DNA from: an uncultured Candidatus Saccharibacteria bacterium
Lineage (GTDB): Bacteria; Patescibacteriota; Doudnabacteria; UBA920
Direction: 5' to 3'
Length of the DNA stretch: 64,000 bases
NCBI GenBank assembly: GCA_964504715.1
Contig: CAZDEP010000001.1
Span: forward strand, 16,830 to 80,829
Shown here: positions 1 to 64,000 of the stretch, piece after piece
How the letters are laid out: each line of letters opens with the position of its first letter
How positions within the stretch are numbered: the first letter of the stretch is position 1
Notes under the pieces: generated by a model
Databases searched by the model: none
What the model was told of the DNA's origin: nothing
What the model saw: the letters and a program-made list of their open reading frames with translations, nothing else
Program-made: the position numbers and the translations under genes

Positions 1-1787
1 TGCCGGTGAATGATACGGCCAACGGTACGGGCGGCATTCCGGGGACTGTGGCAAACACGGCAGCATCGGCGGCCTTTACATCAGCAGAGGCGGCTAATAA
101 AGTTTGCGAAACGGCAGAGCAGGCTTACTTTAAAACTGACTCCAATGTACAGCTGGCGTTTGGAGGCTTGGAGCTCATTAGTGGCGGTAAGGCTTTGTTG
201 TTACAGCTTGAGGCTAAGCAAAAAGCTTTGGAAGGTTTTATTTCTTGCCGGAAGGGCGTATTGACCACGGTAAAAGCCATTGTGGCGCCTAACACTTATA
301 CAGTCGGACAAAAGCAGAATTTAATTAATGATATCAGTTCGGTAATAGCCAGTCTGGAAGCCAAACAGGAACCGGTGAAGCAGCAAATGGCTCTGGCGCG
401 GCAGGGTTTTTGGAAGAGTATTGTCCTCCAGATTTTAATAAAAACCACCAAGGCGGTGACCACGCGCGTGGTTAACGACCTGACGTCGCAGTATAAAATT
501 AACGACGTTATGCGCTATACCGATGCGGTGGCGAGCCAGGTGTATACCAACCAGCTTATAAGGGACCAGTCAACCAGCGGCACGGAGCAGTTGATTATAC
601 GCTCTATGCTGACCAATCCGGTTTTAAAATCCAAAGTCCATTCCGCAGTTTACCAGGCCGCGGCCGACGCTTTGGAAGTAAACGGCAGCGTGTTTAACGC
701 CCGCAGCATCGACCCAAAGGACCCCGATTTTTACTTAAAGCTTTCCAAATACGGCATTGGCGAAACCAACCCGCAGTTTATGGAGAGGGTTTATGAGAAC
801 CGCGCGGCGGAAATGGACAAGGTGGGCAAGTCCATGGCGGCCAATGAAATTTTGGTGGGCTCGGGCTTAAAATCGCCGCGCAACTGCGCGGGCAATGTTT
901 CGCAGCAGCAGGCCATAGACCAGCAGTGGCAGCTAGCCAACGACAAAATGCAGAACCGGCTGAGCCTGTATAAGGAATTAAAAGAGGCTTATGACAAGCA
1001 GTACGCTTCGTTAAGTGCCAAGGACCAACAGCAGCTCGTGAAAGATTTGGACAAGGCACAGGCGGACTATTTAAAAGCCGGCGCGGAACTAAGGACCACG
1101 CCGGATAAATTTGAGTCGCCGGTTTTGGAAGTTTGCAAGTATATAGCTTCGCCCGCGGAAATGATTAACAAAGGCATAGATAAGGCTTTTGACAAATACA
1201 CCGACCATCTTTCCCAGTACAACGAAAGCAACCTGCCGTTCTTTATGAACCTGATTTCCGACATTGGGGCCAACGTCAGTCAGAGTTTAATTTTCGGTGG
1301 CAACCCCAAGGCCGTGCTTTTGGACGAAAGCCGGAACATTTCCACTGCCGCGAATTTGGGCTTGAGTTTTATGGACAGCAAAGTGTCAGAACAGAATTTG
1401 AGCAAGGGCGTGCAAATGGATTTTACGGGAAGCGGAGGCAGTTATACTTTAAGCTGGCAGCTTGTAGACGTAAAAGACGCAAGCTACGTGACCATTACGG
1501 GCCCGGGTGCTTCCAACGTACAGCTCGACAACGCGGGCAGGCCAATTGTAGATGTGGCTACCGGCCAACCCAAAGTAAATAAACTCCCAACCCTGGGTTC
1601 ACTAGATGTAAGAGCTCCAAACGGCGGGACTTATTCGCTTCAGGTTTTTGACAGCCAGAACCGGAAACTTAGCAACACGGCGACTCTTACTGTGCCAAAT
1701 CCAAATTCAGCTGTTAGGGGCGCGGCAATAGAAAGTCCGCGGGGGCCTTCGGTAGAAAAAATTGTGCTAAGTGAAAGTTTAAGATAG
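1..1787 (+). CDS. Hypothetical large protein, probably the C-terminal part of a gene that starts upstream of the window; no recognisable catalytic motif; sits first in the T4SS-like cluster
   Basis: The ORF is open from the window edge (GTG at 6 with no upstream stop) and runs to a TAA at 1787. It is followed by two tandem hairpin terminators. Composition is Ala/Gln/Asn/Ser-rich. Confidence 0.45.
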   Translation, partial: PVNDTANGTGGIPGTVANTAASAAFTSAEAANKVCETAEQAYFKTDSNVQLAFGGLELISGGKALLLQLEAKQKALEGFISCRKGVLTTVKAIVAPNTYTVGQKQNLINDISSVIASLEAKQEPVKQQMALARQGFWKSIVLQILIKTTKAVTTRVVNDLTSQYKINDVMRYTDAVASQVYTNQLIRDQSTSGTEQLIIRSMLTNPVLKSKVHSAVYQAAADALEVNGSVFNARSIDPKDPDFYLKLSKYGIGETNPQFMERVYENRAAEMDKVGKSMAANEILVGSGLKSPRNCAGNVSQQQAIDQQWQLANDKMQNRLSLYKELKEAYDKQYASLSAKDQQQLVKDLDKAQADYLKAGAELRTTPDKFESPVLEVCKYIASPAEMINKGIDKAFDKYTDHLSQYNESNLPFFMNLISDIGANVSQSLIFGGNPKAVLLDESRNISTAANLGLSFMDSKVSEQNLSKGVQMDFTGSGGSYTLSWQLVDVKDASYVTITGPGASNVQLDNAGRPIVDVATGQPKVNKLPTLGSLDVRAPNGGTYSLQVFDSQNRKLSNTATLTVPNPNSAVRGAAIESPRGPSVEKIVLSESLR

Positions 1788-1800
1788 AAAAATTATTAAA

Positions 1801-1845
1801 AGGGTCATCCTTGCTAAAAGCAAGGATGACCCTTTTTTGTTTTTC
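1801..1845 (+). terminator. Rho-independent terminator (first of a tandem pair)
   Basis: Perfect hairpin agggtcatccttgc-taaaa-gcaaggatgaccct followed by tttttgttttt. Confidence 0.75.
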
Positions 1846-1855
1846 GGCCTTAATG

Positions 1856-1908
1856 GATGACGGTCTTCTTGCAAAAGCTAGAAGACCGTCATCTTGTTTT
1901 TTTGGTGT
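1856..1908 (+). terminator. Rho-independent terminator (second of the tandem pair)
   Basis: Hairpin gatgacggtcttct-tgcaaaagc-tagaagaccgtcatc followed by ttgttttttt. Confidence 0.7.
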
Positions 1909-1969
1909 GGATAAGCCTTAAGGCCCGGGTTATTTTCAAGGTTTAATCGGATTTGGAAATTTTTGTTGC

Positions 1970-1980
1970 TTTGTGGTATA
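1970..1980 (+). promoter_or_regulatory. Extended -10 promoter element TGTGGTATAAT upstream of the VirB6-like gene
   Basis: Exact tgtggtataat. The same 11-mer recurs upstream of other genes at 15326 and 34693, with variants at 8165 and 44302. Confidence 0.5.
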
Positions 1981-2035
1981 ATTATTTAAACAGTGCAGAA
2001 GAAATATCAGGAAAAATCATTATTTTTTTGATTTT

Positions 2036-5000
2036 TTGAAAACGAAACTAAAAGCAAAAATTGTGAGATTTTTAGGACACTCAAGGCGCTTGAAATTGGC
2101 TTTTGCGTCTTTTTTGCTATTGGCCTCCCTTGTTCCTATTGGGGGTTTATTTAGCTCTGCGCCGGCTGCGCGGGCCCAAACCACCGCTGGTACCAGTCCC
2201 AATACGGTATTTAAGGCGGAAAATTTGGATATTTCAATAGGTACGGACCCGAGCGGCAACGGGGTAAAAAGCGAATATAGAGTGGTTGTAAACGAGCCTT
2301 TAAAAATAAAATATTACTTAAATTGGGGACCGAGCACCCAAAACGGCTATCCGGCTTTGGATTCTACAATAAATACCGAGCGCACGTCCGCGGCATTAAA
2401 AGGTTTTTACGCCGGTTTTAACTACGCGGACTTTGATATTCCCCGTTGTTACAGCTATGGCGGCAGCGCAAATTGCGTACTTAATGCGACCTCCAAGGTA
2501 AGTACGAGCCTGCCTGTTTTGGAAGGTATGGACGTGCCGTATGCCACTCTAATTAAGGACGGAAATTTTCCCTTAAAAAGCGCATCCTCAACGCCCGTGG
2601 GTGAACCTTTGGGCTCCAAAGGTTTTGCTGTTTTTCCAATTTTGAAACTGGATTCCAACATGGGCAGTAATGACTATGGCTTGAGCAAGAATCCGGCCAA
2701 GCTCATAGTCAAGGTTTATGCCAATGAAGCATCCAGAAAAGCGTCGTTTGACAAAGATGGACTGCAATATATAGCCGGTCAGCAGGAAACCGGCCAGGCG
2801 GTTAATGTTACGGCGCGCGGCAGGTCCAGCACCCAAGCCAGTTCCCTAACTTCGTTTTTAAACGATTTGTTTACGGGCATTGCGCAGTTTTTTATTGGAT
2901 TGACTTATGTAGTTTTCACCAAAGTCATATCTCCGCTTTTGGAAGGTTTGCTGTCCATAAGGGTCTATACGGACCAGTTTGTAAATGTTATTTATCCCGG
3001 CTGGGAAGTGTTGCGCAACGTGGTGAATATTTATTTTATAATTGCCATTATTGCCATAGCTTTGGGCACGCTGTTTAGGCTCGAATCCTACCAGGCCAAG
3101 CATTTGCTGGTGCAGCTGATTATTGCGGCTTTAACGGTTAACTTTAGTTTGGTTATTGGCCAGGCCATTTTGGGCGTTGCGGACACGGTGCAAAGCCAGT
3201 TTTTGCCCAACAGCAGTACAGTCATAAGAGACCTGGGTAAAAATTTAATGCCCGCGAACATTCAGGACATTGTAAACGCCAATCCGTTGACGCAGGACAG
3301 CTTTTTTGGCAGCGCCATTACCACGCTGTTTTTAATGTCTATGGCTGTGGGTTCGTTTTTGGTTTTTGCCGCGATTGCCATTTTTTTGATTATTAGAATT
3401 ATAATGCTTTGGATTCTGCTTATGGTTTCGCCTTTGGCGTATGCGGCGCGCGTTTTGCCTTCCACGCAAAGTTTAAGCGGCCAGTGGTGGGGGGAATTTT
3501 TAAAGTATGCGTTCTTTACGCCGGTTATGGCGTTCTTCCTGAATTTAACCGCCATAATTGCGGTGAAATATGAATTTGTATTTAGGGATATAAACTCGCG
3601 CGTGGTGGCCGGGGATCCGCAGCTTAAGGATTTAAGCACGCTGATTTTTGCCACGGCCAGCAACATTTTGCTGTTGGTATTTTTGGTTGCGGCCATTCAG
3701 GTTGCGGACAAGTTTGGCATATACGGAGCGAATGTCATAACCACCACAGTCAAAACCGGCATGTTCGCACCGTTTGCGGGCGCAGGCGGCGCGGCGGCTT
3801 TGGCGGGTAAAGGGGCGCAATGGTTAGGCGGGGACGTTGCGGGCGGATGGCTGCAAAAAAAATACAACAACTGGACCGCAGGTTTGGCGGAGGGTTCCAG
3901 GGGCAAAAAGATTGCTTACGGTATGTTGCACTTGCCCACATATTTTAAATCTCTTAGGAAAGATTCTGGGGAAGAGCTGGAAAGAAGCAAGTCCTTAACT
4001 TCCGCTGCCGCTTTGAGCATTAAAAGGCAGACGCCAGGTTTTAGGAGGCAAGGTGAAGACCCCTTGGCTTTGTATAACGAACACCAAGGCAAAGAACTTA
4101 TGGAAGAACGCAGGGGTGAAGCTTCAAGCAGTGAACAGGATGAAGTCCAGTTTGCAATGCAGCTATGGAGGAAAGCGCGTGATGGGGACAAAGACGCTCA
4201 ACTTATGTTGCCTGAACAATTGCGCCGCATGTTTAAGAACCACAACATGAATGAATTTGTGGAAAATTTTGGTGAAGAGTTTGATATGGAATTTACGGGT
4301 GGTAGGAAGCTTCAATATAAGGATTTGAGATATAACAAAAATAATCTCGGCGGCGTTTTGGACTACATGAAAGCGAATGGCGCGTTGTCCCACCACGTTC
4401 ATGAAGACTTCCAAAAACGTTTAGGTTCACTGGCCTATGATTCGAAAGATTTTACAGGTGCGGAAATGACTTGGACTGACGAACATGGCCATGCTCATAC
4501 CATAAAAAGGGAATACGATCCGGCAACTGTTAGTTTTAAGACGGTCGGCATTGAAGATTATAACGCATTACGAGATTTTGCCTCCTTGGAAATACATAAC
4601 CGGGGATTAGATGTCTTACCTTCTGACGACGAACGGACTGTTGCCAGGAAAACTCGGGAGGCAGGTAGGATTGTCCATGCAGTTGAGACAGGTGATAATA
4701 CTTATGGATATGGGGCCTTACAGTCTACATTTCGCAGTTCAGCTCAAGCACGAGCTTTGCATGGTGGAAATGGCTTTAATGCGGTGAATTATGAAAATGC
4801 AATGCATGATCAAACGAAGATTTTGGAGAAACAAATCAACTTAAGCAAGCAGAAAGGTATTCAACAATTGGATCAGTGGTGGGAATCTCAAATATCTAAA
4901 GATAGTGCCGGAAACACAGTTTTTGGCAGCTCTGGGAAATATACATTCACCCATTTAACTTCAGGTCACGAATATATTGCAGGCCGTGATGGCATGGCTG

Positions 5001-5308
5001 ATAGGGTTAAAGAATTTTATTTGCCTTTAGTGGTAAGAAAGCAGGCCCAACTGCGAGAAAATTTGAAGGATTCAGTTTTAGAAGAAGCTAGGGCAAAAGG
5101 CAGATATGTAGCTGATTTAGAAAGAGAGACTTCTGAGCAAGAATATAGAAATTTGCGTTTAGCATATATGGCTGTATTTAAAGATCCTAAACAGCTTGAT
5201 AATGCGGTAAGTGCGGCAGGAGGCCTGGGAGCCGGAACAAAAGCAGACTATGACAGGGTTGTCGCAAGTTTAAGGGCGGAGTTATCCAGGCCCGGGCTGG
5301 TTCCATAA
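2036..5308 (+). CDS. TrbL/VirB6-like polytopic membrane protein of a type IV secretion-like system. It has an N-terminal signal peptide and secreted domain, a central block of about 6-8 TM helices (roughly aa 280-560), and a ~530-aa C-terminal soluble domain.
   Basis: N-terminal signal-like segment LKLAFASFLLLASLVPIGGLFSSAPAARAQT. The long hydrophobic core resembles TrbL/VirB6 topology. Gene context also fits: a PrgI-like gene and VirB4 follow. Confidence 0.5.
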   Translation: MKTKLKAKIVRFLGHSRRLKLAFASFLLLASLVPIGGLFSSAPAARAQTTAGTSPNTVFKAENLDISIGTDPSGNGVKSEYRVVVNEPLKIKYYLNWGPSTQNGYPALDSTINTERTSAALKGFYAGFNYADFDIPRCYSYGGSANCVLNATSKVSTSLPVLEGMDVPYATLIKDGNFPLKSASSTPVGEPLGSKGFAVFPILKLDSNMGSNDYGLSKNPAKLIVKVYANEASRKASFDKDGLQYIAGQQETGQAVNVTARGRSSTQASSLTSFLNDLFTGIAQFFIGLTYVVFTKVISPLLEGLLSIRVYTDQFVNVIYPGWEVLRNVVNIYFIIAIIAIALGTLFRLESYQAKHLLVQLIIAALTVNFSLVIGQAILGVADTVQSQFLPNSSTVIRDLGKNLMPANIQDIVNANPLTQDSFFGSAITTLFLMSMAVGSFLVFAAIAIFLIIRIIMLWILLMVSPLAYAARVLPSTQSLSGQWWGEFLKYAFFTPVMAFFLNLTAIIAVKYEFVFRDINSRVVAGDPQLKDLSTLIFATASNILLLVFLVAAIQVADKFGIYGANVITTTVKTGMFAPFAGAGGAAALAGKGAQWLGGDVAGGWLQKKYNNWTAGLAEGSRGKKIAYGMLHLPTYFKSLRKDSGEELERSKSLTSAAALSIKRQTPGFRRQGEDPLALYNEHQGKELMEERRGEASSSEQDEVQFAMQLWRKARDGDKDAQLMLPEQLRRMFKNHNMNEFVENFGEEFDMEFTGGRKLQYKDLRYNKNNLGGVLDYMKANGALSHHVHEDFQKRLGSLAYDSKDFTGAEMTWTDEHGHAHTIKREYDPATVSFKTVGIEDYNALRDFASLEIHNRGLDVLPSDDERTVARKTREAGRIVHAVETGDNTYGYGALQSTFRSSAQARALHGGNGFNAVNYENAMHDQTKILEKQINLSKQKGIQQLDQWWESQISKDSAGNTVFGSSGKYTFTHLTSGHEYIAGRDGMADRVKEFYLPLVVRKQAQLRENLKDSVLEEARAKGRYVADLERETSEQEYRNLRLAYMAVFKDPKQLDNAVSAAGGLGAGTKADYDRVVASLRAELSRPGLVP

Positions 5309-5326
5309 GCTAACTTAATTTAAAAA

Positions 5327-6409
5327 ATGGTTTTAATTGAACTAAACAAAGTAAAAAATATTATAAATTCCAGCTCTTATCCTTTAGATTTAAAGGATAA
5401 GCTAATTTCAATTTTGCCCCATTTGGAAAAACATACTTTAACTGGTTTTGGAAAAGAATTGGACACGACGGATTCAAGCCTCGTTGCTAAATTATTGGCC
5501 ACTAAGTGGGAAGAATTCGGTGTTATTTTGGAAGGGGTTAAAAGGTTGGAGCAGGATTATTTTAATTCTTTTATGGCAAAATTGGAACAAGCAAGAAAAA
5601 GTCTTAAAGAGGAAGACAAAATTCATTTTTTATACCTAGTGTTGGATGTTAGGCCTTTAATATCTTCCGGGCAACAATCACCCCCCATAGACCAGTTGAA
5701 TAAAATACTTGATTATGAAATAAATTTATTTTGGCATTTGCCCAAATCTGAGGTTATATATTTGCTTCAAAATCATTTACTTTTTCTGGAATCCGAGGTC
5801 GATTTACTTAGGCATGTTCAGGCTGCGGTATGGGAAAATGATTGGGATTATACGAAAGACTTCGAAAAAACATTTTCGGATTGCATTCTCCACAATAAGG
5901 AAATTTTAGGGTCAAAAGAACCTCATAGTGTTTCAGATTGGATAAAGTTTTACTTTGAATCCGGTTTACAAAAAACCAATCAAATAAATACCATGCAGGT
6001 TGCGGAGTATTTATTCAAAAATCGACAAGTGCAAAGGTTGAGTGAGCGAGAAAAGAGAACTTTGTCGCAGGTACTAAAGCTCTTGGCGTGGCTGAAGGAT
6101 CCGCAACTCGACGAACTGGAAGTTTTAAAATATAGAGAGGGGTTGAGGAATGTGGAGGCAGAAGAACTGGAAGAAGGCATTATTTCACTAATGAGCCGCG
6201 AGCCTGAGGATAAAAAGTTACAAAATGTGGATTTCGTTGTAAAGAAAAAGAATTTAGAAGTTGAGGTAGTGCCCGGGCTGAATTGGGGGGATGTGAGTCC
6301 GCAGCCGGTTAGGAAATTGCCGCCGGTGCCGCCAAGGCCTTCGGTGGATATAGAAAAAAAGCTCGCGGAGTTGAAAAGCAAGGCGCAAAAAAACAGTAGC
6401 AGGCCGTGA
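5327..6409 (+). CDS. Hypothetical Leu-rich protein with a Pro-rich C-terminal tail, inside the T4SS-like cluster
   Basis: Intact 360-aa ORF immediately downstream of the VirB6-like gene; no recognised motif. Confidence 0.35.
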   Translation: MVLIELNKVKNIINSSSYPLDLKDKLISILPHLEKHTLTGFGKELDTTDSSLVAKLLATKWEEFGVILEGVKRLEQDYFNSFMAKLEQARKSLKEEDKIHFLYLVLDVRPLISSGQQSPPIDQLNKILDYEINLFWHLPKSEVIYLLQNHLLFLESEVDLLRHVQAAVWENDWDYTKDFEKTFSDCILHNKEILGSKEPHSVSDWIKFYFESGLQKTNQINTMQVAEYLFKNRQVQRLSEREKRTLSQVLKLLAWLKDPQLDELEVLKYREGLRNVEAEELEEGIISLMSREPEDKKLQNVDFVVKKKNLEVEVVPGLNWGDVSPQPVRKLPPVPPRPSVDIEKKLAELKSKAQKNSSRP

Positions 6410-6688
6410 GAAGCAGGAAGCAAGAAGTAAGTATTAAGAAATAAGAGAAAAGAGAGAAATAAATTTAAATGAAATCTTGGATACCCAAAGGGAAAAGCTT
6501 TAAATGGTATCACAAAAAGAAAAAGCCCCCGATGCGGACGAAACCGCATAAGGGTCTTTCTCATGGTGATATAGTTATTATAACAGGAAAAAGAAAGCTG
6601 TCAAGCCATACTTGAAATTCATAAAATATGCAGCAATTGGAAATCAACAAAATACACCCTGTGAAATAATTTCAAATTTTTTCTTGTT

Positions 6689-6943
6689 ATGTTCTATGTT
6701 TATGTTTTACTTTCGAATAAAGATCATAAATTATATATTGGTTATACTAAAAATTTGAAATTAAGATTTGAGCAGCACGGTAATGGTGAGGTTGAATCAA
6801 CTAAAAATCGCAGGCCGTTGATTTTAATTTATTACGAAGCATGTTTGAATAGATCCGATGCAACAAAACGCGAGAAGTATTTTAAAACACATTATGGCCA
6901 TATGTTTATCAAAAAAAGGCTCAAATCTTATTTCACGGGGTAA
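6689..6943 (+). CDS. GIY-YIG domain nuclease (small stand-alone UPF0213/YhbQ-like type)
   Basis: N-terminal YVYVLLSNKDHKLYIGYTKNLKLRFEQH is a classic GIY-YIG signature (GIY ... YIG spacing, downstream R and E/H); 84 aa. Confidence 0.7.
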   Translation: MFYVYVLLSNKDHKLYIGYTKNLKLRFEQHGNGEVESTKNRRPLILIYYEACLNRSDATKREKYFKTHYGHMFIKKRLKSYFTG

Positions 6944-6948
6944 AAATC

Positions 6949-8088
6949 ATGCAACAAGCTGAACTAAACAAAATTACACAATTAGTAAAAGAATCTTCTC
7001 TATTAAATCCCCAGGAGCGGGAAGAGTGGCTGACTTTAATGGGCTTGATGAATGACAAGCAGCTTTTGGAATTGGAGAAAATATTGGATAGTAACCGGCA
7101 AGCACCCATTGCCAAGCCGGCGCCTTTGGTGCCGCCTTTGGGCAGTTTAATTCCGGCAAAAACGCCCATTGTGCCTGAAAAAAAGGTGCCCGCACCGAAT
7201 TTTGCCGCGCCGAATTTGAGTCATATAGTCAATTTGCCCAAAGTTGGAGCCGTTTTTCCGCATCCCGTGGCGGCTATTGCCAAACCCGCGCCTAAGCTTG
7301 CTGAAAAACCCGCCTCAGCAAAGCCCCTTTCGGCCGGGAATGGTTTTTGGAGTAAAGTTAAGGACGTACTGGCGGAAAAAGAACTGCCTCCCGGGCATAA
7401 GGAACCAACCGAGGAGCTGGAGCTCATAGGCCCGCGGCCGCAAAAATTGCCCGCGCCCCTTCCGCCCAAAAAGCCCGGCGCGGAACCGACTAAAATATTT
7501 GCCCAAAATGTTTACATAAGCCCGTTGCCGCCGCAAAACCCCGCGCCGCACAAAGATTTAATTTTGCCCTCCCGAGGCCAAGTTGAACTTTCTGCAAAAA
7601 AGGTTTTGGAGCCAAAAGCCCAAACGCCTGAGCAGATCGACAAGCTGTTTGTTGCCGGCCTCAAGAATACCAAGGTTTTAATGGATGCCAAATTGGAAGC
7701 CGAACGCAAAAGATTGGCGCCAATTTTGCCTCCGGTCTTGGCGCCCAAAACCCCGGCCGGACAACTTCCAAAAATTTCCACCCCGTCATCACAGCCTGTA
7801 TTTTCCCTTACTAAAGTTGAAGATGTGGAACAGCTTAAAGGCGGCACTGTAAATTCCCAAGAAGCTTCCAAACTCGGTGATCAATTAAGGGATTTGGTGC
7901 GTATGTACGGTTACCACAAAGTGGTTTTCAGTCTGGAAAAAAGTCCGGCTTATAAAAGCTATATAAACACCGGTTTGGCAGCGCTTTCCGGAAAATACGA
8001 TTTCGGGCCAAACGGCAGTGGCGGCAAGTATATGAGCCGGGAAGAGTTTGAAAGCTTTGTGGACGTTTTAAGGAAAATGAAGGGTTAA
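6949..8088 (+). CDS. Hypothetical Pro/Ala/Lys-rich protein, low-complexity middle, structured N- and C-termini
   Basis: Intact 379-aa ORF; the middle has PAP/PKP-type repeats; no catalytic motif. Confidence 0.35.
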   Translation: MQQAELNKITQLVKESSLLNPQEREEWLTLMGLMNDKQLLELEKILDSNRQAPIAKPAPLVPPLGSLIPAKTPIVPEKKVPAPNFAAPNLSHIVNLPKVGAVFPHPVAAIAKPAPKLAEKPASAKPLSAGNGFWSKVKDVLAEKELPPGHKEPTEELELIGPRPQKLPAPLPPKKPGAEPTKIFAQNVYISPLPPQNPAPHKDLILPSRGQVELSAKKVLEPKAQTPEQIDKLFVAGLKNTKVLMDAKLEAERKRLAPILPPVLAPKTPAGQLPKISTPSSQPVFSLTKVEDVEQLKGGTVNSQEASKLGDQLRDLVRMYGYHKVVFSLEKSPAYKSYINTGLAALSGKYDFGPNGSGGKYMSREEFESFVDVLRKMKG

Positions 8089-8152
8089 GTTAGGGAGTAA
8101 AAATTTGGAATTTATTTAGGCATTAGGCCAGTTGGGAATTTTAGTCAAAGTA

Positions 8153-8173
8153 TTGAACTATCCATGGTATAAT
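8153..8173 (+). promoter_or_regulatory. Sigma70-like promoter (TTGAAC -35 and extended -10 TGGTATAAT) upstream of the PrgI-like gene
   Basis: ttgaac-tatccatgg-tataat about 25 nt upstream of the start codon at 8198 (spacer short, call driven by the extended -10). Confidence 0.45.
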
Positions 8174-8197
8174 TACATATATAGAGTAAGCGCATAA

Positions 8198-8650
8198 ATG
8201 CAATATCCGGTACCACAATTCACCGATGTAGAGGACAAGCTCATAGGGCCTTTGGGCGCTAAGCAGTTTTTTATTGTTTTCGCAGCGGGCATCCTTATTT
8301 TTGCCGGATATTCCGCCACCAAAAGCATAGTAGCTCTCATTTTGCTGATTGTAATTTTCGGCTTGCCGGCTTTGGGTCTGGCGTTTGCCAAAATCAACGG
8401 CAGGCCCGCTTACAGGCAGCTTGGCTTTTTAATGTCTTTTTTTACCGCGCCCAAAAAACTGATTTTCCATAAAGAAGCGGTAAATTTTTCCCAAGAGACC
8501 AAAATGAAGGACATAAAGCTGGAAACGCAAGATACGGGGCCGGTTGAATCAAAAGAAACCACCCAGCAAAGGCTAAAAACAGTCCAGGAGCTATTAAGGA
8601 AACAGCAGGAAGAGGAAGAGATGCTTATTGACAAAATTGACCATAATTAA
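8198..8650 (+). CDS. PrgI-family (VirB3-analogous) small membrane protein of Gram-positive-type T4SS
   Basis: N-terminus VPQFTDVEDKLIGPLGAKQFFIVFAAGILIF matches the PrgI consensus (vp.di..EDKi.GPLtlRQf), followed by two TM helices. It sits directly upstream of VirB4, as in conjugation operons. Confidence 0.6.
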   Translation: MQYPVPQFTDVEDKLIGPLGAKQFFIVFAAGILIFAGYSATKSIVALILLIVIFGLPALGLAFAKINGRPAYRQLGFLMSFFTAPKKLIFHKEAVNFSQETKMKDIKLETQDTGPVESKETTQQRLKTVQELLRKQQEEEEMLIDKIDHN

Positions 8651-8744
8651 AAAATTGACAAAATTATGAAGCAGAAAATTAAGTCCTAAAGCAAAAAGCA
8701 ATTTTGTCATTTATGTCAATTTTTTAAATTTTGTCAATATTTAT

Positions 8745-9431
8745 ATGGAAATGGAAAAGAAAAACAAAACCGCGGTAAAAAGCACCCAAAGTTTTTTGCG
8801 CCTCAGTGAAATAAAAAACGACACCGTGGTGGTGGACGACGGCACTTTAAGGGCCATAATTGCGGTTTCGTCCACAAATTTTGACTTAAAAAGCCAGGAC
8901 GAACAGGAAGCAATAATTTTTAATTACCAAAGATTTTTAAATTCCCTGGAGTTCCCGGTCCAAATTTTAATGCAGAGCCGCAAAATGGAAGTGGGGGCCT
9001 ACGTGGAAAAGCTCAAAAAGCTTTCGGAAAAGCAGACTAACGAGCTGTTAAGGGTGCAGACGGTGGAATATACGGAATTCATAAGCCGGCTAATAGAAAA
9101 CGCCAGCATTATGAACAAGAATTTTTATGTCATAGTGCCTTTGGGAAAAAGCATAACACCAAGCCCGGCTGGGATTTTTAGCCGGATATTTTTGGGCGGA
9201 AAAAGCAAGGAGGCCGCCGAAAGGATACAAAATTTTGAAAAAAACAGCGAAGAGCTTTCAACGAGGGTTGTTGCCGCCATTGGCGGGCTTTCCCAGGTGG
9301 GCCTAAAGGCTGTCCGCTTAAGGACGGAGGAAATTATCCAGCTTTATTATAATTCCTATAATTTTGAAAGCGGCCCCGTTATTGACCCTAAAAGCTTGGC
9401 CGAGATAAAACTGGCTGAGCCACAAAAATGA
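8745..9431 (+). CDS. virB4: VirB4/TrbE-family ATPase, N-terminal fragment (aa 1 to about 228); the rest of the gene resumes at 9921 after an inserted element
   Basis: TVVVDDGTLRAIIAVSSTNFDLKSQDEQEAIIFNYQRFLNSLEFPVQILMQSRKMEV is the canonical VirB4/CagE N-terminal motif (lkdGslraiievsginfdL.seeEqe.ii..fq.fLnsLdfpiQi...sr). The ORF stops about 20 bp before the element's left TIR. Confidence 0.65.
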   Translation: MEMEKKNKTAVKSTQSFLRLSEIKNDTVVVDDGTLRAIIAVSSTNFDLKSQDEQEAIIFNYQRFLNSLEFPVQILMQSRKMEVGAYVEKLKKLSEKQTNELLRVQTVEYTEFISRLIENASIMNKNFYVIVPLGKSITPSPAGIFSRIFLGGKSKEAAERIQNFEKNSEELSTRVVAAIGGLSQVGLKAVRLRTEEIIQLYYNSYNFESGPVIDPKSLAEIKLAEPQK

Positions 9432-9450
9432 ATAGTGAAGTAAGAATTAT

Positions 9451-9910
9451 TCAGATCTGCAGATGGGCGGATTTTACAGATACCTACAGATTTTAAAAGA
9501 TAAAGCTTATGGAAAAAAATGAATTCCTGTACGGTGACGAGACTTATAAATTAAGGGGACTGCTTTTTTCTGTTCATAACGAACTTGGCAGGTTTGCCAA
9601 AGAAAAACAATATTGCGACAAAGCCGAGGAAAAGTTTATCATTAACCAGTGGCCACATGTTAGAGAACCCCAAATCGGAGATATTGGTGATAGACCGGAT
9701 TTTATAGTCTGGGACTTAATTGTTGTTGAGTTTAAAGCAAAACCGTATTCGCAACAATCAGATTTTGAGCAGGTGCAACGTTATTTGCAGCAGACTAAAT
9801 TGAAATTAGGCATACTGGTAAATTTTAGGGCAAAATATTTGAATCCCCAAAGAATTTTGAATATTAATCATCTGCAGGTATCTGTAAAATCTAAAGATCT
9901 GTAGATCGGA
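9451..9910 (+). mobile_element. Element of about 460 bp, bounded by ~33-bp terminal inverted repeats, carrying a GxxExxY-family ORF and inserted into the VirB4 gene
   Basis: Left end is acagatgggcggattttacagatacctacagat. Right end is atctgcaggtatctgtaaaatctaaagatctgtagatcgg, the reverse complement of the left end with a few mismatches. A cargo-less copy of the same ends abuts at 37296-37392. Confidence 0.6.
9509..9904 (+). CDS. GxxExxY-family protein (PD-(D/E)XK nuclease-like fold), cargo of the inserted element
   Basis: LLFSVHNELGRFAKEKQY resembles the family motif (..v..eLGpGflEsvYe..). The spacing here is GxxxxExxY, so the match is a variant. The ORF's C-terminal codons lie inside the right terminal inverted repeat. 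Confidence 0.5.
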   Translation: MEKNEFLYGDETYKLRGLLFSVHNELGRFAKEKQYCDKAEEKFIINQWPHVREPQIGDIGDRPDFIVWDLIVVEFKAKPYSQQSDFEQVQRYLQQTKLKLGILVNFRAKYLNPQRILNINHLQVSVKSKDL

Positions 9911-9920
9911 ATAAAATATC

Positions 9921-11765
9921 TTGAGTATTTTTAAAGCAAAAACCGAAGAAGAGTTGCAGGCCAAAAAAGCCCGGCTCGAGGAGATGGAGCAGGAAAGCAA
10001 TGCGGGCAGGCGGCTTAAGGAAGTGGAAAAAACTTACCGCGAAGGGCTGACGACTCTAAAAGATTTAATAGCGCCCGCGGCTTTGAATTTCCAGGGCTCC
10101 CATTTTGAGCTGAACGGAAAATTTGCCCGTACGTTTTTTGTGCTTGCGTACCCGCGTTTTTTGTCCAGCAATTGGCTGTCGTTTATTATAAACGCGGAAG
10201 GCGCGCTGGACGTTTCTATTTTTATTTACCCCATAAATTCGGAAACCATTTTAAAGAAGCTTAAATCCAAAGTCGGCGAAATTGGTTCGCAAATGGCCAT
10301 TAACCAGGAAAAAGGCATGGTCAGGGACCCTATGCTCGAAACCGCTTACAAAGACGTGGAGTCTTTGCGCGATTCGCTGGTGCAAGGCACGGAACGCTAT
10401 TTTAGGGTAGGAATTTATTTTACGGTTTACGCCGAAGATTTAAAGCAGCTGGAAGCATTTTCCACTTCGCTTGAGAGCTCTTTGGGTTCCAAATTAATTG
10501 TTACCAAGCGGGCAATAATGCAAACCCAAGCCGGCCTGAATTCCTCTTTGCCTTTGGGGTTGGACGAACTTGATGTCGGCAATAACATGAATACCGGGCC
10601 ACTTTCCACGACTTTTCCGTTTGTGTCTTCGGACGTAACTTCCAACGACGGCATATTGTACGGCATTAACCGCCATAACAACAGCTTAATTTTGTTTGAC
10701 CGGTTTGCCATGGAAAACGCCAACAGCGTGGTTTTTGCCAAGTCCGGCGCCGGCAAATCTTACGCCATTAAGCTGGAAATTTTAAGGAGCTTAATGGTGG
10801 GCACGGAGGTCATAGTTATTGACCCGGAAAACGAGTACAAACATTTGGCCGAAGCCGTGGGCGGCACCTATTTAAACGTTTCTTTAAACAGCAACTCCCG
10901 AATCAATCCTTTTGATATTCCCGTGGGCCTGGAGGGCGAGGACAATACCGACATTATGCGCACCGCCGTGGTAAACCTTTTGGGGTTGGCGAATTTGATG
11001 GTCGGGAAATTAAATCCGACCGAAGAAGCGCTTTTGGACAAGGCCATTTGGCAAACCTATGCCAAAAAAGACATAACCCCCGAGCTGGCGGATTTTAAGA
11101 GCATTGAACCTCCGACCATGAACGACCTTTTGGAAATTTTGGCCGGCACGGTGGGCGCGGAGAATTTGGCCCAGCGGTTTTCTAAATTCACGGAAGGCAC
11201 TTTTGCGGGACTGTTTAACCAGCCGACCAATGTGGTTTTAAACAACTTGCTGGTGGTTTTTTCCATTAGGGATTTGGAAGAAGAATTGAGGCCCATCGCC
11301 ATGTATATAATCCTAAATTATATATGGAATATTGTCAGAAGCGAATTAAAAAGAAGGATTATGGTAATTGACGAAGCCTGGATCCTTATGCAGCACGAGG
11401 ACAGCGCCCGTTTCCTGTTTGGCATAGCCAAAAGGGCCCGCAAATATTATTTGGGCCTGACAACCATTACGCAAGATGTGGTGGATTTCATGAACAGCCC
11501 TTACGGCAAGCCGATTGTTACTAACTCTTCCATCCAATTGCTTTTAAAACAGTCACCGGCTGCCATTAACGTAATTGCCGAAACTTTCTTTTTAACCGAA
11601 GGCGAAAAATACCTGCTTTTGGAAAGCGAAGTGGGCGAGGGGATTTTCTTTGCGGGCAACAAGCACGCGGCAATTAAAATTTATGCCTCCTACGTCGAAG
11701 ACCAAATTATAACCACGGACCCGAAGCAGTTATTAGAGATAAAAGAAAGCCAGGAAACAGTTTAA
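9921..11765 (+). CDS. virB4: VirB4/TrbE-family T4SS ATPase, remaining ~614 aa: middle domain plus C-terminal AAA+ ATPase
   Basis: LKDLIAPAALNFQGSHFELNGKFARTFFVLAYPRFLSSNWLSFIINAEGALDVSIFIYP matches the VirB4 middle-domain consensus. Walker A is FAKSGAGKSYAIK, Walker B is RIMVIDEAW. The track's first codon is TTG. Confidence 0.85.
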   Translation: MSIFKAKTEEELQAKKARLEEMEQESNAGRRLKEVEKTYREGLTTLKDLIAPAALNFQGSHFELNGKFARTFFVLAYPRFLSSNWLSFIINAEGALDVSIFIYPINSETILKKLKSKVGEIGSQMAINQEKGMVRDPMLETAYKDVESLRDSLVQGTERYFRVGIYFTVYAEDLKQLEAFSTSLESSLGSKLIVTKRAIMQTQAGLNSSLPLGLDELDVGNNMNTGPLSTTFPFVSSDVTSNDGILYGINRHNNSLILFDRFAMENANSVVFAKSGAGKSYAIKLEILRSLMVGTEVIVIDPENEYKHLAEAVGGTYLNVSLNSNSRINPFDIPVGLEGEDNTDIMRTAVVNLLGLANLMVGKLNPTEEALLDKAIWQTYAKKDITPELADFKSIEPPTMNDLLEILAGTVGAENLAQRFSKFTEGTFAGLFNQPTNVVLNNLLVVFSIRDLEEELRPIAMYIILNYIWNIVRSELKRRIMVIDEAWILMQHEDSARFLFGIAKRARKYYLGLTTITQDVVDFMNSPYGKPIVTNSSIQLLLKQSPAAINVIAETFFLTEGEKYLLLESEVGEGIFFAGNKHAAIKIYASYVEDQIITTDPKQLLEIKESQETV

Positions 11766-11770
11766 TTCTA

Positions 11771-11860
11771 TTGACATAATTGACAAAATTTAAATAATTG
11801 ACAAGATTGGGATTCGAAATTTTGCTCAATTTTGTTCAATTATGTCATTTTTGTCAATTT
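11771..11860. promoter_or_regulatory. Dyad-symmetric array of TTGACA-like repeats (about 3 forward, 4 reverse) upstream of the 970-aa gene
   Basis: ttgacataattgacaaaatttaaataattgacaag ... tttgctcaattttgttcaattatgtcatttttgtcaattttt. Similar arrays are at 8655-8740, 55519-55560 and 60705-60750. Confidence 0.45.
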
Positions 11861-11864
11861 TTTT

Positions 11865-14744
11865 ATGGCCGACGATAATAAACCAACAGGCTCAGCAGGC
11901 GTGGCGGAAGAAGCGCCGGCAAAAAAACCGGACGATGCGCCCAAACAGCGTCCGCTTTCAGGCAGGCCGCTAATTATTCAGTTTGGCATACCGATCCCGG
12001 GCGTGGGCGCGGTAATTAACGGTGTTTCCATAGACAATTTTCCCGCCCAGGGCACCCAGGCGGAAATAAACGGCGGGTCTTTTATCAGCCTCGTAGGGAT
12101 CGGCTTGGACAGGTTTGACGACGAATATTGGCGGCTGGAAAGGCAGGGGAAAAAACCTGTGGAGTTGAAAGTTGTGTCCGCAGGCACGGGCGGCGAAGGG
12201 AAAAATTCTTTGAGGGGGAGGTGGGTAACTTTGCAGGTGCCCCGCTCCGAAGTTTCGGGCCTTAATCCCAATGAAAGTTTAGGCCTTAGCTTTTTTAGCA
12301 GCCGGATTGGGGGCAAGTTGCGCACCTTGCCAATGGTTTTTGTTTTTAAATCTGACTCTAGCCAGACCCAGGCAGCGCAGACTGTTTCCAATGCGCCCCA
12401 AATCCCGGTACAGCCCGGTAACATGGGCCCGGGCAATTTATCGGCAAACGGCGGGGCCGGAGTTTTTTCTGGGGCTGAATTGGGCGGACAGGTAATAGGC
12501 GGGGCCGCAAAAGCCGCTGCCGGGGCTTTTTCCGCGGGCGCTGGAGACAAACCCGCATCCGGCCCAATAAAAGCATCAGGCACCTTAAAATCTATGAGCA
12601 CGACGGCCTCTGCTGCTCTGGGCGGCGTCCAGGCGGACTTAGATGGGGGCGGCGGGGAAGTTTCTGTTTCAGAAACCGTAAAAACCACGGGCGCCGCGTT
12701 GCCTCAAACAGTAAAGCAAAGCGTGGAGGTTATAGGCGAGCATTTGGACAAAACCCCCGAGCTTATTGTAAATGCCAACGTCAGGCAAAAAATTTCTTCG
12801 GCGTTAAAAAGCGGTAATCTGTCTTCCTTAAGCGCGGAAGAAAAACAAACTTTAAATACAACCCTAAAGACTGTTACCGAAGGCGGTGGGCAGGTTTCGG
12901 CACAAGTTCAGGCCGCAGCGGGCATTATTTTAAACAGTGAAATAACCGGGGAGGCGCAAGTTAAGGCGCAAGGGCGCGCATCAACCACGGACGAAGCCCC
13001 TGTTAAGCAAACCATGCCAGCCGAAGCTGAAGAATCTGTCCAAGCCCAAACAGCTCCCTCGGCCCAGCCCAAAACCCAATCAATGAGTTTGGGCCAAAGC
13101 CTGCAAGCTACAGGGGAATTTTTGCAAAAAAATAATATCATTCCTAACTTTAAAGGCAGTCGCGGGCGAATTTTACAAGCTTTGGCCAACGGAAAAATTA
13201 ACGAACTTTCCGAAGACGACAGGGAAGTTTTGGCCGGCGCTTTAAAGTCGGCCAAATCGCAAGCGCCGGCCTCACTGCAAGCGTCTTTAAATAAAACAGC
13301 CCAAGCGGTAGCTACAGGACCCAAGGCCGAGGCAAATATTTCCAAGCCGTCGGAAATTAAAGAGACCGCGCTTAAAGCGAGCGCGCCTTTGTCGGTTAAG
13401 CGGGAGTTTGACGCGAAAATCGCGCAAATGAATACTGCGGGGCGTAAAGTTGATGCCGCGGTTTTGGGCAAAAGGCCCGAAGGCGCCGATGAAATAAATT
13501 TAAGCCGGGGAAAAGACATTAAAGTTAGGGAAAAAGAAAAGGCTGAAGAATCCGTCAAAGAAGGCGCAGAAGGGGCGGAAATAGGAACGCAATCTCCGCA
13601 GGAAGGCGAATTATCCAGGCAGGAAGGTATGCCCGAGGAAAAAATTTCCCCGGTTCTTCCCATGCCGCCGGCCGCTCCGGAAAAAACCGAAGAAGAAAAA
13701 GACGAGCCTAATTCAAAATCAGGTATCAAACGCAAGCCCGAAGAAAAATCCGGCGAAAACAATCCGGAGGAGCTAAGCCAGGACGAACAAAACCGTTTGG
13801 CGGAATTGGAAGAACAGCAGGCGCGGCTGCAAAATCAGGAAAGGCTTAAAGCCGTAAAAGAACAACAAGAGCAAAGTCTCGCCCGGCAGGCCGCGGAAAA
13901 AGAGGCAAACGCCGCTCTAAACGCTGTTTTAATGAAAGGCATTATGGCAGTCTGGCTTGCCGCCGTCGAAACTTTGGGACTTTCAATTTTAGTGGGCGCT
14001 TTGGCGGGAGATGTAATTTGGATTTTTAAAGGGTGGATTTTAAAAAAATTTGAATCTGGCAGAAACATTTTAAACAAATTTCATGGCGGAAAAAATGCGG
14101 GGCACTTAAAAATAGAGTTAAGCGGGAAAGTAAAGTTGAATATTATTGCCATGAACCTGGCAGTAGTGGCGGTAATTATTTTTTTGGCGGGCATACTCTT
14201 TGCGGCTATTAGGTTTGGTTGCAAAACTTATTTGCTGAGGGGCGATTATTGCGCAGTAATTAACAATATGGATTTTGAGTCGTTTAAGTCTTATATTACT
14301 GTGCCAACTGTCCCGGCGGCGCCCGTTGGGGGCGTATGCAGCCCGGTTCCGGCCGGCGTGGCCAGCCCTTCGGCTTTGGCTGGCACTTGCTTTGGGCAAA
14401 ACGCTTCCGCGGCTTCCATGATAGCCGCGGCGGAAAGCGGGGGAGACCCGGGCAAGGCAAGCCGCGTGGATATTTGTACGGTGGACAACAGCGTGGTTTC
14501 CTGGGGCCTGTTCCAAATAAATTTAAGCGCGCATAAAATCGGCAGCCTGGATTGCCCCAAAGCTTTTAGCAAAATGTATACCGGCAGCAGCAAAGACTGC
14601 CGCGTGGTGGACCAGGCGCTGTACCAACTGTGTGTTAAGGCCGCTACCGCTCCCGACTCTCAAATCCAAACCGCCTGCGCAATTTCCGGCAACGGCAGCA
14701 ACTGGAACGCTTGGCTGAATACTAAAAATAAATGCGGACTTTAA
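11865..14744 (+). CDS. Giant T4SS-associated protein. It has a ~190-aa N-terminal domain, a ~500-aa Ala/Gln/Lys/Glu-rich disordered linker, two hydrophobic helices, and a C-terminal lytic transglycosylase (SLT/VirB1-like) domain.
   Basis: C-terminal ...AAAESGGDPGKASRVDICTVDNSVVSWGLFQINL carries the SLT catalytic Glu-Ser and the GLxQ(I/V) motif at the expected spacing. Hydrophobic helices are at about aa 690-715 and 750-775. The ATG at 11865 is preferred over the upstream TTG. Confidence 0.6.
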   Translation: MADDNKPTGSAGVAEEAPAKKPDDAPKQRPLSGRPLIIQFGIPIPGVGAVINGVSIDNFPAQGTQAEINGGSFISLVGIGLDRFDDEYWRLERQGKKPVELKVVSAGTGGEGKNSLRGRWVTLQVPRSEVSGLNPNESLGLSFFSSRIGGKLRTLPMVFVFKSDSSQTQAAQTVSNAPQIPVQPGNMGPGNLSANGGAGVFSGAELGGQVIGGAAKAAAGAFSAGAGDKPASGPIKASGTLKSMSTTASAALGGVQADLDGGGGEVSVSETVKTTGAALPQTVKQSVEVIGEHLDKTPELIVNANVRQKISSALKSGNLSSLSAEEKQTLNTTLKTVTEGGGQVSAQVQAAAGIILNSEITGEAQVKAQGRASTTDEAPVKQTMPAEAEESVQAQTAPSAQPKTQSMSLGQSLQATGEFLQKNNIIPNFKGSRGRILQALANGKINELSEDDREVLAGALKSAKSQAPASLQASLNKTAQAVATGPKAEANISKPSEIKETALKASAPLSVKREFDAKIAQMNTAGRKVDAAVLGKRPEGADEINLSRGKDIKVREKEKAEESVKEGAEGAEIGTQSPQEGELSRQEGMPEEKISPVLPMPPAAPEKTEEEKDEPNSKSGIKRKPEEKSGENNPEELSQDEQNRLAELEEQQARLQNQERLKAVKEQQEQSLARQAAEKEANAALNAVLMKGIMAVWLAAVETLGLSILVGALAGDVIWIFKGWILKKFESGRNILNKFHGGKNAGHLKIELSGKVKLNIIAMNLAVVAVIIFLAGILFAAIRFGCKTYLLRGDYCAVINNMDFESFKSYITVPTVPAAPVGGVCSPVPAGVASPSALAGTCFGQNASAASMIAAAESGGDPGKASRVDICTVDNSVVSWGLFQINLSAHKIGSLDCPKAFSKMYTGSSKDCRVVDQALYQLCVKAATAPDSQIQTACAISGNGSNWNAWLNTKNKCGL

Positions 14745-14865
14745 GCATAGCCCGACTTACGCGCTTGACCTTGCGGGCTACCTACATTAAATAAAAGTTG
14801 GGATCAACATTTGTTTTTCAATATTGGTGACAAGTATGAATAATTAAATTGCAAGCAATAAAAAT

Positions 14866-15315
14866 ATGAAAAAATATCTGATATTTTTTGGAATACCCAT
14901 GGTATTGCTGCTTTTGGTTTACAGTTTTTATTCCGCTTTTAAAAACAGTTCCGGTCCCAATGGCACAAACGGTGAGACCTTGGAGCTTTCAAGCACACAA
15001 GGGCCGCCCGTTACCGTTAAGAATTTTCTAAAATCCCCGGTCCAGAATTTAAGCTATGGCGCAGTGATTGCCGAAACTCCGGACTATAAAATAATTTATT
15101 TTTCCGAGGACGAAGGTATAATTATTACCCTAAAATCTACCCCCTTAGGCTACGCCCAAGTGGAAGCGGAAGGCGAATTGCTTGTTAAATTGGGCATTTT
15201 AAGGACCCAGGCATGCAGTTTAAAGGTATTTATTACCGTGCCTATGGACGTGAGCGCGGAGGCTGCGGGCAAAAATTACCCTTTAAGCTTTTGCACAGGC
15301 GGAAAAGTTTTATAA
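14866..15315 (+). CDS. Small secreted or membrane-anchored hypothetical protein
   Basis: N-terminal hydrophobic segment LIFFGIPMVLLLLVYSFYSAF; 149 aa; no motif. Confidence 0.35.
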   Translation: MKKYLIFFGIPMVLLLLVYSFYSAFKNSSGPNGTNGETLELSSTQGPPVTVKNFLKSPVQNLSYGAVIAETPDYKIIYFSEDEGIIITLKSTPLGYAQVEAEGELLVKLGILRTQACSLKVFITVPMDVSAEAAGKNYPLSFCTGGKVL

Positions 15316-15325
15316 TTTAAAATTT

Positions 15326-15336
15326 TGTGGTATAAT
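15326..15336 (+). promoter_or_regulatory. Extended -10 TGTGGTATAAT upstream of the beta-propeller gene
   Basis: Exact tgtggtataat about 50 nt upstream of the ATG at 15390. Confidence 0.45.
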
Positions 15337-15389
15337 AAATTAACAGATTAAGCCTGAATATTGAAAATTAAAATAAATATTTAACAGGG

Positions 15390-16598
15390 ATGAATAAAAA
15401 AGCAATTATTATATTGGGCGCCATATTCTTTTTGATTATTGGCACCTTGGGTTTTTTGGTTTATTCTAAATATAGTGGCTCCGGCAGCCAAAAAACGGCA
15501 GAAACGCCGGGCAATACAGCAGATCAAAATGCCACCACCACAGTAGACACCAACACGGACGTTTCGGGTAATCCGGACGGCCAAAACCCAAACCCCAACG
15601 CAGGCAATAAATTTTTCAGGCTGACCGAATCGGACCAGATTATTTCGCCCGTCCTTTTTTATAACGGCAACGGTATAACTTATTTGAATTCCAAGGGCGA
15701 ATTAATTAAGAGCGACTTTGAAACCGGCCTCGACGGTTCGGTTTCTTTAACCCGCACCCGAAGCCTGGCCATTCCGCTTAAAAGCGGCATAGAAAAAGTC
15801 TTGTGGCCCAAAAATGGCGACGATTTTATTGCCCAAATTTCCACTGAAAGCGCGGCTTTCAGTTATTTTAATTTCCAGGCGGGAAGTTATAGCGATTTGC
15901 CCACACAGGTAAAAGCGGTGGAGTGGCTGCCGGGCGGCGACAAAATTTTGTTTATATGGGTGGACAAAGACTCAAGCGGCCAGGAAAAAGCCACTTTAAA
16001 TACGGCCAAGCCCGACACTTCCGAATATTCGCAAGTCGCCGAACTTTACGAGACTGATGATGCCATCCATCTTTCTCCCGACGGCTTAAACTTGCTTTTT
16101 TACCGTACCCAAAATTCGGGCGGTACCAATAAAATTATTTTGACCGACCCGCAGGGCAAAGTTTGGAAAGATTTGGTGGCAACGGGATATAATTACGGCG
16201 TGTTGTGGAGCCCGGACAGCCAGAAGTTTATATTTGCAAAAAAAGCGCCACAGGCCCAAGGTTACCAGCTTTGGTATTATGACTTGTATACCGGCGAAAC
16301 CAAGAACTTAGGCCTAGGCGGCCTGCCCCAAAAAGCGGTGTGGGCGGGAGACAGCCGGAGCGTGTACGTGGCCGCGCCCAAAGACGGCACGCCGATTATG
16401 GATGCCTCTGACTTAAACAGCCGTTTTACCACAGACAAGTTTTACAAAATTGACACTTCCACTTTGGAAAAAGTTGAGTATGACCCGGGGAGTATGAATA
16501 TTGACGGCCGGGAAATGTTCCTAAATCCGGGTGAAAACAAGCTGTTTTTTAAAAACGCCCAGGATGGAGGGTTGTACTACTTGGACTTAACCCAATAG
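15390..16598 (+). CDS. Membrane-anchored PD40/TolB-like beta-propeller repeat protein
   Basis: N-terminal TM helix, then repeated (L/W)SPDG/SPDS..(L/I)(F/L) segments (LSPDGLNLLFY, WSPDSQKFIFA) typical of PD40 WD40-like repeats. Confidence 0.5.
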   Translation: MNKKAIIILGAIFFLIIGTLGFLVYSKYSGSGSQKTAETPGNTADQNATTTVDTNTDVSGNPDGQNPNPNAGNKFFRLTESDQIISPVLFYNGNGITYLNSKGELIKSDFETGLDGSVSLTRTRSLAIPLKSGIEKVLWPKNGDDFIAQISTESAAFSYFNFQAGSYSDLPTQVKAVEWLPGGDKILFIWVDKDSSGQEKATLNTAKPDTSEYSQVAELYETDDAIHLSPDGLNLLFYRTQNSGGTNKIILTDPQGKVWKDLVATGYNYGVLWSPDSQKFIFAKKAPQAQGYQLWYYDLYTGETKNLGLGGLPQKAVWAGDSRSVYVAAPKDGTPIMDASDLNSRFTTDKFYKIDTSTLEKVEYDPGSMNIDGREMFLNPGENKLFFKNAQDGGLYYLDLTQ

Positions 16599-16675
16599 GT
16601 GTCCTTTTTGGGCATTTAGGTTTTTGAAAGTCTTAAATTTCTAATTAGCCTAATTTCTAATATCTAAATAGGCCT

Positions 16676-16695
16676 CAATTCCCAATTGGGAATTG
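16676..16695. promoter_or_regulatory. Perfect 18-bp palindrome AATTCCCAATTGGGAATT upstream of radA (candidate operator)
   Basis: caattcccaattgggaattg lies about 50 bp upstream of the radA start, inside an AT-rich region that also has CTAATTTCTAA repeats. Confidence 0.35.
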
Positions 16696-16744
16696 GACAT
16701 TATTTAGGTCAATTAGTACAATTAGAGTAATTAGGAATTTTTTA

Positions 16745-18073
16745 ATGGTTAAAACTAATACAATTTTTGTTTGCTCGAATTGCAATTACCAAAGCCCCAA
16801 GTGGCAGGGCAAGTGCCCCAACTGCGGCGAATGGAATACTTTTGAGGAAAGGACGCAAGTTAGCAGGGGGAAATCTCAGGGGCAGGTGCAGGCCGCCAAG
16901 TCTGTGGGACTTTCGTCGCTTGGAGGCGGACAACGGCCCAGGGTCCAAAGCGGGATTTCGGAGTTTGACGAAGTAATCGGCGGAGGCCTTGTGGCGGGTT
17001 CGCTCGTGCTTTTGGGCGGCGATCCGGGCATTGGCAAATCTACCCTGGCTTTACAAATTTCCTTAAACCTCCAGGACCGGGTGCTTTATGTTTCCGGTGA
17101 AGAGTCGGCCAACCAAATAAAAATGAGAGCCGACCGGATTACAAAAAACCAAAATTTGCAGGTTTTGTCCGAGACCAACCTCGACGCCGTATTGAGTTCT
17201 GTGGAAGCGCAAACGCCTGAAATTGTAATTGTCGATTCCATCCAAACTATGTATTCCGAAGACGCCAGCGGCGTGGCCGGGGGCGTGGCGCAAGTAACGA
17301 GCGCAGTGCAGAAAATAATGCGCCTGGCCAAAAGCAGCCATATAACTTTTATCCTCATCGGCCATGTTACCAAGGAAGGGTATTTGGCAGGGCCCAAAAC
17401 TTTGGAGCATATGGTTGATACCGTGCTGTATTTGGAGGGCGAAAGGTTTGCAAACTTACGCATTTTGCGCGGCGTAAAAAACCGCTTTGGCACGACCAAT
17501 GAAGTGGGCGTTTTTGAAATGTCGGGAGGCGGATTGGCGGAAGTTAAAAATCCTTCCCAGCTGTTTTTGGGTGAAGATTCCATAAAAGCATCGGGCAACA
17601 CCATTACCAGCGTTATGGAAGGCAGCCGCGCCCTGCTTATAGAAATCCAGGCCCTGACTTCCCCCAGCAATTTTGGCTATCCCAAGCGTACAACCAGCGG
17701 CTACGACAACAACCGTTTGCAGCTTATTACCGCCATACTATCCAAGCGCGCGGGCTTGAACCTCTCCAACCAGGATATTTTTGTAAATGTGGTGGGCGGC
17801 ATAAAGATTGAAGAACCCGCGGCCGATTTGGCAGTGGCTCTGGCAATAGTTTCCAGTATGAAAGATATAATTATCCAGGAGGCGGTAGTAATCGGCGAGC
17901 TGGGGCTTTCCGGGGAATTAAGGTTTGTGCCCAATTTGGAAAAAAGGATAAAAGAAGCGGAGAAGCTGGGTTTTAAAAAAGCCATCTGTCCTAAAGGCAA
18001 AATCGCCTTAAAGTCTTCCAAACTTGAAATAGTCCAAGTTAGAACCCTCTCTGAAGCCATTAGCAAACTTTAG
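16745..18073 (+). CDS. radA: DNA repair protein RadA/Sms
   Basis: N-terminal C4 zinc finger CSNCNYQSPKWQGKCPNCGEW, Walker A GGDPGIGKST, the KNRFG motif, and a Lon-protease-like C-terminal domain. Confidence 0.9.
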   Translation: MVKTNTIFVCSNCNYQSPKWQGKCPNCGEWNTFEERTQVSRGKSQGQVQAAKSVGLSSLGGGQRPRVQSGISEFDEVIGGGLVAGSLVLLGGDPGIGKSTLALQISLNLQDRVLYVSGEESANQIKMRADRITKNQNLQVLSETNLDAVLSSVEAQTPEIVIVDSIQTMYSEDASGVAGGVAQVTSAVQKIMRLAKSSHITFILIGHVTKEGYLAGPKTLEHMVDTVLYLEGERFANLRILRGVKNRFGTTNEVGVFEMSGGGLAEVKNPSQLFLGEDSIKASGNTITSVMEGSRALLIEIQALTSPSNFGYPKRTTSGYDNNRLQLITAILSKRAGLNLSNQDIFVNVVGGIKIEEPAADLAVALAIVSSMKDIIIQEAVVIGELGLSGELRFVPNLEKRIKEAEKLGFKKAICPKGKIALKSSKLEIVQVRTLSEAISKL

Positions 18074-18102
18074 AAATTTTTTAATATTTTATAACTTTTC
18101 TC

Positions 18103-18138
18103 CCCATAGGCTAATTCGGGCGAATTAGCCTATGGGGT
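18103..18138. repeat. About 30-bp perfect palindrome, copy 1 (ccccataggctaattcgggcgaattagcctatgggg)
   Basis: A near-identical copy in inverted orientation (centre ggc versus ccc) is at 22584-22620. Together they bracket a 4.4-kb cassette between the convergent radA and recG genes. Confidence 0.6.
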
Positions 18139-18237
18139 AAGTTAAAATTGTGTTCAAATAATTCCCCTTATTTGACAGGGTTTTAGAGTTTGTTATTATA
18201 TATAAAATAGAGGTTTAAAAATAAGGAAACAAAATAT

Positions 18238-18516
18238 ATGAAAAAATGGTTGATATTTATTTTTTTGGTAATTCTGCCGTTTGTTTTGGGGATATTTTAT
18301 GATAAAAAATTTGAGTATGCGGGCAATTGGCTGGAGGATTATCAAAATTATTTTAAAGTAGGATTCTTGTTGGTATCTATAACTTCTTCCGCATGGTTAG
18401 CCCTAATTGCAAAGAAGGAAAAAAATATTTTTTTGCTTGTTGTGTCAGTAATAATATTTATAATATTATCTTATATATTATATTTAGGCATAAACTTAAT
18501 TAGTATTTCCTTCTAA
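18238..18516 (+). CDS. Small hydrophobic membrane protein (hypothetical)
   Basis: 92 aa with 3 predicted TM helices; very AT-rich codon usage. Confidence 0.3.
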   Translation: MKKWLIFIFLVILPFVLGIFYDKKFEYAGNWLEDYQNYFKVGFLLVSITSSAWLALIAKKEKNIFLLVVSVIIFIILSYILYLGINLISISF

Positions 18517-18536
18517 ATTCATATTTATCCACCCAT

Positions 18537-21440
18537 ATGAAAAAACTTCTCTTCCTTCTCCTTCTCTTTGCCCTTGTCTTCCCCCTGCCTATGTCAGCGG
18601 ACGAAAACTTGTGCCCCCAGTTCAGCCAGCACAGCGCCGGAGAGGGGTTTGTAGACTACGAAAGCCATGAGTACATCAATGGCTTTTTAAGTATCCACTT
18701 TAAATTAGCTCCCAATTCAAACCATAAACTGGGTACAGCCTACAAGCTTTTAAGGAGTTCTGACTGCCAGGAAGCCGCCCCCGGAGGCTGGTGGTCCATG
18801 GGCACCTTTGATATTCCCCAGGAGGTAAATAACTTCTCCATCCGCTTTTACCAGCGGATTAATTTCGGGGAGTATAAATACAGAGTCTATAACGACGATA
18901 CGAACCAGGTAATCAACTGTGATGCCTGTGATACCGGCTTCTGGAACATGGTCTACTTTGGCGGTGAACCGCCCCATAAATTCTGGCTGACCCTGTATAC
19001 CCCTTATGATTTTGGCTACATTCCCAACCTTTCCGTCCTCCCACCCACCAGGTTTATTGCCTCTGCCCCGGACATTGAGCAGCCTGAATACACAGGGAAA
19101 ACCCCGGTACTCATAGTGCCGGGCGTATTAGGTAGTAATTTAATAAAAGGCGATAGTAATTTATGGGTCAATCCCGTTAAAATGGTTAACGATTTTAGTG
19201 ATCAGTTCATGGACCCCTTGCAATTTACAGAAAATCTTGTCCCATTAGATTCTTCAATATTATTAGATAATGTTATTAGAAAAGAAAGTTATCTATTTTT
19301 TGATTTTGATTATACTTTTGGTCTAATAAATATTTTTTCTAATCAAGGTTACACCGAAAATAAAGACCTTTTTACCTTTCCCTATGATTGGCGCTACGGA
19401 GTTACGGGTGTATACGGGGACGGTACAAATAATGTGGGAAAATTAAAACAGAAAATTGAAGCAATAAAATTGCAAACCGGTTCTCCAAAAGTTGATATTA
19501 TAGCCCATAGCAACGGCGGGCTTTTGGTAAAGAAGTATGTTATGGAAAATCCCTCCAACCACAGCATTAACAAAGCAATTTTTGTGGGTGTGCCAAATTT
19601 GGGCGCCCCAAAAGCTGTCAAAGTATTATTACAAGGCGATAATTTTGGCGTCAAAGGACTTTCTGATGAAGAAATGAAAAAGATAGCAAAGAATATGCCC
19701 GGAGTTTACGATTTAGCCCCTGGAAAAAATTACTTTGATGCCAAGGGGAGTTATGTCAAAATCATCGAACAGAAGTTTATGGCCACAGACCCCGTTCGGG
19801 ACTTGGATTTTTCAGCCGTAAGGCAGTTTTTAGGCGGTGACCACGGTTTGAATTACGCGGCCTACGACAATGGGCAAGCCCTGCATAACAATGCTTTCGA
19901 AAACTTTGACCTGCGCACTGCGGGTGTGGATATGTACAATATAGTCGGTTGCAAAAGCGGGACCATAGGCGGGATTACAGAAGTCCGCAGTAAAGACTTT
20001 TTTGGTAACCCCTTGTTTAATTACAGACGGCCCAGCATTGTGTCTGGAGATGAAACAGTACCCTACGAAAGTGCCAACAGCATAAAAGTAGATGATGGGA
20101 AAGTATACTACGCTAAAAAATATACTCACTCCGAAATGCTAAGTGCCAATGGCACCCGAGAATTAATTGTAAACCTAATCTTAGGGCAAAATCTTTTAAA
20201 GATGGGGTCAAATATTATTCCGAGGCAGGGAGTACTCGCCGACCCCAGCCATTGTGAGTTGAATGGCAAGAAAATAGATATTTTAAGCCCGGTGGATATT
20301 GAGGTTTTTGACCAAAGCGGGAACCGTTTGGGCAAAGCGGCGGACGGGAGCCTGGAAAGCAATATTCCGGGTGCAGACATAAATGTCTTTGGGGACAAAA
20401 AATTTGTCTATTTGCCCACTGACAGCGGCGAGGTGTATGATATTAAACTAAAAGGCGAGGGTGAGGGCAGATTTACTTTAAATGTGCAGGATATTTCAGG
20501 CAGCCAGGAGGGGAGCACTGAAGTTTTTCCCAACCTGCCGGTTTCCCCAAGGCTTTTAGGCAATTTGTCTTTAGGTGCTAATTCCAGCGTTTTGAAGCTG
20601 GACAATAATGGCGACGGTGTGGTGGACAATACTTTAAATCCGGCGGCCGTTTTAAACCCCAACCAATCCCAAGACCTCCTTCCGCCCGTTTCAACCTCCA
20701 CCCTTGTTGGCACTATGGGCCAGCCGGGGTTTTACCGTAGCAATGTCCAAATAACCTTAAGCGCTAAGGATGTGGTGGTGCCGGGGTATGAATTAGAGAC
20801 TTCGGGCCTTCTTAGCTTAAAGTTTAGGCTGGATAATGCTTCAAGTACGCCCTATTCTACCTATTCAAGTCCTATTCTGGTGGAGGGGGAAGGCAAACAT
20901 ACCTTAGAATTCTTTTCCACGGACAAAGCCGGTAATAACGAAGAGGTTCAGACTGTAAATTTTGTAATAGATAAAACCGCTCCGGAATTTACAATTCAGT
21001 TCAATACGGTCTCCAAAGATTTTGATTATGCTGCAACGGATAACCAGGATATCCCCGTATCTATTGTTTGTAATACCACCCAATGCAGCAGTAGCGACAT
21101 GGCGGGCAATGCCAGCATATTTAAATATGAAAAGAAATCACTGGCAAATTCCAAAAATTTGCTTTTGAAAAGTATAAATTACAACAGGAAAATAACGAAT
21201 TTTGACCCTAACCTTTTTAACGTTATTTATAGCCTCAATAAGGGGGAAATGGCTGAAATTAGTCAAACCATACTTATAAAAAACCAGCAGGTTGCTAACA
21301 TTATGTATAACAGAAAATTAAACCAGTCAATTTATACTGACTGGTCAAAAGGCACAAAACCTGTTATTACTAAACTTGAAGGTCTTAAATATTTACAATT
21401 ACAAACAAATAACTCAAAAATTAAGGTTAATCAAAAATAA
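18537..21440 (+). CDS. Large secreted protein with an N-terminal class-2 lipase-like alpha/beta-hydrolase domain (AHSNGG nucleophile elbow) and a long C-terminal beta-rich adhesin-like extension
   Basis: Signal peptide MKKLLFLLLLFALVFPLPMSA. VLIVPGVLGSN plus IIAHSNGGLLVKKY resembles the Bacillus LipA/LCAT-type AHSxGG lipase motif. The C-terminus has calcium-binding-like DNNGDGVVDN and Big-like segments. Confidence 0.55.
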   Translation: MKKLLFLLLLFALVFPLPMSADENLCPQFSQHSAGEGFVDYESHEYINGFLSIHFKLAPNSNHKLGTAYKLLRSSDCQEAAPGGWWSMGTFDIPQEVNNFSIRFYQRINFGEYKYRVYNDDTNQVINCDACDTGFWNMVYFGGEPPHKFWLTLYTPYDFGYIPNLSVLPPTRFIASAPDIEQPEYTGKTPVLIVPGVLGSNLIKGDSNLWVNPVKMVNDFSDQFMDPLQFTENLVPLDSSILLDNVIRKESYLFFDFDYTFGLINIFSNQGYTENKDLFTFPYDWRYGVTGVYGDGTNNVGKLKQKIEAIKLQTGSPKVDIIAHSNGGLLVKKYVMENPSNHSINKAIFVGVPNLGAPKAVKVLLQGDNFGVKGLSDEEMKKIAKNMPGVYDLAPGKNYFDAKGSYVKIIEQKFMATDPVRDLDFSAVRQFLGGDHGLNYAAYDNGQALHNNAFENFDLRTAGVDMYNIVGCKSGTIGGITEVRSKDFFGNPLFNYRRPSIVSGDETVPYESANSIKVDDGKVYYAKKYTHSEMLSANGTRELIVNLILGQNLLKMGSNIIPRQGVLADPSHCELNGKKIDILSPVDIEVFDQSGNRLGKAADGSLESNIPGADINVFGDKKFVYLPTDSGEVYDIKLKGEGEGRFTLNVQDISGSQEGSTEVFPNLPVSPRLLGNLSLGANSSVLKLDNNGDGVVDNTLNPAAVLNPNQSQDLLPPVSTSTLVGTMGQPGFYRSNVQITLSAKDVVVPGYELETSGLLSLKFRLDNASSTPYSTYSSPILVEGEGKHTLEFFSTDKAGNNEEVQTVNFVIDKTAPEFTIQFNTVSKDFDYAATDNQDIPVSIVCNTTQCSSSDMAGNASIFKYEKKSLANSKNLLLKSINYNRKITNFDPNLFNVIYSLNKGEMAEISQTILIKNQQVANIMYNRKLNQSIYTDWSKGTKPVITKLEGLKYLQLQTNNSKIKVNQK

Positions 21441-21441
21441 T

Positions 21442-21780
21442 ATGACAAAAGGGCAAAAGATAGGGTTTTGGGCGGTGTTGGGATTGTTTATTCTTCCAGA
21501 AGTATTATGGAGTCCGGTGGGGAATTTTATTTATGCATTTATAAAAGACAGGCCTTTTAGAAACAATGCTCTTATGCATTCTGATTTCAGGGGCTTTGCA
21601 TTATTTATTGTATCATTGCAATTTATAGGAATATTTTCAGTTTTGGTAGTCTTATTAAAAGATAAAACATATCAATCATTTAAAGCAGGGCGAGTCCTAG
21701 TTTTTATAATTAGTATTGTTACCCTTGCCACTTTGGTGGTTTTATATACTCTTTTCGCTACAAAAAATATTAATATCTAA
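21442..21780 (+). CDS. Small 3-4 TM membrane protein, paralog A (candidate immunity-like protein)
   Basis: MTKGQKIGFWAVLGLFILPEVLWSPVGNFIYAFIK is about 70% identical at the N-terminus to the ORF at 22157. The ATG at 21442 is preferred because the track start at 21376 overlaps the upstream gene. Confidence 0.45.
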   Translation: MTKGQKIGFWAVLGLFILPEVLWSPVGNFIYAFIKDRPFRNNALMHSDFRGFALFIVSLQFIGIFSVLVVLLKDKTYQSFKAGRVLVFIISIVTLATLVVLYTLFATKNINI

Positions 21781-21848
21781 AAGAAGAAATATTATTTTTT
21801 GTCCCAAGTATTTAGTAAACCGCTCAAAAAAATTAATAAAATAAATTA

Positions 21849-22145
21849 GTGACTAGCAATAAAAGATTTAATTCACTCATCTTTACCACCATCGTTTTAC
21901 CCTACTTGCTTTCTTTCTTAAATTGGAAATATTCTTCATACGACAATTTTAGATGGGGTTATGATCATATAAATCAGCTAAGTATTATGGGGATAGCAAT
22001 TGCCGTTTTGGGTTCCGGGTTAGTGTTGTATTTGAATAACAAGGAAGGCAAAAACAAAAGTTGGAATATTATAGGGGGTTTATTGCTGGTATTCAATCTA
22101 GTTTATTTGTACATCGCGTACAATTTTTCTCATTTTGGCTTTTAG
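21849..22145 (+). CDS. Small membrane protein (hypothetical, GTG start)
   Basis: 98 aa with 3 hydrophobic helices, between the two paralogs. Confidence 0.3.
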   Translation: MTSNKRFNSLIFTTIVLPYLLSFLNWKYSSYDNFRWGYDHINQLSIMGIAIAVLGSGLVLYLNNKEGKNKSWNIIGGLLLVFNLVYLYIAYNFSHFGF

Positions 22146-22156
22146 CTTAAAAATTT

Positions 22157-22525
22157 TTGCATAAAATGACAAAGAAACAAAGGATCGGATTTTGGAGTAT
22201 TTTAGGGTTATTTATTTTGCCGGAAGTTTTATGGAGTCCGGTGGGGAATTTTATTTACTCTTTATTAAAACCCCCAGTCAATGGATCAGTACAGGTTTTA
22301 AGGAATAACTTCCTCCTTACTAATAAATATGACAATTTTTTTAGCGCCGTGTTGTTTATCCAGCTTTTGGGTTTGTTTGCTTCCGCAGTTTACCTAATTG
22401 TCATGCATAACTCAGTGCGAAATAAATGGCTGCTTTGGCCTTCCATGATTATCCTTTTGTTTTCATCGGTAGTGGTTTTTTACCTTTTTGGTTTCTCTAT
22501 CACCCTAAGGAACATTGGCTTTTAG
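22157..22525 (+). CDS. Small membrane protein, paralog B of 21442-21780
   Basis: KKQRIGFWSILGLFILPEVLWSPVGNFIYSLLK aligns with paralog A. Confidence 0.45.
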   Translation: MHKMTKKQRIGFWSILGLFILPEVLWSPVGNFIYSLLKPPVNGSVQVLRNNFLLTNKYDNFFSAVLFIQLLGLFASAVYLIVMHNSVRNKWLLWPSMIILLFSSVVVFYLFGFSITLRNIGF

Positions 22526-22583
22526 GCTTAAAATAAATCAAAAAGTTATAAAATCAATTAATATAAGCCATTTACCCGCCCTT

Positions 22584-22620
22584 GCCTATAGGCTTATTCG
22601 CCCGAATTAGCCTATGGTAG
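22584..22620. repeat. About 30-bp palindrome, copy 2 (cctataggcttattcgcccgaattagcctatgg), inverted relative to copy 1
   Basis: See 18103-18138. It lies just downstream of the recG stop on the minus strand. Confidence 0.6.
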
Positions 22621-22651
22621 GAAAAGCTAGAATCAAGAATCCAAAATCAAA

Positions 22652-24721
22652 TCATTCCAGGTGGATGGTTTGGTTTTGGATTTCTTTTTTTAGTTCAGGG
22701 TAATTATTTAGGCCGGGGTCTTTTTCGAGTAAGGTTTTTGCTTCAGAGCGGGCGGCGGGGATTAGACTAAAGTAGGAGGGGTCAAAATATTTAAAGTTCC
22801 ATCCCGATTGGCTGGATCCAAAAAGTTCGCCAAAGCCGCGGAGTTTTAAGTCGAGTTCGGCAAGCTCAAAGCCGTCCTGGGTTTTTTCAAAGGCTTTAAG
22901 GCGTTTGGTGATATCACTATCGTCCGCGGTTTGGTCCAAGCGGGGCGGGGAAATAAAAAGCAGGCAATAGGACTGGTGGCTGGCCCTGCCTACGCGTCCG
23001 CGGAATTGGTGGAGCTGGGCCAGGCCAAAACGCTCCGCGCCTTCTATTATCATAACGCTGGCATTGGGTACGTCCACGCCCACTTCCACTACGGAAGTGG
23101 AAACCAGAATTTGGATGCGGTTATTTAAAAAAGCGTCCATAACCTGTTCTTTTTCTTCGGCCTTAAGGCGCCCGTGAAGGAGCCCTATTTGGAAGGCGGG
23201 GAAGGCCTTTTTTAAAAGTTCGACTTCGGTTTTGGCCGCCTTAATCCCCAGCCGGTCGTTTTCCTCAATTAGCGGGGTAATTACAAATGCCTGCCTTCCC
23301 GCTTGGATTTGGGTGCGTATGAACGAATAAGCATCCGGTCTTTTGTCGGGGGGCGTGAGTTTGGTAATAATTGGCTTCCTGTCAGCCGGCTTGGTTTTTA
23401 TTTGGGAGATATCCAATTCGCCATAAACCGCCAGCTGCAGGGTGCGGGGGATGGGTGTGGCCGAAAGCGAAAGCAGGTGCGGCACCGTGGGTTTATTAAG
23501 CAGCATGGCAGAGCGCTGCTTTACGCCAAAGCGGTGCTGTTCGTCTATTATGACCAAGGCCAGGCTGCCAAATTCCACTTTATTTTGCAAAAGGGCGTGG
23601 GTGCCAATGAAAATGCCGGGCGCGCCGGTTTTAATTAATTTATGCAGGTCGGCTTTTTTAAGTTCCTCATTGGCAACTTGCGCATAGCTGTGGGTGAGCA
23701 GGGCGAGTTTAAAATTTGCAAGGTGGGGCTTTAAGAATTTTTTTGCGGTTTCAAAATGTTGTCGCGCTAAAATTTCCGTAGGCGCTAGGAAAGCGACCTG
23801 CTTTTTGGCACGGGCAGTTTGCAGGGCGGCAATTAAAGCCACCAAAGTTTTGCCCGAGCCGACATCACCTTCCAAAAGGCGGTTCATGGGGGCAGGCTTT
23901 TCCAAGTCCTGCAAAATATCCCAGGCGGACTTTTTTTGTTCGGGCGTAAGCGCAAAAGGCAGGCTGTCGACAAAATTTTTAACCAGCTCACGGTCAAATT
24001 TTACCGCGTGAGCCTTTTTTTTGCTTAATTCCTGCTTGTATTTTTGTACTGCCAGCTGGACCATAAAAATTTCCTCAAAAGACATGCGGGTCCTGGCGCT
24101 TTGTGCATCGGTTAAATTTTTTGGAAAGTGGGCCAGCTCCACGGTTTTTTCCAGCGCAGGCAGGGTATATGGCTTTAAAATTTCGGGAGGCAGCCTGTCT
24201 TTGAGTTCGTGCTTAAAGGGCAGGGCCTTGCTTATGAGGTTGCGCAGAGTTTTCGGGTATAAGCCGGAGGTTAAATGGTAAACAGGCAGCAAGCGCGAGG
24301 TATGCACTGGAAATTCGCCGGCTTTTTCGTAAAGCGGGTTTACAAATTGCAGACGCCCGTTATAAGTTTCCACCACGCCCGCAATAAAAATCTCATCGCC
24401 CACTTTTAAGCTTTTGGCCAGGTAGGCTTGGTTAAACCAAATGACTTTTATGTTGCCCGTATCGTCGGCTATGAGCGCTTCGGCCAGGCTTAGGCGCCCC
24501 CGAAAGGAAAAGCGGCTGCCAATGCTTTTTATTTTCCCGCCCACGCTTACATTTTCCCCGGCTTTTAGCTCTTTAATTTTTTTTACTTCGGAAAAGTCCA
24601 AATAGCGGTAAGGGAAATACAACAACAAATCCCGAACCGTATGAATTTCGAGTTTTTTTAAAGCCGCTAAAAGCGGCTTATTTAGACGGCCAAGTATTTC
24701 AATGGGGGAGTTTACATCCAT
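22652..24721 (-). CDS. recG: ATP-dependent DNA helicase RecG
   Basis: OB-fold wedge region, helicase motifs GDVGSGKT (I), DEQHRFG (II), and QxxGRVGR motif VI (HQFRGRVGR). Confidence 0.9.
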   Translation of the reverse strand: MDVNSPIEILGRLNKPLLAALKKLEIHTVRDLLLYFPYRYLDFSEVKKIKELKAGENVSVGGKIKSIGSRFSFRGRLSLAEALIADDTGNIKVIWFNQAYLAKSLKVGDEIFIAGVVETYNGRLQFVNPLYEKAGEFPVHTSRLLPVYHLTSGLYPKTLRNLISKALPFKHELKDRLPPEILKPYTLPALEKTVELAHFPKNLTDAQSARTRMSFEEIFMVQLAVQKYKQELSKKKAHAVKFDRELVKNFVDSLPFALTPEQKKSAWDILQDLEKPAPMNRLLEGDVGSGKTLVALIAALQTARAKKQVAFLAPTEILARQHFETAKKFLKPHLANFKLALLTHSYAQVANEELKKADLHKLIKTGAPGIFIGTHALLQNKVEFGSLALVIIDEQHRFGVKQRSAMLLNKPTVPHLLSLSATPIPRTLQLAVYGELDISQIKTKPADRKPIITKLTPPDKRPDAYSFIRTQIQAGRQAFVITPLIEENDRLGIKAAKTEVELLKKAFPAFQIGLLHGRLKAEEKEQVMDAFLNNRIQILVSTSVVEVGVDVPNASVMIIEGAERFGLAQLHQFRGRVGRASHQSYCLLFISPPRLDQTADDSDITKRLKAFEKTQDGFELAELDLKLRGFGELFGSSQSGWNFKYFDPSYFSLIPAARSEAKTLLEKDPGLNNYPELKKEIQNQTIHLE

Positions 24722-24726
24722 ATTTA

Positions 24727-24801
24727 TGGTGCTTCCAGCAGGAGTCGAACCTGCATCTCAGCCTTCGGAGGGCTACACTCTATCCATTGAGCTATGGAAG
24801 C
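24727..24801 (-). tRNA. tRNA-Arg (anticodon CCG)
   Basis: The reverse complement folds as a cloverleaf: acceptor GCTTCCA/TGGAAGC, anticodon stem TAGCC/GGCTG, loop CTCCGAA, T-loop GGTTCGACTCC. CCA is encoded. Confidence 0.8.
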
Positions 24802-24828
24802 GCAAAAAATTGGGTAAAGATCAAAAGA

Positions 24829-25350
24829 TCAGAATTTAAACCAGTGCATTACCCTTTGCGCCGTGGTCGGTTCGGTGTCCGGATGCTCAATTAGGAAAGA
24901 AAGAAGAAAATCCCTGACTTCATCCGGGTCTTGCTCGCTGAGCTCAATGACCATTACCTTATTCAAATAATTGGAGGTTTCAAAGTTTAAAGTCTTGTGA
25001 TGTTCCTTATCCACCACCCAGAAGTGCTTAATTTGCTTATAGGGCATATGCACAGTGCCATGGTTTATGCCTTTGGAATTGAGTTCAACAGTTACCGTTC
25101 TGGGCGTTTGCCGGGAAAAGTAAATAATCAGCAGGGTAATAAGCCCTACGGTAACGGAGGCAAAAATATCTTTTTGGATAAGTACAAAAAAGCCAATGAA
25201 CAATATGGCAATGGAAATAAGCGTAACGTACCACCCGGCTGATTTTTCGTAAAATTTGAATTCCGGCGCTTCCCAGGAAATGTTTATTTTACTTTTTGCC
25301 ATAATTTTAAGAGTTGATAATTTTTGGCGGAAGCGAGAGGATTCGGTCAC
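24829..25350 (-). CDS. Hypothetical membrane protein (2 TM) with a C-terminal soluble domain
   Basis: 173-aa ORF with hydrophobic segment YVTLISIAILFIGFFVLI. Confidence 0.35.
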   Translation of the reverse strand: MTESSRFRQKLSTLKIMAKSKINISWEAPEFKFYEKSAGWYVTLISIAILFIGFFVLIQKDIFASVTVGLITLLIIYFSRQTPRTVTVELNSKGINHGTVHMPYKQIKHFWVVDKEHHKTLNFETSNYLNKVMVIELSEQDPDEVRDFLLSFLIEHPDTEPTTAQRVMHWFKF

Positions 25351-25541
25351 TTCACGCTGCGCTTATTTCTCCGCCTGCCCATGGATCGAATCGCGCTACG
25401 CTACAGCGACCCCTGCCGCTATTTGTTGCTCCTAACCCCGCAACAAATTTTTTGCTTCGCAAAAACCGCTTTTTTCAAATCCTTCTTAATTTGTTCGCCA
25501 ATGGCTTAAGAAGGGATGGAATTCAGTTTATCTTTTCTAAC
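25346..25541 (+). mobile_element. About 195-bp tRNA-3'-end-associated element, copy 1, bounded by a 21-bp direct duplication of the tRNA-Ser(UGA) 3' end
   Basis: tggcggaagcgagaggattcg occurs at 25325-25345 and again as the genuine tRNA 3' end at 25542-25562. The core gtcacttcacgctgcgc...gcgctacgctacagcgacccctgccgct is shared, in inverted orientation, with copy 2 at 27843-28035. Confidence 0.6.
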
Positions 25542-25631
25542 TGGCGGAAGCGAGAGGATTCGAACCTCTGAAGGGTTTTAGCCCTTAGCGGTTTTCAAGA
25601 CCGCCCCGTTCGACCGCTCCGGCACGCTTCC
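25542..25631 (-). tRNA. tRNA-Ser (anticodon UGA)
   Basis: Reverse complement GGAAGCGTGCCGGAGCGGTCGAACGGGGCGGTCTTGAAAACCGCTAAGGGCTAAAACCCTTCAGAGGTTCGAATCCTCTCGCTTCCGCCA; long variable arm, anticodon loop CTTGAAA. Confidence 0.8.
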
Positions 25632-25667
25632 AGATGAATTCATATTTATTATACCATTAAGACGGCA

Positions 25668-25708
25668 AAAAAACAAAGACGCCCGGCTCTAGAACAGGCG
25701 TCTTGCTT
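25668..25708 (-). terminator. Rho-independent terminator downstream of the anti-sigma-like gene
   Basis: On the minus strand: caagacgcc-tgttctagagccg-ggcgtctttg followed by ttttttt. Confidence 0.6.
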
Positions 25709-25849
25709 TTACCCTAGGGGCCAAATTTGATTTTGGCCACTTTGGGAGTGTTGTTTCTTTTCCGGCATCTTTTGCCGGTTTTATTTCAGGACTGTATTGC
25801 TATCCTGAGGCCGGCAAAGAATTTTGCTTTGCCGAATCAAAATACCAAA

Positions 25850-27013
25850 TCATTCAACGTACTGGGGGAGAGGGTCTTCTATAATAAACCCGCCTACCGC
25901 ATTGTTCGGATTGATTTTGGACTCTTCCTGCAATTCGTCGCGGATTTTAGGCGCAGGTTTTAGCAGGCTTTCCGGGCTGGTGGTGGTGTCCGGCTGTTTT
26001 TGGGATTCCGGCGAGCTGGTGGCCGCAGGGGCGGGGTCTTCAGTTCGGCCCAGGGCAGAAAGTTTTAAGGCAATAATTTTTGTACCGGATTTTTTGCCTG
26101 TGACCGCGACTTTTTCCCCGATTTTAAGTTCGGAGAAATTTAAATTTTTGCCGTCCGCGGAAATAAGGGTAGTGGAGGCATTTACGGCAAAGGAGGTTTT
26201 TTCCACCTGCAGGCCGTCTTTTTCAATTTTAGTGATTTGTCCGGAGAGGGTTACGCTGTCTTCCGACCCCAAAAGGTTTGTAAGGGCCGCTTCTGCCGTG
26301 GTAATTTCCACGGATTGCTTAATTTCGGAAATCCGGGTTTGATTTTTTAAACTAAGGGCAATTACATCTTTGGTGTCGTCGTTTTGGGCAATGTCAGAAA
26401 TCAGAGCCTGTTCTTTTTTGCCCACTTCTTCCAGGGAGTTTAAAAGTTCAGGGTTAGCCGAGGTTATGGATTCGCGCGAGAGGGTATTTACTTCTTCTGC
26501 CGCCTGCTGTGTAGCTTTCGAAACTTCCTTAATTGCAGCGAGCTTTTGGCCGGTATTGTCGCCCGGCAGGCTGGCCAGTTTTTGCGCTTCTGCTACTCTT
26601 TTTTTTGCAATTTGCACCTGCAAATAAGCCCTCTGGATTTTGTCGCCGGCGAATTTTACCCTAAATTGCTCCGCGCTTTTTTTAATTTCAAAAAGTTTTT
26701 GCCCGGGCAAACTGTTGGCCGTGGCGTAGGTAAACCCTCCAACCAAAAGCAAGCCTGCACAAATTGCCACAGCAGGAATAAAATTAAAGACTTTCAAAAA
26801 TTCCAAGTTCCAGCCAAAACCCACCGAGGGCTTTTGGGCTAGGTATTTGCGGCGGCTGGCGGCAAGGGCGGGGGTAGCTGCCCGAATAGAGCTTAAGCTT
26901 TTTAAAATTTGCGCCCACTCTTTTTCCTCTGAAGACATGCTCAAAATCCCGAGCTCATTTAAGGAGCCTTTTTTTACAGCGGTGATTAATTGTTCGAGTT
27001 GTCTGTCGTCCAT
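25850..27013 (-). CDS. Single-pass membrane protein, putative anti-sigma factor partner of the adjacent ECF sigma (cytoplasmic N-terminus, one TM, extracytoplasmic low-complexity domain)
   Basis: Translationally coupled to the sigma gene (start overlaps its stop at 27013). TM helix FIPAVAICAGLLLVGGFTYA. Confidence 0.45.
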   Translation of the reverse strand: MDDRQLEQLITAVKKGSLNELGILSMSSEEKEWAQILKSLSSIRAATPALAASRRKYLAQKPSVGFGWNLEFLKVFNFIPAVAICAGLLLVGGFTYATANSLPGQKLFEIKKSAEQFRVKFAGDKIQRAYLQVQIAKKRVAEAQKLASLPGDNTGQKLAAIKEVSKATQQAAEEVNTLSRESITSANPELLNSLEEVGKKEQALISDIAQNDDTKDVIALSLKNQTRISEIKQSVEITTAEAALTNLLGSEDSVTLSGQITKIEKDGLQVEKTSFAVNASTTLISADGKNLNFSELKIGEKVAVTGKKSGTKIIALKLSALGRTEDPAPAATSSPESQKQPDTTTSPESLLKPAPKIRDELQEESKINPNNAVGGFIIEDPLPQYVE

Positions 27014-27603
27014 TAGGGTTTTTCCTGGAGTTTTTTAAGCTCCAAAAGCTTGGTTATGGCGCGGTGCTGTATGACTCGTATGGCGCCTTCGGTCTTATTT
27101 AATATTACGGCGATTTCGGCGTTGCTTAAATCTTCCAAAAATTTTAATTTAATTACCGCCTGTTGTTCCGCGCCCAGTTCTTTTAAAAGTTTAAGCAATG
27201 CCGCCTGCTCGTATTCGAGCTGCAAAAGGTCCACGGTGTTAGTCTCGTATTCCAGGGTATTTTCCACATCTTCCAAACTTACCGTAAGCTTTTTTTCCCG
27301 GTAATAATCTATAACCGTGTTGCGGGCAATGCGGTAAATCCAGCCAAGGAAAACTTCTGGTTTGTCCAGGGTGCCTAACTTGCCGAAAGCTTTTATAAAG
27401 ACTTCCTCGGCCAAATCTTCCGCTACTTCCTTGTGGCCTACGCGGTAAAAAATGAACCTGTAGATTTTTTGGAAGAGCAGGTCATACACCTGGCCAAAAG
27501 CCGCCTCGCTCCCACCTTGGGCTTTTTTCACCAATTGGGCGAGTTCCTGGGCATTTTCATCAAATTCCATTGTACTAATATTTAAGACGTCAGAGTTGGG
27601 CAT
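27013..27603 (-). CDS. ECF-type RNA polymerase sigma-70 family factor
   Basis: Region 2 reads QGGSEAAFGQVYDLLFQKIYRFIFYRV...AEDLAEEVFIKAF. Region 4 HTH reads LSNAEIAVILNKTEGAIRVIQHRAITKL. Confidence 0.8.
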   Translation of the reverse strand: MPNSDVLNISTMEFDENAQELAQLVKKAQGGSEAAFGQVYDLLFQKIYRFIFYRVGHKEVAEDLAEEVFIKAFGKLGTLDKPEVFLGWIYRIARNTVIDYYREKKLTVSLEDVENTLEYETNTVDLLQLEYEQAALLKLLKELGAEQQAVIKLKFLEDLSNAEIAVILNKTEGAIRVIQHRAITKLLELKKLQEKP

Positions 27604-27748
27604 TTGTTACAAATTAAGGAATATTTCCGGGGAAAAAGCAATGCCAGAGAGTATTATAGCAAAAAACGCCGATTTTGGGCGTTTGGCTTGCTTTGACCGT
27701 AAGTTATTTTTATTGTAAAATTATTCAAGACCAATAAGTTTTTGCAAC

Positions 27749-27842
<94 letters not shown>

Positions 27843-28035
27843 TTGGCAATCAAATAACCCGATCAGTTGTATGACTGCCAATAGCTAACAAAGGGATTCG
27901 AAAAGAGCGGTCCCCGGGCAAAGCCCGGGGAATTGAAAGCGAGCAAGCGCAGCTTTCAATAGCGGCAGGGGTCGCTGTAGTGTAGCGCGATTCTATCCGC
28001 CGCCAGGCGGATAGATGAGCGCAGCGTGAAGTGAC
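27843..28035 (-). mobile_element. About 190-bp tRNA-3'-end-associated element, copy 2 (inverted relative to copy 1), bounded by a 28-bp direct duplication of the tRNA-Ser(GCU) 3' end
   Basis: cgaatcccaccctctccgccattggcaa occurs at 27822-27849 (tRNA 3' end plus 7 nt) and again at 28036-28063. The core atagcggcaggggtcgctgtagtgtagcgcgattc...gagcgcagcgtgaagtgac is the reverse complement of the copy 1 core. Confidence 0.6.
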
Positions 28036-28168
28036 CGAATCCCACCCTCTCCGCCATTGGCAAACACGCAACTTTCAGGTTTCGTGGTTGCCAATGGGAC
28101 GCAAGCAGGATTCGAAAAAAACGTTTTTGCTTGGGAAGCACGATTAATCAAGGGCAGGGTTTTATAAA

Positions 28169-28615
28169 ATGAAAGAAATCACGCTTCATGGCCAATGGTT
28201 GGTTAAAGCGCCGCTTGAAAGCGTATTTGGCATAGTAACTGACTTTGAGAAGTTTCCCGAGCATTTCCCGAAGGTTGCCGAGTCTGTACACGTAAACAAA
28301 CGCGACGGCAATTATTTGGAAATAGACGCCACGGTAAGGTCTTTTGGCCAAAAGTTTCCGGTACAAATGAAAACCCGCATTTTGCCGGAAAAAGGTTTTA
28401 TTTCAGACAACAGCAGTCCCAAATTTGGCACTTCCGGACATGAGGAAATGCTGCTTTCGGCCTCGCGGGAAGGTACCTTAATAGATTATACCTACAGAGT
28501 CACAATCCATAAGCCATGGCTGCGCGTTGTGGCAACTCCGCTTATTCGGTGGTACTCCATGAAGTATTGGGAAAAAGCATTTATTGACGAATTAAAAAAG
28601 ATCCTGGAAAAGTAA
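28169..28615 (+). CDS. SRPBCC-superfamily (polyketide cyclase/Bet v1-like) protein
   Basis: 148 aa. The N-terminal pattern ...WLVKAPLESVFGIVTDFEKFPEHFP is typical of the Polyketide_cyc2/SRPBCC ligand-binding fold. Confidence 0.5.
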   Translation: MKEITLHGQWLVKAPLESVFGIVTDFEKFPEHFPKVAESVHVNKRDGNYLEIDATVRSFGQKFPVQMKTRILPEKGFISDNSSPKFGTSGHEEMLLSASREGTLIDYTYRVTIHKPWLRVVATPLIRWYSMKYWEKAFIDELKKILEK

Positions 28616-28660
28616 GCATGGAATTCAGTAAAATAAATACCTACGTGTGTAGGTATTTTT

Positions 28661-29398
28661 TTAGTCGCGCGCGGCTGTGAGGCAAAAAACTTTTTGGGCA
28701 CCATTTCTTTTTAAAACCTTGGCCGCCTCAAGCAAAGTGGAGCCGGTGGTGGTAACGTCGTCAACCAGAATAAACGATGCGCCTTTTAGGTTGGCTTTAG
28801 GAAAACCAGGCAGGATGCTGAAAGCTGACTCGACGTTTTTTATTCTTTCTTCGCGTTTTAAATTTTTTTGGGTTTTGGTAATTTTTTTTCGGCGCAGCGC
28901 ATCAACAGCCTGTAAACCCATCACGTTCGCTATAGATTCGGCTAAAACTTTGGATTGGTTAAAGCCGCGCCAGTTTTGGCGCATCCAGTGCAAAGGCACA
29001 GGTATTAGGTTATAGGTATTAGGTGTTAGAAGAAAAGGGAAATCTTTTTTTATTACATTGGCAATCATTTCCGCTAACTGTTTATAAACCTCCGGAAGAA
29101 AAGAATATTTGCCTTTTATCAAAATATCGGCTACGCGGGGGTCGTGGTAATCAAATATGGAAATCAGACCGTCAGCCATATGCGGGCTTTGGCAATGGGG
29201 ATGGGTGAGTCCGCCCAAAGACGGTTTTTTACAGACAATGCAAATTTGAAAATCCACTTTGGACAAAAGCGGCCGGCAGTCAGTGCAAATAAAATTCGGC
29301 CCTTCGGTTTCGCAAATTAAACAGCGGATGGGGAACAACAGGTCCATAACAAAGGTTGACGCATCGCGAAAGAGGGGTTTGAGGAAGGAACGGAGCAT
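28661..29398 (-). CDS. comFC: ComF family protein (competence-associated phosphoribosyltransferase-domain protein, ComFC-like)
   Basis: N-terminal Cys-rich zinc finger (CLICETEGPNFICTDC ... CIVCKKP ... HPHC) and a C-terminal PRTase motif FILVDDVTTTGSTL. Confidence 0.75.
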   Translation of the reverse strand: MLRSFLKPLFRDASTFVMDLLFPIRCLICETEGPNFICTDCRPLLSKVDFQICIVCKKPSLGGLTHPHCQSPHMADGLISIFDYHDPRVADILIKGKYSFLPEVYKQLAEMIANVIKKDFPFLLTPNTYNLIPVPLHWMRQNWRGFNQSKVLAESIANVMGLQAVDALRRKKITKTQKNLKREERIKNVESAFSILPGFPKANLKGASFILVDDVTTTGSTLLEAAKVLKRNGAQKVFCLTAARD

Positions 29399-29624
29399 GA
29401 AATAAGAAGTATGAATTAAGAAGTAAGGAAGATAGAAGAACTAGAATTAGGCTAAAATATCCAATACCCAATTACCAATATCCAATCGAACTAAAAAATA
29501 TGATAATTAAAGTTTAACAAATTTAAGGCAAAAGTCCTATAAAGCAAAAAGTTTTTTTGCAAAAAAAAGCGCCCGGCAGGGGTAGCTTTACACAAATGCC
29601 CAAATTGGATCAAAAAGCGGAAAT

Positions 29625-29650
29625 TTAAAAGGCTCAACCGACGTTGAGCC
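29625..29650 (-). terminator. Hairpin terminator downstream of clpC (stem nearly identical to the gatB terminator)
   Basis: aaaggctcaacc-gacg-ttgagccttt; the U-run on the minus strand is weak (tttaaattt). Confidence 0.45.
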
Positions 29651-29668
29651 TTTGGTTATGATTTGTAA

Positions 29669-32248
29669 TTAAGCCGTTACGGGCAGGGGGAGTTTGGCGT
29701 TTTTTTTGGCCGTAATTTCTATTTGGCCTTTTTTGACTTCGGCTAAAATTTCCAAGCTGCCCGTTTTTTTGTTCTCTATAATTTTTTCCGCCACCTTGTC
29801 CTCGAGCATATCCTGCAGATTTTTACGGACAAAGCGCGCGCCCTGGGCCGGGTCAAAGCTTTTTTCCGCAATGAATTTGGCCACTGTGGGTGCGGCTTTC
29901 AGCAGGACATCCTGTTCCATTAGCCGGCTTTGCAGTTGGCCAATTTGCAGGGCGGAAATTTTGGCCAATTCCTTAAAGCCGAGCGGCCGAAAGACCATAA
30001 TTTTGTCTATACGGTTTAAGAGTTCGGGCCTAAATTCCTGCTTTAAGCTTTCTACCACGCTGTTTTTGATTTGTTCATATTCGCGCTGCAGCTTATTTTG
30101 CTCGTCCAATTTGGCTTCCTTGTCGGCAAAGCCGATTTTTTGCGCCTGTTGGTTGAGTTCCTGCATCCCCAGGTTGGAAGTCATAATGACAATGGTGTTC
30201 CTAAAGTTGACTTTTTTGCCCATAGCATCGGTTAAGTAACCATCTTCCAAAATTTGCAGGAGGATGTTAAAGACTTCGGGGTTGGCTTTTTCTATTTCGT
30301 CAAACAACACGACGCTGTAGGGCTTGCGCCTAACGGCTTCGGTCAGCTGGCCGCCTTCGCCGTAGCCCACATAGCCGGCCGGCGCGCCTATAAGCCTTGC
30401 GACATTGTGCCTTTCCATAAATTCCGACATGTCCACGCGTATAAGCGCTTCTTCGTCTTCAAAAACTTCCGAGGCCAAAACTTTGGCGGTTTCGGTTTTG
30501 CCCACGCCCGTGGGGCCTAAGAAAATAAACGAACCCAAAGGCCGGTTGGGGTTTGAGATTCCGGCTCGGCTGCGCCTTATGGCCTTGGAAATTTCCTCCA
30601 CGACCTCGTCTTGCCCTACAATTTTGGCCTTGAGGGTCTTTTCCAAATTGGCCAGCTTGCCGATTTCCGTTTTCGTCAACCGGTTAAGCGGGATTTTAGT
30701 CATCATGGAAACCGTATGGGCAATTTCTTCCGCGCCGATGGTATGGGTGGGCGACTGGCTTTCGTTAAGCAGGTTTTTGGACAGCTCGGCTTTTTGCTTG
30801 AGCAGCTTTTCTTCCTGCGTCCTTAAGTGGAGGGCGGTGGTAAAATCCTGGTTTAACACGGCCTTGGTTTTTTCCTGTTCCAAAATTTCCAAATCGCTTT
30901 CAATTTTTTTAGTGGTCCTTAAAAGTTTGCTGGACGAACCGAGGCTCCTTAAAAACGCGGCGGTTTCATCTATTAAATCCACCGCCTTGTCGGGCAAAAA
31001 GCGGTCGTTTATGTAGCGGGAAGAAAGGTCGACGGCGGCTTTTATGGCTTCGTCGGTTATAACCACGTTGTGATGTTTTTCGTAAGAAGGCCTTAAGCCC
31101 CTTAAAATATCCACCGCTTCTTCTTTCGCCGGCTCTTCCACCAGCACGGGCTGGAACCTTCTTTCCAGGGCCGCGTCCTGTTCAATATGTTTTTTGTATT
31201 CCGAAAGCGTGGTGGCGCCTATGGCCCTCAGTTCGCCCCGGGCCAAAGCGGGCTTTAAAATGTTGGCCGCATCGAGGCTGCCGGTGGTCGCGCCTGCGCC
31301 TACCATGGTATGCAGTTCGTCTATAAATAAAATGATGTTGGGGTTATTTTTAACTTCATCTATTATTTGCTTTAGGCGGTTTTCAAATTCGCCCCGAAAC
31401 ATGCTGCCGGCCACTATTAAAGCCAAATCAAGCGAAAGGATTTTTTTGTCGAGCAGGCTGTCGGGGACTTCGCGCTTGGAAATCGCGAGGGCCAAACCTT
31501 CCACAATGGCGGTCTTGCCCACGCCGGCTTCGCCTATTAGCAGGGGGTTGTTTTTTGTGCGGCGGTTCAGTATGGAAATCACGCGTTCGATTTCGGTTTT
31601 GCGGCCAATGACCGGGTCCACCAAACCTTGGGCGGCTTTTTTAGTTAAGTCAGTGGTAAAATATTCCAACAGGCTGCCTTTTTTTTGGTTCATACCCATG
31701 GGATTCTGCGGCATGGGCCCGTTCATGCTACCCATACTGCCGCCGCTTGGCGCCTGTCCTTCGCCCGCCTCGGGCAAGTCGGGGAATTTGGAAATGTTTT
31801 CAAAGACGTTCAGCAAATTTTGTTCAAGCTCGTACATATCCACGCCCAGTTTGGACAAAATTACCCGCGCTTTATTTTGCGGTATGGCCAACAGCCCGTA
31901 CAAAAAATGTTCGGTGCCAATAAATTGGTAGCCAAATTGGCTGGCAATAATCGCGCTTTTTTCTATGGCGGATTTGAGGTTTTCCGACAAAACCGGCTTC
32001 CAGGTTTGGACCTTGTTGTTGGTGTTGACCAACATAAGTTCCTGTTTGACAATTTCGGCCGAAAGTTTGGTCTTAGTGAGGATTTCCGCGGCAAAAGAGC
32101 TCTTTTCGGTGACAATGCCGAATAAAAGATGTTCGGTGCCAATATGGTCGTGTTTTAATTCTTCACTGGCAAGTTGTGCAGCAATAAGCGCATTTTTGGC
32201 GCGAGATGACAATCTTTCAAGGATGTAAGAGAAATTGTTTCCGTTCAT
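29669..32248 (-). CDS. clpC: ATP-dependent Clp protease ATP-binding subunit ClpC (class III Hsp100)
   Basis: Two Clp_N repeats (HIGTEHLLFGI, FIGTEHFLYGL). AAA-1 Walker A GEAGVGKT, AAA-2 Walker A GPTGVGKT. A short M-domain points to ClpC rather than ClpB. The sensor-2 GAR motif is present. Confidence 0.9.
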   Translation of the reverse strand: MNGNNFSYILERLSSRAKNALIAAQLASEELKHDHIGTEHLLFGIVTEKSSFAAEILTKTKLSAEIVKQELMLVNTNNKVQTWKPVLSENLKSAIEKSAIIASQFGYQFIGTEHFLYGLLAIPQNKARVILSKLGVDMYELEQNLLNVFENISKFPDLPEAGEGQAPSGGSMGSMNGPMPQNPMGMNQKKGSLLEYFTTDLTKKAAQGLVDPVIGRKTEIERVISILNRRTKNNPLLIGEAGVGKTAIVEGLALAISKREVPDSLLDKKILSLDLALIVAGSMFRGEFENRLKQIIDEVKNNPNIILFIDELHTMVGAGATTGSLDAANILKPALARGELRAIGATTLSEYKKHIEQDAALERRFQPVLVEEPAKEEAVDILRGLRPSYEKHHNVVITDEAIKAAVDLSSRYINDRFLPDKAVDLIDETAAFLRSLGSSSKLLRTTKKIESDLEILEQEKTKAVLNQDFTTALHLRTQEEKLLKQKAELSKNLLNESQSPTHTIGAEEIAHTVSMMTKIPLNRLTKTEIGKLANLEKTLKAKIVGQDEVVEEISKAIRRSRAGISNPNRPLGSFIFLGPTGVGKTETAKVLASEVFEDEEALIRVDMSEFMERHNVARLIGAPAGYVGYGEGGQLTEAVRRKPYSVVLFDEIEKANPEVFNILLQILEDGYLTDAMGKKVNFRNTIVIMTSNLGMQELNQQAQKIGFADKEAKLDEQNKLQREYEQIKNSVVESLKQEFRPELLNRIDKIMVFRPLGFKELAKISALQIGQLQSRLMEQDVLLKAAPTVAKFIAEKSFDPAQGARFVRKNLQDMLEDKVAEKIIENKKTGSLEILAEVKKGQIEITAKKNAKLPLPVTA

Positions 32249-32483
32249 GAAAATAGATTTTAGATATTAGGTGCTAGATTTTAGGAAGAAAAATGAATCA
32301 ATGCTACTATGTTATTATAACATCTTATTGATTAAAATTATTATAAACATTTGTTATCACTCTTGTCAACGGAGTGATAGTATTATTCGCGGATACGCTG
32401 ATTCCGCGGGATTTGCGGATTCAAAGAAAGAGCTTTATTTTCATTAGTGCTATCTGCCTCATCCGAGTATCCGCGAGATAAAC

Positions 32484-32969
32484 ATGAATAATCCCATCCA
32501 AAAATCAGAAGACGAAAATAAGGCTTATGACTATGCCATGTTTTTACTGAATATCCGCCTTAGGACCGAAGGGGAATTAAGAGAAAAAATGAGAAGTAAG
32601 AAGTATGAAGACAGAATTATGGACGAAGTTATTAGGCGATTGAAAGAATTACATTACATAGACGACCAGAGGTTTGCGGAAGTGTATTTGGAAAATTTAA
32701 AAAAATACAAGTCGTGGGGCTATTTTGGGATAAAGAAAAAGTTTATGGAAAAAAAGCTGCCGCGGGAAATTATTGAAAATGTTTTAGCGGAGGGGATGAC
32801 GGAAGAAGAGGAATTGGAGATTGCGAAGAAGTTTTTAAAGAAGCAAAATTCCCTCCCCTTGAGGGGGAGGGATAAGGGTGGGGTGAGTCGTGAAGATAAG
32901 TCAAGGCTGGCTAGAAAACTCGCGGCGAAAGGGTTTAGGGGCAACGTGGTAGCTAAGCTGATATTTTAA
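32484..32969 (+). CDS. recX: Recombination regulator RecX
   Basis: KAYDYAMFLLNIRLRTEGELREKMRSKKYEDRIMDEVIRRLKELHYIDDQRFAEVYLENL is the RecX helical-repeat signature. The C-terminal part carries an in-frame GC-rich palindrome at 32850-32870. Confidence 0.7.
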   Translation: MNNPIQKSEDENKAYDYAMFLLNIRLRTEGELREKMRSKKYEDRIMDEVIRRLKELHYIDDQRFAEVYLENLKKYKSWGYFGIKKKFMEKKLPREIIENVLAEGMTEEEELEIAKKFLKKQNSLPLRGRDKGGVSREDKSRLARKLAAKGFRGNVVAKLIF

Positions 32970-33910
32970 AGGTTCATTTCCCTTAATCTATTTATTCTTT
33001 CTTCAATTGGCGGATGGGTGTTAAACATTTTGGCAAACCAGCTTCTGCCGGAGGGGGAGGCCGCCCTGAGTGCATCGGAAGGGCCTGCGTCTTCGTGAAA
33101 AGGATTCGCTATATAAAGGTGGGCGGTGGCTTTGTTGGCAGCTTCCAGCGGTTCGGTGTCGGCGCTGATTTTTTCCAAAGCCCTGGCCAGGCCTTCCGGG
33201 TAGCGGGTTAAGAGCGCGCCCGAGGCATCGGCCAGAAATTCCCGTTTTCGGGAAACCGCAAGTTTAATGAGCGTGGCAATAATAGGCGAAAGAATGGCAA
33301 GAGCTATGCCGGCCACAAGCAAAACGGCTTGGAGTTGCCCGCCGCCTTCGCTGTTGCGGCTCCGGCGCCGGCCGCCCCAAAAAGTCGCCCTAAGCATCCA
33401 GTCCGCAAGCAGGGTTACTACTCCCACCAACACCACCACCAAAGTCATTACGCGAATATCATAGTTTCCAATGTGCGAAAGTTCGTGTGCCACCACGCCT
33501 TCGAGTTCCGTTTTTTCAAGTTTTTGCAATATTCCCGTGGTAAAACAGACAATGGCATGCTCCGGGTCCCGGCCCGTGGCAAAGGCGTTCGGGGCCGTAT
33601 CATCAATTACATAAATTTTTGGCGTGGGCAGGCCGGCGGCAATGCAAAGGTTTTCCACCAAGCGGTAGAGTTCGGGGTTACTCTGCCTGTCTACCTCTTT
33701 GGCCTGCGACAAAGCCAGGGTAATTGAATCGCTAAAATAATAAGAAATGAATGAGCTTAAAAACGAAAAGCCAACGGCAAAATACAGAATTTGCGGGGAA
33801 TTGTAGGCTTGGGAAAAAACAAAACCCAAAAGCGAAATTACGATCAAAAAGCTGAATATTAAAATCCAGCTTTCGGTTTTGTTTTTGGATATGTGGTCGT
33901 AGGTTAGCAT
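32966..33910 (-). CDS. htpX: Zinc metalloprotease HtpX (M48 family)
   Basis: HExxH motif HELSHIGNYD, four TM helices, M48 topology. Confidence 0.85.
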   Translation of the reverse strand: MLTYDHISKNKTESWILIFSFLIVISLLGFVFSQAYNSPQILYFAVGFSFLSSFISYYFSDSITLALSQAKEVDRQSNPELYRLVENLCIAAGLPTPKIYVIDDTAPNAFATGRDPEHAIVCFTTGILQKLEKTELEGVVAHELSHIGNYDIRVMTLVVVLVGVVTLLADWMLRATFWGGRRRSRNSEGGGQLQAVLLVAGIALAILSPIIATLIKLAVSRKREFLADASGALLTRYPEGLARALEKISADTEPLEAANKATAHLYIANPFHEDAGPSDALRAASPSGRSWFAKMFNTHPPIEERINRLREMNL

Positions 33911-33982
33911 AAAACTTGAATTAAGAAGAATGAAGTAAGAATTATGATTCGATTCCTTACTTCTAAATACTTACTTCTTACT

Positions 33983-34531
33983 TCAAAATTTTACTTGTAC
34001 TGGTTGCCCCTCGGGGCCCTTTTCGTCAATGTCAAAAAAATCTCTGGCAGAAAAGCTGAACATTGAGGCAAAGAGGTTGGTGGGGAAGACCTGCAGCTGG
34101 GTGTTGTAGTCGCGCACCGTGCCGTTATAAAAGCGCCTCGACGCCTGGATTTTGTCTTCGGTGTCGGTTAAATCCCGCTGCATTTGCATAAAGTTGGTGT
34201 TGGACTTTAAATCCGGATACGCTTCCGCCACGGCAAACAAAGACTTTAAGGCGCCCGAAAGCATATTTTCATCTTTCAATTTTTCCTGCATGGTTCCTGC
34301 GCCCATGGCCATATTGCGGGCTTTGGTCACGTTTTCCAAAACCGAGGATTCCTGTTTGGCGTAACCTTTGACGGTTTCCACCAGGTTGGGGATGAGATCG
34401 TATCGCCGCTTTAGCTGGACTTCTATGTCGCTCCAGGCTTCATCCACGCGGTTTTTAGAGCGGATAAGCCCGTTGTAGACCATAACGGCGCCAACAACCA
34501 GCACGGCTAAAACTATCCAAAATATAAACAT
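33983..34531 (-). CDS. lemA: LemA family protein
   Basis: N-terminal TM helix plus EAWSDIEVQLKRRYDLIPNLVETVKGYAKQES...L..V..AR, the LemA consensus. Confidence 0.8.
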   Translation of the reverse strand: MFIFWIVLAVLVVGAVMVYNGLIRSKNRVDEAWSDIEVQLKRRYDLIPNLVETVKGYAKQESSVLENVTKARNMAMGAGTMQEKLKDENMLSGALKSLFAVAEAYPDLKSNTNFMQMQRDLTDTEDKIQASRRFYNGTVRDYNTQLQVFPTNLFASMFSFSARDFFDIDEKGPEGQPVQVKF

Positions 34532-34692
34532 AAATTTTTTATTTCCGATTAATGTCCTAATTTATTAGGATTATGTTTGAATTATAGCATATTTGGGGCA
34601 AAAAGTTTTGATATTTTGAAATTTATCCACTGACATTGGATGGGTTGCTTAATATTAAGTGGCCGATATAAAAATTTGGGATTTTAAAGAAT

Positions 34693-34703
34693 TTGTGGTA
34701 TAA
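34693..34703 (+). promoter_or_regulatory. Extended -10 TGTGGTATAAT upstream of secA
   Basis: Exact tgtggtataat; a hairpin ccctctcct-ccc-aaggagaggg overlaps the RBS at 34748-34772. Confidence 0.45.
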
Positions 34704-34778
34704 TTACCGCAGATTTGTGTGAGAAAGAAACCAAAAAACAATCTAACCCTCTCCTCCCAAGGAGAGGGGTAATAATGT

Positions 34779-37175
34779 ATGGGATTTACAGAAAATTTAC
34801 AACAAAAAGTAAACAATTTCCTCGATACCCGCTATATCCACCGCCTGGAAAATAAGATAGCGCTTATTGCCAAAGAGCGAGAGGAGCTAAAAAGCTGGAG
34901 TGAAAAAGAGCTGAGGCTGGCGGCTTTGGCATTTAAGGATGACCTAAAAAAAGGCAAGACTTTGGACGATATTTTGGTCCCGGCTTTTGCCGTAGCCAAT
35001 GAGGCCGCAAGGCGCGTACTTGGCCAGGTGCCCTTTGATGTGCAGATCTTGGGCGGCATAGTCATCCATATGGGCAAGGTTGCCGAAATGAAGGCCGGCG
35101 AGGGCAAAACCCTAACCGAAACCATGCCCGTATATTTAAACGCGCTTTTGGGCAGGGGCGTGCACATTGTGACGACCAACGATTATTTGGCCGAGCGGGA
35201 CTCTAAGTGGATGGGCAAACTTTACGACCTTTTGGGATTGAGCGTGGGGTATGTAACATCCGCCATGAAGTCCGAGCAAAGGCGCAAAGCGTATGCGTGC
35301 GACATAACTTACGTTACCAACCAGGAAATCGGCTTTGATTATTTGCGCGACAATTTGGTGTTTTCCAAAGTCGACAGGGTCTTAAGGCCCGAGCATCCTT
35401 TGCATTTTGGCATAGTGGATGAAATAGATTCCATATTAATAGATGAGTCGCGTACGCCGCTGATTATTGCCCAAGCTTTAAAAGAGGAGAGGGATTACTA
35501 TGACCAATTCAGCAAAATTGCAGCGGGACTAAAAGAAGGCGAAGATTTTGAAGTCGACTATAAGAATAAAAACGCCAAGATGACGGAAGGGGGCCTGGAC
35601 AGAGTCGAGAAAATTTTGGGTGCCCCGGTGTTTTCCGCCGACAATCCCATGGCGGCGTTTTACTTGGACGTGTCTTTAAGGGCGCGCGTGCTGTTTGAGA
35701 AAGACCGGGATTATATTATTTCTGCAGACGGAGTGGAAATTGTGGATGAATTCACCGGCCGTGTTTTGCCGGGGAGGAGGTTTAGCGACGGCGTGCACCA
35801 GGCGATTGAAGCCAAGGAAAAGGTGAAAGTCAAAGAGGCCGACCGGACCGCCGCCAGCATTACTTTCCAGAATTTTTTCCCGCTTTACGAAAAATTTTCG
35901 GGTATGTCGGGCACGGTTATGCGCGCCCGCGACGAGTTTAACCAGGTCTATAAACTTGATGTGGTTCAAATCCCCACCAACCGTCCCTTGGCGCGCATTG
36001 AGCATAATGACTTGTTTTTTAAAACGCAAAAAGGAAAGTTTTTGGGTTTAATGAAAAAAGTCCGGCACATTCACCAAAAGGGCCAGCCGCTTTTGGTAGG
36101 CGCGCGCAATGTGGAAACCGCCCACGCGGTGGCGGAAATGTTTGAAAACGAAGGGCTGCCGTTCCAACTTTTGACCGCCAGCGACCATAAAGCCGAGGCG
36201 GAAAAAATCGCCAAAGCGGGCGCGGAGGGTATGATAACCATTGCTACCAACATGGCAGGCCGCGGTACGGATATTATGCTGGGGGCTGGCGTTGAAAAGC
36301 TGGGCGGCCTGTTTGTAATTGGTACCGAACGCCATGAATCCCGGCGCATAGACGACCAGCTGGCCGGGCGCAGCGGCCGGCAGGGCGAAGCGGGCGAGTC
36401 CGAGTTCCTTATTTCCATGGAAGACGAAATAATGATGCTTTTTGGCAGCCAAAAAATAATTGATGCCATGGAAGAGTATGACCTGCCCGAAGACGAATAT
36501 ATTTCCGGCCCCTCTTTGGACAAAGCGTTCGCCCAGGCGCAGGATTTTATAGAAAGCAAAAATTATGACAGCCGGATTTACCTTTATAAGTACGACAGCG
36601 TAACCAATTACCAGCGTTTGGAAGTCTACAAACTGCGGGACGGTCTGCTGGAAAATCCGGAAGGTTTTAACAATTTTGCCGTGCAGGCGGTGGAAGAAAC
36701 GGTGGGGAGGATTTTTGCACTCGCCGATCCGGCCGCCGTTGCCCGGCGGTTAAAAGAAATTTTTGGCGTGGGTATTGAAAGCCAAAATTTGGCTTTCTTA
36801 CAAAAAGAGCCGGGGATGGGCGAGACTTTTAACGAACTGTTGAATCCTTTTTATAAGTCGCCAAAGGCAGAAGTTTTAAAACAGGCGGCGGCGCAAGCGG
36901 CTATGGAGGCGGGGAGTCGGCTGGAAAAGATTTTTTCCGATCCGGAAGTTTATAAGGCTTCCCAGGCGCTGGTTCTGGAAATTATCGACAATAACTGGAG
37001 CCGACATTTGGAGTTGGTGGAAATCCTTAAAGAAGAATCCGGATTGTTTTCTTACGCCTCGCAGGATCCGCTCATTGACTATATTTTGGAAAGCAAAAAG
37101 TTGTTTGAGCATATGGGAGATAGCATACAAGAGCAGTTTCTTCAAACGGTGTTTGGGCGTTTGTCGCGATCCTAG
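34779..37175 (+). CDS. secA: Preprotein translocase ATPase SecA (short form, ~800 aa)
   Basis: DEAD-motor motifs: MKAGEGKTL (Walker A), TNDYLAERD, IVDEIDSILIDE (Walker B), TNMAGRGTDI. Confidence 0.9.
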   Translation: MGFTENLQQKVNNFLDTRYIHRLENKIALIAKEREELKSWSEKELRLAALAFKDDLKKGKTLDDILVPAFAVANEAARRVLGQVPFDVQILGGIVIHMGKVAEMKAGEGKTLTETMPVYLNALLGRGVHIVTTNDYLAERDSKWMGKLYDLLGLSVGYVTSAMKSEQRRKAYACDITYVTNQEIGFDYLRDNLVFSKVDRVLRPEHPLHFGIVDEIDSILIDESRTPLIIAQALKEERDYYDQFSKIAAGLKEGEDFEVDYKNKNAKMTEGGLDRVEKILGAPVFSADNPMAAFYLDVSLRARVLFEKDRDYIISADGVEIVDEFTGRVLPGRRFSDGVHQAIEAKEKVKVKEADRTAASITFQNFFPLYEKFSGMSGTVMRARDEFNQVYKLDVVQIPTNRPLARIEHNDLFFKTQKGKFLGLMKKVRHIHQKGQPLLVGARNVETAHAVAEMFENEGLPFQLLTASDHKAEAEKIAKAGAEGMITIATNMAGRGTDIMLGAGVEKLGGLFVIGTERHESRRIDDQLAGRSGRQGEAGESEFLISMEDEIMMLFGSQKIIDAMEEYDLPEDEYISGPSLDKAFAQAQDFIESKNYDSRIYLYKYDSVTNYQRLEVYKLRDGLLENPEGFNNFAVQAVEETVGRIFALADPAAVARRLKEIFGVGIESQNLAFLQKEPGMGETFNELLNPFYKSPKAEVLKQAAAQAAMEAGSRLEKIFSDPEVYKASQALVLEIIDNNWSRHLELVEILKEESGLFSYASQDPLIDYILESKKLFEHMGDSIQEQFLQTVFGRLSRS

Positions 37176-37295
37176 TGCCGTTTCATTTTAAACCTGACGG
37201 CCAATATCCCTTAAATTAATTTATTTTAGAGGAGTTTGAAAATCTGACAATCGACATAATTAAAATGAAACGGTACTAAAATAATTTATTCCGAT

Positions 37296-37392
37296 ATACA
37301 GATGGGCAGATATTTCAGATAACTACAGATATTATTATAAATATTTTATTTACCATCTGTAGGTATCTGTATTATCAGATAATCAGTAAATC
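37296..37392. mobile_element. Cargo-less MITE-like copy (left TIR directly abutting right TIR) of the element that splits virB4
   Basis: acagatgggcagatatttcagataactacagat + spacer + ccatctgtaggtatctgtattatcagataatcagtaaatcgg. Each end is about 85% identical to the 9451/9868 TIRs. Confidence 0.6.
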
Positions 37393-37443
37393 GGCATACA
37401 TTAGTAATTGACCTAATTAGTTAAATTAGGCTATAATTTTTCC

Positions 37444-37725
37444 ATGCTTACACGTGAGGAAGTAATAAAACTTTCCCAGCTGGCAAGGATAGAACTTAGC
37501 GACACAGAGGTGGAAAAGTTCCAGAAGGACCTGTCCGCGGTTTTTGAGTATGTGGAAGAATTAAAACAGGTGAATGTGGAAGGCCTGGAGGAAGTTTCCC
37601 AGGTTACCGGGCTGGTAAATGTCCAGAGGGAAGACAAAGTTGTGGACCACGGCAACCGCGAGGAAATTTTTACCCAGGCGCCGGAAATGAAAGATGGGTA
37701 CTTTAAAGTGAAAGCAATTTTATAG
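37444..37725 (+). CDS. gatC: Asp/Glu-tRNA amidotransferase subunit C
   Basis: 93 aa. The pattern IT.EEV.KLA.LARIELSD.E...F..DL..V...VE.L is GatC-like. It sits immediately upstream of gatA. Confidence 0.8.
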   Translation: MLTREEVIKLSQLARIELSDTEVEKFQKDLSAVFEYVEELKQVNVEGLEEVSQVTGLVNVQREDKVVDHGNREEIFTQAPEMKDGYFKVKAIL

Positions 37726-37798
37726 CCGAGCGTTTAGGGCTAAGCGCTAAGGGCTAAGATTTCTTAGCGCTATACGCTTAGCCCTTAGCCCTGAAAAA

Positions 37799-39286
37799 AT
37801 GACTTTTGAATTTTTATCTCTAACTGACTTACGCAAGCTTTTAGACACCAAACAGGTTTCGTCTGTCGAACTGACGAAATATTTTTTGGAGCGCATAAAA
37901 AAGTATGACAAGGAACTCAATTCCTTCATTACCGTTTGCGAAGAGGAGGCCCTTAAGCAGGCCAAGGACGCTGATGATTTTATAAATAGTCCCGGAGAAA
38001 ATCCTTTTCTTTGCGGGATTCCGTATGCGGCCAAAGACCTGTTCTGCACCAACGGAATACGCACCACCGCAGCTTCCAAAATTTTAGATAACTACATACC
38101 GCCCTACGATTCGACCGTCATTGCCAAATTAAAAGAGCAAAAGGCCGTATTGGTCGGCAAAACCAATTTGGACCAGTTTGCACACGGGTCTTCGGGCGAA
38201 ACGTCCGCTTACGGCCCGACCAAAAACCCCTGGGATAAAACCCGCATGCCGGGCGGTTCTTCTTCGGGCTCGGCTTCCGCCGTTGCGGCGGGCCTGGTGC
38301 CATGGGCCACGGCCACAGAAACCGGCGGCAGCATCCGCCAGCCGGCATCCTTAACCGGGCTTTCCGGCTGGAAACCCACCTACGGCCGAGTAAGCCGCTA
38401 CGGCGTTGTGGCCATGGGTTCATCGCTCGATTCAATTGGCGCCATGGCGGGGAGCGTGGAGGAATTGGCCTATTTGGCAGAATTTATGTCGGGTCGAGAT
38501 GAAAAAGATTCCACCACAGGTCCTACTGAAGTTCCGCGTTATGCATCTTTGCTGTCAAAAGATATTAAGGGCCTGAAAGTTGGGATCCCGAAGGAATATT
38601 TTGTGGAAGGCATGGAGGCGGACGTAAAAGCGCGGGTGTTTGAAGCCATAAAAGAATTGGAAAAACTGGGCGCTAAACTTTACGACGTAAGTTTGCCCAA
38701 CACCAAATACGGTTCTTTGGTTTACGCCATAGTCTGTCCGTCCGAGGTCTCTTCCAATTTAATGCGCTACGACGGCATTCGTTTTGGTTATACATCGAAA
38801 GAAGCAAAAAATTTAATGGAAGTTTACGCCAAAAGCCGGGCGGAAGGTTTTGGCAATGAAGCCAAAAGGCGGATTATGACGGGCACGTACGTTCTTTCCG
38901 CCGGGTATTTTGACGCCTACTATAAAAAGGCGCAAAAAGTTAGAAGGCTGATAGTCAATGAATTCGAAGAAGTTTTTAAAACTGTGGATGTGCTGGCCTG
39001 CCCGTCTTCCCCAAACGTGGCTTCGACTTTAGGCAAGGCGGCGGAAAATCCGCTGCACGGCTACATTGCCGACCAGTTGAACATTCCGGGCAGCTTGGCC
39101 GGCTTGCCTGCGCTTTCGGTCCCGTGCGGTTTTGGCAAACCCAGCGAGGGTGCTTCGCCCTCCATGGACGGCCTGCCCGTGGGCTTACAAATTATTGGCC
39201 CGCAGTGGGGGGAGCAAACGGTATTTAACGTCGGCCACGCGTATCAAAGCGTGACGGATTGGCATAAGAAACACCCCTCAATTTAG
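37799..39286 (+). CDS. gatA: Asp/Glu-tRNA amidotransferase subunit A (amidase signature family)
   Basis: Amidase signature GGSSSGSASAVAAG with catalytic Ser-cisSer-Lys context (KDLFCT...GGSSGGS). Confidence 0.9.
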   Translation: MTFEFLSLTDLRKLLDTKQVSSVELTKYFLERIKKYDKELNSFITVCEEEALKQAKDADDFINSPGENPFLCGIPYAAKDLFCTNGIRTTAASKILDNYIPPYDSTVIAKLKEQKAVLVGKTNLDQFAHGSSGETSAYGPTKNPWDKTRMPGGSSSGSASAVAAGLVPWATATETGGSIRQPASLTGLSGWKPTYGRVSRYGVVAMGSSLDSIGAMAGSVEELAYLAEFMSGRDEKDSTTGPTEVPRYASLLSKDIKGLKVGIPKEYFVEGMEADVKARVFEAIKELEKLGAKLYDVSLPNTKYGSLVYAIVCPSEVSSNLMRYDGIRFGYTSKEAKNLMEVYAKSRAEGFGNEAKRRIMTGTYVLSAGYFDAYYKKAQKVRRLIVNEFEEVFKTVDVLACPSSPNVASTLGKAAENPLHGYIADQLNIPGSLAGLPALSVPCGFGKPSEGASPSMDGLPVGLQIIGPQWGEQTVFNVGHAYQSVTDWHKKHPSI

Positions 39287-39311
39287 AATTATGAAGTAAG
39301 AATTAAGAATT

Positions 39312-39842
39312 ATGGACGAAATCAGAGAATTAATATTGAGAGGAGAAACCTTTCCTGCTAAGCAGGAAGTTGTTTTTGCTCCTGATTATATTTTAGATGT
39401 TGATCAGGAAACTGAGAAAGTCTTAAATCAATACCATAAAATTGGAGTAGACGCCACTAATTTAGTAGCATTAGTTGATGAACCTTTTACTCCAGAAGAG
39501 TATCGGGATGGAAAAAAGACATTGTTGTTAAAAGAAATTCCTGTAATTTCCCCAAAAGCAAGGATTCAGGAATTGGAAAATTATAGAAAGCGTTACAGGG
39601 GAATGTATGATGAAAGGAATGAAAGTTCGGGTATTTTCGTAAACATTGCTGGTACTCGGATTAAATCTCGAAAAGAAAACCCAAGAGAAGTTATGATTTT
39701 TGATTTTATTAGAACATCTAAAGGGGTGGTTGAGTGTCAGTGTTATAAATTGTTAGAAGAAGGACGTTTGAACAACGCCTTTTCTCATAGCATTAATTTT
39801 CCATATAATAGGGAATCGCTCCATGTTTATAATATGGATTAA
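39312..39842 (+). CDS. Hypothetical protein inserted between gatA and gatB
   Basis: 176-aa intact ORF with no motif; it interrupts the otherwise canonical gatCAB operon. Confidence 0.35.
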   Translation: MDEIRELILRGETFPAKQEVVFAPDYILDVDQETEKVLNQYHKIGVDATNLVALVDEPFTPEEYRDGKKTLLLKEIPVISPKARIQELENYRKRYRGMYDERNESSGIFVNIAGTRIKSRKENPREVMIFDFIRTSKGVVECQCYKLLEEGRLNNAFSHSINFPYNRESLHVYNMD

Positions 39843-39848
39843 ATAACT

Positions 39849-41441
39849 ATGAAATCTTTTCCCATATCAACCGAATACAAACCCGTAATTGGTTTTGAAA
39901 TTCACGTCCAGCTGAATACGAAGTCCAAAATGTTTGGGCGGGCGGCGAATAATCCGGACCAGAGCGTGCCGAATACGGACATAGACGAGGTCAATACCGG
40001 CCAGCCGGGGACTTTGCCTGTGGCAAACAAGGAAGCCATCCGCTTGGCCGCCATGGTGGGTTTGGCTTTGAATTGCACAATTGACGAGTGGAGCAAGTTT
40101 GACCGCAAACACTATTTTTATCCCGATTTGCCGAAAGGCTACCAAATTTCGCAGTACGACCAACCGATATCTAAGAATGGGTGGTTGGATGTTGCTGTGC
40201 CTGTCATTGCGAGGAGGAATGCATCTGACGACGAAGCAATCTTACCCCAGGAACAGATTGCTTCGGCCAGTCAAGGATCTGGCCTCGCAATGACAAAAAC
40301 TAAAAGAATCGGCATCACCCGTGCTCATTTAGAAGAAGATGCCGGGAAAAACGTGCATCCCGAGGGCTTGAATTATTCTTTGGTGGATTACAACCGCGCG
40401 GGCGCGCCCTTGCTCGAAATTGTTACGGAGCCGGAAATAGAAAGCGGCGAAGAAGCCAAGGCCTTTTTAACCGAGCTTAGAAATATTATCCGCTATTTGG
40501 GCGCATCGAGCTGCGACATGGAAAAAGGCACCATGCGCGTGGAGCCGAACATTAGCGTGCGAAAGCCCGGCGAAACCACGTTGCCGAAATACAAAGTGGA
40601 AGTTAAGAACATCAACTCCATTAAATTCGCCCAAGCCGCTATAGACTACGAAATTGCGCGGCAAACGGAAATATTAAAAGAGAACGGCGTGCCGAAGCAG
40701 GTGACCATGGGCTGGAATGAAAAGGAAAACAAAACGGTGGAGCAGAGGAGTAAGGAAGAGGCCAATGACTACCGCTACTTCCCGGACCCGGACTTGCCCG
40801 TGTTGCAGTTTACCAAAGCCTATTTGGACGATCTTCGTAATAAAATGCCGGAACTGCCCGCGCAAAAGCGCGAGCGATTTATGAGCGAATACAATTTGCC
40901 TGCGGCAGATGTGGAAAATTTAATAAACTGGAAAGAGCTGGCCGCATTTTTTGAAGATGTGGTGAGCGAGATTCAGGAGTGGAAATTAGTAGATATTGGG
41001 GGAAATTGGGATATTAATGGCACAATAAAACTGGCTGTCAATTGGTGTTTGGGCGAGTTTAGCGCGAATTTGAATCAAAATCATATAAACCCCCAAGACT
41101 CACGTGTGGACGCCGAGAATTTTGCCGAACTTTTGAAAATGATCCAGAAAGGCGAAATTTCCGGCAGTGCCGCCAAACAAGTTTTTAAAGTCATGTTTGA
41201 AAAGGGTGGCGATCCATCTAACATTGTAGAAGACCTAGGCCTTTCGCAAGTGAGCGACGAGTCGGCAATTTCTTCGGCAATCGACACTGTAATATCTAAT
41301 AACCCGAAAGCCGTAGCCGACTTTAAAGCCGGTGAGCAAAAAAGTTTTGGTTTCCTTGTGGGCCAAGCCATGAAAGAACTGAAAGGCAAGGGGAATCCGC
41401 AGGTGATAAACCAGCTTCTTAAAAAGAAGCTGGAGTATTAA
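39849..41441 (+). CDS. gatB: Asp/Glu-tRNA amidotransferase subunit B, containing a 32-codon in-frame insertion
   Basis: FQISQYDQPISKNGW ... KRIGITRAHLEEDAGK ... plus a C-terminal YqeY-like domain. The insertion lies between NGWLDVAV and KTKRIGITR (B. subtilis has only GG there, as recalled from memory). Confidence 0.9.
   Translation: MKSFPISTEYKPVIGFEIHVQLNTKSKMFGRAANNPDQSVPNTDIDEVNTGQPGTLPVANKEAIRLAAMVGLALNCTIDEWSKFDRKHYFYPDLPKGYQISQYDQPISKNGWLDVAVPVIARRNASDDEAILPQEQIASASQGSGLAMTKTKRIGITRAHLEEDAGKNVHPEGLNYSLVDYNRAGAPLLEIVTEPEIESGEEAKAFLTELRNIIRYLGASSCDMEKGTMRVEPNISVRKPGETTLPKYKVEVKNINSIKFAQAAIDYEIARQTEILKENGVPKQVTMGWNEKENKTVEQRSKEEANDYRYFPDPDLPVLQFTKAYLDDLRNKMPELPAQKRERFMSEYNLPAADVENLINWKELAAFFEDVVSEIQEWKLVDIGGNWDINGTIKLAVNWCLGEFSANLNQNHINPQDSRVDAENFAELLKMIQKGEISGSAAKQVFKVMFEKGGDPSNIVEDLGLSQVSDESAISSAIDTVISNNPKAVADFKAGEQKSFGFLVGQAMKELKGKGNPQVINQLLKKKLEY
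40201..40296. repeat. 96-bp palindromic MITE-like element inserted in-frame in gatB
   Basis: Arms tgtcattgcgagg / cctcgcaatgaca; inner arms cgacgaagcaatc / gattgcttcgg. A second copy of the same family lies intergenic at 42977-43083. Confidence 0.65.
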
Positions 41442-41458
41442 GTATTAGGTATTATGCT

Positions 41459-41497
41459 AAAGGCTCAACCTAAGGTTGAGCCTTTAGATTTTTTTAT
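41459..41497 (+). terminator. Rho-independent terminator of gatB
   Basis: aaaggctcaacc-taa-ggttgagccttt followed by agatttttttat. Confidence 0.75.
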
Positions 41498-41940
41498 ATA
41501 GCATGATTTTGTTTCAATGTACTAGTACGGTAATGAAAATTGAATAATGAAGTAAAAATAATGAATTAAAAAGCAAAAAAAGGCACCGCCGACTGGTAAA
41601 ACTGTCGGCGGTGTTTTGAAAACCTCCCTCATTAGCGGAGGTGTTTCCCCGAGCGGGGAAACTCCGAACCCCCGAGACTGGGGGAGTGGGAGGGGGGCGG
41701 AGAAGGAACTTTGGTTATTCCTCCTCCATGACATATCATCTTGGTGTCCTCTTGTGGTTTCTTTTTTTCCCCTGGGGGTTGTGTAAACCCTGGGGGCGCG
41801 AAATCGGGGTTATCAGTGCTGTCACACATGCCTAAAAGTTTAAAATATTTTTTTGTTTTTTTCAAGAGGTTATATTTTTTTGTTAATATTGTTCTCGACA
41901 AGCTCGAACAATATGGGGGCGTGTATTTTTGCAAACATAA

Positions 41941-41985
41941 AAAGGCGGTGTGTGATTGGATCTCTCCAACACCCACCGCCTTTTG
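41941..41985 (-). terminator. Hairpin terminator just downstream of the PEP-CTERM gene
   Basis: aaaaggcggtgtgtg ... acacccaccgcctttt is an imperfect stem with an A/T-run on both sides (bidirectional). Confidence 0.5.
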
Positions 41986-42006
41986 AGATGTAATGCGAAA
42001 CTTCGT

Positions 42007-42660
42007 CTACTTCCTCCGCCGGCGAACGACGGCCATACCCACGAGCCCGGAGCCCAGAAGGGCCCACGTCCCCGGCTCGGGGACGTCGGAGAACTTCGTC
42101 TCCAAACTGAGATTGTCCCATCCCACGGGGCCCTCGCCACCTGAGGACTCGTAAACTCGGCTGCTGCGGGGATCGTCCCCACCAGCAGCGAACGCCACGA
42201 AGGCGTCCACCGAGGTGTTGAGTGTGATGTCTAGTACCAGTACCTGTTCTGGGCTGCTGACGACATAGGGGTTCGTAAGGTAAAAGTGCAAATCGAACCC
42301 CTCCTCGTCACGATTGGCCCCCGGGCTAAAAATCATCGGGCTATTGTAAACTACCCGATAATCCGTCCCCAGGTTAGTCCCAAAGCCCAAAGTTTGCCCT
42401 GTAGCCGTTCCCAAACCTATAGTTGCATCCAGAAGGTAGGGGTCCGAAGTGTAGAATAAATCATCGAGACTCCTAAAGGAGATCTCGCTGATGCGGAAAC
42501 CCGCTGGGATCCCCGTATAGAACTGCTGGTAACGCGCATTCTGCGCGTACCAGCTGAACGGAAAAACGTTGTTGGCGTCGGTGCCACCGATGGTGATTGT
42601 TGAGCCGCTGGCCGAGAAGGCCAAGGCTAAAAACAGAACGAGAAGAGTAAAGTTTCGCAT
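42007..42660 (-). CDS. Secreted PEP-CTERM sorting-domain protein; the gene is GC-rich, roughly 58% against about 44% for its surroundings
   Basis: Signal peptide MRNFTLLVLFLALAFSASGS. C-terminal VPEPGTWALLGSGLVGMAVVRRRRK, that is PEP motif + TM helix + Arg-rich tail. The codon composition is clearly different from neighbouring genes. Confidence 0.6.
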   Translation of the reverse strand: MRNFTLLVLFLALAFSASGSTITIGGTDANNVFPFSWYAQNARYQQFYTGIPAGFRISEISFRSLDDLFYTSDPYLLDATIGLGTATGQTLGFGTNLGTDYRVVYNSPMIFSPGANRDEEGFDLHFYLTNPYVVSSPEQVLVLDITLNTSVDAFVAFAAGGDDPRSSRVYESSGGEGPVGWDNLSLETKFSDVPEPGTWALLGSGLVGMAVVRRRRK

Positions 42661-42976
42661 GATTTTCCCTCCTGCGAATTTGTAGGCGTCGCGGTCTAGT
42701 AGGTGCGGGCGCCAGAAGGTGCTTGGCTTTAAGGCTTTTTAGGCCTTTTTGCTCGCAAATGCGGGCAAAAGTTACTTTTAGAGCCATTTTTAAGTAACCT
42801 ATAATTATATCATAAATTAATAATTTTGTCAATAGTAAAACCTCTTATTTTAGGGGTATTTTCTAAGATTTTAATGAAATTAAGTAATGAAAAAACCATT
42901 TAAAAACCCCTGTCTGGAATAAATCCTTGCAAGGGGTTAGTAATCTATTTAAAATTTAAAATCACCCTATTTTTTT

Positions 42977-43083
42977 CTGTGTCATTGCGAGGAGACAGGG
43001 CCTAGTCTGTCGACGAAGCAATCTAGCAGTTGGGTTTATGTGAAAGATTGCTTCGGTCGTCTAACTCCCTCGCAATGACACAA
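42977..43083. repeat. Intergenic copy of the palindromic MITE-like element found in gatB
   Basis: ctgtgtcattgcgagg ... cgacgaagcaatc ... gattgcttcggtcg ... cctcgcaatgacacaa. Confidence 0.65.
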
Positions 43084-43110
43084 ATAATAAAATGCATAAA
43101 ACATGGCAAT

Positions 43111-44136
43111 TTATTTATTCAACCACTTTCTTATTTCCTGAATTGGCGGGCGGGAGGGGCTTGATATCCAACGAATATTTTTATTCCTTTTCCACCATGT
43201 CATTTGCCGTTTGCTGTAGTGCTTAATCGCAAAAGAAAGCTGGGACACCATAGCATCGTAAGAAATTTTATTTTGAAGATACAGGGAGACAAAACGGTAT
43301 TCCAAACCGAACTGTTCAAGGCGTTTCCAGGTAAGACCATAACCGCCCCTAACCCCTCCTTTGAAAGGAGGGGAATGCAGACTCTTAACTTCTTGGATCA
43401 TACCCGCCTTAAGGCGCGCTTTTAGCCGCTTGTCGATTTTTTTATATAAATCAGCCTGGGGGATTTTTATGCCGAGCCATAGGACTTGGTTTAAGGGATC
43501 CTTCGACTCACCCTCGAGGCCGTCGGGTTCGCTCAGGATGGCGGAGCGTGGCGGAACCGGTTTGCCTGTGGTTAAAATAATTTCCAGCGCGCGAATGAGC
43601 CGTCGTTTGTTATGGCGGTCAATGGTTTTAGCCCTGGCCGGATCGAGTCGGCTAATTCCGGCGAATAAGCCGGTGGTGGAAAGTTTTTCCAGTTTCGCGC
43701 GAAGTTTTAGGTTGGGCTTTACGTCCGGCAGATTTTGGCCGTAAACCACGGCGTCTATCCAGTGGCCGGTGCCGCCGCAGAGAATGGGTAGCTTGCCGCG
43801 GCTCACGATATCATCAACTATTTTTTTTGCCCGGCTTTTAAAAAGCGCAACTGAAAATTGCCTGTGTGGATCAACAAAGTCAATTAAATGGTGGGGGATG
43901 GATTTGTAGACATACACATAATCCGAATGATCCGAATGCTGCAATCCGAATGATCCAAAAGGGGAGTGTTGCCATTGGCCTTCAATTTTCCCTGTGCCTA
44001 AGTCCATACCTTTGTAAATTTGCCGGCTGTCTACGGAAATTATTTCGCCATTAAAACGCTTGGCCAGCTTGACGGCCAATTCGGATTTGCCCGAGGAAGT
44101 GGGGCCGACAATAATTAATAGCTTGTAGGGAGTCAT
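43111..44136 (-). CDS. miaA: tRNA dimethylallyltransferase MiaA
   Basis: P-loop IIVGPTSSGKSELAVKLA, then SVDSRQIYKGMDLGTGK, then PHHLIDFVDP. It carries an in-frame palindrome (43354-43374) and a 3x tandem repeat (43905-43950). Confidence 0.85.
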   Translation of the reverse strand: MTPYKLLIIVGPTSSGKSELAVKLAKRFNGEIISVDSRQIYKGMDLGTGKIEGQWQHSPFGSFGLQHSDHSDYVYVYKSIPHHLIDFVDPHRQFSVALFKSRAKKIVDDIVSRGKLPILCGGTGHWIDAVVYGQNLPDVKPNLKLRAKLEKLSTTGLFAGISRLDPARAKTIDRHNKRRLIRALEIILTTGKPVPPRSAILSEPDGLEGESKDPLNQVLWLGIKIPQADLYKKIDKRLKARLKAGMIQEVKSLHSPPFKGGVRGGYGLTWKRLEQFGLEYRFVSLYLQNKISYDAMVSQLSFAIKHYSKRQMTWWKRNKNIRWISSPSRPPIQEIRKWLNK

Positions 44137-44301
44137 AAAAAAGAAGCAGAAGGAAACACATAGGACCTATAATTTTTTTCCGGCGTGCGGGCTTGGGCGT
44201 TTTAAAGCCGCGCCGTGGATTTTCATCCGGGGGCGCTTTTTTATTTCTCGTTTTTTTGATTTGGTCGGATATTCGTCCAAAATTTTTTTCTTCATAGGTT
44301 T

Positions 44302-44312
44302 TATGGTATAAT
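44302..44312 (+). promoter_or_regulatory. Extended -10-like TATGGTATAAT upstream of the 44347 gene
   Basis: tatggtataat lies about 35 nt upstream of the ATG. Confidence 0.4.
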
Positions 44313-44346
44313 TATTGTATCTTAACTTTAATTTTTTGGAAAATAT

Positions 44347-44904
44347 ATGAAAAAATCAGCCTTATTTATTGTAGTGTTGTTGGTTTTACTCGGAGGTTAC
44401 TATTTGTACGATAAAAATAGCAAATATGCGATGGCGCCAATAGAAAGCGAGGACCAACTTCGCGACCAATCCGGGCAAAAAGAAGATGCCCCGGAGCAGC
44501 CCGGGAGCCAGGCTTCGGGCACGCCTTCTCAGGCTCCGACGGGAAACCCGCAAGCCGCTACGGGCGCCGGCACGGAAGTAAGCGGGCATTTTTCCACGGG
44601 GGAGGAATTGGAAGGGCCGGACATTTTGGTGGTGGAAGTCGCTTATGACGGACAAAATTTTAGTCCCCAAACCGTTTCCGTAAAAGTTGGGGACATTGTG
44701 ATTTTCCGCAATAATTCCGGCAAAGATTTTTGGCCGGCGTCAGGCTCGCACCCGACCCATACTGCTTATCCGGAATTCGATGCCAAAACGGCAATTGCGC
44801 CGAAAGGCAAATTCCAGTTTAAATTTGAAAAGGCGGGACAGTGGGCTTATCACGACCATTTGAATCCTTCGGCAACCGGCGTGATAAATGTGAGCGCGAA
44901 ATAG
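44347..44904 (+). CDS. Secreted cupredoxin-fold-like protein (putative; no Cys ligand seen)
   Basis: Signal/TM anchor, then a low-complexity linker, then a ~100-aa beta-rich domain (VKVGDIVIFRNNSGKDFWP ... AYHDHLNP) that resembles a cupredoxin/EfeO-type fold but lacks the canonical Cys. Confidence 0.35.
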   Translation: MKKSALFIVVLLVLLGGYYLYDKNSKYAMAPIESEDQLRDQSGQKEDAPEQPGSQASGTPSQAPTGNPQAATGAGTEVSGHFSTGEELEGPDILVVEVAYDGQNFSPQTVSVKVGDIVIFRNNSGKDFWPASGSHPTHTAYPEFDAKTAIAPKGKFQFKFEKAGQWAYHDHLNPSATGVINVSAK

Positions 44905-45039
44905 CACTACAGAAAATATCCGGGTATTTTCACAGCTTTCGGATCTTGTAAAATTATAGGACCAATCGGACGAATAAGACTAATGGGTTGTATACGACTG
45001 ATAGTGCATATAAGACCAATAAGACAGGTAGCAAGCATA

Positions 45040-45761
45040 TGACAGACAGCCATCAATATATAAAAAACATTCTTGACCGGCAAATACAGACGGGGCATTT
45101 TCCTCATGCGTATTTATTTGTCGGGCCCAAAGGCTCGGGCAAAAAAACCATGGCAATTGATTTGGCCAAGAAACTTTTGGGCACGGAGAATTTAGCGGTG
45201 CATCCGGATTTTTCGGAATTTAGCGCGGAGGCTGGAGCCTCGGCCGAATCGGTGCGGGAATTTACCATTAGGATGGGCATGAAGCCGTTTGTGGCCAAAC
45301 TCAAATTTGCGCTGGTGGGTAATATGGAGAACCTCACAAGCCAAGGCGCCAACGCGCTTTTAAAGACTTTGGAGGAGCCGCCCGAAAATACGGTTATGGT
45401 CCTAACAGCGAATTTGAGGAGGGTTTTGCCGACAATTTTTTCCCGGTGCCAGGTATTTAATTTTAATAGGCGCGGATCACGCGCGGATTCTAACGCGGAT
45501 TACCCGCTGAAGGATCTTAAAATCAGCGATTATGCTGGCAAGAGTTTGGCCGAAAAGCTTTTGGCAATAAATACATTTGCAGATTTGGAAGAAATGGAGT
45601 TAAGGCAGAGCATTGAAGATTTTATTTACCAAACGGCGGAAACGTTGTCGACATTGCCCCACAAGTATACGCAGCTGGCCGCGGGCCTTAAGGCCTACGA
45701 AGATTTGGACACAAATAAAAATAGAAAATTAATTTTGCAGGGGTTAATGGTAAAAATATAA
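45040..45761 (+). CDS. holB: DNA polymerase III delta' subunit (HolB-like clamp-loader subunit)
   Basis: GHFPHAYLFVGPKGSGKKT (P-loop-like), LLKTLEEPPENTVMVLTA, and SRC motif TIFSRCQVF. The ATG at 45040 is preferred over the track start. Confidence 0.75.
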
Positions 45762-45767
45762 CAGGGC

Positions 45768-45850
45768 TCTCTACGAACTACGAACTGAGTGCGAACTTAC
45801 GAACATCCCGTTTCGTATATTTCGTAAAAAGTTCGTAGTTCGTAGAAAAA
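45768..45850. repeat. About 83-bp structured repeat, copy A (outer 15-bp arms ctacgaactacgaac / gttcgtagttcgtag); it is the inverted partner of copy B
   Basis: tctctacgaactacgaac-tgagtgcgaacttacgaacatcccgtttcgtatatttcgtaaaaa-gttcgtagttcgtag. The reverse complement of the inner 45 bp is found exactly in copy B. Confidence 0.7.
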
Positions 45851-45855
45851 TTTAT

Positions 45856-46911
45856 ATGAAAAACAAAATAATCTTCCTTTCCCTTATTTTTTTAGCGGCT
45901 TCGTGCAACCCGTTTAAGCAGCCGCAAATTGCCGGCGTGGCCAAATCAACGAACGGCGGCGTGGACTGGCAAGCCGCCAACGCCACCAAGGAAAATTTGG
46001 GTTCAGTGGCGGGAGTCAATGTCGCCAAAATGGATTTCGACCCCCAGAACCGCGAAGTGGTGTATGTGTCGGGGTTTAACGACGGTCTTTATAAATCAAC
46101 AGATTCGGCCGGCACTTGGGAAAGGATATTGAGCAATATTTGGGTGTTTGATTTTGCCATAGACCCTTTTGATAGCAAAATTATATACGCCGGCGGTTAT
46201 TTTGGGGACAAGGGCAGCTTGGTTAAAACCCGCGACGGGGGGAAAAGTTGGGAGGAAATTTACAGCGAAGCGACGCCGCAGGTTTCGGTAAGGGGCGTGG
46301 CAATAAACCCCATTAACACCAACCAAATTGTCATAGGCACGAGCGCGGGCGGAGTTATAAAATCCAACGACGGCGGTTTGACCTGGAAGCTGGTGAAAAA
46401 TTTCGGTGAAAGGGTAAACAGGGTCTATTGGCAGAACGGGCAGGTCTACGCTTTGGTGAGGAGCAAGGGCTTGTTTAAGTCCACCAATTTGGACAGCGGG
46501 GAATTTTCCGACCTGACTTTGAGCCTGACCAAAAGCGATAATTTTTACCAAAACTTCATTGGCATAAACGATCAAAGCTTTAACCAGGCCTATATAGACA
46601 CACTGGCCCCCGGACTGATATATTTAACAGCAGGGAAAGGGTTTTTTAAAACCGTAAACGAGGGGCAAACATGGCAGAAGTTGGCGTTGCCGGGAAATTA
46701 TGACGTAAATTTGCCTGCCCGCCCGGTTGCGGTTTATAAACAATCAAGCAATATTGTAATGGTAGGCATTGGCAATGTGGTTTACAGGTCGGCCGACGGG
46801 GGCACAACCTGGCAAACGCAAAAAGTCAATTCTTTGGGTTTTGTAAATTATATATTAATCGACCCGCAGCTTTCCCAGATTGTTTATGCTGGGAATTTTG
46901 TATCACAATAA
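45856..46911 (+). CDS. BNR/Asp-box repeat lipoprotein (sialidase-like beta-propeller fold without obvious catalytic residues)
   Basis: Lipoprotein signal LSLIFLAASCNP. There are five S/T-x-D-x-G-x-T/S-W Asp-box motifs: STDSAGTW, TRDGGKSW, SNDGGLTW, VNEGQTW, SADGGTTW. Confidence 0.6.
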   Translation: MKNKIIFLSLIFLAASCNPFKQPQIAGVAKSTNGGVDWQAANATKENLGSVAGVNVAKMDFDPQNREVVYVSGFNDGLYKSTDSAGTWERILSNIWVFDFAIDPFDSKIIYAGGYFGDKGSLVKTRDGGKSWEEIYSEATPQVSVRGVAINPINTNQIVIGTSAGGVIKSNDGGLTWKLVKNFGERVNRVYWQNGQVYALVRSKGLFKSTNLDSGEFSDLTLSLTKSDNFYQNFIGINDQSFNQAYIDTLAPGLIYLTAGKGFFKTVNEGQTWQKLALPGNYDVNLPARPVAVYKQSSNIVMVGIGNVVYRSADGGTTWQTQKVNSLGFVNYILIDPQLSQIVYAGNFVSQ

Positions 46912-46985
46912 TCTCTACGAACTACGAACTTTTTTACGAAATATACGAAACGGGATGTTCGTAAGTTCGCACTCAGTTCGTAGTT
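46903..46985. repeat. About 83-bp structured repeat, copy B (inverted copy of 45768-45850)
   Basis: tctctacgaactacgaac-ttttttacgaaatatacgaaacgggatgttcgtaagttcgcactca-gttcgtagttcgtag. Confidence 0.7.
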
Positions 46986-46999
46986 CGTAGAAAATCCAT

Positions 47000-47557
47000 A
47001 TGATCGACCAAATTATTAGCCAACACAAACCGGAATTTGAAAAAGTCATTGAGCATTTTTTGCACGAGCTGTCCGGCGTGCGCACAGGCCGGGCAAACCC
47101 TGCGCTCTTAAATACCGTGCAGGTGGAAAGCTACGGCTCGCGGATGCCCCTTGAACACGTGGCCTCCGTAACGGTATCGGACGCGAGGACTTTGGTAATC
47201 AGTCCGTGGGATAAAGGACAAATTCAGGCCATAGAAAAGGGTATTCAAATCGCGAATTTGGGTTTCAACCCATCGAATGACGGCGTGGTGATCCGCATAA
47301 CATTGCCCGCGCTTAACGAAGAACGCAGGAAAGAAATGGTAAAACTGGTGGGGCAGATTGCGGAAAAAGGCCGGATTGGCATTCGCAATGTCCGCGAATC
47401 CGCCATCAAAGAAATGAAAAAGGCGGAAAGCGACGGTAAAATTTCCAAAGACGATCTTACGGGCGGACAAAGGAAGCTGCAGGAAAGCGTGGACAGGTAT
47501 AATGAGGAAATAAAAAAGCACGCGGAGGGGAAAGAGAAGGAAGTAATGACCGTGTAA
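47000..47557 (+). CDS. frr: Ribosome recycling factor
   Basis: 185 aa; LSGVRTGRANPALLNTVQVESYGSRMPLEHVASVTVSDARTLVISPWDK is the RRF consensus. Confidence 0.9.
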   Translation: MIDQIISQHKPEFEKVIEHFLHELSGVRTGRANPALLNTVQVESYGSRMPLEHVASVTVSDARTLVISPWDKGQIQAIEKGIQIANLGFNPSNDGVVIRITLPALNEERRKEMVKLVGQIAEKGRIGIRNVRESAIKEMKKAESDGKISKDDLTGGQRKLQESVDRYNEEIKKHAEGKEKEVMTV

Positions 47558-47637
47558 GCAAGTATAATGTATAAAGTATTATGTATTATGCAAATTTTGC
47601 TCATACGTAATACGTTATACTAAATACGTTTTACATT

Positions 47638-48852
47638 ATGATTTCCACTGTAATTATCTTTATTATCATTTTAGGCCTGCTCGTGTTTGTGCATGAGTTT
47701 GGGCATTTTTACGCGGCCAAAAAAAGCGGGATGCGAGTTTTGGAATTTGGATTTGGGTTCCCGCCAAGATTGTTGGGGGCCCAGAAAGTGAATGGAAAAT
47801 GGCGGATCGTTTGGGGCCATAAAGATCCAACGCAATCAACCTCTCCCCATCCCTCCACACATCTTGCGGAGGGAGCAAGCCAAGGTGCATCCGTTGTTTC
47901 CTCCCCCTTGAGGGGGGAGGAAGGTGGGGGTGATGATAGCACTATATATTCCATAAATGCCATTCCTCTTGGCGGGTTTGTAAAAATTTGGGGTGAAAAC
48001 AACGAATACGAAAACGATCCGCGCTCATTCATTAGCCGCCCGTTTTGGAACAGGTTTGCCACGCTTGTTGCGGGCGTGGTAATGAACGTGGTGTTGGCGT
48101 GGGTTTTACTGTCGGCCGGATTTATGGCGGGGATGCCCACAGCCGTGGAAAGTTTGGAAAGTTTGCCTAAAAGCGCCACGCTGCTAAACCCGCATGTGGG
48201 AGTGTTGGAAGTTTTGGAAAAAAGTCCTGCGCAAGCGGCGGGCCTTATGCCTGACGATTTAATTTTGGGGGTGGATGGGCAAAAGTTTTATACTGCTTCG
48301 GGATTCCAAGAATACATTCGGGCAAACAAAGGCAAAGTTTTTGAATTTAATATCCAAAGGGGCGGTGAAGAAAAAACCATCAGAGTGGAATCGTTGGCCA
48401 ACCCGGGAGAAAACGAGGGGCCCACGGGCATTGCCATAGCCGATGTGGGAAATTTAAGGTTTACGCCTTTTTATGCCGTCATATATGGCGCCAAGGCCAC
48501 GGGCATCCAGCTGTATGGCATTGGCAAGGGCTTGGTTGGGCTTTTTGGTTCCGGTATGGGGCTTAAAGCCCTGGGCGGGCCCGTTAAAATTGCACAGGTT
48601 ACGGGGCGCGCCGCGGAAATGGGCTTTATTTATCTTTTGCAGTTTACTTCCTTCCTTTCGCTAAACTTGGCAATTTTGAATATTTTGCCTTTTCCCGCGC
48701 TCGACGGCGGCAGGGTTTTGTTTTTGATAATTGAAAAAATCCGCGGGGTAAGGAATAATCCCAAAGTTGAGCAAGCCTTCAACGCCGCCGGCTTTGCGCT
48801 CCTAATTTTACTGATGATTTTAGTGACAATTAAAGATGTGAGAGGAATATAA
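47638..48852 (+). CDS. rseP: RIP metalloprotease RseP (site-2 protease, M50) with a ~50-aa insertion after the HExxH helix
   Basis: HEFGHF zinc motif, a PDZ domain (GVLEVLEKSPAQAAGLMPDDLILGVDGQ), and LNILPFPALDGG. The insertion AQKVNGKWRIVWGHKD...SSPLRGEEGGGDD precedes the conserved IPLGGFVKI. Confidence 0.85.
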   Translation: MISTVIIFIIILGLLVFVHEFGHFYAAKKSGMRVLEFGFGFPPRLLGAQKVNGKWRIVWGHKDPTQSTSPHPSTHLAEGASQGASVVSSPLRGEEGGGDDSTIYSINAIPLGGFVKIWGENNEYENDPRSFISRPFWNRFATLVAGVVMNVVLAWVLLSAGFMAGMPTAVESLESLPKSATLLNPHVGVLEVLEKSPAQAAGLMPDDLILGVDGQKFYTASGFQEYIRANKGKVFEFNIQRGGEEKTIRVESLANPGENEGPTGIAIADVGNLRFTPFYAVIYGAKATGIQLYGIGKGLVGLFGSGMGLKALGGPVKIAQVTGRAAEMGFIYLLQFTSFLSLNLAILNILPFPALDGGRVLFLIIEKIRGVRNNPKVEQAFNAAGFALLILLMILVTIKDVRGI

Positions 48853-49674
48853 ATGGCGTCATGGGAGAAAAATCGCGGGTTTGAGCAGAGGAAGCAGGAT
48901 AAGGCATTTTTTAAGTCCGCCAATCCGGATTTTATGTCCGAGCCCGGCGTGGATAAAAATTTAACCCGCTTACCTCCCGGCAAAATTAGAAAGGAGCTGG
49001 AGTTTGACCATCCGGAACCCGAGGCCCAAACGGTTGGCTTGGACAGCCTCAAAGGAAAAGCGCGGGTGTATGAAGAAGAGGATAATTTTTTTCGAAAAAT
49101 TGATTCCGACTCCGTAAGACAAGCCATGGAGGCGATGCTGTTTGATCCTTTATTTAAGGAAATAATAAATCTTAAACTTCAAAATTATAAACTAAGCGAA
49201 ATTGCGGAATTGACAGCTGCAGGGAGCCGGCAAACACGGAAATCCGGAGCCCCTTTGAGCATGGAGAGAATAAGACAGATTGAGTCAATTGCAGTGCGCA
49301 AGTTAAGGCATTATTTTGAGTTTAAAAAATCGAAGCCGGTGATAAAAAAAGGCATAAATTTAAGTCCTGATGAGCTATTTTTGGTTTCCGAAAGATTGAT
49401 TGAAAATAGAAGGGGACTTCTTTTGGAAAGAGGGTTGGCGCTGCCCCATAGCGTGCTTGGCGGTTGGATACGATCCGCATTAATGACAGATGCATTGGTT
49501 ACCCATGAGGAGCGCGAAGTATTAAAGGCAATGTTTATAAAAAAGCAAACCGCTGACCAGATTGCAAAAAACATGCATTTATCCAGAAGTATTGTGCTGG
49601 ATTTGACCAATGTAGCATATAAAGGAATAAAAAATTCTTTAAAAGAAAAGTTAAAAGATTATAAACCATCATAG
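48853..49674 (+). CDS. Hypothetical protein with two sigma-70 region-4-like HTH segments
   Basis: LSEIAELTAAGSRQTRKSGAPLSMERIRQIESIAVRKLRH and TADQIAKNMHLSRSIVLDLTNVAYKGIKN resemble sigma70_r4 helix-turn-helix units. No region 2 is seen. Confidence 0.35.
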   Translation: MASWEKNRGFEQRKQDKAFFKSANPDFMSEPGVDKNLTRLPPGKIRKELEFDHPEPEAQTVGLDSLKGKARVYEEEDNFFRKIDSDSVRQAMEAMLFDPLFKEIINLKLQNYKLSEIAELTAAGSRQTRKSGAPLSMERIRQIESIAVRKLRHYFEFKKSKPVIKKGINLSPDELFLVSERLIENRRGLLLERGLALPHSVLGGWIRSALMTDALVTHEEREVLKAMFIKKQTADQIAKNMHLSRSIVLDLTNVAYKGIKNSLKEKLKDYKPS

Positions 49675-49677
49675 TAT

Positions 49678-50907
49678 ATGAGACAATCACATTATTTTTT
49701 AAAAACCAGCAAGACCCAGCCCGGGGAGGACCTTTCCACCAACGCGCGGCTTTTGGAGCAGGGCGGTTTTGTCCAAAAAGTTTTGGCGGGCGTTTATGAT
49801 TTTTTGCCTTTGGGCTTAAGGGTCCTTTCGCGCATTGAAAATATTGTCAGGCAGGAAATGGACAAAATCGGAAGCGAAATGTTTATGCCTGTTTTGCATC
49901 CGAAAGAAAATTGGCAGGCTACGGGCCGGTGGACGGGATTGGACGTGCTTTTTAAAATCAAATCCCAGCATGGCAGCGAATACGCCATGGGGCCTACCCA
50001 CGAAGAAATAGTCACGCCGGCGGCCCAAGCCGTAATATCTTCTTATAAAGATTTGCCTTTGGCTGTGTATCAGATCCAAACCAAATTCCGGGACGAACCT
50101 CGGGCAAAGTCCGGCCTTATGCGCGGCAGGGAATTTAGGATGAAAGACCTGTACAGCTTCCATGCGACCGCAGAGGATTTGGAAAACTATTATACCAACG
50201 TGGCCATGCCGGCTTACGAAAAAATATTTAAGCGGTTGGGCTTAAACGCTTTGCTGACGGAGGCTTCCGGCGGGACATTTTCCAAATTTTCCCACGAATA
50301 CCAGGTAGAAATTCCAAGCGGGGAAGACACGATTTACATATGCGAAAAATGCAATTTAGCCAAGAACAAAGAGATTTTTGAAGCAGGTGTAAAGTGTTCG
50401 GCCTGCGGCAGCGACAAATATAGGGAAACCAAAGCGTCGGAAGTGGGCAATATTTTTAAATTGCAGAATAAGTATTCTTCGGCTTTTAATTTGCAGTTTA
50501 CGGACAAGGACGGTTCCAAAAAGCCTGTGCTTATGGGCTGTTATGGGATAGGCACCAGCCGGCTTATGGGCGTAAGCGTGGAAAAATACCACGACGAAAA
50601 GGGCATAATTTGGCCCGAGGCCATTGCTCCTTTTAAGGTGCATCTTTTGGCGCTTAAAGGCGGGGAAAAAGCGGCCGATGAGTTGTATGAGGCTTTATTA
50701 AAGACGGGAATTGAAGTATTATATGACGACAGGGAAGCCAGCGCCGGGGTGAAGTTTGCGGATGCGGATTTAATAGGCATACCTTACAGGGTACTGGTCA
50801 GCGAAAAGACCCTCAAAGAGGAGAGTGTGGAGGTGAAAAAAAGGAGCGAGGAAAAAACAAAATTAGTTAAAATAAAAGATGTTTTACCAATTTTCCAGAA
50901 CAAATAA
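49678..50907 (+). CDS. proS: Prolyl-tRNA synthetase (short class II form lacking the bacterial editing domain)
   Basis: Class II motifs, an N-terminal pattern (FLKTSKTQPGEDLSTNARLLEQGGFVQKVLAGVYDFLPLGLRV) that reads as ProRS-like by recall, a zinc-binding insertion CEKCN...CSACG, and a C-terminal anticodon-binding domain. Confidence 0.8.
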   Translation: MRQSHYFLKTSKTQPGEDLSTNARLLEQGGFVQKVLAGVYDFLPLGLRVLSRIENIVRQEMDKIGSEMFMPVLHPKENWQATGRWTGLDVLFKIKSQHGSEYAMGPTHEEIVTPAAQAVISSYKDLPLAVYQIQTKFRDEPRAKSGLMRGREFRMKDLYSFHATAEDLENYYTNVAMPAYEKIFKRLGLNALLTEASGGTFSKFSHEYQVEIPSGEDTIYICEKCNLAKNKEIFEAGVKCSACGSDKYRETKASEVGNIFKLQNKYSSAFNLQFTDKDGSKKPVLMGCYGIGTSRLMGVSVEKYHDEKGIIWPEAIAPFKVHLLALKGGEKAADELYEALLKTGIEVLYDDREASAGVKFADADLIGIPYRVLVSEKTLKEESVEVKKRSEEKTKLVKIKDVLPIFQNK

Positions 50908-51033
50908 TTTTCAATTTGTAATTTTCAATTTTCAGTCAGTTTTCAATTTAAAATTTTTTTACTTTGGATCATTCATTGAAAATTAGAAAATAAAAATTGA
51001 AAATTTAGAGACCCTGGTCTTAAATTTTCAATT

Positions 51034-52086
51034 ATGTTTGACAGATTATACCAACGTTTCAGTAAAGACATCGGCATAGATTTGGGCACGGCCAATACCC
51101 TCGTTTACGTAAAAGACAAGGGCATTGTTATTAATGAGCCGAGCGTGGTGGCTTTAAACACCCGCACCAAGCAAATATTGGCTATTGGCAATGAAGCCAA
51201 GCGCATGGTGGGCAGGACGCCGCCGCACATTGTCGCCAGCCGGCCTTTGGTGGACGGCGTAATTTCGGATTTTGAAATTACCGAGTCGATGCTGAGATAT
51301 TTTATTGACAAGGTCCATAACCAAACCTTTACTTTTTTGCGGCGCCCGCGCGTGGTTATTGGCATTCCTTCGGGCGTGACGGAAGTGGAAAAGCGCGCGG
51401 TGGTTGATGCGGCCATAAACGCCGGCGCTTCCCGCGCGTATTTAATAGAAGAGCCTATGGCAGCCGCCATGGGCGCGCGCCTGCCCGTGCAGGACCCTCA
51501 AGGTTCCATGATTGTGGACATTGGCGGCGGCACGACCGAGATTGCACTTATTTCTTTGGGCGGCATTGTTATTTCCCGCTCTTTGCGGGTCGCAGGCGAT
51601 GAAATGAATGAAAATATTATCCAATACGCGAGGGATAATTTTAATTTGCTTATAGGCGAACGGACGGCGGAAGAAGTAAAAATGCAAATTGGCAGCGCGT
51701 ACTTTTTGGAAGAGCCGCTGCATACGCAAATCCGCGGACGCGATTTGCTAACCGGCCTGCCCAAGGAAATTACGGTTTCGGATGTGGAAGTCCGCGAAGC
51801 GCTCATGCCTTCCTTAAAAGTGATTGTCAATGCGGTAAAGTCGGTGGTGGAAGAAATACCGCCGGAGCTGACTTCAGATATAATGAAAAAAGGCATAATT
51901 TTTGCAGGCGGCGGCGCACTGCTTAGGGGTTTGGACAAATTGGTTTCGGAGGCCACTGCCATGCCTGTGGAAATTGCGGAAGACCCTTTAACCTGCGTGG
52001 CCAGAGGCGCGGGCGTGGTCGTGGAAGATTTGGAAACTCTAAAAGACGTGCTTTTGCCCATGGATTTTGGAAAAATTCCGAGATAG
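51034..52086 (+). CDS. mreB: Rod shape-determining protein MreB (actin homolog)
   Basis: DIGIDLGTANTLVYV (phosphate 1), DIGGGTTEIA (phosphate 2), and the overall actin/Hsp70 fold motifs. Confidence 0.9.
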   Translation: MFDRLYQRFSKDIGIDLGTANTLVYVKDKGIVINEPSVVALNTRTKQILAIGNEAKRMVGRTPPHIVASRPLVDGVISDFEITESMLRYFIDKVHNQTFTFLRRPRVVIGIPSGVTEVEKRAVVDAAINAGASRAYLIEEPMAAAMGARLPVQDPQGSMIVDIGGGTTEIALISLGGIVISRSLRVAGDEMNENIIQYARDNFNLLIGERTAEEVKMQIGSAYFLEEPLHTQIRGRDLLTGLPKEITVSDVEVREALMPSLKVIVNAVKSVVEEIPPELTSDIMKKGIIFAGGGALLRGLDKLVSEATAMPVEIAEDPLTCVARGAGVVVEDLETLKDVLLPMDFGKIPR

Positions 52087-52156
52087 TTCGCAAATGCACG
52101 AATAAATACAAATAGCACAAATAAAAAATTGCGGAATTTGTGATATTTGTGAATTA

Positions 52157-52963
52157 GTGATTGTTATGCGTTTTATATATACCAAAGTTTTCGGAGTATT
52201 TTTTGGGATTCTGGTTTTGGCCACCCTGCTGGTTTACTTCCATTACAACGGCTGGTTGGGGGTTTTCCAGAGGTTCGCGCTCCAGGCGCCGCGTCCCGTC
52301 AGCTTTTTGGTGCGAAAAACCACTTCGCCCATAAAAAGTTTTTTTTCCAATGCTTACAATCTGCGCGAAATTGTGAGGCAAAATACCAAACTTTCCGACC
52401 AGGTAAGGGCCTTGCAGGCCAAGCAGGTGTTGTTTGACCAGTACGAACAGGAAAACCAATCATTAAGGCAGGAATTGCAGTTTGCAAAAACCAGCAAACT
52501 GTCGCTGCAATTGTGCGGAGTGATGGGCAGGAACCCCACCGGCATAATAGACACTATTACCATAAACTGCGGCGCGAAACAGGGGGCGGAACCCGGCCGC
52601 GCGGTGATTTCCAAAGGCTTTTTGGTCGGCAAAATCACTTACGCTGCCGAAGATTTAAGCACAGTGCAGTTAATTACCAACGCCAGTTTTTCGGTTGACG
52701 CCAAAATCAGCCAAAGCGGGCGTTTGGCCATTGGCCGCGGATCTTACGATTCGGGGCTGGTGTTGGACCAAATTTCCCAGGACGAGCCCCTGGAACGCGG
52801 CATGCTAGTAGTGACGGCGGGGGTGAATGACAAGGTGGTGAAGAATTTGTTGATTGGGGAAGTGGGCGAAGTCATTTCCGGTCCCAACGACCTGTTTAAA
52901 AAAACCACGCTTATTAGTCCTGTGGATTTTGGTGATTTGGAATTCGTGTTTTTGGTTAAATGA
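52157..52963 (+). CDS. mreC: Rod shape-determining protein MreC
   Basis: N-terminal TM helix, a coiled coil (LRQELQFAK), and the C-terminal beta domain ...GLVLDQISQDEPLERGMLVVTAG. Position is between mreB and mreD. Confidence 0.75.
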   Translation: MIVMRFIYTKVFGVFFGILVLATLLVYFHYNGWLGVFQRFALQAPRPVSFLVRKTTSPIKSFFSNAYNLREIVRQNTKLSDQVRALQAKQVLFDQYEQENQSLRQELQFAKTSKLSLQLCGVMGRNPTGIIDTITINCGAKQGAEPGRAVISKGFLVGKITYAAEDLSTVQLITNASFSVDAKISQSGRLAIGRGSYDSGLVLDQISQDEPLERGMLVVTAGVNDKVVKNLLIGEVGEVISGPNDLFKKTTLISPVDFGDLEFVFLVK

Positions 52964-53017
52964 TTACGAAATGCGCAATTTTCGGATCGACCCGTCTAAA
53001 AAGGCATTCTTGATATT

Positions 53018-53545
53018 ATGAAATATTTTATTTATTTAGCTTTATTAATTATCCTGCTGGCTTTAAACAGTGAGTTTGCGGCCATTTTTTTTAGCCTGCC
53101 GATTCGGCTGAATTTGTTGCTTTTGCCGGTGGTTTTTTCCGCCCTTGACACCAGCCAGCATGATTATTTGTTTTTGGCATTTGCCGCGGGCTTGTTGCTG
53201 GATTTTTATAATGCTTCGCCTTTTGGCGTTTGGCTTTTTAGTTTTTTACTGGTCGGGGCATTTTTAAGCTGGATTGCGAAAACTTTTTTGGTGTATAAGT
53301 TGGACTTAAAAATTTTGCCGGTTTTGGTTTTGGTTGCTTTCGCGTGTATGGAGGTAATGGTGATATTTTTTTCCAAAATTTTTCCCGGACATGAGAATTT
53401 TAGATTTGAAGTTTACGGTGCTTTAAAAAAGTCGGCCTTAACCGCGCCGGTGGAAATGGCGCTTGCGCTGCCTGCCTATTTTTTGTGGGCGTGGATATTA
53501 AGGCAAATCGCCAAAACCGAAGTTAAGAAATTGACATTGAAATGA
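53018..53545 (+). CDS. mreD: Rod shape-determining protein MreD (polytopic membrane)
   Basis: 175 aa with about 5 TM helices, located between mreC and the PBP2 gene; no strong motif. Confidence 0.55.
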   Translation: MKYFIYLALLIILLALNSEFAAIFFSLPIRLNLLLLPVVFSALDTSQHDYLFLAFAAGLLLDFYNASPFGVWLFSFLLVGAFLSWIAKTFLVYKLDLKILPVLVLVAFACMEVMVIFFSKIFPGHENFRFEVYGALKKSALTAPVEMALALPAYFLWAWILRQIAKTEVKKLTLK

Positions 53546-55500
53546 TCCCTAAAAAAAACCCTTTTGAGATCGATTTGGAGCAGGGGCCGATCCAAAACCG
53601 GCGGCCTTTGGAATGGGAAGAATCGGCCGTGGATTCCTTAAGCAAGGTGGAAGGGTTTTCGCAAAAAAATCTTTTAAAAACTTCATTTTGGCCGGGCTGG
53701 TTTTTAGTCCTTTCGTTTGCGGCCATATTTTGCCGCGTGTTTTATCTTTCCGCCGTAAAAGGTGAATACTTTAAGGGTGTTTCCGAGAACAACCGTTTAA
53801 GGAAGCAGATTGTTTTGGCGCCGAGGGGGATTATAAAAGACAGAAACGGACAGGTGTTGGCAAAAAATACCGCCAGCTATAACTTAGTGGCCATTCCTTT
53901 TGATTTGCCCCGCAAAGGTTTAAAGGAACAGTTAGAGACATTAAGCACCGTTGTGAAGATAGACGTGGAAGGAACGCTAAAAAAAATATCCAGTGTCAAT
54001 CAAACTTCGGTGGACCCGGTTGTAATTAAACAGGATGTGCCGCAGGAGCAAAGCGTGCTTTTTGAAACCCGGGCTTCGGAATTTATCGGCTTTTCCATCC
54101 AGCAGGTGCCGGTGAGGGACTATGCCAATCCGGAAGCTTATTTCCACATATTGGGTTACGCCGGCGTTATAAGCGCAGACGAATTAAAAGTTTTGGATCC
54201 GACGGTCTATAGCGGCCTCGATTTTTTGGGCAGGGCCGGGGTGGAACAAATGTACGAGAATTATTTGCACGGCGTAAACGGTTTTAGCCAAATTGAAATA
54301 GATGCCAAAGGAAATTTATTAAGCAACCTTGGGACCCAGGCCCCCAGCGCCGGCAATACCGCCGTGCTGAATTTGGACAAGGATTTGCAGGACTTGCTTT
54401 ATAAGCTATTAAAAAATTCCCCGGGCGGAAAAAAATCCGCCGCAGTGGCCATGAACCCCAAAACGGGGGAAGTCCTGGCGCTTTTAAGTTTGCCGGGCTT
54501 GGACGGCTCCAAGTTTGAGAGAGGATTCAGCGGGGAGGAATATTCCAAAATATTGAACGACCCGGCTTTACCCCTTTTTAACCGCGCCATCTTGGGAACT
54601 TACCCGCCCGGCTCCACCGTTAAGCCTATGGTGGGCGCCGCGGCTCTCCAGGAAGGCGTAATTTCCGACCGGACGGTCTATAACGACCGCGGCGTGCTGG
54701 TCATTCCAAACCAATACGACCCCAGCATTAATTATAATTTTTACGGTTGGAAACGCACCGGTTTGGGCAAGGTTGATGTCAGGCAGGCAATCGCCAAAAG
54801 CAGCGACATCTTTTTTTATTTAGTGTCGGGCGGGTATCCCCAAGGGGATGTGACAGGTTTGGGTATAGACAAGCTGGCGGCTTATTACCGAAAGTTTAAT
54901 TTGGGCAAACCAACGGGCATAGACCTGCCGGGGGAAAAGCCGGGCCTGGTTCCCGATCCGGAATGGAAAAAAAACTACTTTAAAGACGACCCCATTTTGA
55001 GCAAATGGTATTTGGGCGACACCTACCATGTGGGCATTGGCCAGGGGGATTTATTGGTTACGCCGCTCCAGGTTGCGCTGTGGACGTCCACCATTGCCAA
55101 TCGCGGCGTGGGCTTCCAGCCGCAAGTTTTAAAAAAGGTTTTAAAAGGGGATACGCAAGAAGTTTTGTTTGAACAAAAGCCGCAGGTGCTCATAAGCCGC
55201 TTTATTGACCTGAAAAATATTAAAATTGTGCAGGAAGGCATGAGGGAAACCGTGGTCGGCGGGACGGCGCGGTCTTTAAGCACCCTGCCCATTGCGGCGG
55301 CGGGCAAGACCGGCACGTCGCAGTTTGACGGCGCGGACCCAAAAAGGACACACGCCTGGTTTACCGCTTACGCGCCTTACGAAGATCCCCAAATCGCAAT
55401 TACCGTGCTGGTGGAAGCGGGCGGCGAAGGCAGCAGCGTTTCCGTGCCGGTAGTTAAGGAGGCCTTAAAATGGTGGGCGGAGAATAGATATGGGAAGTAA
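53542..55500 (+). CDS. mrdA: Penicillin-binding protein 2 (elongasome transpeptidase)
   Basis: N-terminal TM helix, PBP dimerisation domain, and transpeptidase motifs STVKP (SxxK), the SxN region, and KTGT (AGKTGTSQ). Confidence 0.85.
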   Translation: MIPKKNPFEIDLEQGPIQNRRPLEWEESAVDSLSKVEGFSQKNLLKTSFWPGWFLVLSFAAIFCRVFYLSAVKGEYFKGVSENNRLRKQIVLAPRGIIKDRNGQVLAKNTASYNLVAIPFDLPRKGLKEQLETLSTVVKIDVEGTLKKISSVNQTSVDPVVIKQDVPQEQSVLFETRASEFIGFSIQQVPVRDYANPEAYFHILGYAGVISADELKVLDPTVYSGLDFLGRAGVEQMYENYLHGVNGFSQIEIDAKGNLLSNLGTQAPSAGNTAVLNLDKDLQDLLYKLLKNSPGGKKSAAVAMNPKTGEVLALLSLPGLDGSKFERGFSGEEYSKILNDPALPLFNRAILGTYPPGSTVKPMVGAAALQEGVISDRTVYNDRGVLVIPNQYDPSINYNFYGWKRTGLGKVDVRQAIAKSSDIFFYLVSGGYPQGDVTGLGIDKLAAYYRKFNLGKPTGIDLPGEKPGLVPDPEWKKNYFKDDPILSKWYLGDTYHVGIGQGDLLVTPLQVALWTSTIANRGVGFQPQVLKKVLKGDTQEVLFEQKPQVLISRFIDLKNIKIVQEGMRETVVGGTARSLSTLPIAAAGKTGTSQFDGADPKRTHAWFTAYAPYEDPQIAITVLVEAGGEGSSVSVPVVKEALKWWAENRYGK

Positions 55501-55689
55501 GTGGATAATATTGGCATAATTGAACAAAATTGACAAAAATAATAAAAATGACAAAAATAAAGATAATAGGATCCAAATTTCAAATATCAAATTACCAATT
55601 TCAAATAAATTTTTAAATGGCTTAATGTCAGAAATTGGAAATTTAAGAATTAAAATTTTTTTGGAATTTGATATTTGTAATTTGAAATT

Positions 55690-56523
55690 ATGCAAATCAT
55701 CGACGGCAGGAAAATTGCTTCGGAAATCATCAAAAATCTTAAATCAGAAGTGGCAGCGTTGCCCTTTAAGCCTGTGTTTTGCGATATTTTGGTGGGCAAC
55801 GACCCGGTGTCCGCGCAATATGTTAATTTAAAAGCCAAAAAAGCGGGCGAAGCGGGCATGGAATTTTTGCAGGCAAACTTTAACGCCGGGATTACTACGG
55901 AAGAACTTGTTAATGAAATAAAAAAGTTAAACCAAATACCCCGCATGGCGGGCTTAATAGTCCAGTTGCCTTTGCCGGAAAATTTGGACCGGCGGCGGGT
56001 TTTAGACAGTATAGATTTTTCTATTGACGTAGACTGCATGGGCGGTAAAAGGAGCGGCGAATTTTATAATGGAAATTTGGAAATTGTTCCTCCCACCTCA
56101 GCTGCGGTTATGGCAATTCTTGACTCCTTAAATTTAGATTTACACCAACATTCGCTTGTGGTTGTGGGCAAGGGAGAACTGGTTGGCAAGCCCGTAAAGT
56201 TCCTTTTGGAGCAGAGGGGTTTAAAGGTCAGTCTAATAGACCGAAGTACCCTAAAGCCCGAAGAAGTTATGCGGCAGGCAGACGTGATAATTTCGGCAAC
56301 CGGCAAGCCTAAACTAATTCAAGGCAATATGATTAAACCCGGTTCGGTTGTAATTGACGCCGGAACCGCGGAAGACGGCGGCCAAATAGTGGGGGATGTG
56401 GATTTGGAAAGCGTAAAAGAAGTGGCAGGTTTTGTTTCGCCGGTGCCCGGCGGCGTGGGTCCTGTCACGGTTGCGTGTCTGCTTCAAAACGTTTTAAAAG
56501 TTGCGGGTAAACTTTTGGTTTAA
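55690..56523 (+). CDS. folD: Bifunctional methylenetetrahydrofolate dehydrogenase/cyclohydrolase FolD
   Basis: The LVGNDPVSAQYVNLKAKK pattern is read as FolD-like, together with a Rossmann-fold GxGxxVG segment (VVVGKGELVGKP), PGGVGPVTVACLLQN, and the 277-aa length. Confidence 0.9.
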   Translation: MQIIDGRKIASEIIKNLKSEVAALPFKPVFCDILVGNDPVSAQYVNLKAKKAGEAGMEFLQANFNAGITTEELVNEIKKLNQIPRMAGLIVQLPLPENLDRRRVLDSIDFSIDVDCMGGKRSGEFYNGNLEIVPPTSAAVMAILDSLNLDLHQHSLVVVGKGELVGKPVKFLLEQRGLKVSLIDRSTLKPEEVMRQADVIISATGKPKLIQGNMIKPGSVVIDAGTAEDGGQIVGDVDLESVKEVAGFVSPVPGGVGPVTVACLLQNVLKVAGKLLV

Positions 56524-56529
56524 CCTGCT

Positions 56530-57474
56530 TTGGATTTTGACATTATCAAAAAAGGCACTGTGGACATGGAAAATAAACAACAATATAAAATTAGAAGAAA
56601 AATTTTAAAAAATATTTTAATCAGTCTAAATTTTTGGGTTGATAGATTTTTGGTTTTTTTCCAGTTTAGACAAAAGCGGCAATTTTGGGGCATAATTTAT
56701 GACAGTGTGACTAAGCAGCCGCTTGACCCGGTTAGGGTAAGCCTGGTTTACGCCGACACCGGAAAAGTGGAAAGCACAGCCGTTACGGATTTGCAGGGGC
56801 GCTACGGGTTTTTAGCGCGCCCTGGCCGTTTTAAGATATTCCCCCAAAGGACGAACTATGTTTTTCCTTCCACGCATGTGACTGGCGATAGCGACGGCAT
56901 ATACACTCACCTTTATCACGGCGAATTTTTTGAGTTGGGAAAACAATCCGAAGTCATAGCGCCCAACATCCCCATGGATCCGGTATCGGAGGACTGGAAC
57001 CAGCAGGCTAAAAAGCGGTTTGTAGTGAAATATGCATACGTGCGCTTGCTGGCCGAAAAATTGTTTTCAGTTTTTTTATGGTTCGGTTTTTTGTCCGTTG
57101 TTTTATATTTGACCTTGCATAATTTTCAGCCGGTATTTTTACGCTGGGTTTTGGGCGCGTATGTTGCAATTCTGCTTTTGGAAGTGGTTATGCCGAGGCC
57201 CCGTTTTTGGGGGCGGATTGCAGATAGCAGCAATAACCCGGTGGCGGGCATCCGTTTGAGGCTGGCAAACCCGTTGCTTCCTGGGGTAGTTTTTGGGTCG
57301 GCTTTAAGCCGGGACGACGGCAAGTTTTTCCTGAGGGCCAGCCCGGGCAGGTATAGTTTGGAAGTTTTGGATGATGACAGCCAGGCCGTTTTGTCGGTCT
57401 TTACGGTTAGGGTGGGGCAAGAAGGGGTGTATAGCGGCGAGTTTGTTATCCGGGCAGTGAAAAATATGGTATAA
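56530..57474 (+). CDS. Hypothetical membrane protein with two carboxypeptidase-regulatory-like (CarboxypepD_reg-type) beta-sandwich segments
   Basis: GIIYDSVTKQPLDPVRVSLVYADTGKVESTAVTDLQGRYGF and GRIADSSNNPVAGIRLRL... are typical of CarboxypepD_reg/Big-like domains; a central 2-TM region. Confidence 0.35.
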   Translation: MDFDIIKKGTVDMENKQQYKIRRKILKNILISLNFWVDRFLVFFQFRQKRQFWGIIYDSVTKQPLDPVRVSLVYADTGKVESTAVTDLQGRYGFLARPGRFKIFPQRTNYVFPSTHVTGDSDGIYTHLYHGEFFELGKQSEVIAPNIPMDPVSEDWNQQAKKRFVVKYAYVRLLAEKLFSVFLWFGFLSVVLYLTLHNFQPVFLRWVLGAYVAILLLEVVMPRPRFWGRIADSSNNPVAGIRLRLANPLLPGVVFGSALSRDDGKFFLRASPGRYSLEVLDDDSQAVLSVFTVRVGQEGVYSGEFVIRAVKNMV

Positions 57475-57492
57475 TTATATAAACGAATATTT

Positions 57493-57888
57493 ATGGGCAA
57501 TCCCAGCAAAAAAATACTGGTAGTTGAAGACGACGCCATGCTTCGGCGGATTATGGTTGACCGGTTAAAAGTCCTTGGTTATGAGGTTTTTCAGGCCGGC
57601 GACGGGCAGGCGGCAGTGGATTTAACGCTGGACAAAAAACCCCACTTAATCCTGCTCGATTTGCTCCTCCCGGTTATAGACGGCTTTATAGTTCTTCAAA
57701 AAATCCGCGATTATCCGGAAAAAACCGTATCAGACGTGCCGGTGATTGTGTTGAGTAATTTGTGGAGCGACAAAGACATTTTAAGGGTCAAGGCCTTAAA
57801 GATCGACGAGTATTTTGTCAAAGCCACTACGGATCTGGAAGTCGTTTTTGCTAAGGCAAAAGCACTCTTAGACAGGCAAACGGCCTAA
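57493..57888 (+). CDS. Stand-alone response regulator receiver (CheY-like) protein
   Basis: KILVVEDDAMLRRIMVDRL...ILLDLLLPVIDGF...VIVLSNL contains the phospho-acceptor Asp and the conserved Thr/Lys region; 131 aa with no output domain. Confidence 0.75.
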   Translation: MGNPSKKILVVEDDAMLRRIMVDRLKVLGYEVFQAGDGQAAVDLTLDKKPHLILLDLLLPVIDGFIVLQKIRDYPEKTVSDVPVIVLSNLWSDKDILRVKALKIDEYFVKATTDLEVVFAKAKALLDRQTA

Positions 57889-58033
57889 TTTGACAAAATG
57901 TAAGCATTGTATTATTATTTATTCAAAGGCCTCCAAGGCCTTTTAAAAAAGATTAATCACAAATATCACTAATTAATACAAATAAAAATGTGTTTGTTTG
58001 GTGAAATTTGTGTCATTCGTGCATTTGTGATCT

Positions 58034-58216
58034 ATGAATATTTTTGGCTTTCTCGGCGAAGTTAAAGCCGAGCTGTCTAAAGTAGTTTGGCCCACCAGGC
58101 AAGAGGTGCTTAAATATACCGCCACCGTGATAATATTCAGTGTCGCCATTGCGCTCATATTGGGCTTGGCCGATTTGGGCATACTAAAGCTCTTTGAAAA
58201 AATTATTGTAAGATAA
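58034..58216 (+). CDS. secE: Preprotein translocase subunit SecE
   Basis: 60 aa; FLGEVKAELSKVVWPTRQEVLKYTATVIIFSVAIALILGLADLG matches the SecE consensus (e.kKV.WP.r.e......VV) with a TM helix. It lies upstream of nusG. Confidence 0.7.
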   Translation: MNIFGFLGEVKAELSKVVWPTRQEVLKYTATVIIFSVAIALILGLADLGILKLFEKIIVR

Positions 58217-58753
58217 ATGCTTCCTCCCGGACACGTCGCCGCAGGTTTTTTAACCGCTTGGGGACTTTTAAAAATTTTAAAACCCGAACTGACTCCCGTG
58301 GAGTACCAGCAGCTGCTTTTGTGGGGGGCTTTTGTAGGATTTTCTCCTGACTTGGACGTTTTTTATGCTTTTTTAAAGCAGCGATCCTTTTTGGTGGCGC
58401 ATCCTACCACGCCTGTCCATCGGAATTATTTTAGCCACGCGCCCGTTGTATGGGCGGCTTTGGGACTGCTGGTATATTTTTTGGCAAAGTCGGAGTTTTA
58501 TAAAATTTTCGGCCTTATTGTCTGGATTTCTTCCTGGAGCCATTTTACCCTCGATACTTTGGAGTTTGGTATTCCGTGGCTGTGGCCAATTAGCCGGCGG
58601 CTGTTTGCCTTTTGGGGAACGGGGGAAAGGTCCGGCATAGAGGAAAAAAATTTTTTCCGGCATACAATCCAGGTTTTAAAGGCTTACACTAAGAAAATAA
58701 GTTTTTATTTGGAAGTTTTAATTATAGTTATGGCATTAATTGTTTATTTTTAA
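58217..58753 (+). CDS. Hypothetical polytopic membrane protein inserted between secE and nusG (possibly a metal-dependent membrane hydrolase-like protein)
   Basis: 178 aa with 4-5 TM helices and His-rich loops (HPTTPVHRNYFSH). Confidence 0.35.
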   Translation: MLPPGHVAAGFLTAWGLLKILKPELTPVEYQQLLLWGAFVGFSPDLDVFYAFLKQRSFLVAHPTTPVHRNYFSHAPVVWAALGLLVYFLAKSEFYKIFGLIVWISSWSHFTLDTLEFGIPWLWPISRRLFAFWGTGERSGIEEKNFFRHTIQVLKAYTKKISFYLEVLIIVMALIVYF

Positions 58754-58856
58754 ATTAATATGCATGCGAAAATGAGCATACGAAACAACGAAATGGCCAT
58801 GCGAAAGTTGTTTTTCGTAGTTTTTTGCAGTTTCGCATGTAATTTTCGCATTCACT

Positions 58857-59402
58857 ATGTCTAGACAACAAGTTACGGGCCAGCGCCAATGGTATGTGCT
58901 TCATACCTATAGCGGGTATGAAGACAGCGTTGCTTTAAACGTAAAGCAAAGGATAGAGTCCATGGGCATGCAGGACAAGATTTTTGACGCCATAGTGCCC
59001 AAGGAAAAGAAGATCAAAATTAAAGACGGCAAAAGGGTGACCGTGGAAGAGAAAATTTTTCCCGGGTATGTGTTGGTAGACATGATTGTTACCGACGACT
59101 CTTGGTATGTGGTAAGAAATACCCCCAACGTTACGGGTTTTGTCGGCAGCGGTACTGTGCCGACTCCGGTTTCGCCGGATGAATGGACTTATTTGCAAAA
59201 GCGTATGGGCGCCGAGGAGCCTAAGTTTAAAGTGGAATTCCAGTTGAATGACTTGGTTAAAATTACCGACGGGCCTTTTAAGGACTACGAGGGCAAAGTC
59301 GGCAATGTGGACGAGGCGCACGGCAAGGTTAAAGTCATGGTTACCATCTTCGGCCGCGAAACGCCGGTAGAGCTTGATTTTTTGCAGGTTAAGAAAATTT
59401 AA
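58857..59402 (+). CDS. nusG: Transcription termination/antitermination factor NusG
   Basis: NGN domain (QWYVLHTYSGYEDSV) and KOW motif (VGDLVKITDGPFKDYEGKV). Confidence 0.9.
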   Translation: MSRQQVTGQRQWYVLHTYSGYEDSVALNVKQRIESMGMQDKIFDAIVPKEKKIKIKDGKRVTVEEKIFPGYVLVDMIVTDDSWYVVRNTPNVTGFVGSGTVPTPVSPDEWTYLQKRMGAEEPKFKVEFQLNDLVKITDGPFKDYEGKVGNVDEAHGKVKVMVTIFGRETPVELDFLQVKKI

Positions 59403-59433
59403 AATAGGTTCTTAATTAAATTAATTAAATTTT

Positions 59434-59628
59434 ATGTTGGAACAACATTCGGAAGGTCAAAATATAGATTTAGTCCGTTTGACGGAAGCAGGGCGTGCTC
59501 TTAATGGATTTATGGCTGAATTTTCCAAGCTCAGTCCGGAAGAAGTGGCAAAGTTGGTGGAAGAAAATCAAGACCAAATAGCCGACTTGCTAAATAAGCT
59601 GGATACTCGGAAGAAAACTTGGGAATAA
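59434..59628 (+). CDS. Small hypothetical acidic protein
   Basis: 64-aa ORF with no motif; it may be spurious. Confidence 0.2.
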   Translation: MLEQHSEGQNIDLVRLTEAGRALNGFMAEFSKLSPEEVAKLVEENQDQIADLLNKLDTRKKTWE

Positions 59629-59735
59629 CAGATTAGATTATTATGCTGCTTAGGCATTAGTAAAAATAGTGTCCCTAATTCATAATTTATGCTTCTTGAA
59701 TTATGAGTTATGAATAAAATAATTAACATATAAAA

Positions 59736-59790
59736 TATGGATTCTGTAGGCATCTGTAGTATCCGTATTAGATTTTTGTAGATTTATGGC
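59736..59790. repeat. Solo right-end-like copy of the TIR element family (ggattctgtaggcatctgtagtatccgtattagatttttgtagatttatgg) upstream of rplK
   Basis: It resembles the right ends at 9868-9910 and 37350-37392 (ctgtaggtatctgta...atc.gta.atcgg). Confidence 0.45.
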
Positions 59791-60211
59791 TAAAAAAGTA
59801 AAGACAATGTTAAAGCTCCAGCTTCCGGCTGGAAAAGCCACACCTGCTCCGCCAGTAGGTACGGCTTTGGGGCCCCACGGCGTTAACCTGGCGCAGTTCG
59901 TTAAGGAATTTAACGACAAAACCCAGGCTATGGGCGACATGGTCATTCCCATTGAAATGACCATTTATGAAGACAGGTCTTTTTCATTCATCCTAAAGAC
60001 TCCGCCGGCCGCCAATTTGATAATGAAGGCCATTGGCCTGGCCAAAGGTTCGGCCAACCCCCTGGCAAACAAGGTGGGCAAAATTTCCAAAAAGCAAATT
60101 AAGGAAATTGCGGAAAAGAAAATGCCGGATTTGAACGCGAACGATTTGGCTGCCGCGGAAAAAATTATCGCCGGAACCGCCCGCAGCATGGGTGTAGAGG
60201 TAATAGAGTAA
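59786..60211 (+). CDS. rplK: 50S ribosomal protein L11
   Basis: [34 protein letters not shown] is the L11 signature. Confidence 0.9.
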
Positions 60212-60364
60212 TTAACCTAATTGTTCTAATTGACCTAATTTCTAAACAATGACTAATGTTAAATAAACAAATGTCAAACCGCTGGAGTTCTTAGACATTA
60301 TTGTATTTGGCATGAGAAATTGTTTAGATCAATTAGAAATTAGAATAATTAGAAATTTAAAACT

Positions 60365-60700
60365 ATGTCCCTAAAAAAAGCTTATCTCTATTTGGTTTCC
60401 GTCATCTCCCTGGTGATAGCCGTAGTGGGCGCGATTATGATAATAAATCTTGCCCTTAAAACCTGGGTTTTCCCCAAGGCAGACAGCAATGTGTATTATT
60501 CGGCGCCTTGCGTAAATTCCTATGACAGCGCGGGCAAGCCGCAAGGCTGCGACCCGGCGCAGCAGGAGCTGTTTTCCAAACAGGATGCGGAAAACCGAGC
60601 GAGCCAAAAGCAGCGCGACGCCGCGCAGGCATTAGCCATGATACTTGTGGCTACTCCTGTCTGGTATTACCACTGGAAAATGGCGAGAAGAGAAGCATAG
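60365..60700 (+). CDS. Hypothetical small membrane protein inserted between rplK and rplA
   Basis: 111 aa with an N-terminal TM helix and a C-terminal TM; Cys-containing periplasmic segment. Confidence 0.35.
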   Translation: MSLKKAYLYLVSVISLVIAVVGAIMIINLALKTWVFPKADSNVYYSAPCVNSYDSAGKPQGCDPAQQELFSKQDAENRASQKQRDAAQALAMILVATPVWYYHWKMARREA

Positions 60701-60916
60701 GAAAATTGACAAAATTGAACAAAAATAAGCTGCAGTCTAATTATGTCAATTTATTTAATTTTTTAAATTTTAATCAATATTAATATTTGTGGGACCTGAA
60801 AAATTTTGTTGTTCACTGAGCTTGTCGAAGTGGTAACAAAATTGAGCCTTCGACAGGCTCAGACATAAATTTAGAGCATGTCTGATAAGGGTTTGCACCA
60901 CGAAAGGAATCAAGTT

Positions 60917-61600
60917 ATGCCAAAATTGGCAAAGCGAGTTAAGGCCAACAATGAGTTGGTAGACAAGAATAAAATTTACGGCGCCGAAGAGGCCATCAAT
61001 TTGGCCAAAAAAACCGCCACCACCAAGTTTGTTGGTTCTTTGGAAGTGCATATAAGGACCGGCATAGACCCGAAGCAGACCGACCAGGCCGTAAGGGGCA
61101 CGGTTAGCCTCCCGCACGGGACAGGCAAAACCAAGCGCGTGGCCGCTTTTGTCAGCGACGCCAAGGAAAAGGAAGCCAAGGAAGCCGGCGCGGTTTTAGT
61201 CGGCGGCGAGCAGCTTATAAAGCAAATTAAAGAAACTGAAAAGATTGATTTTGACATAGCCGTAGCCGAACCCGCGCTTATGCCCAAGCTTGCGGTCATT
61301 GCCAAAATTTTGGGACCCAAAGGCGTTATGCCCAACCCCAAAACCGGCACGGTGGGAGAAAATATCGGCAAAATGGTTAAAGAAATTGCCGGCGGCAAAG
61401 TTAACTTTAAAAATGACGACAGCGGCAACATCCACCAGATAATCGGTAAAACCAACTTTGAAAGCGCCCAGCTTTTGGAAAACTTTAAAGTTTTGCTGGA
61501 AGGCATCCACTCCGCCAAGCCCTCTACTGTTAAAGGCCAGTACATTGTTTCGGTATCTGTGAATTCTTCCATGGGCCCCGGGATAAGGGTGAAAGTATAA
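60917..61600 (+). CDS. rplA: 50S ribosomal protein L1
   Basis: MPKLAKRVKA ... VRGTVSLPHGTGKTKRVAAF ... LGPKGVMPNPKTGTV is the L1 signature. The ATG at 60917 has the RBS aaaggaa upstream. Confidence 0.9.
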   Translation: MPKLAKRVKANNELVDKNKIYGAEEAINLAKKTATTKFVGSLEVHIRTGIDPKQTDQAVRGTVSLPHGTGKTKRVAAFVSDAKEKEAKEAGAVLVGGEQLIKQIKETEKIDFDIAVAEPALMPKLAVIAKILGPKGVMPNPKTGTVGENIGKMVKEIAGGKVNFKNDDSGNIHQIIGKTNFESAQLLENFKVLLEGIHSAKPSTVKGQYIVSVSVNSSMGPGIRVKV

Positions 61601-61630
61601 GAAAAAGTGGCAAGTAGCTAATAGAAGTAT

Positions 61631-61668
61631 AAAAATGCCTTTCTGCAAGATGCAGAAGGGCATTTTAA
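61631..61668 (+). terminator. Rho-independent terminator after rplA
   Basis: aaaatgcctttctgca-agat-gcagaagggcatttt followed by aaaatt. Confidence 0.6.
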
Positions 61669-62949
61669 AATTCGCGAAAAAAAAGAAAAACCGGCGCGCT
61701 GGTTGGCGGCCGGTTTTGTTTTGGGGCGGGGCAGGGATGGTTATCCTTTCCCCGCCTGGTAAGGGGGTTTGCCGGGATCCACGGGTGGATCCCAGTTGAA
61801 TGGTTCTGGTTCTTCGCGGTCGCAATCAACCGCGAATAAAATTTTATATTCGCTAAAGTCGTATATCATAGCCCTTGTCATAACGCCCTCCGTTATGATT
61901 TTAAGGCCATTCGCAAGCTTTTTACGTATAGTCTTAAAGCCATAAATTTTTTGTAAAAATAAAAAACCAGCCCCTTGCGGGACCGGTACTTTGTTATGGA
62001 TAATTCTCGACTAAACTCGAATATTATCAACAAAAACAAACCCAAAGCCCCTTAAGGAGGTAAGGCTAAGAAGGAGCGAGAGGTTGTTTAAGAAATTATG
62101 CATTTGTTATATTTTATCAGGCTGTGGGAGTTTGTCAAATGTGGGCGCAGATTTCACGCGGAATTACTGCAGACGCGGATACACGCGGAAGGTTATAAAT
62201 AAGGGAGCGGAGGGACTCCCTAGAGGCGATGTATAGAACATCAGCTTAGGGAATCGCTCCGCTGAGGATTAGATCCCGGTAAAAAATCTCCATCGGTCGT
62301 ACCGAGGGTTGATCTTTTCTTCCGCCTCGGGGGCGGAAGGGGGTTGGGCGGTTGCCGGCTCTTCGCCGGCGGTTTGGGTTTGGGGGCCTTCATCGGACCC
62401 TTCCCCAAAATAATTGAGTTTATTTTGGTCGGACATAAGTTTGGGCATTTTTAATTTAAAACTTGCCCAAGCTAATGGCTGCAAAACTTTTTCCTCCTTT
62501 TTTAGGGTGCCTGGTTTGCCTATTTTTAAATAAGCAAAATTACGCATCCTATTTATTGCGTTACCCCTCCCTAACCTTCCCCCTAAAGGGGAGGGAGCTT
62601 AAAAAGTATTGTGCGTTCTGTAGCGTGCCCATTTATGGGCTGGAATATATTGATGGCTGCAGCCGATAAATCGGCACACTACGTCGCATCGTTTTTATTA
62701 AAAAATAAAGGTTAATTAAAAACCCCTGCCTTTTAGGCAGGGGTTTGAGAGTTTAGATTAAACTAAAAACTCTTCCGCTGCCGGAGGCCGGGGATAATAA
62801 TAATGCTAATTATGCTTGCAGACGCGCTGATATTTGTGAACATAAACTTGTTGATAAAACTGCCCGTAAAAGGCATTTATTATGCTTATTTTAAGCACCG
62901 GAAAAAATTTTGTCAAGCAATAATTTATGGTGTAGAATAAATCAAGTCA

Positions 62950-63438
62950 TTGAAATTATTGATTTTTATGGAAAAACCAAGGGAAAATTATATTTCCTGG
63001 GACGAGTGCCTAATGCGCATGGCCAGGCTGATTGCGCAGAGGTCAAAAGACCCCTCCACCCAGGCCGGTTCGGTGATTGTAAATGAAAATAACGTAATTT
63101 ACGGACTTGGCTATAACGGCTTTCCGCGCGGTATTAATTCGGAAGATTTGCCCTGGGACCGCGAGGGCGAGCTTTTAGACACCAAATATGCCTATGTCTG
63201 CCACGCGGAAGAAAATGCGGTTTACAACGCCAACGGCCCGGTAAAAAATTGTAAAATCTACTGCACGCTTTTTCCCTGCAATGAATGCGCCAAAACCATT
63301 ATCCAAAATGGCATAAAAGAAGTGGTGTATGAAAGCAATAAGTACAAGGACCTGCCCGCCTTTAAAGCGTCGCAAAAATTATTTGATATGGCCGGGGTTA
63401 AATGCCGCGAGTTTATAAGCCAAGGGGCGAAAGAATAA
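62950..63438 (+). CDS. dCMP deaminase (CMP/dCMP deaminase zinc-binding family, ComEB-like)
   Basis: Zinc ligands CHAEENAV (H/C-A-E) and PCNECAK (PCxxC); 162 aa. Confidence 0.85.
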   Translation: MKLLIFMEKPRENYISWDECLMRMARLIAQRSKDPSTQAGSVIVNENNVIYGLGYNGFPRGINSEDLPWDREGELLDTKYAYVCHAEENAVYNANGPVKNCKIYCTLFPCNECAKTIIQNGIKEVVYESNKYKDLPAFKASQKLFDMAGVKCREFISQGAKE

Positions 63439-63441
63439 AAA

Positions 63442-63996
63442 ATGGATAAAACTATTTTAGCAGTGGTGGGTTTGCCCGGAGCGGGCAAAACGGTTTCCGC
63501 CAATTATATTTTAAAAAAAACCGGCTGGCCGAAAATTTATTTTGGCCAGGCCGTTCTAGACGCCGTTTTGGCCAAGGGCCAGGCTTTGGGCGAAGCCAAC
63601 GAAAGGGCTGTTAGGGAAGCTATCCGAGCCGAGCATGGACCTGCGGCCTTTGCAATAGTAAATTTGCCGGCCATAAAAAAGGCTTACGAAAATTCCAGCG
63701 TCATTTTGGAGAGTATGTATTCCTGGGACGAATATAAATTTTTAAAACAGGAGTTCGGCGACGCGTTTAAAGTTTTGGCTATTTACAGCTCTCTGGAAAC
63801 CCGCGTAAAAAGAATGGCAGTAAGGCCGGAGCGCCCCTTAAGCCGGGCGGATTTGGAATCGCGGGATGCCGCACAAATTGAAAATATCCACCAGGCGGGG
63901 CCCATTGCCCGGGCGGATTGGAGCATAATCAATGAAGGAAGTTTGGAGGAGTTATACAAAAATATTGACGAGGTGTTAGGGAAATATAGTTCCTAA
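63442..63996 (+). CDS. P-loop nucleoside/nucleotide kinase-like protein (AAA_17/dNMP-kinase-like)
   Basis: Walker A VVGLPGAGKTVSANYIL. It is small (184 aa) and lies adjacent to the dCMP deaminase. Confidence 0.5.
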   Translation: MDKTILAVVGLPGAGKTVSANYILKKTGWPKIYFGQAVLDAVLAKGQALGEANERAVREAIRAEHGPAAFAIVNLPAIKKAYENSSVILESMYSWDEYKFLKQEFGDAFKVLAIYSSLETRVKRMAVRPERPLSRADLESRDAAQIENIHQAGPIARADWSIINEGSLEELYKNIDEVLGKYSS

Positions 63997-64000
63997 TTAT

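Follow-up and report, generated by a model that had tools for sequence, protein, structure and literature searches.

A chromosomally fixed Patescibacteria-clade type IV secretion module in a Doudnabacteria-type genome, with two small gene cassettes between its genes

Type IV secretion systems (T4SSs) of the ultra-small Patescibacteria have been described at one locus, SEML1_0006-0019 of Southlakia epibionticum (Wang et al. 2023, PMC10633639), and in a survey of 3,035 genomes (Quinonero-Coronel et al. 2025, PMC12102498). The T4SS is essential in cultured S. epibionticum, a Saccharibacterium (PMC10633639), and an uptake role has been proposed for the Patescibacteria system (PMC11665869; bioRxiv 10.64898/2026.06.21.733656). 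Deletion of comEC in S. epibionticum abolished transformation and left the cells viable, while the T4SS was still essential (PMC11665869). Thus, classical transformation cannot be the sole role of the T4SS. In the survey, trsD adjoining virB4 was the rule, t4cp was usually located far from virB4, and a radA/recG/comF neighbourhood of the T4SS was reported for class ABY1 (PMC12102498). The component set reported there, which includes no relaxase, matches the one described below.

The locus analysed here lies in a window of 64,000 nucleotides, the whole stretch of DNA under study (Table). We judge it about 85% probable that the module is a chromosomally fixed, non-conjugative T4SS of the Patescibacteria clade, derived from monoderm MPF-FATA conjugation machines and carried by a Doudnabacteria-type genome. 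The module is the already known system of PMC10633639 and PMC12102498 and is ordinary in itself; the novelty at the locus is two small selfish gene cassettes, recently inserted between module genes. The component identities, their conservation and their chromosomal setting were established directly. The same DNA was independently assembled from three other sequencing runs, and the gene arrangement is therefore not an assembly artefact.

Table. Features of the T4SS locus and its downstream neighbours (positions in the window)
Feature	Position	Strand	Basis
o1 (P0149), secreted, 3' 593 codons of 629 aa	6-1787	+	
Bidirectional terminator-like hairpin, after o1	1798-1836		18-bp stem, then T run
Extended VirB6/TrbL-like polytopic membrane protein, 1090 aa	2036-5308	+	TrbL family matches, hydropathy
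360-aa protein, no hydrophobic segment	5327-6409	+	
GIY-YIG cassette	6623-6943	+	inverted repeats and GIY-YIG ORF
GIY-YIG ORF, 84 aa	6689-6943	+	Pfam GIY-YIG, E 6.4e-16
o379, T4SS-linked lineage-restricted protein	6949-8088	+	synteny, AF2
PrgI/VirB3-like small membrane protein	8198-8650	+	PF12666
TrsD-like, VirB4 N-domain homologue, 228 aa	8745-9431	+	NCBIfam, Pfam
IVS-like cassette	9447-9914	+	45-nt imperfect terminal inverted repeats, 9447-9491 and 9870-9914
GxxExxY / PD-(D/E)XK gene, 131 aa	9509-9904	+	PDDEXK_3, TIGR04256
VirB4 ATPase, 614 aa	9921-11765	+	conju_CD1110, P-loop_TraG, PDB 4AG5
Structured spacer	11766-11864	+	RNA fold, z -6.2
Membrane-anchored SLT_3 protein, ~960 aa	11865-14744	+	SLT_3, hydropathy
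149-aa anchored or secreted protein, conserved Cys pair	14866-15315	+	
N-terminally anchored PD40 (TolB-like) beta-propeller	15390-16598	+	PD40, E 3.3e-6
RadA/Sms recombination protein	16745-18073	+	Pfam matches
recG	22652-24721	-	
comF-like gene	28661-29398	-	

Like other T4SSs of the Patescibacteria clade, the module is chromosomal, encodes a monoderm-type VirB4 with a TrsD-like gene directly 5' of it, contains PrgI/VirB3, VirB6 and a cell-wall hydrolase encoded 3' of virB4, has no relaxase or coupling protein nearby, and shares the radA/recG/comF setting of class ABY1. It differs from them in its extended VirB6, in a hydrolase formed by the C-terminal SLT_3 domain of a mostly low-complexity protein, in previously undescribed partners (o1, o379, the 149-aa protein and the PD40 propeller) and in spacers interrupted by cassettes; in addition, neither the window nor the 8 kb upstream of it contained a recognisable VirB2-like pilin array. 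With the MPF-FATA systems of Firmicutes (pGO1/pSK41 Trs, the CTn2 CD1110 family and pCF10 Prg) it shares a VirB4 above the CD1110 cutoff, a PrgI-type VirB3, a wall hydrolase gene adjoining the ATPase gene and, as in pGO1, TrsD and the ATPase as split genes. In contrast to these systems, it is chromosomally fixed rather than carried on a mobile element, its hydrolase has an SLT domain without a CHAP domain, and the relaxase, the VirD4/TcpA coupling protein, a PrgB-type adhesin and a recognisable VirB8-like PrgL/TraM are absent. Helicobacter pylori ComB and archaeal Ced are likewise chromosomal systems with a VirB4-family sole ATPase and without relaxase or coupling protein. However, the outer-membrane VirB7/9/10 parts of ComB are absent here, and homology to these importers is only generic (CedB, 38 bits against a cutoff of 700), with no CedA-like protein identified. 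ComB and Ced are characterised DNA importers, whereas import by Patescibacteria systems is a proposal only.

A sequence-only reading had listed a single virB4 ORF at 8745-11765. This interval in fact holds three genes, encoding the TrsD-like protein, a GxxExxY/PD-(D/E)XK nuclease and VirB4; the remaining entries of that gene list (VirB6-like, GIY-YIG, Pro-rich, PrgI, SLT, small protein and PD40) stood, and all of its ORFs between 2036 and 16598 were found on the plus strand. VirB4 exceeded the 325-bit cutoff of conju_CD1110, an NCBIfam VirB4 family from conjugative elements of Firmicutes (359.7 bits, E 3e-107), and matched Pfam P-loop_TraG (E 1.3e-25). Its best solved relative is the C-domain of Thermoanaerobacter VirB4 (PDB 4AG5, E 2e-45), and its Walker A (AKSGAGKS) and Walker B (VIDEAW) motifs are intact. 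The NCBIfam matches of the TrsD-like protein, to VirB4_plasma (positions 93-233), TrsD (E 6.7e-6) and CD1110 (9-121), were all below cutoff, and a precomputed Pfam match assigns it to PF26593 (TraC-like). On the CD1110 profile, VirB4 covers positions 157-730 and the TrsD-like protein 9-121. The TrsD-like gene was found in 78 loci, and median identity across the ~80 loci compared was 64% for TrsD and 77% for VirB4.

The assignment of the first complete gene as VirB6-like held for the family, since 21 of 27 homologues matched TrbL (best 5.9e-7), and fell short for the protein itself, which scored below cutoff (E 4.5e-4, 20.5 against 25.9 bits). We regard it as a putative VirB6/TrbL supported at the family level. 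As had been claimed, it has a signal-peptide-like N-terminus and a central hydrophobic block (~aa 280-565). Its layout comprises the signal peptide, a ~230-aa N-terminal domain predicted to be extra-membrane, the transmembrane block (~nt 2843-3835 by hydropathy) and a ~470-aa hydrophilic C-terminal domain with no relative in the PDB. Searched against the PDB, the family profile retrieved only TrwI, the VirB6 of R388, at a non-significant E of 0.017. PrgI, also recognised previously, matched PF12666 above cutoff (E 4.8e-9, 37.1 against 27 bits); its hydrophobic stretch (aa 15-68) could span two transmembrane helices, and the gene occurs in 74 loci. Together, VirB4, PrgI, the family-level VirB6 and SLT_3 uphold the description of the module as Gram-positive-type, that is, monoderm.

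Downstream of virB4, the 970-aa ORF at 11832-14744 is present, although a structured spacer occupying 11766-11864 makes the ATG at 11865 its probable start. The VirB1-like SLT domain attributed to its C-terminus was confirmed as SLT_3 (nt 14388-14714), scoring 29.7 bits when the domain is taken by itself (cutoff 27) and 22.5 bits in the context of the full protein. SLT_3 was matched by nine of ten homologues (best 6.7e-11); the E-S pair, the GLFQIN motif and eight Cys are invariant. The N-terminal ~690 aa are hypervariable and of low complexity, and the protein also has hydrophobic segments at aa 694-737 and 765-800 (970-aa numbering; hydropathy) and a conserved C-x9-C motif. Among 60 proteins encoded directly downstream of virB4, SLT_3 was found in 8, SLT in 5 and Peptidase_M15/VanY in 1, so that no more than ~14 of the 60 have a recognisable peptidoglycan hydrolase domain. 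The 149-aa protein, read earlier as small and secreted, has an N-terminal anchor and no match in Pfam; its homologues occur in exactly nine loci, those whose giant protein retains the SLT domain. The PD40 propeller was confirmed; in 62 loci its gene separates radA from the gene of the variable protein. The propeller is cluster-linked, with a putative role in the system.

Three further proteins, judged earlier to have no assignable function, still had none after structure prediction. The first ORF, given as 1-1787, is present but cut by the window edge; full-length o1 has 629 aa and a signal peptide, seen on the full-length homologue. The gene precedes that of the VirB6-like protein in 28 loci. 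The AF2 model (pLDDT 62.8, pTM 0.27; beta-sandwich at aa 503-600) suggests long helices and a C-terminal Ig-like sandwich, while Foldseek against the PDB returned nothing at E<=1e-3 and o1 had no Pfam or NCBIfam match. The 360-aa protein, whose gene was found in only 13 loci, likewise had no family match in Pfam or NCBIfam, and a relationship to o379 was not significant (hhalign probability 6.6%). Confirmed as Pro-rich, o379 has a three-helix domain at its N-terminus and a helical domain at its C-terminus, joined by a ~240-aa disordered, Pro-rich linker in which short motifs are conserved. In the AF2 model, pLDDT exceeds 90 over aa 1-50 and is 84-95 over aa 290-379. The gene precedes prgI in 57 loci. 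Neither the fold nor the sequence of o379 was matched in the PDB, and its family accounts for 478 clusters (50% identity) in a set of 1.84 billion proteins.

The GxxExxY nuclease gene had been overlooked in the original reading. It matched PDDEXK_3 (E 3.5e-14, 53.6 bits) and TIGR04256 (48.9 bits against a cutoff of 35). Its cassette is predicted to fold with a ~40-bp closing terminal stem (z -3.7), matched no Rfam family or intron, and is absent from loci L087 and L003. The GIY-YIG gene had been identified correctly; homologues occur in only five loci. Within its cassette are a pair of 14-nt inverted repeats, at 6656-6669 and 6928-6941, and 31 nt (6623-6653) that form a degenerate copy of the o379 start; the cassette is absent from the closest relative, L087, in which the spacer is 29 bp. 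Comparison with this relative, which lacks both genes, indicates that they are recent insertions. Both cassettes are part of a hairpin-bounded, IVS-like population concentrated just 5' of virB4; cassette-filled spacers measure 423-588 bp. ORF-bearing intervening sequences of 23S rRNA, such as that of Coxiella burnetii (428 nt with an S23p ORF; PMC4990558), are similar in size and also have a long terminal inverted repeat closing a stem round one small ORF, and the cassettes of relatives share ORF families with them (PF05635, 23S_rRNA_IVP). In contrast, the cassettes are found in the spacers of a protein-coding operon rather than within rRNA, and those in the window encode PD-(D/E)XK (GxxExxY) and GIY-YIG proteins. 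Excision of the cassettes by RNase III is putative.

The ~490 bp inserted between an N-domain-like ORF and the ATPase ORF might suggest that the GxxExxY cassette broke VirB4, leaving a pseudogene or a gene that requires RNA splicing. Homologue lengths and insert-free relatives refute this idea, to which we give practically no credence. A separate TrsD (~228 aa) and VirB4 (~615 aa) is the normal, ancestral Patescibacteria arrangement: the best 120 VirB4 homologues listed (79-100% identity) all lack the N-domain, most being 612-622 aa, and relatives without any insert carry both genes 2-30 bp apart (6 bp in L003). The insert is confined to the spacer, 16 nt past the trsD stop and 7 nt ahead of the virB4 start, and no intron model matched. 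The module could also be the transfer region of an integrated conjugative element or its decaying remnant, as the homology of VirB4, PrgI and TrsD to components encoded by conjugative plasmids and ICEs of Firmicutes and the small nuclease genes inside the cluster might suggest. This is very improbable and is contradicted by synteny. The gene order is kept in ~80 loci named Doudnabacteria or Patescibacteria, that is, in all the relatives fetched, and with it the chromosomal position among housekeeping genes (KsgA upstream; RadA, RecG, comF-like, ClpB, SecA, GatAB, MreB and PBP2 downstream). VirB4 is 74-96% identical across most of these loci, with intact Walker motifs. The GC content of the cluster (0.40-0.52) is within the range of the remaining window, and the nuclease genes belong to cassettes of their own, both missing from the closest relative. 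No integrase was found at the locus, and a Pfam scan detected a relaxase or VirD4 in 0 of the 39 window ORFs scanned. The VirB4 and TrbL/VirB6 matches and the presence in close relatives, on which the sequence-only reading had staked its assignment, were all found, and it was right that the window contains no recognisable relaxase, coupling protein or pilin; no VirB2-like protein was seen among the small membrane ORFs tested. A VirD4 gene or a pilin array may nevertheless be encoded at a distance from the cluster.

For the Patescibacteria-clade T4SS, we infer assembly, direction and substrate as follows. The lysozyme-like domain of the protein encoded 3' of virB4 would make a local opening in the cell wall, the extended VirB6-like protein would form a membrane channel, and PrgI/VirB3, the separate TrsD-like protein and a VirB4 hexamer at its cytoplasmic face would supply energy. 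The secreted or anchored o1, 149-aa protein and PD40 propeller, with the cytoplasmic o379, would be lineage-specific accessories. No VirB8-like component was identified at the locus. Two observations incline us to nucleic-acid transfer, with uptake from the host or the environment as its likeliest form: no ATPase other than VirB4 was recognised in the window, which parallels ComB and Ced, and radA, recG and a comF-like gene are neighbours. With a position 3' of the PD40 gene in 58 loci, radA is a conserved neighbour, not a demonstrated component, and its linkage may be frozen synteny. Tentatively, we rank as nearly as likely that the apparatus is unconnected with nucleic acids and delivers proteins (effectors, adhesins or hydrolases) to the surface or interior of a host bacterium, in the manner of effector-translocating T4SSs. 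The lack of relaxase and coupling protein in the window, the several secreted or anchored, functionally unassigned proteins of the cluster and the gene for a secreted LCAT-like lipase after radA are consistent with export. Wang et al. favoured export or 'an alternative capacity' (PMC10633639). However, neither an effector-like signal nor a cargo gene could be identified, and the neighbouring genes suggest nucleic acid. Characterised protein-exporting T4SSs without a coupling protein, Ptl and Brucella VirB, moreover keep a VirB11 ATPase, and none was seen at this locus.

Several intergenic segments are structured. The terminator-like hairpin lies between o1 and the virB6-like gene, and a promoter-like site (TTGGAA-18-TATAAT with TG) occurs at 1953-1982. 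In the spacer 3' of virB4, three direct copies of ATTGACA stand opposite inverted copies, giving a single long hairpin, and a promoter-like TTGACA-16-AATAAT is also present. The spacer at 8622-8744 resembles it (RNA fold z -3.6).

By its component set, its chromosomal position and its lack of a relaxase, the cluster is assigned to the T4SS of Patescibacteria. The sequence-only reading, which had proposed a T4SS-like module here, identified it correctly, and the locus matches the published system. Because the component set, the position, the absence of a relaxase and the radA/recG/comF neighbourhood had already been described, the system, though correctly identified, was already known and is no discovery, and existing knowledge of the Patescibacteria T4SS is unchanged by this locus. 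This T4SS was found to be essential in Southlakia epibionticum by Tn-seq, from which alone a requirement for epibiotic growth is known (PMC10633639); a phylum-wide survey followed in 2025 (PMC12102498), and a review presents it as a new T4SS group (PMC12857230). Few machines have been shown to be essential for the epibiotic life of these bacteria, and it is one of them; the present locus is a well-resolved Doudnabacteria example in which the only ATPase in view is of VirB4 type, VirB6 is extended, the lysozyme-like domain is optional and the radA/recG/comF-like neighbourhood is conserved. Its conserved unannotated partner proteins are candidates for interaction with the T4SS core.

Features of the T4SS cluster and its neighbours, with the matches on which they were assigned
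Feature	Position	Strand	Assignment
VirB6-like	2036-5308	+	Pfam TrbL E 4.5e-4, below cutoff
GIY-YIG cassette ORF	6689-6943	+	GIY-YIG E 6e-16
PrgI	8198-8650	+	Pfam 37.1 bits vs cutoff 27
TrsD-like protein	8745-9431	+	228 aa; weak NCBIfam matches to TrsD, VirB4_plasma, CD1110; precomputed PF26593
GxxExxY cassette ORF	9509-9904	+	PDDEXK_3/GxxExxY
VirB4	9921-11765	+	614 aa; NCBIfam conju_CD1110 359.7 bits vs cutoff 325, E 3e-107; P-loop_TraG E 1e-25
SLT_3 lysozyme-like protein	11832-14744	+	weak SLT_3 match in whole protein
PD40 protein	15390-16598	+	Pfam PD40
RadA	16745-18073	+	Pfam RadA
recG	22652-24721	-	within 12 kb of T4SS and radA
comF-like gene	28661-29398	-	Pribosyltran + double zinc ribbon; within 12 kb of T4SS and radA

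All substantial ORFs from 6 to 18073 lie on the plus strand. We retrieved 80 genome loci via VirB4 and mapped the window proteins onto the loci (83 searched). Conservation across related genomes, a check proposed with the sequence-only reading, was borne out: the gene order was kept in the retrieved loci and runs o1 (a 629-aa secreted protein cut by the window edge), VirB6-like, o360 (a 360-aa protein, not always present), o379 (a 379-aa protein with a Pro-rich linker), PrgI, TrsD, VirB4, a variable large protein, a 149-aa protein in some loci, PD40 and RadA. VirB4 was found in 83/83 loci searched (median identity 77%) and TrsD, adjoining virB4, in 78 (median identity 64%); PrgI followed in 74, PD40 in 62, RadA in 58, o379 in 57 and VirB6-like in 54, the counts for the outer genes being lowered by contig ends. 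On the upstream side, KsgA is followed by two small membrane proteins and by o1, which has a signal peptide; downstream are an LCAT-like lipase, RecG, a sigma factor, the comF-like gene, ClpB, SecA, GatA/B, MiaA, MreB, PBP2 and L1. The two membrane proteins (147 and 251 aa; L084:6965-8210, upstream of the window) had no Pfam match; since their genes are co-directional with o1 and the second overlaps its start, the start of the cluster probably lies ~1.2 kb upstream of the window. At 1798-1836, between o1 and the core genes, is a strong terminator-like hairpin, and at 1953-1982 a promoter-like site. Just after radA, a 967-aa LCAT/lipase-domain protein (18537-21440) has a hydrophobic, signal-peptide-like N-terminus; it is present in L087, the closest relative, but was found in only 2/80 genome loci, and is a candidate host-membrane-active enzyme beside the T4SS.

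The sequence-only reading had drawn a single VirB4 at 8745-11765. A VirB4 is indeed present, but family scans placed TrsD-like, PDDEXK_3/GxxExxY and VirB4 matches separately, so that the region resolves into three genes. The same DNA was assembled identically from three other sequencing runs, and the arrangement is therefore not an assembly artefact. In these scans the TrsD-like product aligned only with N-terminal positions of full-length VirB4 profiles (CD1110 9-121, VirB4_plasma 93-233) and with the TrsD family, while VirB4 spanned CD1110 positions 157-730 (NCBIfam). A query joining the two halves returned 7,459 proteins; each of the best 120, which we inspected, matched the ATPase part alone at 79-100% identity. 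These 120 were mostly 612-622 aa long, with a longer minority, and carried Patescibacteria or Doudnabacteria names where the source gave one. An alternative genetic code, a frameshift or an intron that would unite the region into one VirB4 was rejected, given that the ~615-aa form is the norm; the one-VirB4 reading is also contradicted by insert-free relatives, which carry two adjoining genes, and an Rfam search found no intron there. In a 1.2-Mb relative, 6 bp empty of genes separate the TrsD-like gene from virB4. Of the T4SS components found in a survey of 3,035 Patescibacteria genomes, TrsD homologues were the commonest, and 1,664 adjoin virB4 (PMC12102498). On these comparisons the split VirB4 is judged to be the ancestral state, not damage. 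Its Walker A (AKSGAGKS) and Walker B (VIDEAW) motifs are both kept, and its best solved relative is the C-domain of a Firmicute VirB4 (4AG5, E 2e-45).

The VirB6 assignment was examined at the level of the family, in which 21/27 homologous TM blocks matched TrbL (best 5.9e-7). Against the PDB, the family profile found one solved protein, the R388 plasmid VirB6 TrwI, with an E of 0.017 that is not significant, and the C-terminal domain of the VirB6-like protein had no PDB relatives. For the large protein after virB4, the C-terminal 138 aa alone matched SLT_3 with 29.7 bits (cutoff 27), as did 9/10 homologues of the domain (best 6.7e-11), and Glu-Ser, the GLFQIN motif and eight cysteines were all invariant in the alignment. 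Neither the single sequence nor a profile found a solved relative, so the hydrolase assignment rests on Pfam SLT_3. With a lysozyme-like domain, a catalytic Glu and a position adjoining virB4, the protein has the predicted attributes of a VirB1-like cell-wall hydrolase. The hydrolase domain is optional in the protein downstream of virB4: among the products of the gene next after virB4 in relatives (60 proteins), SLT_3 was found in 8, SLT in 5 and Peptidase_M15/VanY in 1, and the remainder had no Pfam domain. Common to nearly all 60 was a membrane anchor followed by a C-x9-C motif. This motif is nearly invariant and sits just past the last TM segment (~14187-14219 in the window, aa 786-796 of the 959-aa protein); the N-terminal parts of the 60 proteins (250-1200 aa) are of low complexity and hypervariable. 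The anchored 149-aa protein (14866-15315), which has a conserved Cys pair, had homologues in exactly nine fetched loci, those keeping the SLT-type C-terminus (14388-14714). This suggests that the two form a pair, the small protein perhaps being a partner or inhibitor of the hydrolase; shared ancestry could also explain the pattern.

Scores and homologue names, used here in place of a tree, indicate a monoderm (MPF-FATA-related) VirB4 that groups with Patescibacteria homologues. The TrsD-like gene adjoins virB4, and PrgI (VirB3/PrgI) and VirB6 are encoded nearby, the latter recognised for the family and below cutoff for the single protein. The system is chromosomal, with no associated relaxase or coupling protein within the 64-kb window and 8 kb upstream. 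A VirB2-like pilin gene or array, frequent but not universal in the Patescibacteria clade, was not found. The sequence-only reading had likewise recognised no relaxase, VirD4 or pilin in the window, and this held by Pfam in the ORFs scanned: neither relaxase nor VirD4 was detected among 39 window ORFs, and no pilin family matched at E<=1 in the small membrane ORFs of the window or the 147-aa and 251-aa upstream proteins, although divergent pilins could escape Pfam.

A conjugative MPF-FATA T4SS, as in Firmicute plasmids and ICEs, would share this type of VirB4, but such systems carry a relaxase and a type IV coupling protein with their transfer genes, and neither is in the window. They are also mobile elements of variable context, whereas here the same radA-side neighbours recur in about 60 loci and housekeeping genes lie upstream too. 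A VirB8-like component (PrgL/TraM/TcpC, NTF2-like) gave no sequence match, the only bitopic candidates being the 149-aa and the upstream 251-aa proteins. Likeness to the ComB and Ced importers is functional only: their family-specific parts (CedA/A1/A2/B; ComB2-4, ComB6-10) were not found, CedB scoring 38 bits against a cutoff of 700 and CedD 19 against 600, and no homologues of a ComB-type outer-membrane core were detected. The radA/recG/comF neighbourhood was reported for class ABY1 in the 2025 survey (PMC12102498); the closest named relatives of the present locus are Doudnabacteria.

The function of the Patescibacteria T4SS has been stated as unknown, with effector delivery or acquisition of nucleic acids or nucleotides as proposals (PMC11665869; bioRxiv 10.64898/2026.06.21.733656). 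VirB4 was the only ATPase recognised in the window. The DNA importers ComB and Ced likewise use a VirB4-type protein as their only ATPase. Because of this likeness, and because radA, recG and the comF-like gene are neighbours, we lean towards transfer of nucleic acid as the role of the system.

The sequence-only reading had also suggested that the unassigned ORFs may be novel structural components. The structure prediction it called for was run for two of them, o1 and o379, and gave no informative fold match: Foldseek found nothing at E<=1e-3, the matches that appeared being generic folds (Ig-like sandwiches, three-helix bundles). The AF2 model of o1 was of low confidence (pLDDT 62.8, pTM 0.27), with long helices and a confident C-terminal beta-sandwich. 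That of o379 had a confident three-helix N-domain, ~240 disordered Pro-rich residues and a confident helical C-domain; its linker carries the conserved short motifs LSHIxNLPK and EKELPPGHPE. The o379 profile had no PDB relatives. Searched against 1.84 billion representative proteins, a profile gave 478 relatives, essentially all full-length matches; the family is real, of modest size and lineage-restricted. The o360 protein was found in only 13 loci, and relatives elsewhere were not detected. That o360 and o379 are paralogues with a common N-terminal domain was unsupported (hhalign probability 6.6%). All three proteins, o1, o379 and o360, may be accessory parts of the T4SS.

Two small nuclease genes interrupt the cluster. 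The GxxExxY ORF lies between imperfect 45-nt inverted repeats (9447-9491 and 9870-9914, 82% complementary), which begin 16 nt past the trsD stop and end 7 nt ahead of the virB4 start; the minimum-free-energy fold of the RNA closes by a ~40-bp terminal stem (z -3.7). The GIY-YIG gene is flanked by 14-nt inverted repeats, and a degenerate 31-nt copy of the next gene's start lies ahead of it. In L087, whose VirB4 is 96% identical, the gene order is unchanged and both genes are absent, its spacers being too diverged to give the insertion borders at nucleotide resolution. Both genes are inserted cassettes. The spacer of the GIY-YIG cassette also contains a perfect 12/12 sigma-70 consensus (TTGACA-16-TATAAT with TG; 6577-6604, minus strand), directed antisense into the 360-aa gene.

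Among the fetched relatives, excluding duplicates of the window and one duplicate locus, the trsD|virB4 and prgI|trsD spacers were bimodal, either <250 bp or ~420-590 bp. Long spacers held one co-oriented ORF of ~90-140 aa, encoding PDDEXK_3, a 23S_rRNA_IVP four-helix bundle or GIY-YIG, and in different genomes the same spacer was filled by different ORF families. The cassettes of the window and of loci L004-L083 measure ~0.3-0.5 kb, with one small ORF each. Terminal inverted repeats exceeded every shuffle in 19/24 cassettes examined, and short sub-repeats (CAGAT, CGGAT and CGAAT, for example) make up the arms. We counted 53 cassette genes in 33/80 loci, 48 of them on the operon strand; 42 lay in the last 3.5 kb before virB4, a stretch making up 18% of the sequence (binomial p 6e-22, ignoring shared ancestry). 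When metagenomes were scanned with the arm sequence of the GxxExxY cassette, another relative proved to have this cassette at the same site, and two ORF-less ~75-nt hairpins with these arms (L092:7541-7614 and L090:4170-4243) turned up at loci in which no cluster protein of the window was found. The first is flanked by a membrane-protein gene and a second unrelated gene, and both look like miniature cassette derivatives. In three relatives a GxxExxY ORF stands directly upstream of recG, its frame continuous with recG in stop-to-stop translation (L018:18641-21172, L027:13173-15152, L021:10558-12525, minus strand), so the cassette targets the 5' side of recG too. Because of this continuity, an iterated HMM search for PD-(D/E)XK cassettes drifted into RecG and was discarded; the non-iterated HMM gave the same 19 matches at E<=1e-2.

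In size and anatomy (stem-forming terminal repeats, one small ORF, ~0.4-0.5 kb) the cassettes equal ORF-bearing 23S rRNA intervening sequences, of which that of Coxiella is 428 nt (PMC4990558). Those elements lie inside a 23S rRNA helix, where RNase III excises the stem, whereas the cassettes lie between protein genes, in the trsD|virB4 and o360|o379 spacers; no rRNA was found in the window. Our literature search found no description of such cassettes between protein genes. We consider it possible, at roughly one chance in three, that the GxxExxY, 23S_rRNA_IVP four-helix-bundle and GIY-YIG genes are cargo of a single kind of hairpin-bounded mobile cassette, anatomically like an rRNA intervening sequence, which in Doudnabacteria has repeatedly colonised the spacers of prgI-trsD-virB4, where conservation within the T4SS operon is highest, with cassettes replacing one another there and ORF-less miniatures occurring elsewhere. 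Their long stems would then be putative RNase III processing sites, at which the polycistronic T4SS transcript could be cut between cistrons. Should the observation hold, selfish elements of the intervening-sequence type would extend from rRNA to protein-coding operons, and the cassettes would serve as natural markers by which recent exchange of DNA between uncultivated lineages could be recognised.

Other spacers of the cluster are also structured. At 8622-8744 and 11766-11864, direct ATTGACA copies stand opposite inverted copies and form one long hairpin each (z -3.6 and -6.2); the window has 11 copies of TTTTGTCAA, where 1.7 are expected. In relatives the corresponding spacers also contain hairpins, made of other sub-repeats (TTAACG, GCTAA). 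That such hairpins are specific to the T4SS was rejected, the control spacer PD40|RadA being at least as structured (median z -4.1); they are a general property of these genomes.

Follow-up and report, generated by a model that had tools for sequence, protein, structure and literature searches.

The window analysed here, a stretch of 64,000 nucleotides from an uncultured Candidatus Saccharibacteria bacterium, carries a T4SS operon of the prgI/virB3-virB6 type, in which trsD lies directly upstream of the VirB4 ATPase gene, as it does in related loci. The two ORFs (8745-9431 and 9921-11765) are separated by 489 nt, which agrees with the coordinates and the gap of about 490 bp given in a preliminary description of this DNA. 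Most of the gap is taken up by an element of 468 nt (9447-9914; a multiple of three) that consists of two inverted repeat arms and one small gene, hereafter the cargo. The features of the locus, together with a related hairpin elsewhere in the window, are summarized in Table 1.

Table 1. Features of the trsD-virB4 region and of a second hairpin copy in the window.
Feature	Position	Strand	Description	Basis or remark
PrgI/VirB3-like gene	8198..8650	+	upstream member of the T4SS operon	PF12666 PrgI, 4.8e-09; gene order kept in related loci
trsD / TraC-like gene	8745..9431	+	228 aa, complete, stand-alone	NCBIfam and homolog comparison
Left arm of inverted repeat	9447..9491	+	45 nt	82% complementary to right arm
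Leader	9492..9508	+	17 nt, between left arm and cargo start codon	sequence
Cargo gene	9509..9904	+	131-aa GxxExxY protein, PD-(D/E)XK nuclease fold	PF13366, TIGR04256
Right arm of inverted repeat	9870..9914	+		overlaps 3' end and stop of cargo
virB4 ATPase gene	9921..11765	+	614 aa, TTG start, complete	CD1110 VirB4-like, 3e-107; P-loop_TraG
Cargo-less hairpin copy	37286..37397	.	between secA and gatC, loop of 24 nt	arm match, fold

The first of the two T4SS ORFs had been described as the N-terminal domain of VirB4. Its NCBIfam matches are weak and do fall on the N-terminal region of VirB4-like models (positions 9-121 of CD1110), but the gene itself is a stand-alone TrsD/TraC-like gene. It matches the stand-alone protein model NF041427 TrsD/TraD at 6.7e-06, under the curated cut-off, and its homologs are stand-alone proteins in 120 out of the 120 best (70-96% identity), nearly all of them 222-239 aa long and with the TraC-like domain PF26593. 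We surveyed the trsD|virB4 spacer in 64 usable GTDB species-level loci of Patescibacteria; with or without an insert, trsD was closed by a stop codon of its own ahead of the ATPase gene in every one, and the position of this stop is the same in the orthologs. In the window, the stop codon TGA (9429-9431) is followed by an in-frame TAA (9441-9443), both outside the element. The downstream ORF covers positions 157-730 of the 752 positions of the VirB4-like CD1110 family. Across the junction, no residues are missing, duplicated, or frameshifted: TrsD residues 1-227 align with orthologs that lack the element, and VirB4 residues 1-614 align at 87-91% identity with element-free orthologs, which encode a complete ATPase of 615 aa aligning from residue 1. 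TrsD is known as a stand-alone component of the Patescibacteria T4SS, and virB4 adjoins 1,664 of 2,272 TrsD homologs (PMC12102498); trsD beside virB4 is therefore an already published, normal arrangement in Patescibacteria. As the two are normally separate genes, the element interrupts no gene. Judged by the orthologous loci, their separation is the ancestral state and is not caused by the element. Of the options raised in the preliminary description, the production of two polypeptides was correct as such but wrongly attributed to the element, since it also applies to loci without an insert, while a pseudogene or a removal of the element need not be invoked for two genes that are complete when compared to element-free orthologs.

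The inverted repeat, first put at about 33 bp, is real and longer, with two arms of 45 nt that are complementary at 37 of 45 positions. The left arm contains five pentamers (CAGAT, CAGAT, CGGAT, CAGAT, and CAGAT) at spacings of 8, 8, 9, and 10 nt, and when the window was shuffled 100 times, the 23-nt arm core was matched in none of the shuffles. The right arm encodes the last 11 codons of the cargo (about residues 120-131) and its stop codon TAG (9902-9904), confirming that the 3' end of this ORF runs into the repeat. Between the right arm and the virB4 start codon, 6 nt remain. Folding of the whole element yielded an MFE structure with a closing stem (-129.6 kcal/mol, z -4.6). In six orthologous elements, 84% of cells in the stem were paired vs. 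29-44% in slid controls, and 13 pairs were changed on both sides, with compensatory changes coming from only about two clades. Mismatches in 57 hairpins comprised 27 G.U and 25 A.C; as G.U is not in excess, there is no sign that the stem is selected specifically on the RNA level. A promoter scan found no promoter-like site on the plus strand in or upstream of the left arm. Rfam at gathering thresholds returned nothing, so that the element has no intron or ribozyme family match, and in E-value mode its sole match was an sRNA at chance level (E = 0.23). A group I or II intron, an intein, or another self-removing element was considered and rejected, as no ribozyme or intein is recognisable, and as trsD has a stop codon and virB4 a start codon of its own. 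No RNase III gene was found within the 64-kb window, which says little on the whole genome.

The cargo matches PF13366 (PDDEXK_3; 3.5e-14, 53.6 bits against a cut-off of 22) and TIGR04256 (GxxExxY; 7.6e-13, 48.9 bits against a cut-off of 35), in line with the family assigned to it in the preliminary description. Residues E32, D64, E74, and K76 are invariant among 40 homologs, and D64, E74, and K76 are the predicted D..ExK catalytic residues, which are kept in the cargo. An AF2 model (pLDDT 89.7; residues 125-131 form a disordered tail) has its nearest solved folds among lambda-exonuclease/Cas4-like nucleases, Hjc, and a tRNA splicing endonuclease, all of them distant. With a dN/dS of 0.05-0.14, the gene is under strong purifying selection. 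It is the sole ORF of the element and has no transposase-family match in Pfam, NCBIfam, PHROGs, or PADLOC. The function of PF13366 is listed as 'unknown' in a survey of PD-(D/E)XK proteins (PMC3424549). Full-text literature searches revealed only incidental mentions of GxxExxY and no paper describing such genes as cargo of inverted-repeat elements of this kind, as had been stated beforehand for a TIR element.

Regarding the spacer in other species, 46 of the 64 loci have less than 170 nt between trsD and virB4 and no insert. A GxxExxY gene is present in seven, a gene or remnant of the 23S-rRNA-IVS-protein family PF05635 in eight, and an empty hairpin in several, e.g., L001. The distance from the cargo stop to the virB4 start is 12-17 nt in 8 of 13 occupied spacers, and all 40 distinct cargo ORFs share the orientation of their operon. 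Flanking inverted repeats (score of at least 12) were found for 11/16 GxxExxY and 17/22 PF05635 ORFs vs. 4.6% of 302 control ORFs. Among relatives with 79-96% TrsD identity, the GxxExxY gene is lacking, or the spacer has PF05635 cargo or a different hairpin instead, while a GxxExxY gene does occur at only 72-73% TrsD identity; as far as these comparisons go, its distribution is not congruent with the phylogeny of the flanking gene. Three loci (L007, L014, and L024) contain decayed cargo, which indicates turnover. Between the window and L025, the arms are 84-96% identical, yet 72% of synonymous sites differ. Compared to L011, identity is 94-100% in the element and virB4 and 63.5% at the 3' end of trsD, with the break exactly at the left arm. 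L011 is a metagenome contig of 1.2 kb, and this break could be chimeric.

A search for further copies, as had been suggested, was successful both with and without cargo. CAGAT-type arms with largely conserved outer ends occur at four kinds of site. Those at trsD|virB4 enclose cargo (window, L011, L025, and L081); the copies at secA|gatC (window), next to carA (L080), and at one further locus (L082) are empty, the latter two being metagenome loci. The ends TTATTCCGAT...ATCGGAATAA recur at these four kinds of locus with one to three changes per end, and the outer terminus of the left arm (TTATTC.GAT) is common to copies at other loci. The arms of the secA|gatC hairpin match those of the cargo copy at 28/32 (left) and 25/32 (right) positions, its pentamer spacing is likewise 8, 8, 9, and 10 nt, and its RNA fold reaches -33.2 kcal/mol (z -4.2). 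GxxExxY genes in unrelated operon spacers, which applies to adk|map, wzm|wzt, and a gene next to a mutase gene in Bacteroidia, are also flanked by repeats, here of an ACGAAT type. From Patescibacteria to Bacteroidia, the arms around GxxExxY genes contain five NNRAT-type pentamers spaced by 8-10 nt, a spacing that is conserved even with differing pentamer sequence. Per 140 nt of arm, C[AGT][AG]AT pentamers number on average 5.4 for GxxExxY vs. 1.6 for PF05635 (Mann-Whitney p = 3e-5). A large number of other hairpins with periodic arms lie between genes of the window, and a related hairpin family occurs in both orientations. With regard to Y1 (RAYT) transposases, one PF01797 gene is located 2.5 kb from a GxxExxY element in L085. 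A target-site duplication had been proposed at 9445-9455 / 9905-9915 but is not supported; the direct repeat found there (9453-9467 / 9895-9909) is due to AGATCT, a palindrome contained in the arms. In the window, L080, and L082, the arms are not bordered by direct repeats, though a duplication of the TA type could be masked by the ends, which are themselves palindromic (TTAT/ATAA). A close relative with an exact empty site was not found.

Taken from sequence comparison, we consider it probable (roughly 60%) that 9447-9914 is a promoter-less, co-transcribed, IVS-like mobile hairpin module with a nuclease that probably recognises its own arms. The element is one copy of a dispersed family of hairpin-embedded genes that has apparently not been described so far and whose construction resembles that of the intervening sequences (IVS) of 23S rRNA. 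The cargo would be expressed via read-through transcription of the host operon, and the arms may pair in the transcript into a stem of about 45 bp, comparable to the stems of 23S rRNA IVS that are cut by RNase III. Ribosomes translating the cargo would traverse the right arm and terminate 16 nt upstream of the virB4 start, and their passage could open the stem and couple virB4 translation to that of the cargo. The unit of arms and gene may spread and persist because its own nuclease, which probably recognises these arms, acts on the pentamer arrays by a transposase- or homing-like route, and the cargo-less hairpins could represent non-autonomous, MITE-like derivatives. Spread on the DNA level by its own nuclease is the least certain of the proposed steps. 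A length of 131 aa is very small for a transposase and speaks against self-mobilisation. PF05635 cargo is not a nuclease, and the two cargo types therefore cannot share a self-mobilisation mechanism. Mobility as such is suggested by the dispersed copies, and counting against it, a target-site duplication and an exact empty site in a close relative were looked for and not found. Saturated dS, long residence, and purifying selection fit a gene useful to the host as well as a selfish one.

The most serious competitor, to which we assign a minor share of the probability, holds that nothing here is mobile: the hairpins would be host features, i.e., sites of mRNA processing or stabilisation, attenuators, or protein-binding sites in operon spacers, and GxxExxY a genuine host accessory gene located in a loop by chance. 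The strong purifying selection on the cargo, its apparently long stay at the same spacer as judged by saturated dS, and an arm conservation well beyond neutral expectation would all fit, as would the many other periodic-arm hairpins between genes of the window, the constant co-orientation of cargo and operon, and a stop-to-start distance that suggests translational coupling. However, a host accessory gene does not explain why its presence fails to follow the flanking gene, why the same gene family and arm motif occur in unrelated operons and in another phylum, or why identical types of arm recur at scattered loci, with a related family found in both orientations. The decay of the cargo in some lineages and the sharp identity break at the arm boundary argue against it as well.

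We regard it as unlikely that only the genes are mobile, with GxxExxY or PF05635 genes targeting the loops of pre-existing hairpins and the arms belonging to the target. Empty hairpins do share their arms with cargo-bearing ones in the same genome (the secA|gatC copy in the window; the L001 spacer compared to the arms of the L001 IVP), two unrelated cargo families use one spacer and one architecture, and some PD-(D/E)XK enzymes are structure-specific, like Hjc, a distant fold neighbour of the cargo. On the other hand, the arm motif and the five-pentamer layout accompany GxxExxY into distant genomes, from CPR to Bacteroidia at 34% protein identity, which is expected if arms and gene travel together, and PF05635-type arms lack the motif. 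There is little to recommend a role in defence or addiction that has nothing to do with the hairpin, with the cargo as a toxin or as a nuclease of a Cas4-like or restriction-like kind: PADLOC gave a weak Cas4 match (E = 0.002) and the fold resembles Cas4/RecB-type nucleases, but this match is marginal, a single small ORF without partner genes sits inside housekeeping or T4SS operons, and no relatives were found in viral contigs. The original reading, an intact virB4 interrupted by a TIR transposon and thus a pseudogene, secondarily split, or in need of element removal, has next to no probability left, for although both ORFs are indeed collinear with the full-length CD1110 model and stand in the same frame around an insert divisible by three, it is refuted by the orthologous loci as aligned here, with their stand-alone upstream ORF, its stop outside the element, and an ATPase aligning from residue 1; the publication of TrsD as stand-alone and the lack of an intron or ribozyme family in the element speak against it as well.

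Beyond the mobile hairpin module at this locus, we tentatively propose, as an idea that may well prove wrong, that GxxExxY (PF13366) and 23S-IVS-protein/Avd-like (PF05635) genes could form one cross-phylum class of promoter-less, hairpin-embedded genes that colonise the spacers of highly expressed transcription units, including rRNA, the spc ribosomal-protein operon, and the Patescibacteria T4SS operon. The classical IVS would be the special case that was noticed first, and the GxxExxY nuclease might recognise the five pentamers of each arm (spaced by 8-10 nt) and use them to mobilise or maintain its element and the cargo-less derivatives. GxxExxY and 'four-helix-bundle / 23S rRNA IVS' proteins each make up a very large family of small bacterial proteins to which no function is assigned; both occupy the loops of long palindromes, and they replace each other at one operon spacer. 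The old question of what the 23S IVS ORF does is hereby tied to a broader group of elements. In the GxxExxY branch, the conserved, cargo-specific arm layout makes self-arm recognition a testable hypothesis. Insertions of about 400-500 nt in Patescibacteria operons are probably such modules.

Comparison with known systems first concerns the flanking genes. In the MPF-FATA T4SS (prototype pGO1/pSK41), TrsD is likewise a stand-alone protein of about 200-230 aa that remotely resembles the VirB4 N-terminus, and it is paired with TrsE/VirB4, directly upstream of virB4 and next to prgI/virB3 as in the window; we see no essential difference from this pair or its Patescibacteria counterpart (PMC12102498). 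The pair explains the 'split VirB4' appearance, which is unrelated to the element, and where a TrsD gene precedes VirB4, annotation should not treat the two as one VirB4 that was split or pseudogenised.

MITEs, Correia/NEMIS elements of Neisseria, ERIC, and REP/BIME are dispersed, multi-copy imperfect palindromes that lie between genes in either orientation and are co-transcribed with their neighbours. The element resembles them in its dispersed intergenic palindromes and in the cargo-less copies beside the cargo-bearing form, but differs in that a target-site duplication was not found, neither a RAYT nor a known transposase family has been linked to it, the arms are built of periodic pentamers over about 45 nt, and some copies contain a conserved protein gene in the loop. 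With TIR DNA transposons, it shares inverted repeats with conserved ends and dispersed copies, but not a recognised transposase family. Homing endonuclease genes, free-standing or intron-borne, and TnsA-type PD-(D/E)XK transposition nucleases encode small nucleases that occur patchily at a fixed site, out of step with phylogeny. The same holds for the nuclease gene described here, of which intact and decayed copies likewise form a cycle. It differs from them in being set in a palindrome and not in an intron or intein, and in having been under purifying selection for an unusually long time.

The ORF-bearing 23S rRNA IVS of Coxiella burnetii and Leptospira (PF05635 '23S_rRNA_IVP' / S23p) is similar in several respects. 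In Coxiella, it comprises 428-444 nt, with a terminal stem of 28 bp, a PF05635 ORF, and excision by RNase III (PMC4990558), compared to 468 nt and a stem of 45 here. In both, complementary termini make up a long imperfect stem, the loop is filled by a single small ORF of about 120-135 aa, and the element is located inside a highly transcribed unit with no promoter of its own (PMC4990558). Excision by RNase III is a feature of the 23S IVS, and for the present element it could be drawn by analogy. An IVS-type architecture with a PF05635 ORF even occupies the same trsD|virB4 spacer in other Patescibacteria. Unlike the 23S rRNA IVS, which is located in helix 25 or 45, the element lies in an mRNA intergenic spacer of a window without rRNA; its cargo is a PD-(D/E)XK nuclease (PF13366) instead of a four-helix-bundle PF05635 protein, and its arms are built of five periodic pentamers.

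The ORFs on both sides of the element have neighbours that fit a T4SS operon: PrgI/VirB3 is encoded upstream, and the gene on the downstream side specifies a large lysozyme-like protein. We recovered all three ORFs of this region where the preliminary description had placed them (see table). The downstream ORF encodes a VirB4-like ATPase, which matches positions 157–730 of the 752 positions of the CD1110 family (3e-107) and contains a P-loop_TraG domain. The upstream ORF gave only weak matches, to the VirB4-like N-terminal part (CD1110 positions 9–121) and to the stand-alone TrsD/TraD family. The main reading of the preliminary description, a VirB4 gene split by the element, is refuted by comparison with relatives, while the underlying observation is confirmed. 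The best 120 homologs of the upstream ORF (70–96% identity) are all stand-alone proteins, nearly all of 222–239 aa, with a PF26593 TraC-like domain. From GTDB genomes of Doudnabacteria and other Patescibacteria we further collected 66 species-level related loci (35–81% identity). In all 64 usable ones a stop codon of its own closes the upstream ORF ahead of the ATPase gene; the spacer is shorter than 170 nt and insert-free in 46 of them. Alignment with intact homologs, a check proposed earlier, revealed an ATPase that is complete from residue 1 (615 aa and ~90% identity in the element-free orthologs L001 and L004) and an upstream part that is a separate gene in relatives. The stop codon of this upstream gene is not within the inverted repeat, and its position is shared by the orthologs. 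Recoding of TGA or read-through is ruled out, as an in-frame TAA follows four codons on and the orthologs stop at the same position. Among T4SS components TrsD is known to be the most abundant; Ca. Southlakia epibionticum cannot do without it, and 1,664 of 2,272 TrsD homologs adjoin virB4 (PMC12102498). Stand-alone homologs, stop codons in all loci and the published TrsD thus identify trsD and virB4 as an ancient and normal two-gene arrangement, whose separation is ancestral.

Coordinates of ORFs, arms, hairpins and related features (window positions unless a related locus is named)
Feature	Position	Description
trsD (upstream ORF)	8745–9431	228 aa
Cargo (middle ORF)	9509–9904	131 aa
virB4 (downstream ORF)	9921–11765	614 aa, TTG start
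Element arms	9447–9491 and 9870–9914	45 nt each
Direct repeat near element ends	9453–9467 and 9895–9909	
Cargo-less copy of element arms	37286–37397	secA–gatC spacer
CGAAC-type hairpin pair	45770–45846 and 46914–46991	
Gene between the CGAAC-type pair	45856–46911	351 aa
TTGACAAAA-type hairpin pair	8626–8741 and 11778–11859	prgI–trsD spacer; after virB4
Further intergenic periodic-arm hairpins	55576–55689, 50906–51005, 37729–37792, 60241–60328	
Three consecutive cargo hairpins	L012 1289–3895	GCA_038203095.1, JBBREH010000021.1
Heptamer tandem	L009 1212–1243	after trsD stop
G+C-rich insert	L026 4682–6179	1.5 kb, trsD–virB4 spacer
GxxExxY hairpin	L085 2475–2901	between adk and map
Cargo and virB4 in pieces	L007/L018 5709–8016	868-kb Doudnabacteria contig
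L081	trsD–virB4 spacer	copy with cargo (metagenome scan)
L080	beside carA	empty hairpin (metagenome scan)
L082	unrelated locus	empty hairpin (metagenome scan)

The inverted repeat bounding the element is real, with arms longer than the ~33 bp first assigned to them and complementary at 37 of 45 positions; the 23-nt arm core was not matched in any of 100 shuffled versions of the window. As already described, the last cargo codons run into the right repeat, whose arm encodes the final 11 codons and the stop codon. The proposed target-site duplication found no support: none was found at the arm ends, and the sole direct repeat nearby exists because the arms contain the palindromic AGATCT. The flanks of the empty L080 and L082 hairpins likewise lack a duplication. 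Six orthologous elements retain the stem (84% of cells paired, compared to 29–44% in slid controls), and 13 pairs are altered on both sides, although these double changes trace to only about two clades. Conservation of the arm sequence greatly exceeds that of neutral sites: the window and the related locus L025 differ at 72% of synonymous sites, but share 84% and 96% identity in the two arms. Stem mismatches in 57 hairpins showed no G.U excess (27 G.U and 25 A.C), so the pairing bears no sign of RNA-specific selection, and the mismatch spectrum is compatible with selection at the RNA or the DNA level. At the base of the stem lies the sole GGA able to act as virB4 ribosome-binding site. TTG opens virB4 at window position 9921 and at position 541 of L011; ATG is found in L025 and in the element-free orthologs.

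Each arm carries five pentamers spaced 8–10 nt apart (CAGAT, CGGAT, CTGAT, CGAAT, or CTAAT by lineage), and this layout persists where the pentamer sequence itself has changed. The layout is cargo-specific, and the motif likewise goes with the type of cargo, as C[AGT][AG]AT occurs on average 5.4 times per 140 nt of arm around GxxExxY genes and 1.6 times around genes of PF05635, the '23S rRNA intervening sequence protein' family (p = 3e-5). It also surrounds GxxExxY genes in unrelated operons, i.e., between adk and map (spc operon) and between wzm and wzt, and in a Bacteroidia genome. The adk–map hairpin of L085 lies in a secY-adk-map (spc) ribosomal-protein operon, with a Y1 transposase gene (PF01797) ~2.5 kb downstream.

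The cargo clearly belongs to PF13366/TIGR04256, with matches above the curated cut-offs to PF13366 PDDEXK_3 (3.5e-14) and TIGR04256 GxxExxY (7.6e-13), which bears out its earlier assignment as a GxxExxY, PD-(D/E)XK-like protein. Sequence comparison points to a functional gene under selection: the D..ExK catalytic set E32, D64, E74, and K76 is invariant across 40 homologs, and dN/dS between orthologous copies is 0.05–0.14, with dS saturated for the window and L025. The AlphaFold model shows a confident, compact PD-(D/E)XK core (pLDDT 89.7) and a disordered arm-encoded tail (residues 125–131). The closest solved structures in a fold search were distant, namely lambda exonuclease/Cas4-type nucleases, Hjc, and a tRNA splicing endonuclease. 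Sequence comparison with the PDB gave no meaningful match, no relatives were found in viral contigs, and defence-system libraries yielded only a marginal Cas4 match. Cargo genes also decay: GxxExxY is frameshifted in L007, and the PF05635 gene is interrupted or a remnant in L024 and L014. On the L007/L018 contig the GxxExxY cargo is in pieces of 73 and 87 aa and virB4 in pieces of 331 and 283 aa, which may reflect either genuine decay or indel errors of long-read sequencing.

Spacer length between trsD and virB4 was bimodal among the 64 GTDB loci, being either short or ~430–590 nt, the latter with a single ORF on the plus strand. In the long spacers, a GxxExxY gene is present in seven loci (L018, L021, L022, L025, L032, L039, and L078; L018 shares a contig with L007, and L022 with L012) and, as an alternative cargo, a PF05635 gene or remnant in eight (L014, L016, L017, L019, L020, L024, L040, and L058). 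Several shorter spacers contain a cargo-less hairpin; the one in L001 shares its arm family with the hairpin that encloses a PF05635 gene two spacers farther upstream. In L012, a single T4SS operon has cargo hairpins in three successive spacers (PF05635, GxxExxY, GxxExxY), each with its own arm family. Across the fetched DNA, 16 distinct GxxExxY ORFs were recovered, 11 of them with a flanking inverted repeat (score of at least 12); such a repeat was also found for 17 of 22 PF05635 ORFs, compared to 4.6% of 302 control ORFs. The GxxExxY element is absent from relatives at 79–96% TrsD identity and present at 72–73%, so occupancy does not track TrsD similarity. The closest relative, L009 (TrsD 96% identical), provided no exact empty site, its contig stopping 32 nt after the trsD stop. 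This end consists of CTTACTA heptamers in perfect tandem; it is an arm of another type at this site and suggests that arms can lengthen through short-repeat slippage. The L026 spacer holds an insert unlike all other spacers, in which neither GxxExxY nor PF05635 gave a signal.

Copies with and without cargo, sought as the preliminary description had proposed, are dispersed. An empty copy with the same five-pentamer layout and hairpin fold lies between secA and gatC in the window, and a metagenome scan with the arm core added three more, one with cargo and two empty. Their outer ends are largely conserved (TTATTCCGAT...ATCGGAATAA, 1–3 changes per end). Compared with L011, the window is 94–100% identical in the element and the virB4 5' end, yet only 63.5% in the trsD 3' end, and identity drops precisely where the left arm begins. 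Such a break indicates that recombination took place at the boundary of the element, unless the short contig is a chimera. Further hairpin families with periodic arms exist in the window. The CGAAC-type pair, with identical 17-nt stem cores and mutually reverse complementary loops, brackets one gene in opposite orientations. A pair of another family, with arms of TTGACAAAA-like repeats that include sigma-70-like TTGACA-N16-AATAAT matches (10–11 of 12), brackets the trsD-element-virB4 block. TCAAAT/ACAAAT and TTTTCAA types match PF05635-flanking arms elsewhere (L007/L028 and L017); the window itself contains no PF05635 gene.

A promoter of its own for the cargo found no support, as no promoter-like site was detected upstream. 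Together with the constant co-orientation with the operon (40 of 40 distinct cargo ORFs), this makes expression from the operon transcript probable. Within that transcript, the arms would pair into a stem of ~45 bp, as in the Coxiella 23S intervening sequence (IVS). The cargo ORF extends across the right arm, leaving 16 nt between its stop and the start of virB4, and this distance is 12–17 nt in 8 of 13 occupied spacers. Ribosomes on the cargo could thereby melt the stem, which would make virB4 translation dependent on that of the cargo. At the DNA level, a nuclease gene within inverted pentamer arrays across phyla is best explained by arms and gene forming one unit, with the predicted nuclease recognising the arms and empty hairpins being non-autonomous derivatives. 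This is the least certain of the proposed steps. Weak points are that no target duplication and no exact empty site were found in the loci examined, and that PF05635 cargo is not a nuclease. The long-term purifying selection on the cargo is equally compatible with a role that benefits the host.

In the open-access literature, we found no description of periodic-arm hairpins in Patescibacteria or of GxxExxY genes as hairpin cargo, which within that scope bears out the novelty claimed earlier. No intron, ribozyme, or other known RNA family was found in the element. An integron cassette consists of a promoter-less ORF followed by an imperfect palindrome; this analogy probably does not hold, as the repeat of the element flanks the ORF instead of lying 3' of it, and the called genes of related loci include no integrase. 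With MITE/Correia-type palindromic repeats, as generally known, the element shares dispersal and putative co-transcription; however, neither a transposase family nor a target duplication is evident for it. In anatomy it resembles the 23S rRNA IVS, which in Coxiella measures 428–444 nt, encloses a PF05635 ORF within a 28-bp stem, and is excised by RNase III (PMC4990558). An RNase III signature was absent from the 64-kb window, which says little for the whole genome. The element differs from the IVS in location and cargo family and is thus not a member, but an IVS-like module of hairpin and ORF within an operon spacer, which gives a testable lead on two large protein families of unknown function.

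Follow-up and report, generated by a model that had tools for sequence, protein, structure and literature searches.

The radA-recG locus and its gene block

Within the 64-kb window, i.e. the whole stretch of DNA analysed here, a 4.4-kb block of plus-strand genes lies between radA (16745-18073, plus strand, 442 aa) and recG (22652-24721, minus strand, 689 aa), the conserved left and right flanks, whose convergent arrangement had been recognised in the initial annotation and whose identities were both confirmed by Pfam. The block is preceded by a promoter-like site on the plus strand (18172-18199, TTGACA-16-TATTAT with a TG, 11 of 12 matches). It begins with a gene for a small hydrophobic protein of 92 aa (18238-18516, GC 0.27, no Pfam match), followed by a gene for a secreted LCAT-like lipase/acyltransferase of 967 aa with an Ig-like C-terminal part (18537-21440), which belongs to a family that is common in Patescibacteria. 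Three genes for small membrane proteins complete the block, all on the plus strand: paralogue A (21442-21780, probable start MTKGQK), a 98-aa protein (21849-22145), and paralogue B (22157-22525, weak DUF4271 match), with the first 110 nt of the paralogue A gene being repeated at 22161-22270. A terminator-like hairpin with a T-run (22638-22682, plus strand) overlaps the 3' end of recG and is a possible terminator of the block.

The comparison with relatives covered 15 more distant Candidatus Doudnabacteria, namely 13 loci of the GTDB Doudnabacteria type together with L094 and L095. The gene order PD40-radA> <recG-orf173-DUF5667 is conserved in these 15, whose radA-recG gap measures 43 bp to 1.8 kb and is either empty or filled with other small genes, and the LCAT-like block is absent from the gap in all of them. 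The block is therefore accessory, as had been initially suggested, and its GC3 of 0.30-0.46 is lower than that of neighbouring genes (about 0.50-0.60). In the sister species L083 (RadA 88% identical), the same block is found at the same place with a conserved promoter region. L083 carries a different sequence at the position of the 92-aa gene, it does not have the gene for the 98-aa membrane protein, and its single 119-aa gene is the orthologue of paralogue B. In a closer relative, a different gene adjoins radA, which counts against an insertion-site reading. The comparison supports the block being an older, lineage-specific accessory and the radA-recG gap being a variable spot. It can also be observed that the block diverges fast, and that the gap it occupies lies between two repair genes.

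Palindromes at the block borders and within miaA

A perfect 17+2+17 palindrome without strand assignment, P1 (18102-18137, CCCCATAGGCTAATTCG-GG-CGAATTAGCCTATGGGG), begins 29 nt past the radA stop codon, and 35 nt separate its end from the -35 box of the block promoter. Its arms of 17 nt each (18102-18118 and 18121-18137) are 100% complementary and enclose a 2-nt centre GG. P2 (22585-22617, likewise without strand), located between the final ORF of the block and the 3' end of recG, is an inverted copy of P1 with CC as centre on the plus strand; read on the minus strand it differs from P1 at 2 of 32 nt, and read directly at 4. Shuffled sequences gave a chance expectation of 0.00 for this match, and the likeness extends weakly beyond the palindromes on their outer sides (48 nt, 85%). 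Both copies show a 12-2-12 inverted repeat, TAGGCTAATTCG-NN-CGAATTAGCCTA, and of the five occurrences of the half-site TAGGCTAATTCG with at most one mismatch, four are inside P1 and P2. When folded as RNA, P1 reaches -32 kcal/mol (z = -5 to -6), and P2 is weaker (z = -0.7 to -2.6). Thus, two real palindromes with inverted orientation exist as initially described, with coordinates corrected by 1-3 nt, and it also holds that neither copy has a convincing U-run, as no T-run follows P1 or P2 on either strand.

A third copy, which had been overlooked, is intragenic: P3 (43650-43671, no strand), a 22-bp core copy GGCTAATTCCGGCGAATAAGCC inside miaA, shares 20 of 22 bases and the GG centre with P1. 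It codes for GLFAGISR, and the length of the protein is unchanged in comparison to solved MiaA. The window therefore contains three palindromes, one of them intragenic and all with the unusual GG centre, and the position of P3 means that the palindrome is not restricted to block borders.

Could P1 and P2 nevertheless be insertion or recombination sites, as proposed in the initial annotation? The gap is variable and both copies stand exactly at the borders of the accessory block in it, the palindrome can be read as 13-bp arms with a 6-bp spacer CGGGCG, and the inverted orientation would permit inversion. It is nonetheless highly improbable that they are lox-, dif- or att-like sites serving the integration, or allowing the inversion, of the 4.4-kb block. 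Integration leaves direct and not inverted sites (attL/attR), and L083 keeps the block with nothing at the position corresponding to P2 and with a decayed P1, of which a 12-bp stem with a destroyed tip remains. The single palindrome at a cassette-free gap that an insertion site would predict was not found in the relatives, where hairpins at the gap are unrelated to the palindrome or missing, and ordinary terminators stand at the equivalent place after radA. No integrase, transposase, resolvase or other recombinase was found among the matches listed (25 of 73 matched Pfam families, for the 49 remaining ORFs of the window), nor is there a recombinase among the block's own genes. L082, a contig of the same strain, has the orientation of the window, and in many genomes members of the palindrome family stand singly, within genes or around a regulator gene. 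The inverted copies, the missing single-copy empty site and L083 largely rule out att/lox/dif-like sites bordering an integrated element, and P1 and P2 very probably did not deliver the block via site-specific recombination. As a by-product, they could possibly serve as short inverted homology for rare RecA-dependent rearrangements.

Integron attC sites and lox/dif sites are likewise imperfect palindromes that border gene cassettes. However, attC sites have a conserved base, a variable middle, 57-141 bp in length and an IntI nearby, whereas the present element conserves the tip and varies at the base; inspection revealed no RYYYAAC/GTTRRRY core sites in this element of only 30-36 bp, and attC was thus rejected. 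In contrast to all these systems, no integrase is seen among the matches listed, the copies are inverted, and in the sister species the block stands with no second copy. As a general caution, identical palindromes around a block prove no insertion mechanism before the palindrome has been counted elsewhere.

A palindrome family and an ArsR-like protein in other genomes

The scan of metagenome contigs with the 22-bp core pattern GGCTWATTCG-NN-CGAATWAGCC gave matches in at least 120 contigs, where only a few would be expected by chance according to our own estimate. P1, P2 and the miaA copy are members of a conserved palindrome family of Patescibacteria, and the 30-bp palindrome is present in many groundwater ultra-small bacteria. 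An Rfam match was not obtained, and no published description was found. The 120 loci carry 137 copies, with several contigs having 2-4 copies inside a few kb, at a background density of about one additional copy per 40 kb. The consensus TAT(A/C)-GGCTAATTCG-YR-CGAATTAGCC-(T/G)ATA forms an inverted repeat of 12-2-12 to 14-2-14, in which the invariance of the core follows from the search pattern itself; the TAT/ATA flanks (80-90% of copies) and the YR centre (135 of 137) were not demanded by the pattern. The arms change in a coupled manner, with A-T 52, C-G 52 and G-C 10 at columns 10/33 and A-T 114 and T-A 12 at columns 15/28, a covariation that was reached by none of 500 shuffles.

The contigs sharing the sequence span a GC content of 0.32-0.62, and gene contexts are of all kinds. 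The scatter that the initial annotation had named as speaking against an insertion site, that of a REP-like repeat unrelated to block borders, is thus largely what is found. Intragenic copies occur in fmt (3 contigs), MBL-fold genes (3), tatD, comF of L004 and miaA of the window; those in fmt encode ANSHELA in a variable loop without a change in length. On the basis of crude ORF calls at the metagenome loci, the median distance of copies is 51 nt to 3' ends versus 67 nt to gene starts, convergent gaps are more frequent than divergent gaps (24 versus 12), and dinB, ogt and dnaE are found directly 3' of copies. With each copy read in the sense of the gene upstream of it, mismatched pairs are more often G-U (54) than A-C (30). 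The closeness to 3' ends, the excess in convergent gaps and the mismatch bias would agree with a 3' hairpin in RNA as well as with a REP-like element.

In 23 of the 120 loci, a gene for an 86-aa protein of the ArsR/SmtB type (HTH_5/HTH_20) is present. Nearly all of these genes have a copy or near-copy of the palindrome at 11-98 nt upstream of the ATG, directly adjoining the -35 position, and a further one 0-75 nt past the stop codon. As an independent test, two loci were chosen by the protein and not by the palindrome, L221 (Candidatus Yanofskybacteria) and L225; each flanks the gene left and right with its own palindrome variant and has no further variant elsewhere in 20 kb. The closest solved homologue of the protein is HlyU, and the protein has neither Cys/His metal sites nor a catalytic domain. 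Inverted repeats with a 12-2-12 layout, located in front of genes or inside them, are bound by SmtB/ArsR proteins (PMC8790569), and the layout of such operators is present in P1, P2 and the family consensus.

A proposed protein-bound DNA site and its alternatives

Our preferred reading, to which we give about even odds, is that the palindrome is a protein-bound DNA site on which a small dimeric protein of the ArsR/SmtB type docks, possibly with an additional role as RNA 3' hairpin. The winged-helix protein would dock on the double-stranded palindrome, with its own gene typically being bracketed by two copies, and the sites of the window, shortly beyond the radA and recG ends and at the block edges, would be protein-bound boundary or operator elements, with P1 being placed upstream of the block promoter. 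A possible secondary role for the RNA hairpin form lies at the radA and recG 3' ends. For other genomes the gene linkage is directly visible, as are family membership and the history of the block; that protein and palindrome are partners, and that they have a regulatory effect in the genome of the window, is what we infer. The likeness to ArsR/SmtB systems (SmtB, ZiaR, AztR, AzuR) includes arms of 12-14 bp with a 2-bp centre, a site directly adjoining the regulator's own -35 position, and sites within genes (PMC8790569). Unlike in these systems, the 86-aa protein has no metal sites, a second copy follows its gene, many palindromes are found at 3' ends and in convergent gaps, and one site sequence recurs in a great diversity of genomes. 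Coupled arm changes would not be expected for independent operator half-sites, and a hairpin constraint or a self-correction of the palindrome is therefore required. Several observations in the window speak against a docking site: P1 is placed ahead of the -35 box and does not cover the promoter, the convergent genes around P2 leave nothing to regulate, and an HMM search (E up to 10) that covered 64 kb of the 176,879-bp source contig and related Doudnabacteria loci totalling about 250 kb found no ArsR-like gene. In other genomes the palindrome abuts the -35 of the ArsR-like gene, whereas P2 and P3 are away from promoters.

What alternatives exist for such a docking site? A stable G+C-containing hairpin right after stop codons resembles an intrinsic terminator, but most palindromes have no U-tract (a T-run, i.e. 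6 or more T within 10 nt downstream of the stem, follows 14 of 137 copies and is missing from 123), and they share a tip sequence that terminators do not need; intrinsic terminators were thus rejected. The intragenic copies and the few T-runs favour a site at the DNA level over a pure terminator. A less likely but still substantial alternative is a REP-like element, i.e. a short extragenic repeat, mobile or prone to being copied, whose main function, if any, would be that of an RNA hairpin at 3' ends in termination or protection against 3' exonucleases, with the ArsR-like gene in a RAYT-like part. Such a repeat would agree with the multiple, mostly intergenic and in some contigs clustered copies near 3' ends, the preference for convergent gaps, the coupled arms, the G-U bias and the strong RNA hairpin. 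Moreover, P2 is present in the window and not in L083, the copy of L093 sits at another place, three short-read contigs of this lineage (L001, L093 and L098) end within a copy, and a gene bracketed by two copies resembles RAYT-REP arrangements. However, the bracketed gene encodes a winged helix without catalytic domain, no Y1/HUH transposase (Y1_Tnp, RAYT) is present among the 25 neighbour families listed per set, the density is low, T-runs are few, and REPs are species-specific whereas this sequence is common to contigs of very different GC. The copies in fmt and other genes are conserved without length change and hence are not insertions; in contrast to REP/BIME elements, they replace sequence.

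It is rather improbable that the palindrome and its winged-helix partner mark chromosomal positions, akin to parS/ParB, matS/MatP or SBS/SlmA, and do not regulate neighbours. The occurrence of the same long palindrome at low copy number in very different genomes, its toleration and conservation within housekeeping genes, and copies around the protein's own gene, as with parS around parB, would fit. On the other hand, ArsR-type proteins are not known to organise chromosomes, and the copy abutting the -35 in regulator loci points to classical autoregulation. DNA uptake sequences (DUS/USS of Neisseria and Haemophilus) are similar in being conserved, in forming inverted pairs after genes, in occurring intragenically at tolerant positions in one reading frame, and in being found near DNA-repair genes, as is the palindrome at radA/recG. 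They differ in being 10-12-mers and not 30-bp palindromes, and with three copies in 64 kb compared to hundreds to thousands per genome (about 1 per kb), the density here falls short by two to three orders of magnitude, and this candidate was rejected. A local accident, i.e. a species-private terminator hairpin that was duplicated once at this locus and has no wider meaning, could be suspected from the only three copies in the window with their unusual centre, but a private duplication is refuted by the recurrence of core and flanks on at least 120 metagenome contigs, L004 also carries a copy, and the chance of such an accident is practically negligible.

The palindrome and the 86-aa protein may in principle form a Patescibacteria-wide pair that does more than classical autoregulation, which we regard as rather unlikely. 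Such a pair could be a site-gene-site module that spreads sites to gene ends and to tolerant loops of housekeeping genes, it could act as genome-wide boundary or roadblock or in chromosome organisation, or a few DNA-damage-tolerance genes could be under its control (dinB, ogt and dnaE directly follow copies, and radA and recG adjoin them here). The block itself, judged by its LCAT-like lipase and small membrane proteins, may play a part in lipid acquisition or remodelling by these episymbionts. Patescibacteria (CPR) have very small genomes with few recognisable regulators, and their cis-regulatory code is almost unexplored. A long palindrome that is common to many uncultured lineages, linked to one small winged-helix protein and easily spotted with a simple pattern, therefore offers a testable handle on their regulation.

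The palindromes and the block between radA and recG

The plus-strand gene block between the convergent radA (16745-18073, plus strand) and recG (22652-24721, minus strand; both assigned by Pfam) is framed by two closely related palindromes. The copy after radA, P1, consists of two fully complementary arms of 17 nt each (18102-18118 and 18121-18137) around a GG centre, and the copy before the recG 3' end, P2 (22585-22617), is its inverted counterpart with a CC centre, differing from P1 at 2 of 32 positions when read on the minus strand and at 4 when read directly. This comparison of arms and mismatches confirms the initial annotation, which had described two palindromes at the block borders, the second one inverted with a changed centre (ccc instead of ggc), and had noted the lack of a convincing U-run: a T-run 3' of P1 or P2 is indeed missing on both strands. 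Matches of the P1/P2 type did not occur in shuffled sequence. The predicted RNA fold of P1 reaches about -32 kcal/mol (z score between -5 and -6), and that of P2 is weaker. Rfam at the gathering threshold recovered only three tRNAs in the window and nothing at the palindromes. The palindrome does not have the form of a GAAC-N4-GTTC box, and the idea that P1 with the promoter, P2 with its flank, and a copy with promoter in the relative's contig L093 represent one duplicated 110-nt unit was dropped, as the similarity is marginal and about 5% of shuffles score equally high.

A third copy, P3, which had been overlooked, lies inside miaA at 43650-43671 (GGCTAATTCCGGCGAATAAGCC) and agrees with the P1 core at 20 of 22 bases, the GG centre among them. 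This centre is lineage-specific and common to P1, P2 and the miaA copy. P3 codes for GLFAGISR, and the length of MiaA is unchanged relative to the solved MiaA, which has a helix segment of the same length at this site; the sequence was therefore overwritten rather than inserted.

The block begins behind a promoter-like site (TTGACA-16-TATTAT, 18172-18199) and encodes a hydrophobic protein of 92 aa, a protein of 967 aa (18537-21440) that combines a signal peptide, an LCAT/lipase domain and an Ig-like C-terminus, and, in the 3' part of the block, three small membrane proteins, among them a pair of paralogues. A direct repeat of 110 nt (21437-21546 and 22161-22270, 77% identical) indicates that a small membrane-protein gene was duplicated. 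The block tail had been considered a broken Acyl_transf_3 pseudogene, but its ORFs are intact and encode the small membrane proteins, including the paralogous pair. GC3 is 0.30-0.46 in the block genes versus roughly 0.50-0.60 in their neighbours. On the plus strand at 22638-22682, a 20-bp hairpin followed by TCTTTTTTT overlaps the last recG codons and could terminate block transcription that enters recG; its T-run end (tttggttttggatttcttttttt) is also present in L083, an aquatic metagenome contig of a sister species.

Comparison with relatives

RadA is 70-75% identical to that of GTDB genomes which place the organism among Candidatus Doudnabacteria-type Patescibacteria. The order PD40-radA> <recG-orf173-DUF5667 is kept in 13 such genomes. 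Their radA-recG gaps are between 43 bp and 1.8 kb long, and the LCAT-like block is missing from every one of them. Two closer relatives (RadA identity 78-79%) have a DksA/TraR zinc-finger gene there, and many relatives have their own, unrelated hairpins 3' of radA, often classical bidirectional terminators. As length and content of the gap vary and the LCAT-like block is missing in these relatives, the gap is variable and the block accessory, which bears out the earlier view of an accessory cassette. In one relative's contig (L014, 11355-11838), the product encoded in the gap resembles, by eye, a 3-methyladenine DNA glycosylase, and would add a further repair gene to the contents of this gap. 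In another (L006, JACRDK01), recG matches in two pieces about 445 nt apart (12645-13090), which may reflect an intervening sequence or a frameshifted region.

The decisive comparisons come from members of the 90%-identity RadA cluster. In L083 (RadA 88% and DNA about 77% identical), radA is followed by genes for 118 aa, an LCAT-like protein of 948 aa and 119 aa, and then by recG. At the P1 position, this contig has CCCCATAGGCTA-attctcctg-TAGCCTATGGGG, i.e. the outer stem is retained and the tip is gone, a form that recurs unchanged in ten contigs of several samples. The interval between the last block gene of L083 and recG is 44 bp long and has no palindrome; window positions 21547-22160 and 22535-22642 have no counterpart in L083. 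In L093 (RadA 96%, DNA 88.5% identical), there is no palindrome directly 3' of radA, which is followed by an ordinary hairpin, a minus-strand gene for a Cys-rich protein of 169 aa with its promoter, and then CCCCATAGGCTAATTCGCCCGAATTAGCCT at the contig end. Together, L083 and L093 indicate that the block is older than P2 and that palindrome copies were gained or lost independently of the block. Two members of the 90%-identity RadA/RecG clusters were discarded as empty-site comparisons, since one contig (P0121) is chimeric and the other (P0246) covers the wrong end of recG. Three independent short-read contigs of this lineage end within a palindrome copy, L001 in P1 (at window position 18130), L098 in P2, and L093, while L082 continues through the imperfect P2. 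Such ends are consistent with a genome that holds more identical copies at other places, or with a hairpin-related loss of coverage.

Several further observations concern the block and other parts of the window. The small membrane-protein gene is single in L083, and the additional 724 bp of the window include a gene for a 98-aa membrane protein. The LCAT-like gene (18537-21440; L083 12150-14996) is a mosaic, with 85% identity over the 5' 590 nt, 75% over the 3' 660 nt and no detectable DNA similarity in the middle 1.7 kb, and the protein is 52% identical, compared to 88% for RadA, a pattern that suggests a surface protein under diversifying selection or subject to recombination. The tRNA gene at 27751-27839 lies in a stretch of about 160 nt (window 27742-27904) that is 90-91% identical to L083 20499-20861 but reversed relative to it, indicating that a short segment was inverted locally; two other tRNA genes are found at 24730-24801 and 25545-25631 (minus strand). 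A conserved cluster upstream of radA (window 8198-14744; L083 1707-7898; 1216-6364 in the related contig L094), with PrgI-like, TraC-like and VirB4-like (DUF87/AAA_10) genes and a gene for a protein of roughly 970 aa, appears to encode a type IV secretion or DNA-transfer-like apparatus that belongs to the core synteny of this lineage. Intergenic clusters of TAATTAG / CTAATT repeats are found upstream of radA (16635-16741, including a 22+22-nt imperfect palindrome at 16664-16707) and upstream of the ORF at 60365 (60209-60358).

A palindrome family and its link to an ArsR-like gene

The three copies of the window (P1, P2 and P3) belong to a palindrome family. A search with the core pattern GGCTWATTCGNNCGAATWAGCC yielded at least 120 matching stretches among JGI metagenome contigs, by estimate far above the few expected by chance, and none in viral contigs. 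The 120 loci listed (672 kb, GC 0.32-0.62) contain 137 copies, with two to four copies in eleven loci. The constancy of the core in the alignment is imposed by the search pattern and is not evidence, and the informative positions lie outside of it or at its variable sites: T at -4 (61%), A at -3 (90%) and T at -2 (82%) are mirrored on the opposite side, the centre is TG/CA in 104 copies, TA in 26 and CG in 5, position -1 pairs as A...T (52), C...G (52) or G...C (10), and the inner W position as A...T (114) or T...A (12). The covariation score of the arms was reached by 0 of 500 shuffles. Rfam matched nine palindrome-rich loci only with chance miRNA-like hairpins at E values up to 1. We found no paper that describes a palindrome or an ArsR operator in CPR bacteria, and literature matches to the palindrome sequence strings were primers only.

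According to crude ORF calls, 58 copies lie in co-directional gaps, 24 in convergent gaps, 12 in divergent gaps and 20 inside ORFs, the median distance being 51 nt where a 3' end faces the copy and 67 nt where a gene start leads away from it. The genes with their 3' end at a copy are housekeeping genes of various kinds. Of the 89 genes that have their start behind a copy, 10 encode a winged-helix protein of the ArsR type, about 86 aa long, and form the largest group; next come dinB (3), ogt (2), genes for a REase-like domain (2) and dnaE (1), and the remainder is unrelated. A DNA-repair theme (dinB three times downstream of a copy and once with a copy at the 3' end of the gene, ogt two to three times, dnaE once) was kept only as a lead, as most neighbours are unrelated housekeeping or hypothetical genes.

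The ArsR-like gene is present in 23 of the 120 loci. Its ATG is preceded in nearly all of these, at a distance of 11-98 nt, by a copy or near-copy; a -10 box follows this site after about 24-29 nt, which places the site directly against the -35 position. In nearly all, a second copy is found 0-75 nt past the stop codon. Homologues are named Candidatus Yanofskybacteria and Giovannonibacteria, among others, and the nearest solved structure is HlyU. Two loci selected via the protein and not via the palindrome bear out this arrangement: L221 (Yanofskybacteria) has three copies of the variant CTAATTCG-AA-CGAATGGGCGAAT, two before the ArsR-like gene and one over its stop, and L225 has CTATTCCCTTATTCGTGAGAATAAGGGAATAG before and CTATTCTCTTATTCTCACGAATAAGAGAATAG after the gene, with neither variant found elsewhere in 20 kb. 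Protein and flanking palindrome thus vary together. Inverted repeats of the 12-2-12 type, located within genes or upstream of them, are known binding sites of SmtB/ArsR proteins (PMC8790569), and the palindrome has exactly this layout. In L221 (2518-11375) and L225 (10571-11760), the ArsR-like gene belongs to islands with many toxin-antitoxin pairs (PhdYeFM/ParE, HicA, MazE/Fic); a restriction-modification pair resembling type III, RadC and a TfoX_N gene are found there as well. The surroundings of the ArsR-like gene in these genomes are accessory and not core.

Possible roles of the palindrome in the window

What alternatives exist for a protein-binding site? The main rival is a REP-like element acting as RNA hairpin. 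With copies oriented by their single upstream gene, there are more G-U than A-C mismatches (54 versus 30 in all stem columns, 26 versus 12 in the variable ones), and the centre reads CA 31 times versus TG 17 times. These two biases, together with the excess in convergent gaps, suggest that the hairpin also matters in transcripts. A T-run accompanies only 14 of the 137 copies, and the copies inside genes are hard to reconcile with a terminator. These are found in fmt (L103:1004, L105:2166, L130:883), in genes of the MBL fold (L118:1161, L125:2882, L127:3339), in tatD, a YggS-like gene, degT and a GT1 gene, in comF of a Doudnabacterium (L004:17752), and in miaA of the window. Orthologous housekeeping genes on different contigs thus have the core conserved within them. 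The core has a single reading frame free of stop codons, and the fmt, MBL-fold and comF copies always use it (ANS-x-ELA); in fmt, it codes for ANSHELA in a variable surface loop, with the length of the solved Fmt retained. Such copies fit a DNA site that was selected or copied in place. A REP-like hairpin as the main explanation is rather improbable in our view. The roles as DNA site and RNA hairpin are not mutually exclusive.

Inserted mobile DNA is also hard to reconcile with the intragenic copies. The position of P1 and P2 at both block borders had led to their initial interpretation as insertion or recombination sites, which does not agree with L083, where the block is present with a tip-less P1 and without P2. 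We thus regard site-specific insertion or inversion as very unlikely. A role in chromosome organisation is possible, with a slim probability.

The reading that we prefer, with about an even chance of being correct, is the binding of an ArsR-type dimer, as suggested by the linkage of gene and palindrome. What the data show directly are the sequences, their distribution, the gene linkage and the comparative history; all functions proposed here are inferred. HMM searches of the window and related loci detected no ArsR-like gene, and the small dimer would be encoded elsewhere in the genome and bind P1, P2 and the miaA copy. P1 and P2, at the radA and recG ends, lie on either side of an accessory block that is older and occupies a gap of variable content; P1 could serve as a boundary or as a remote operator ahead of the block promoter, and P2 would represent a leftover site at the end of recG.
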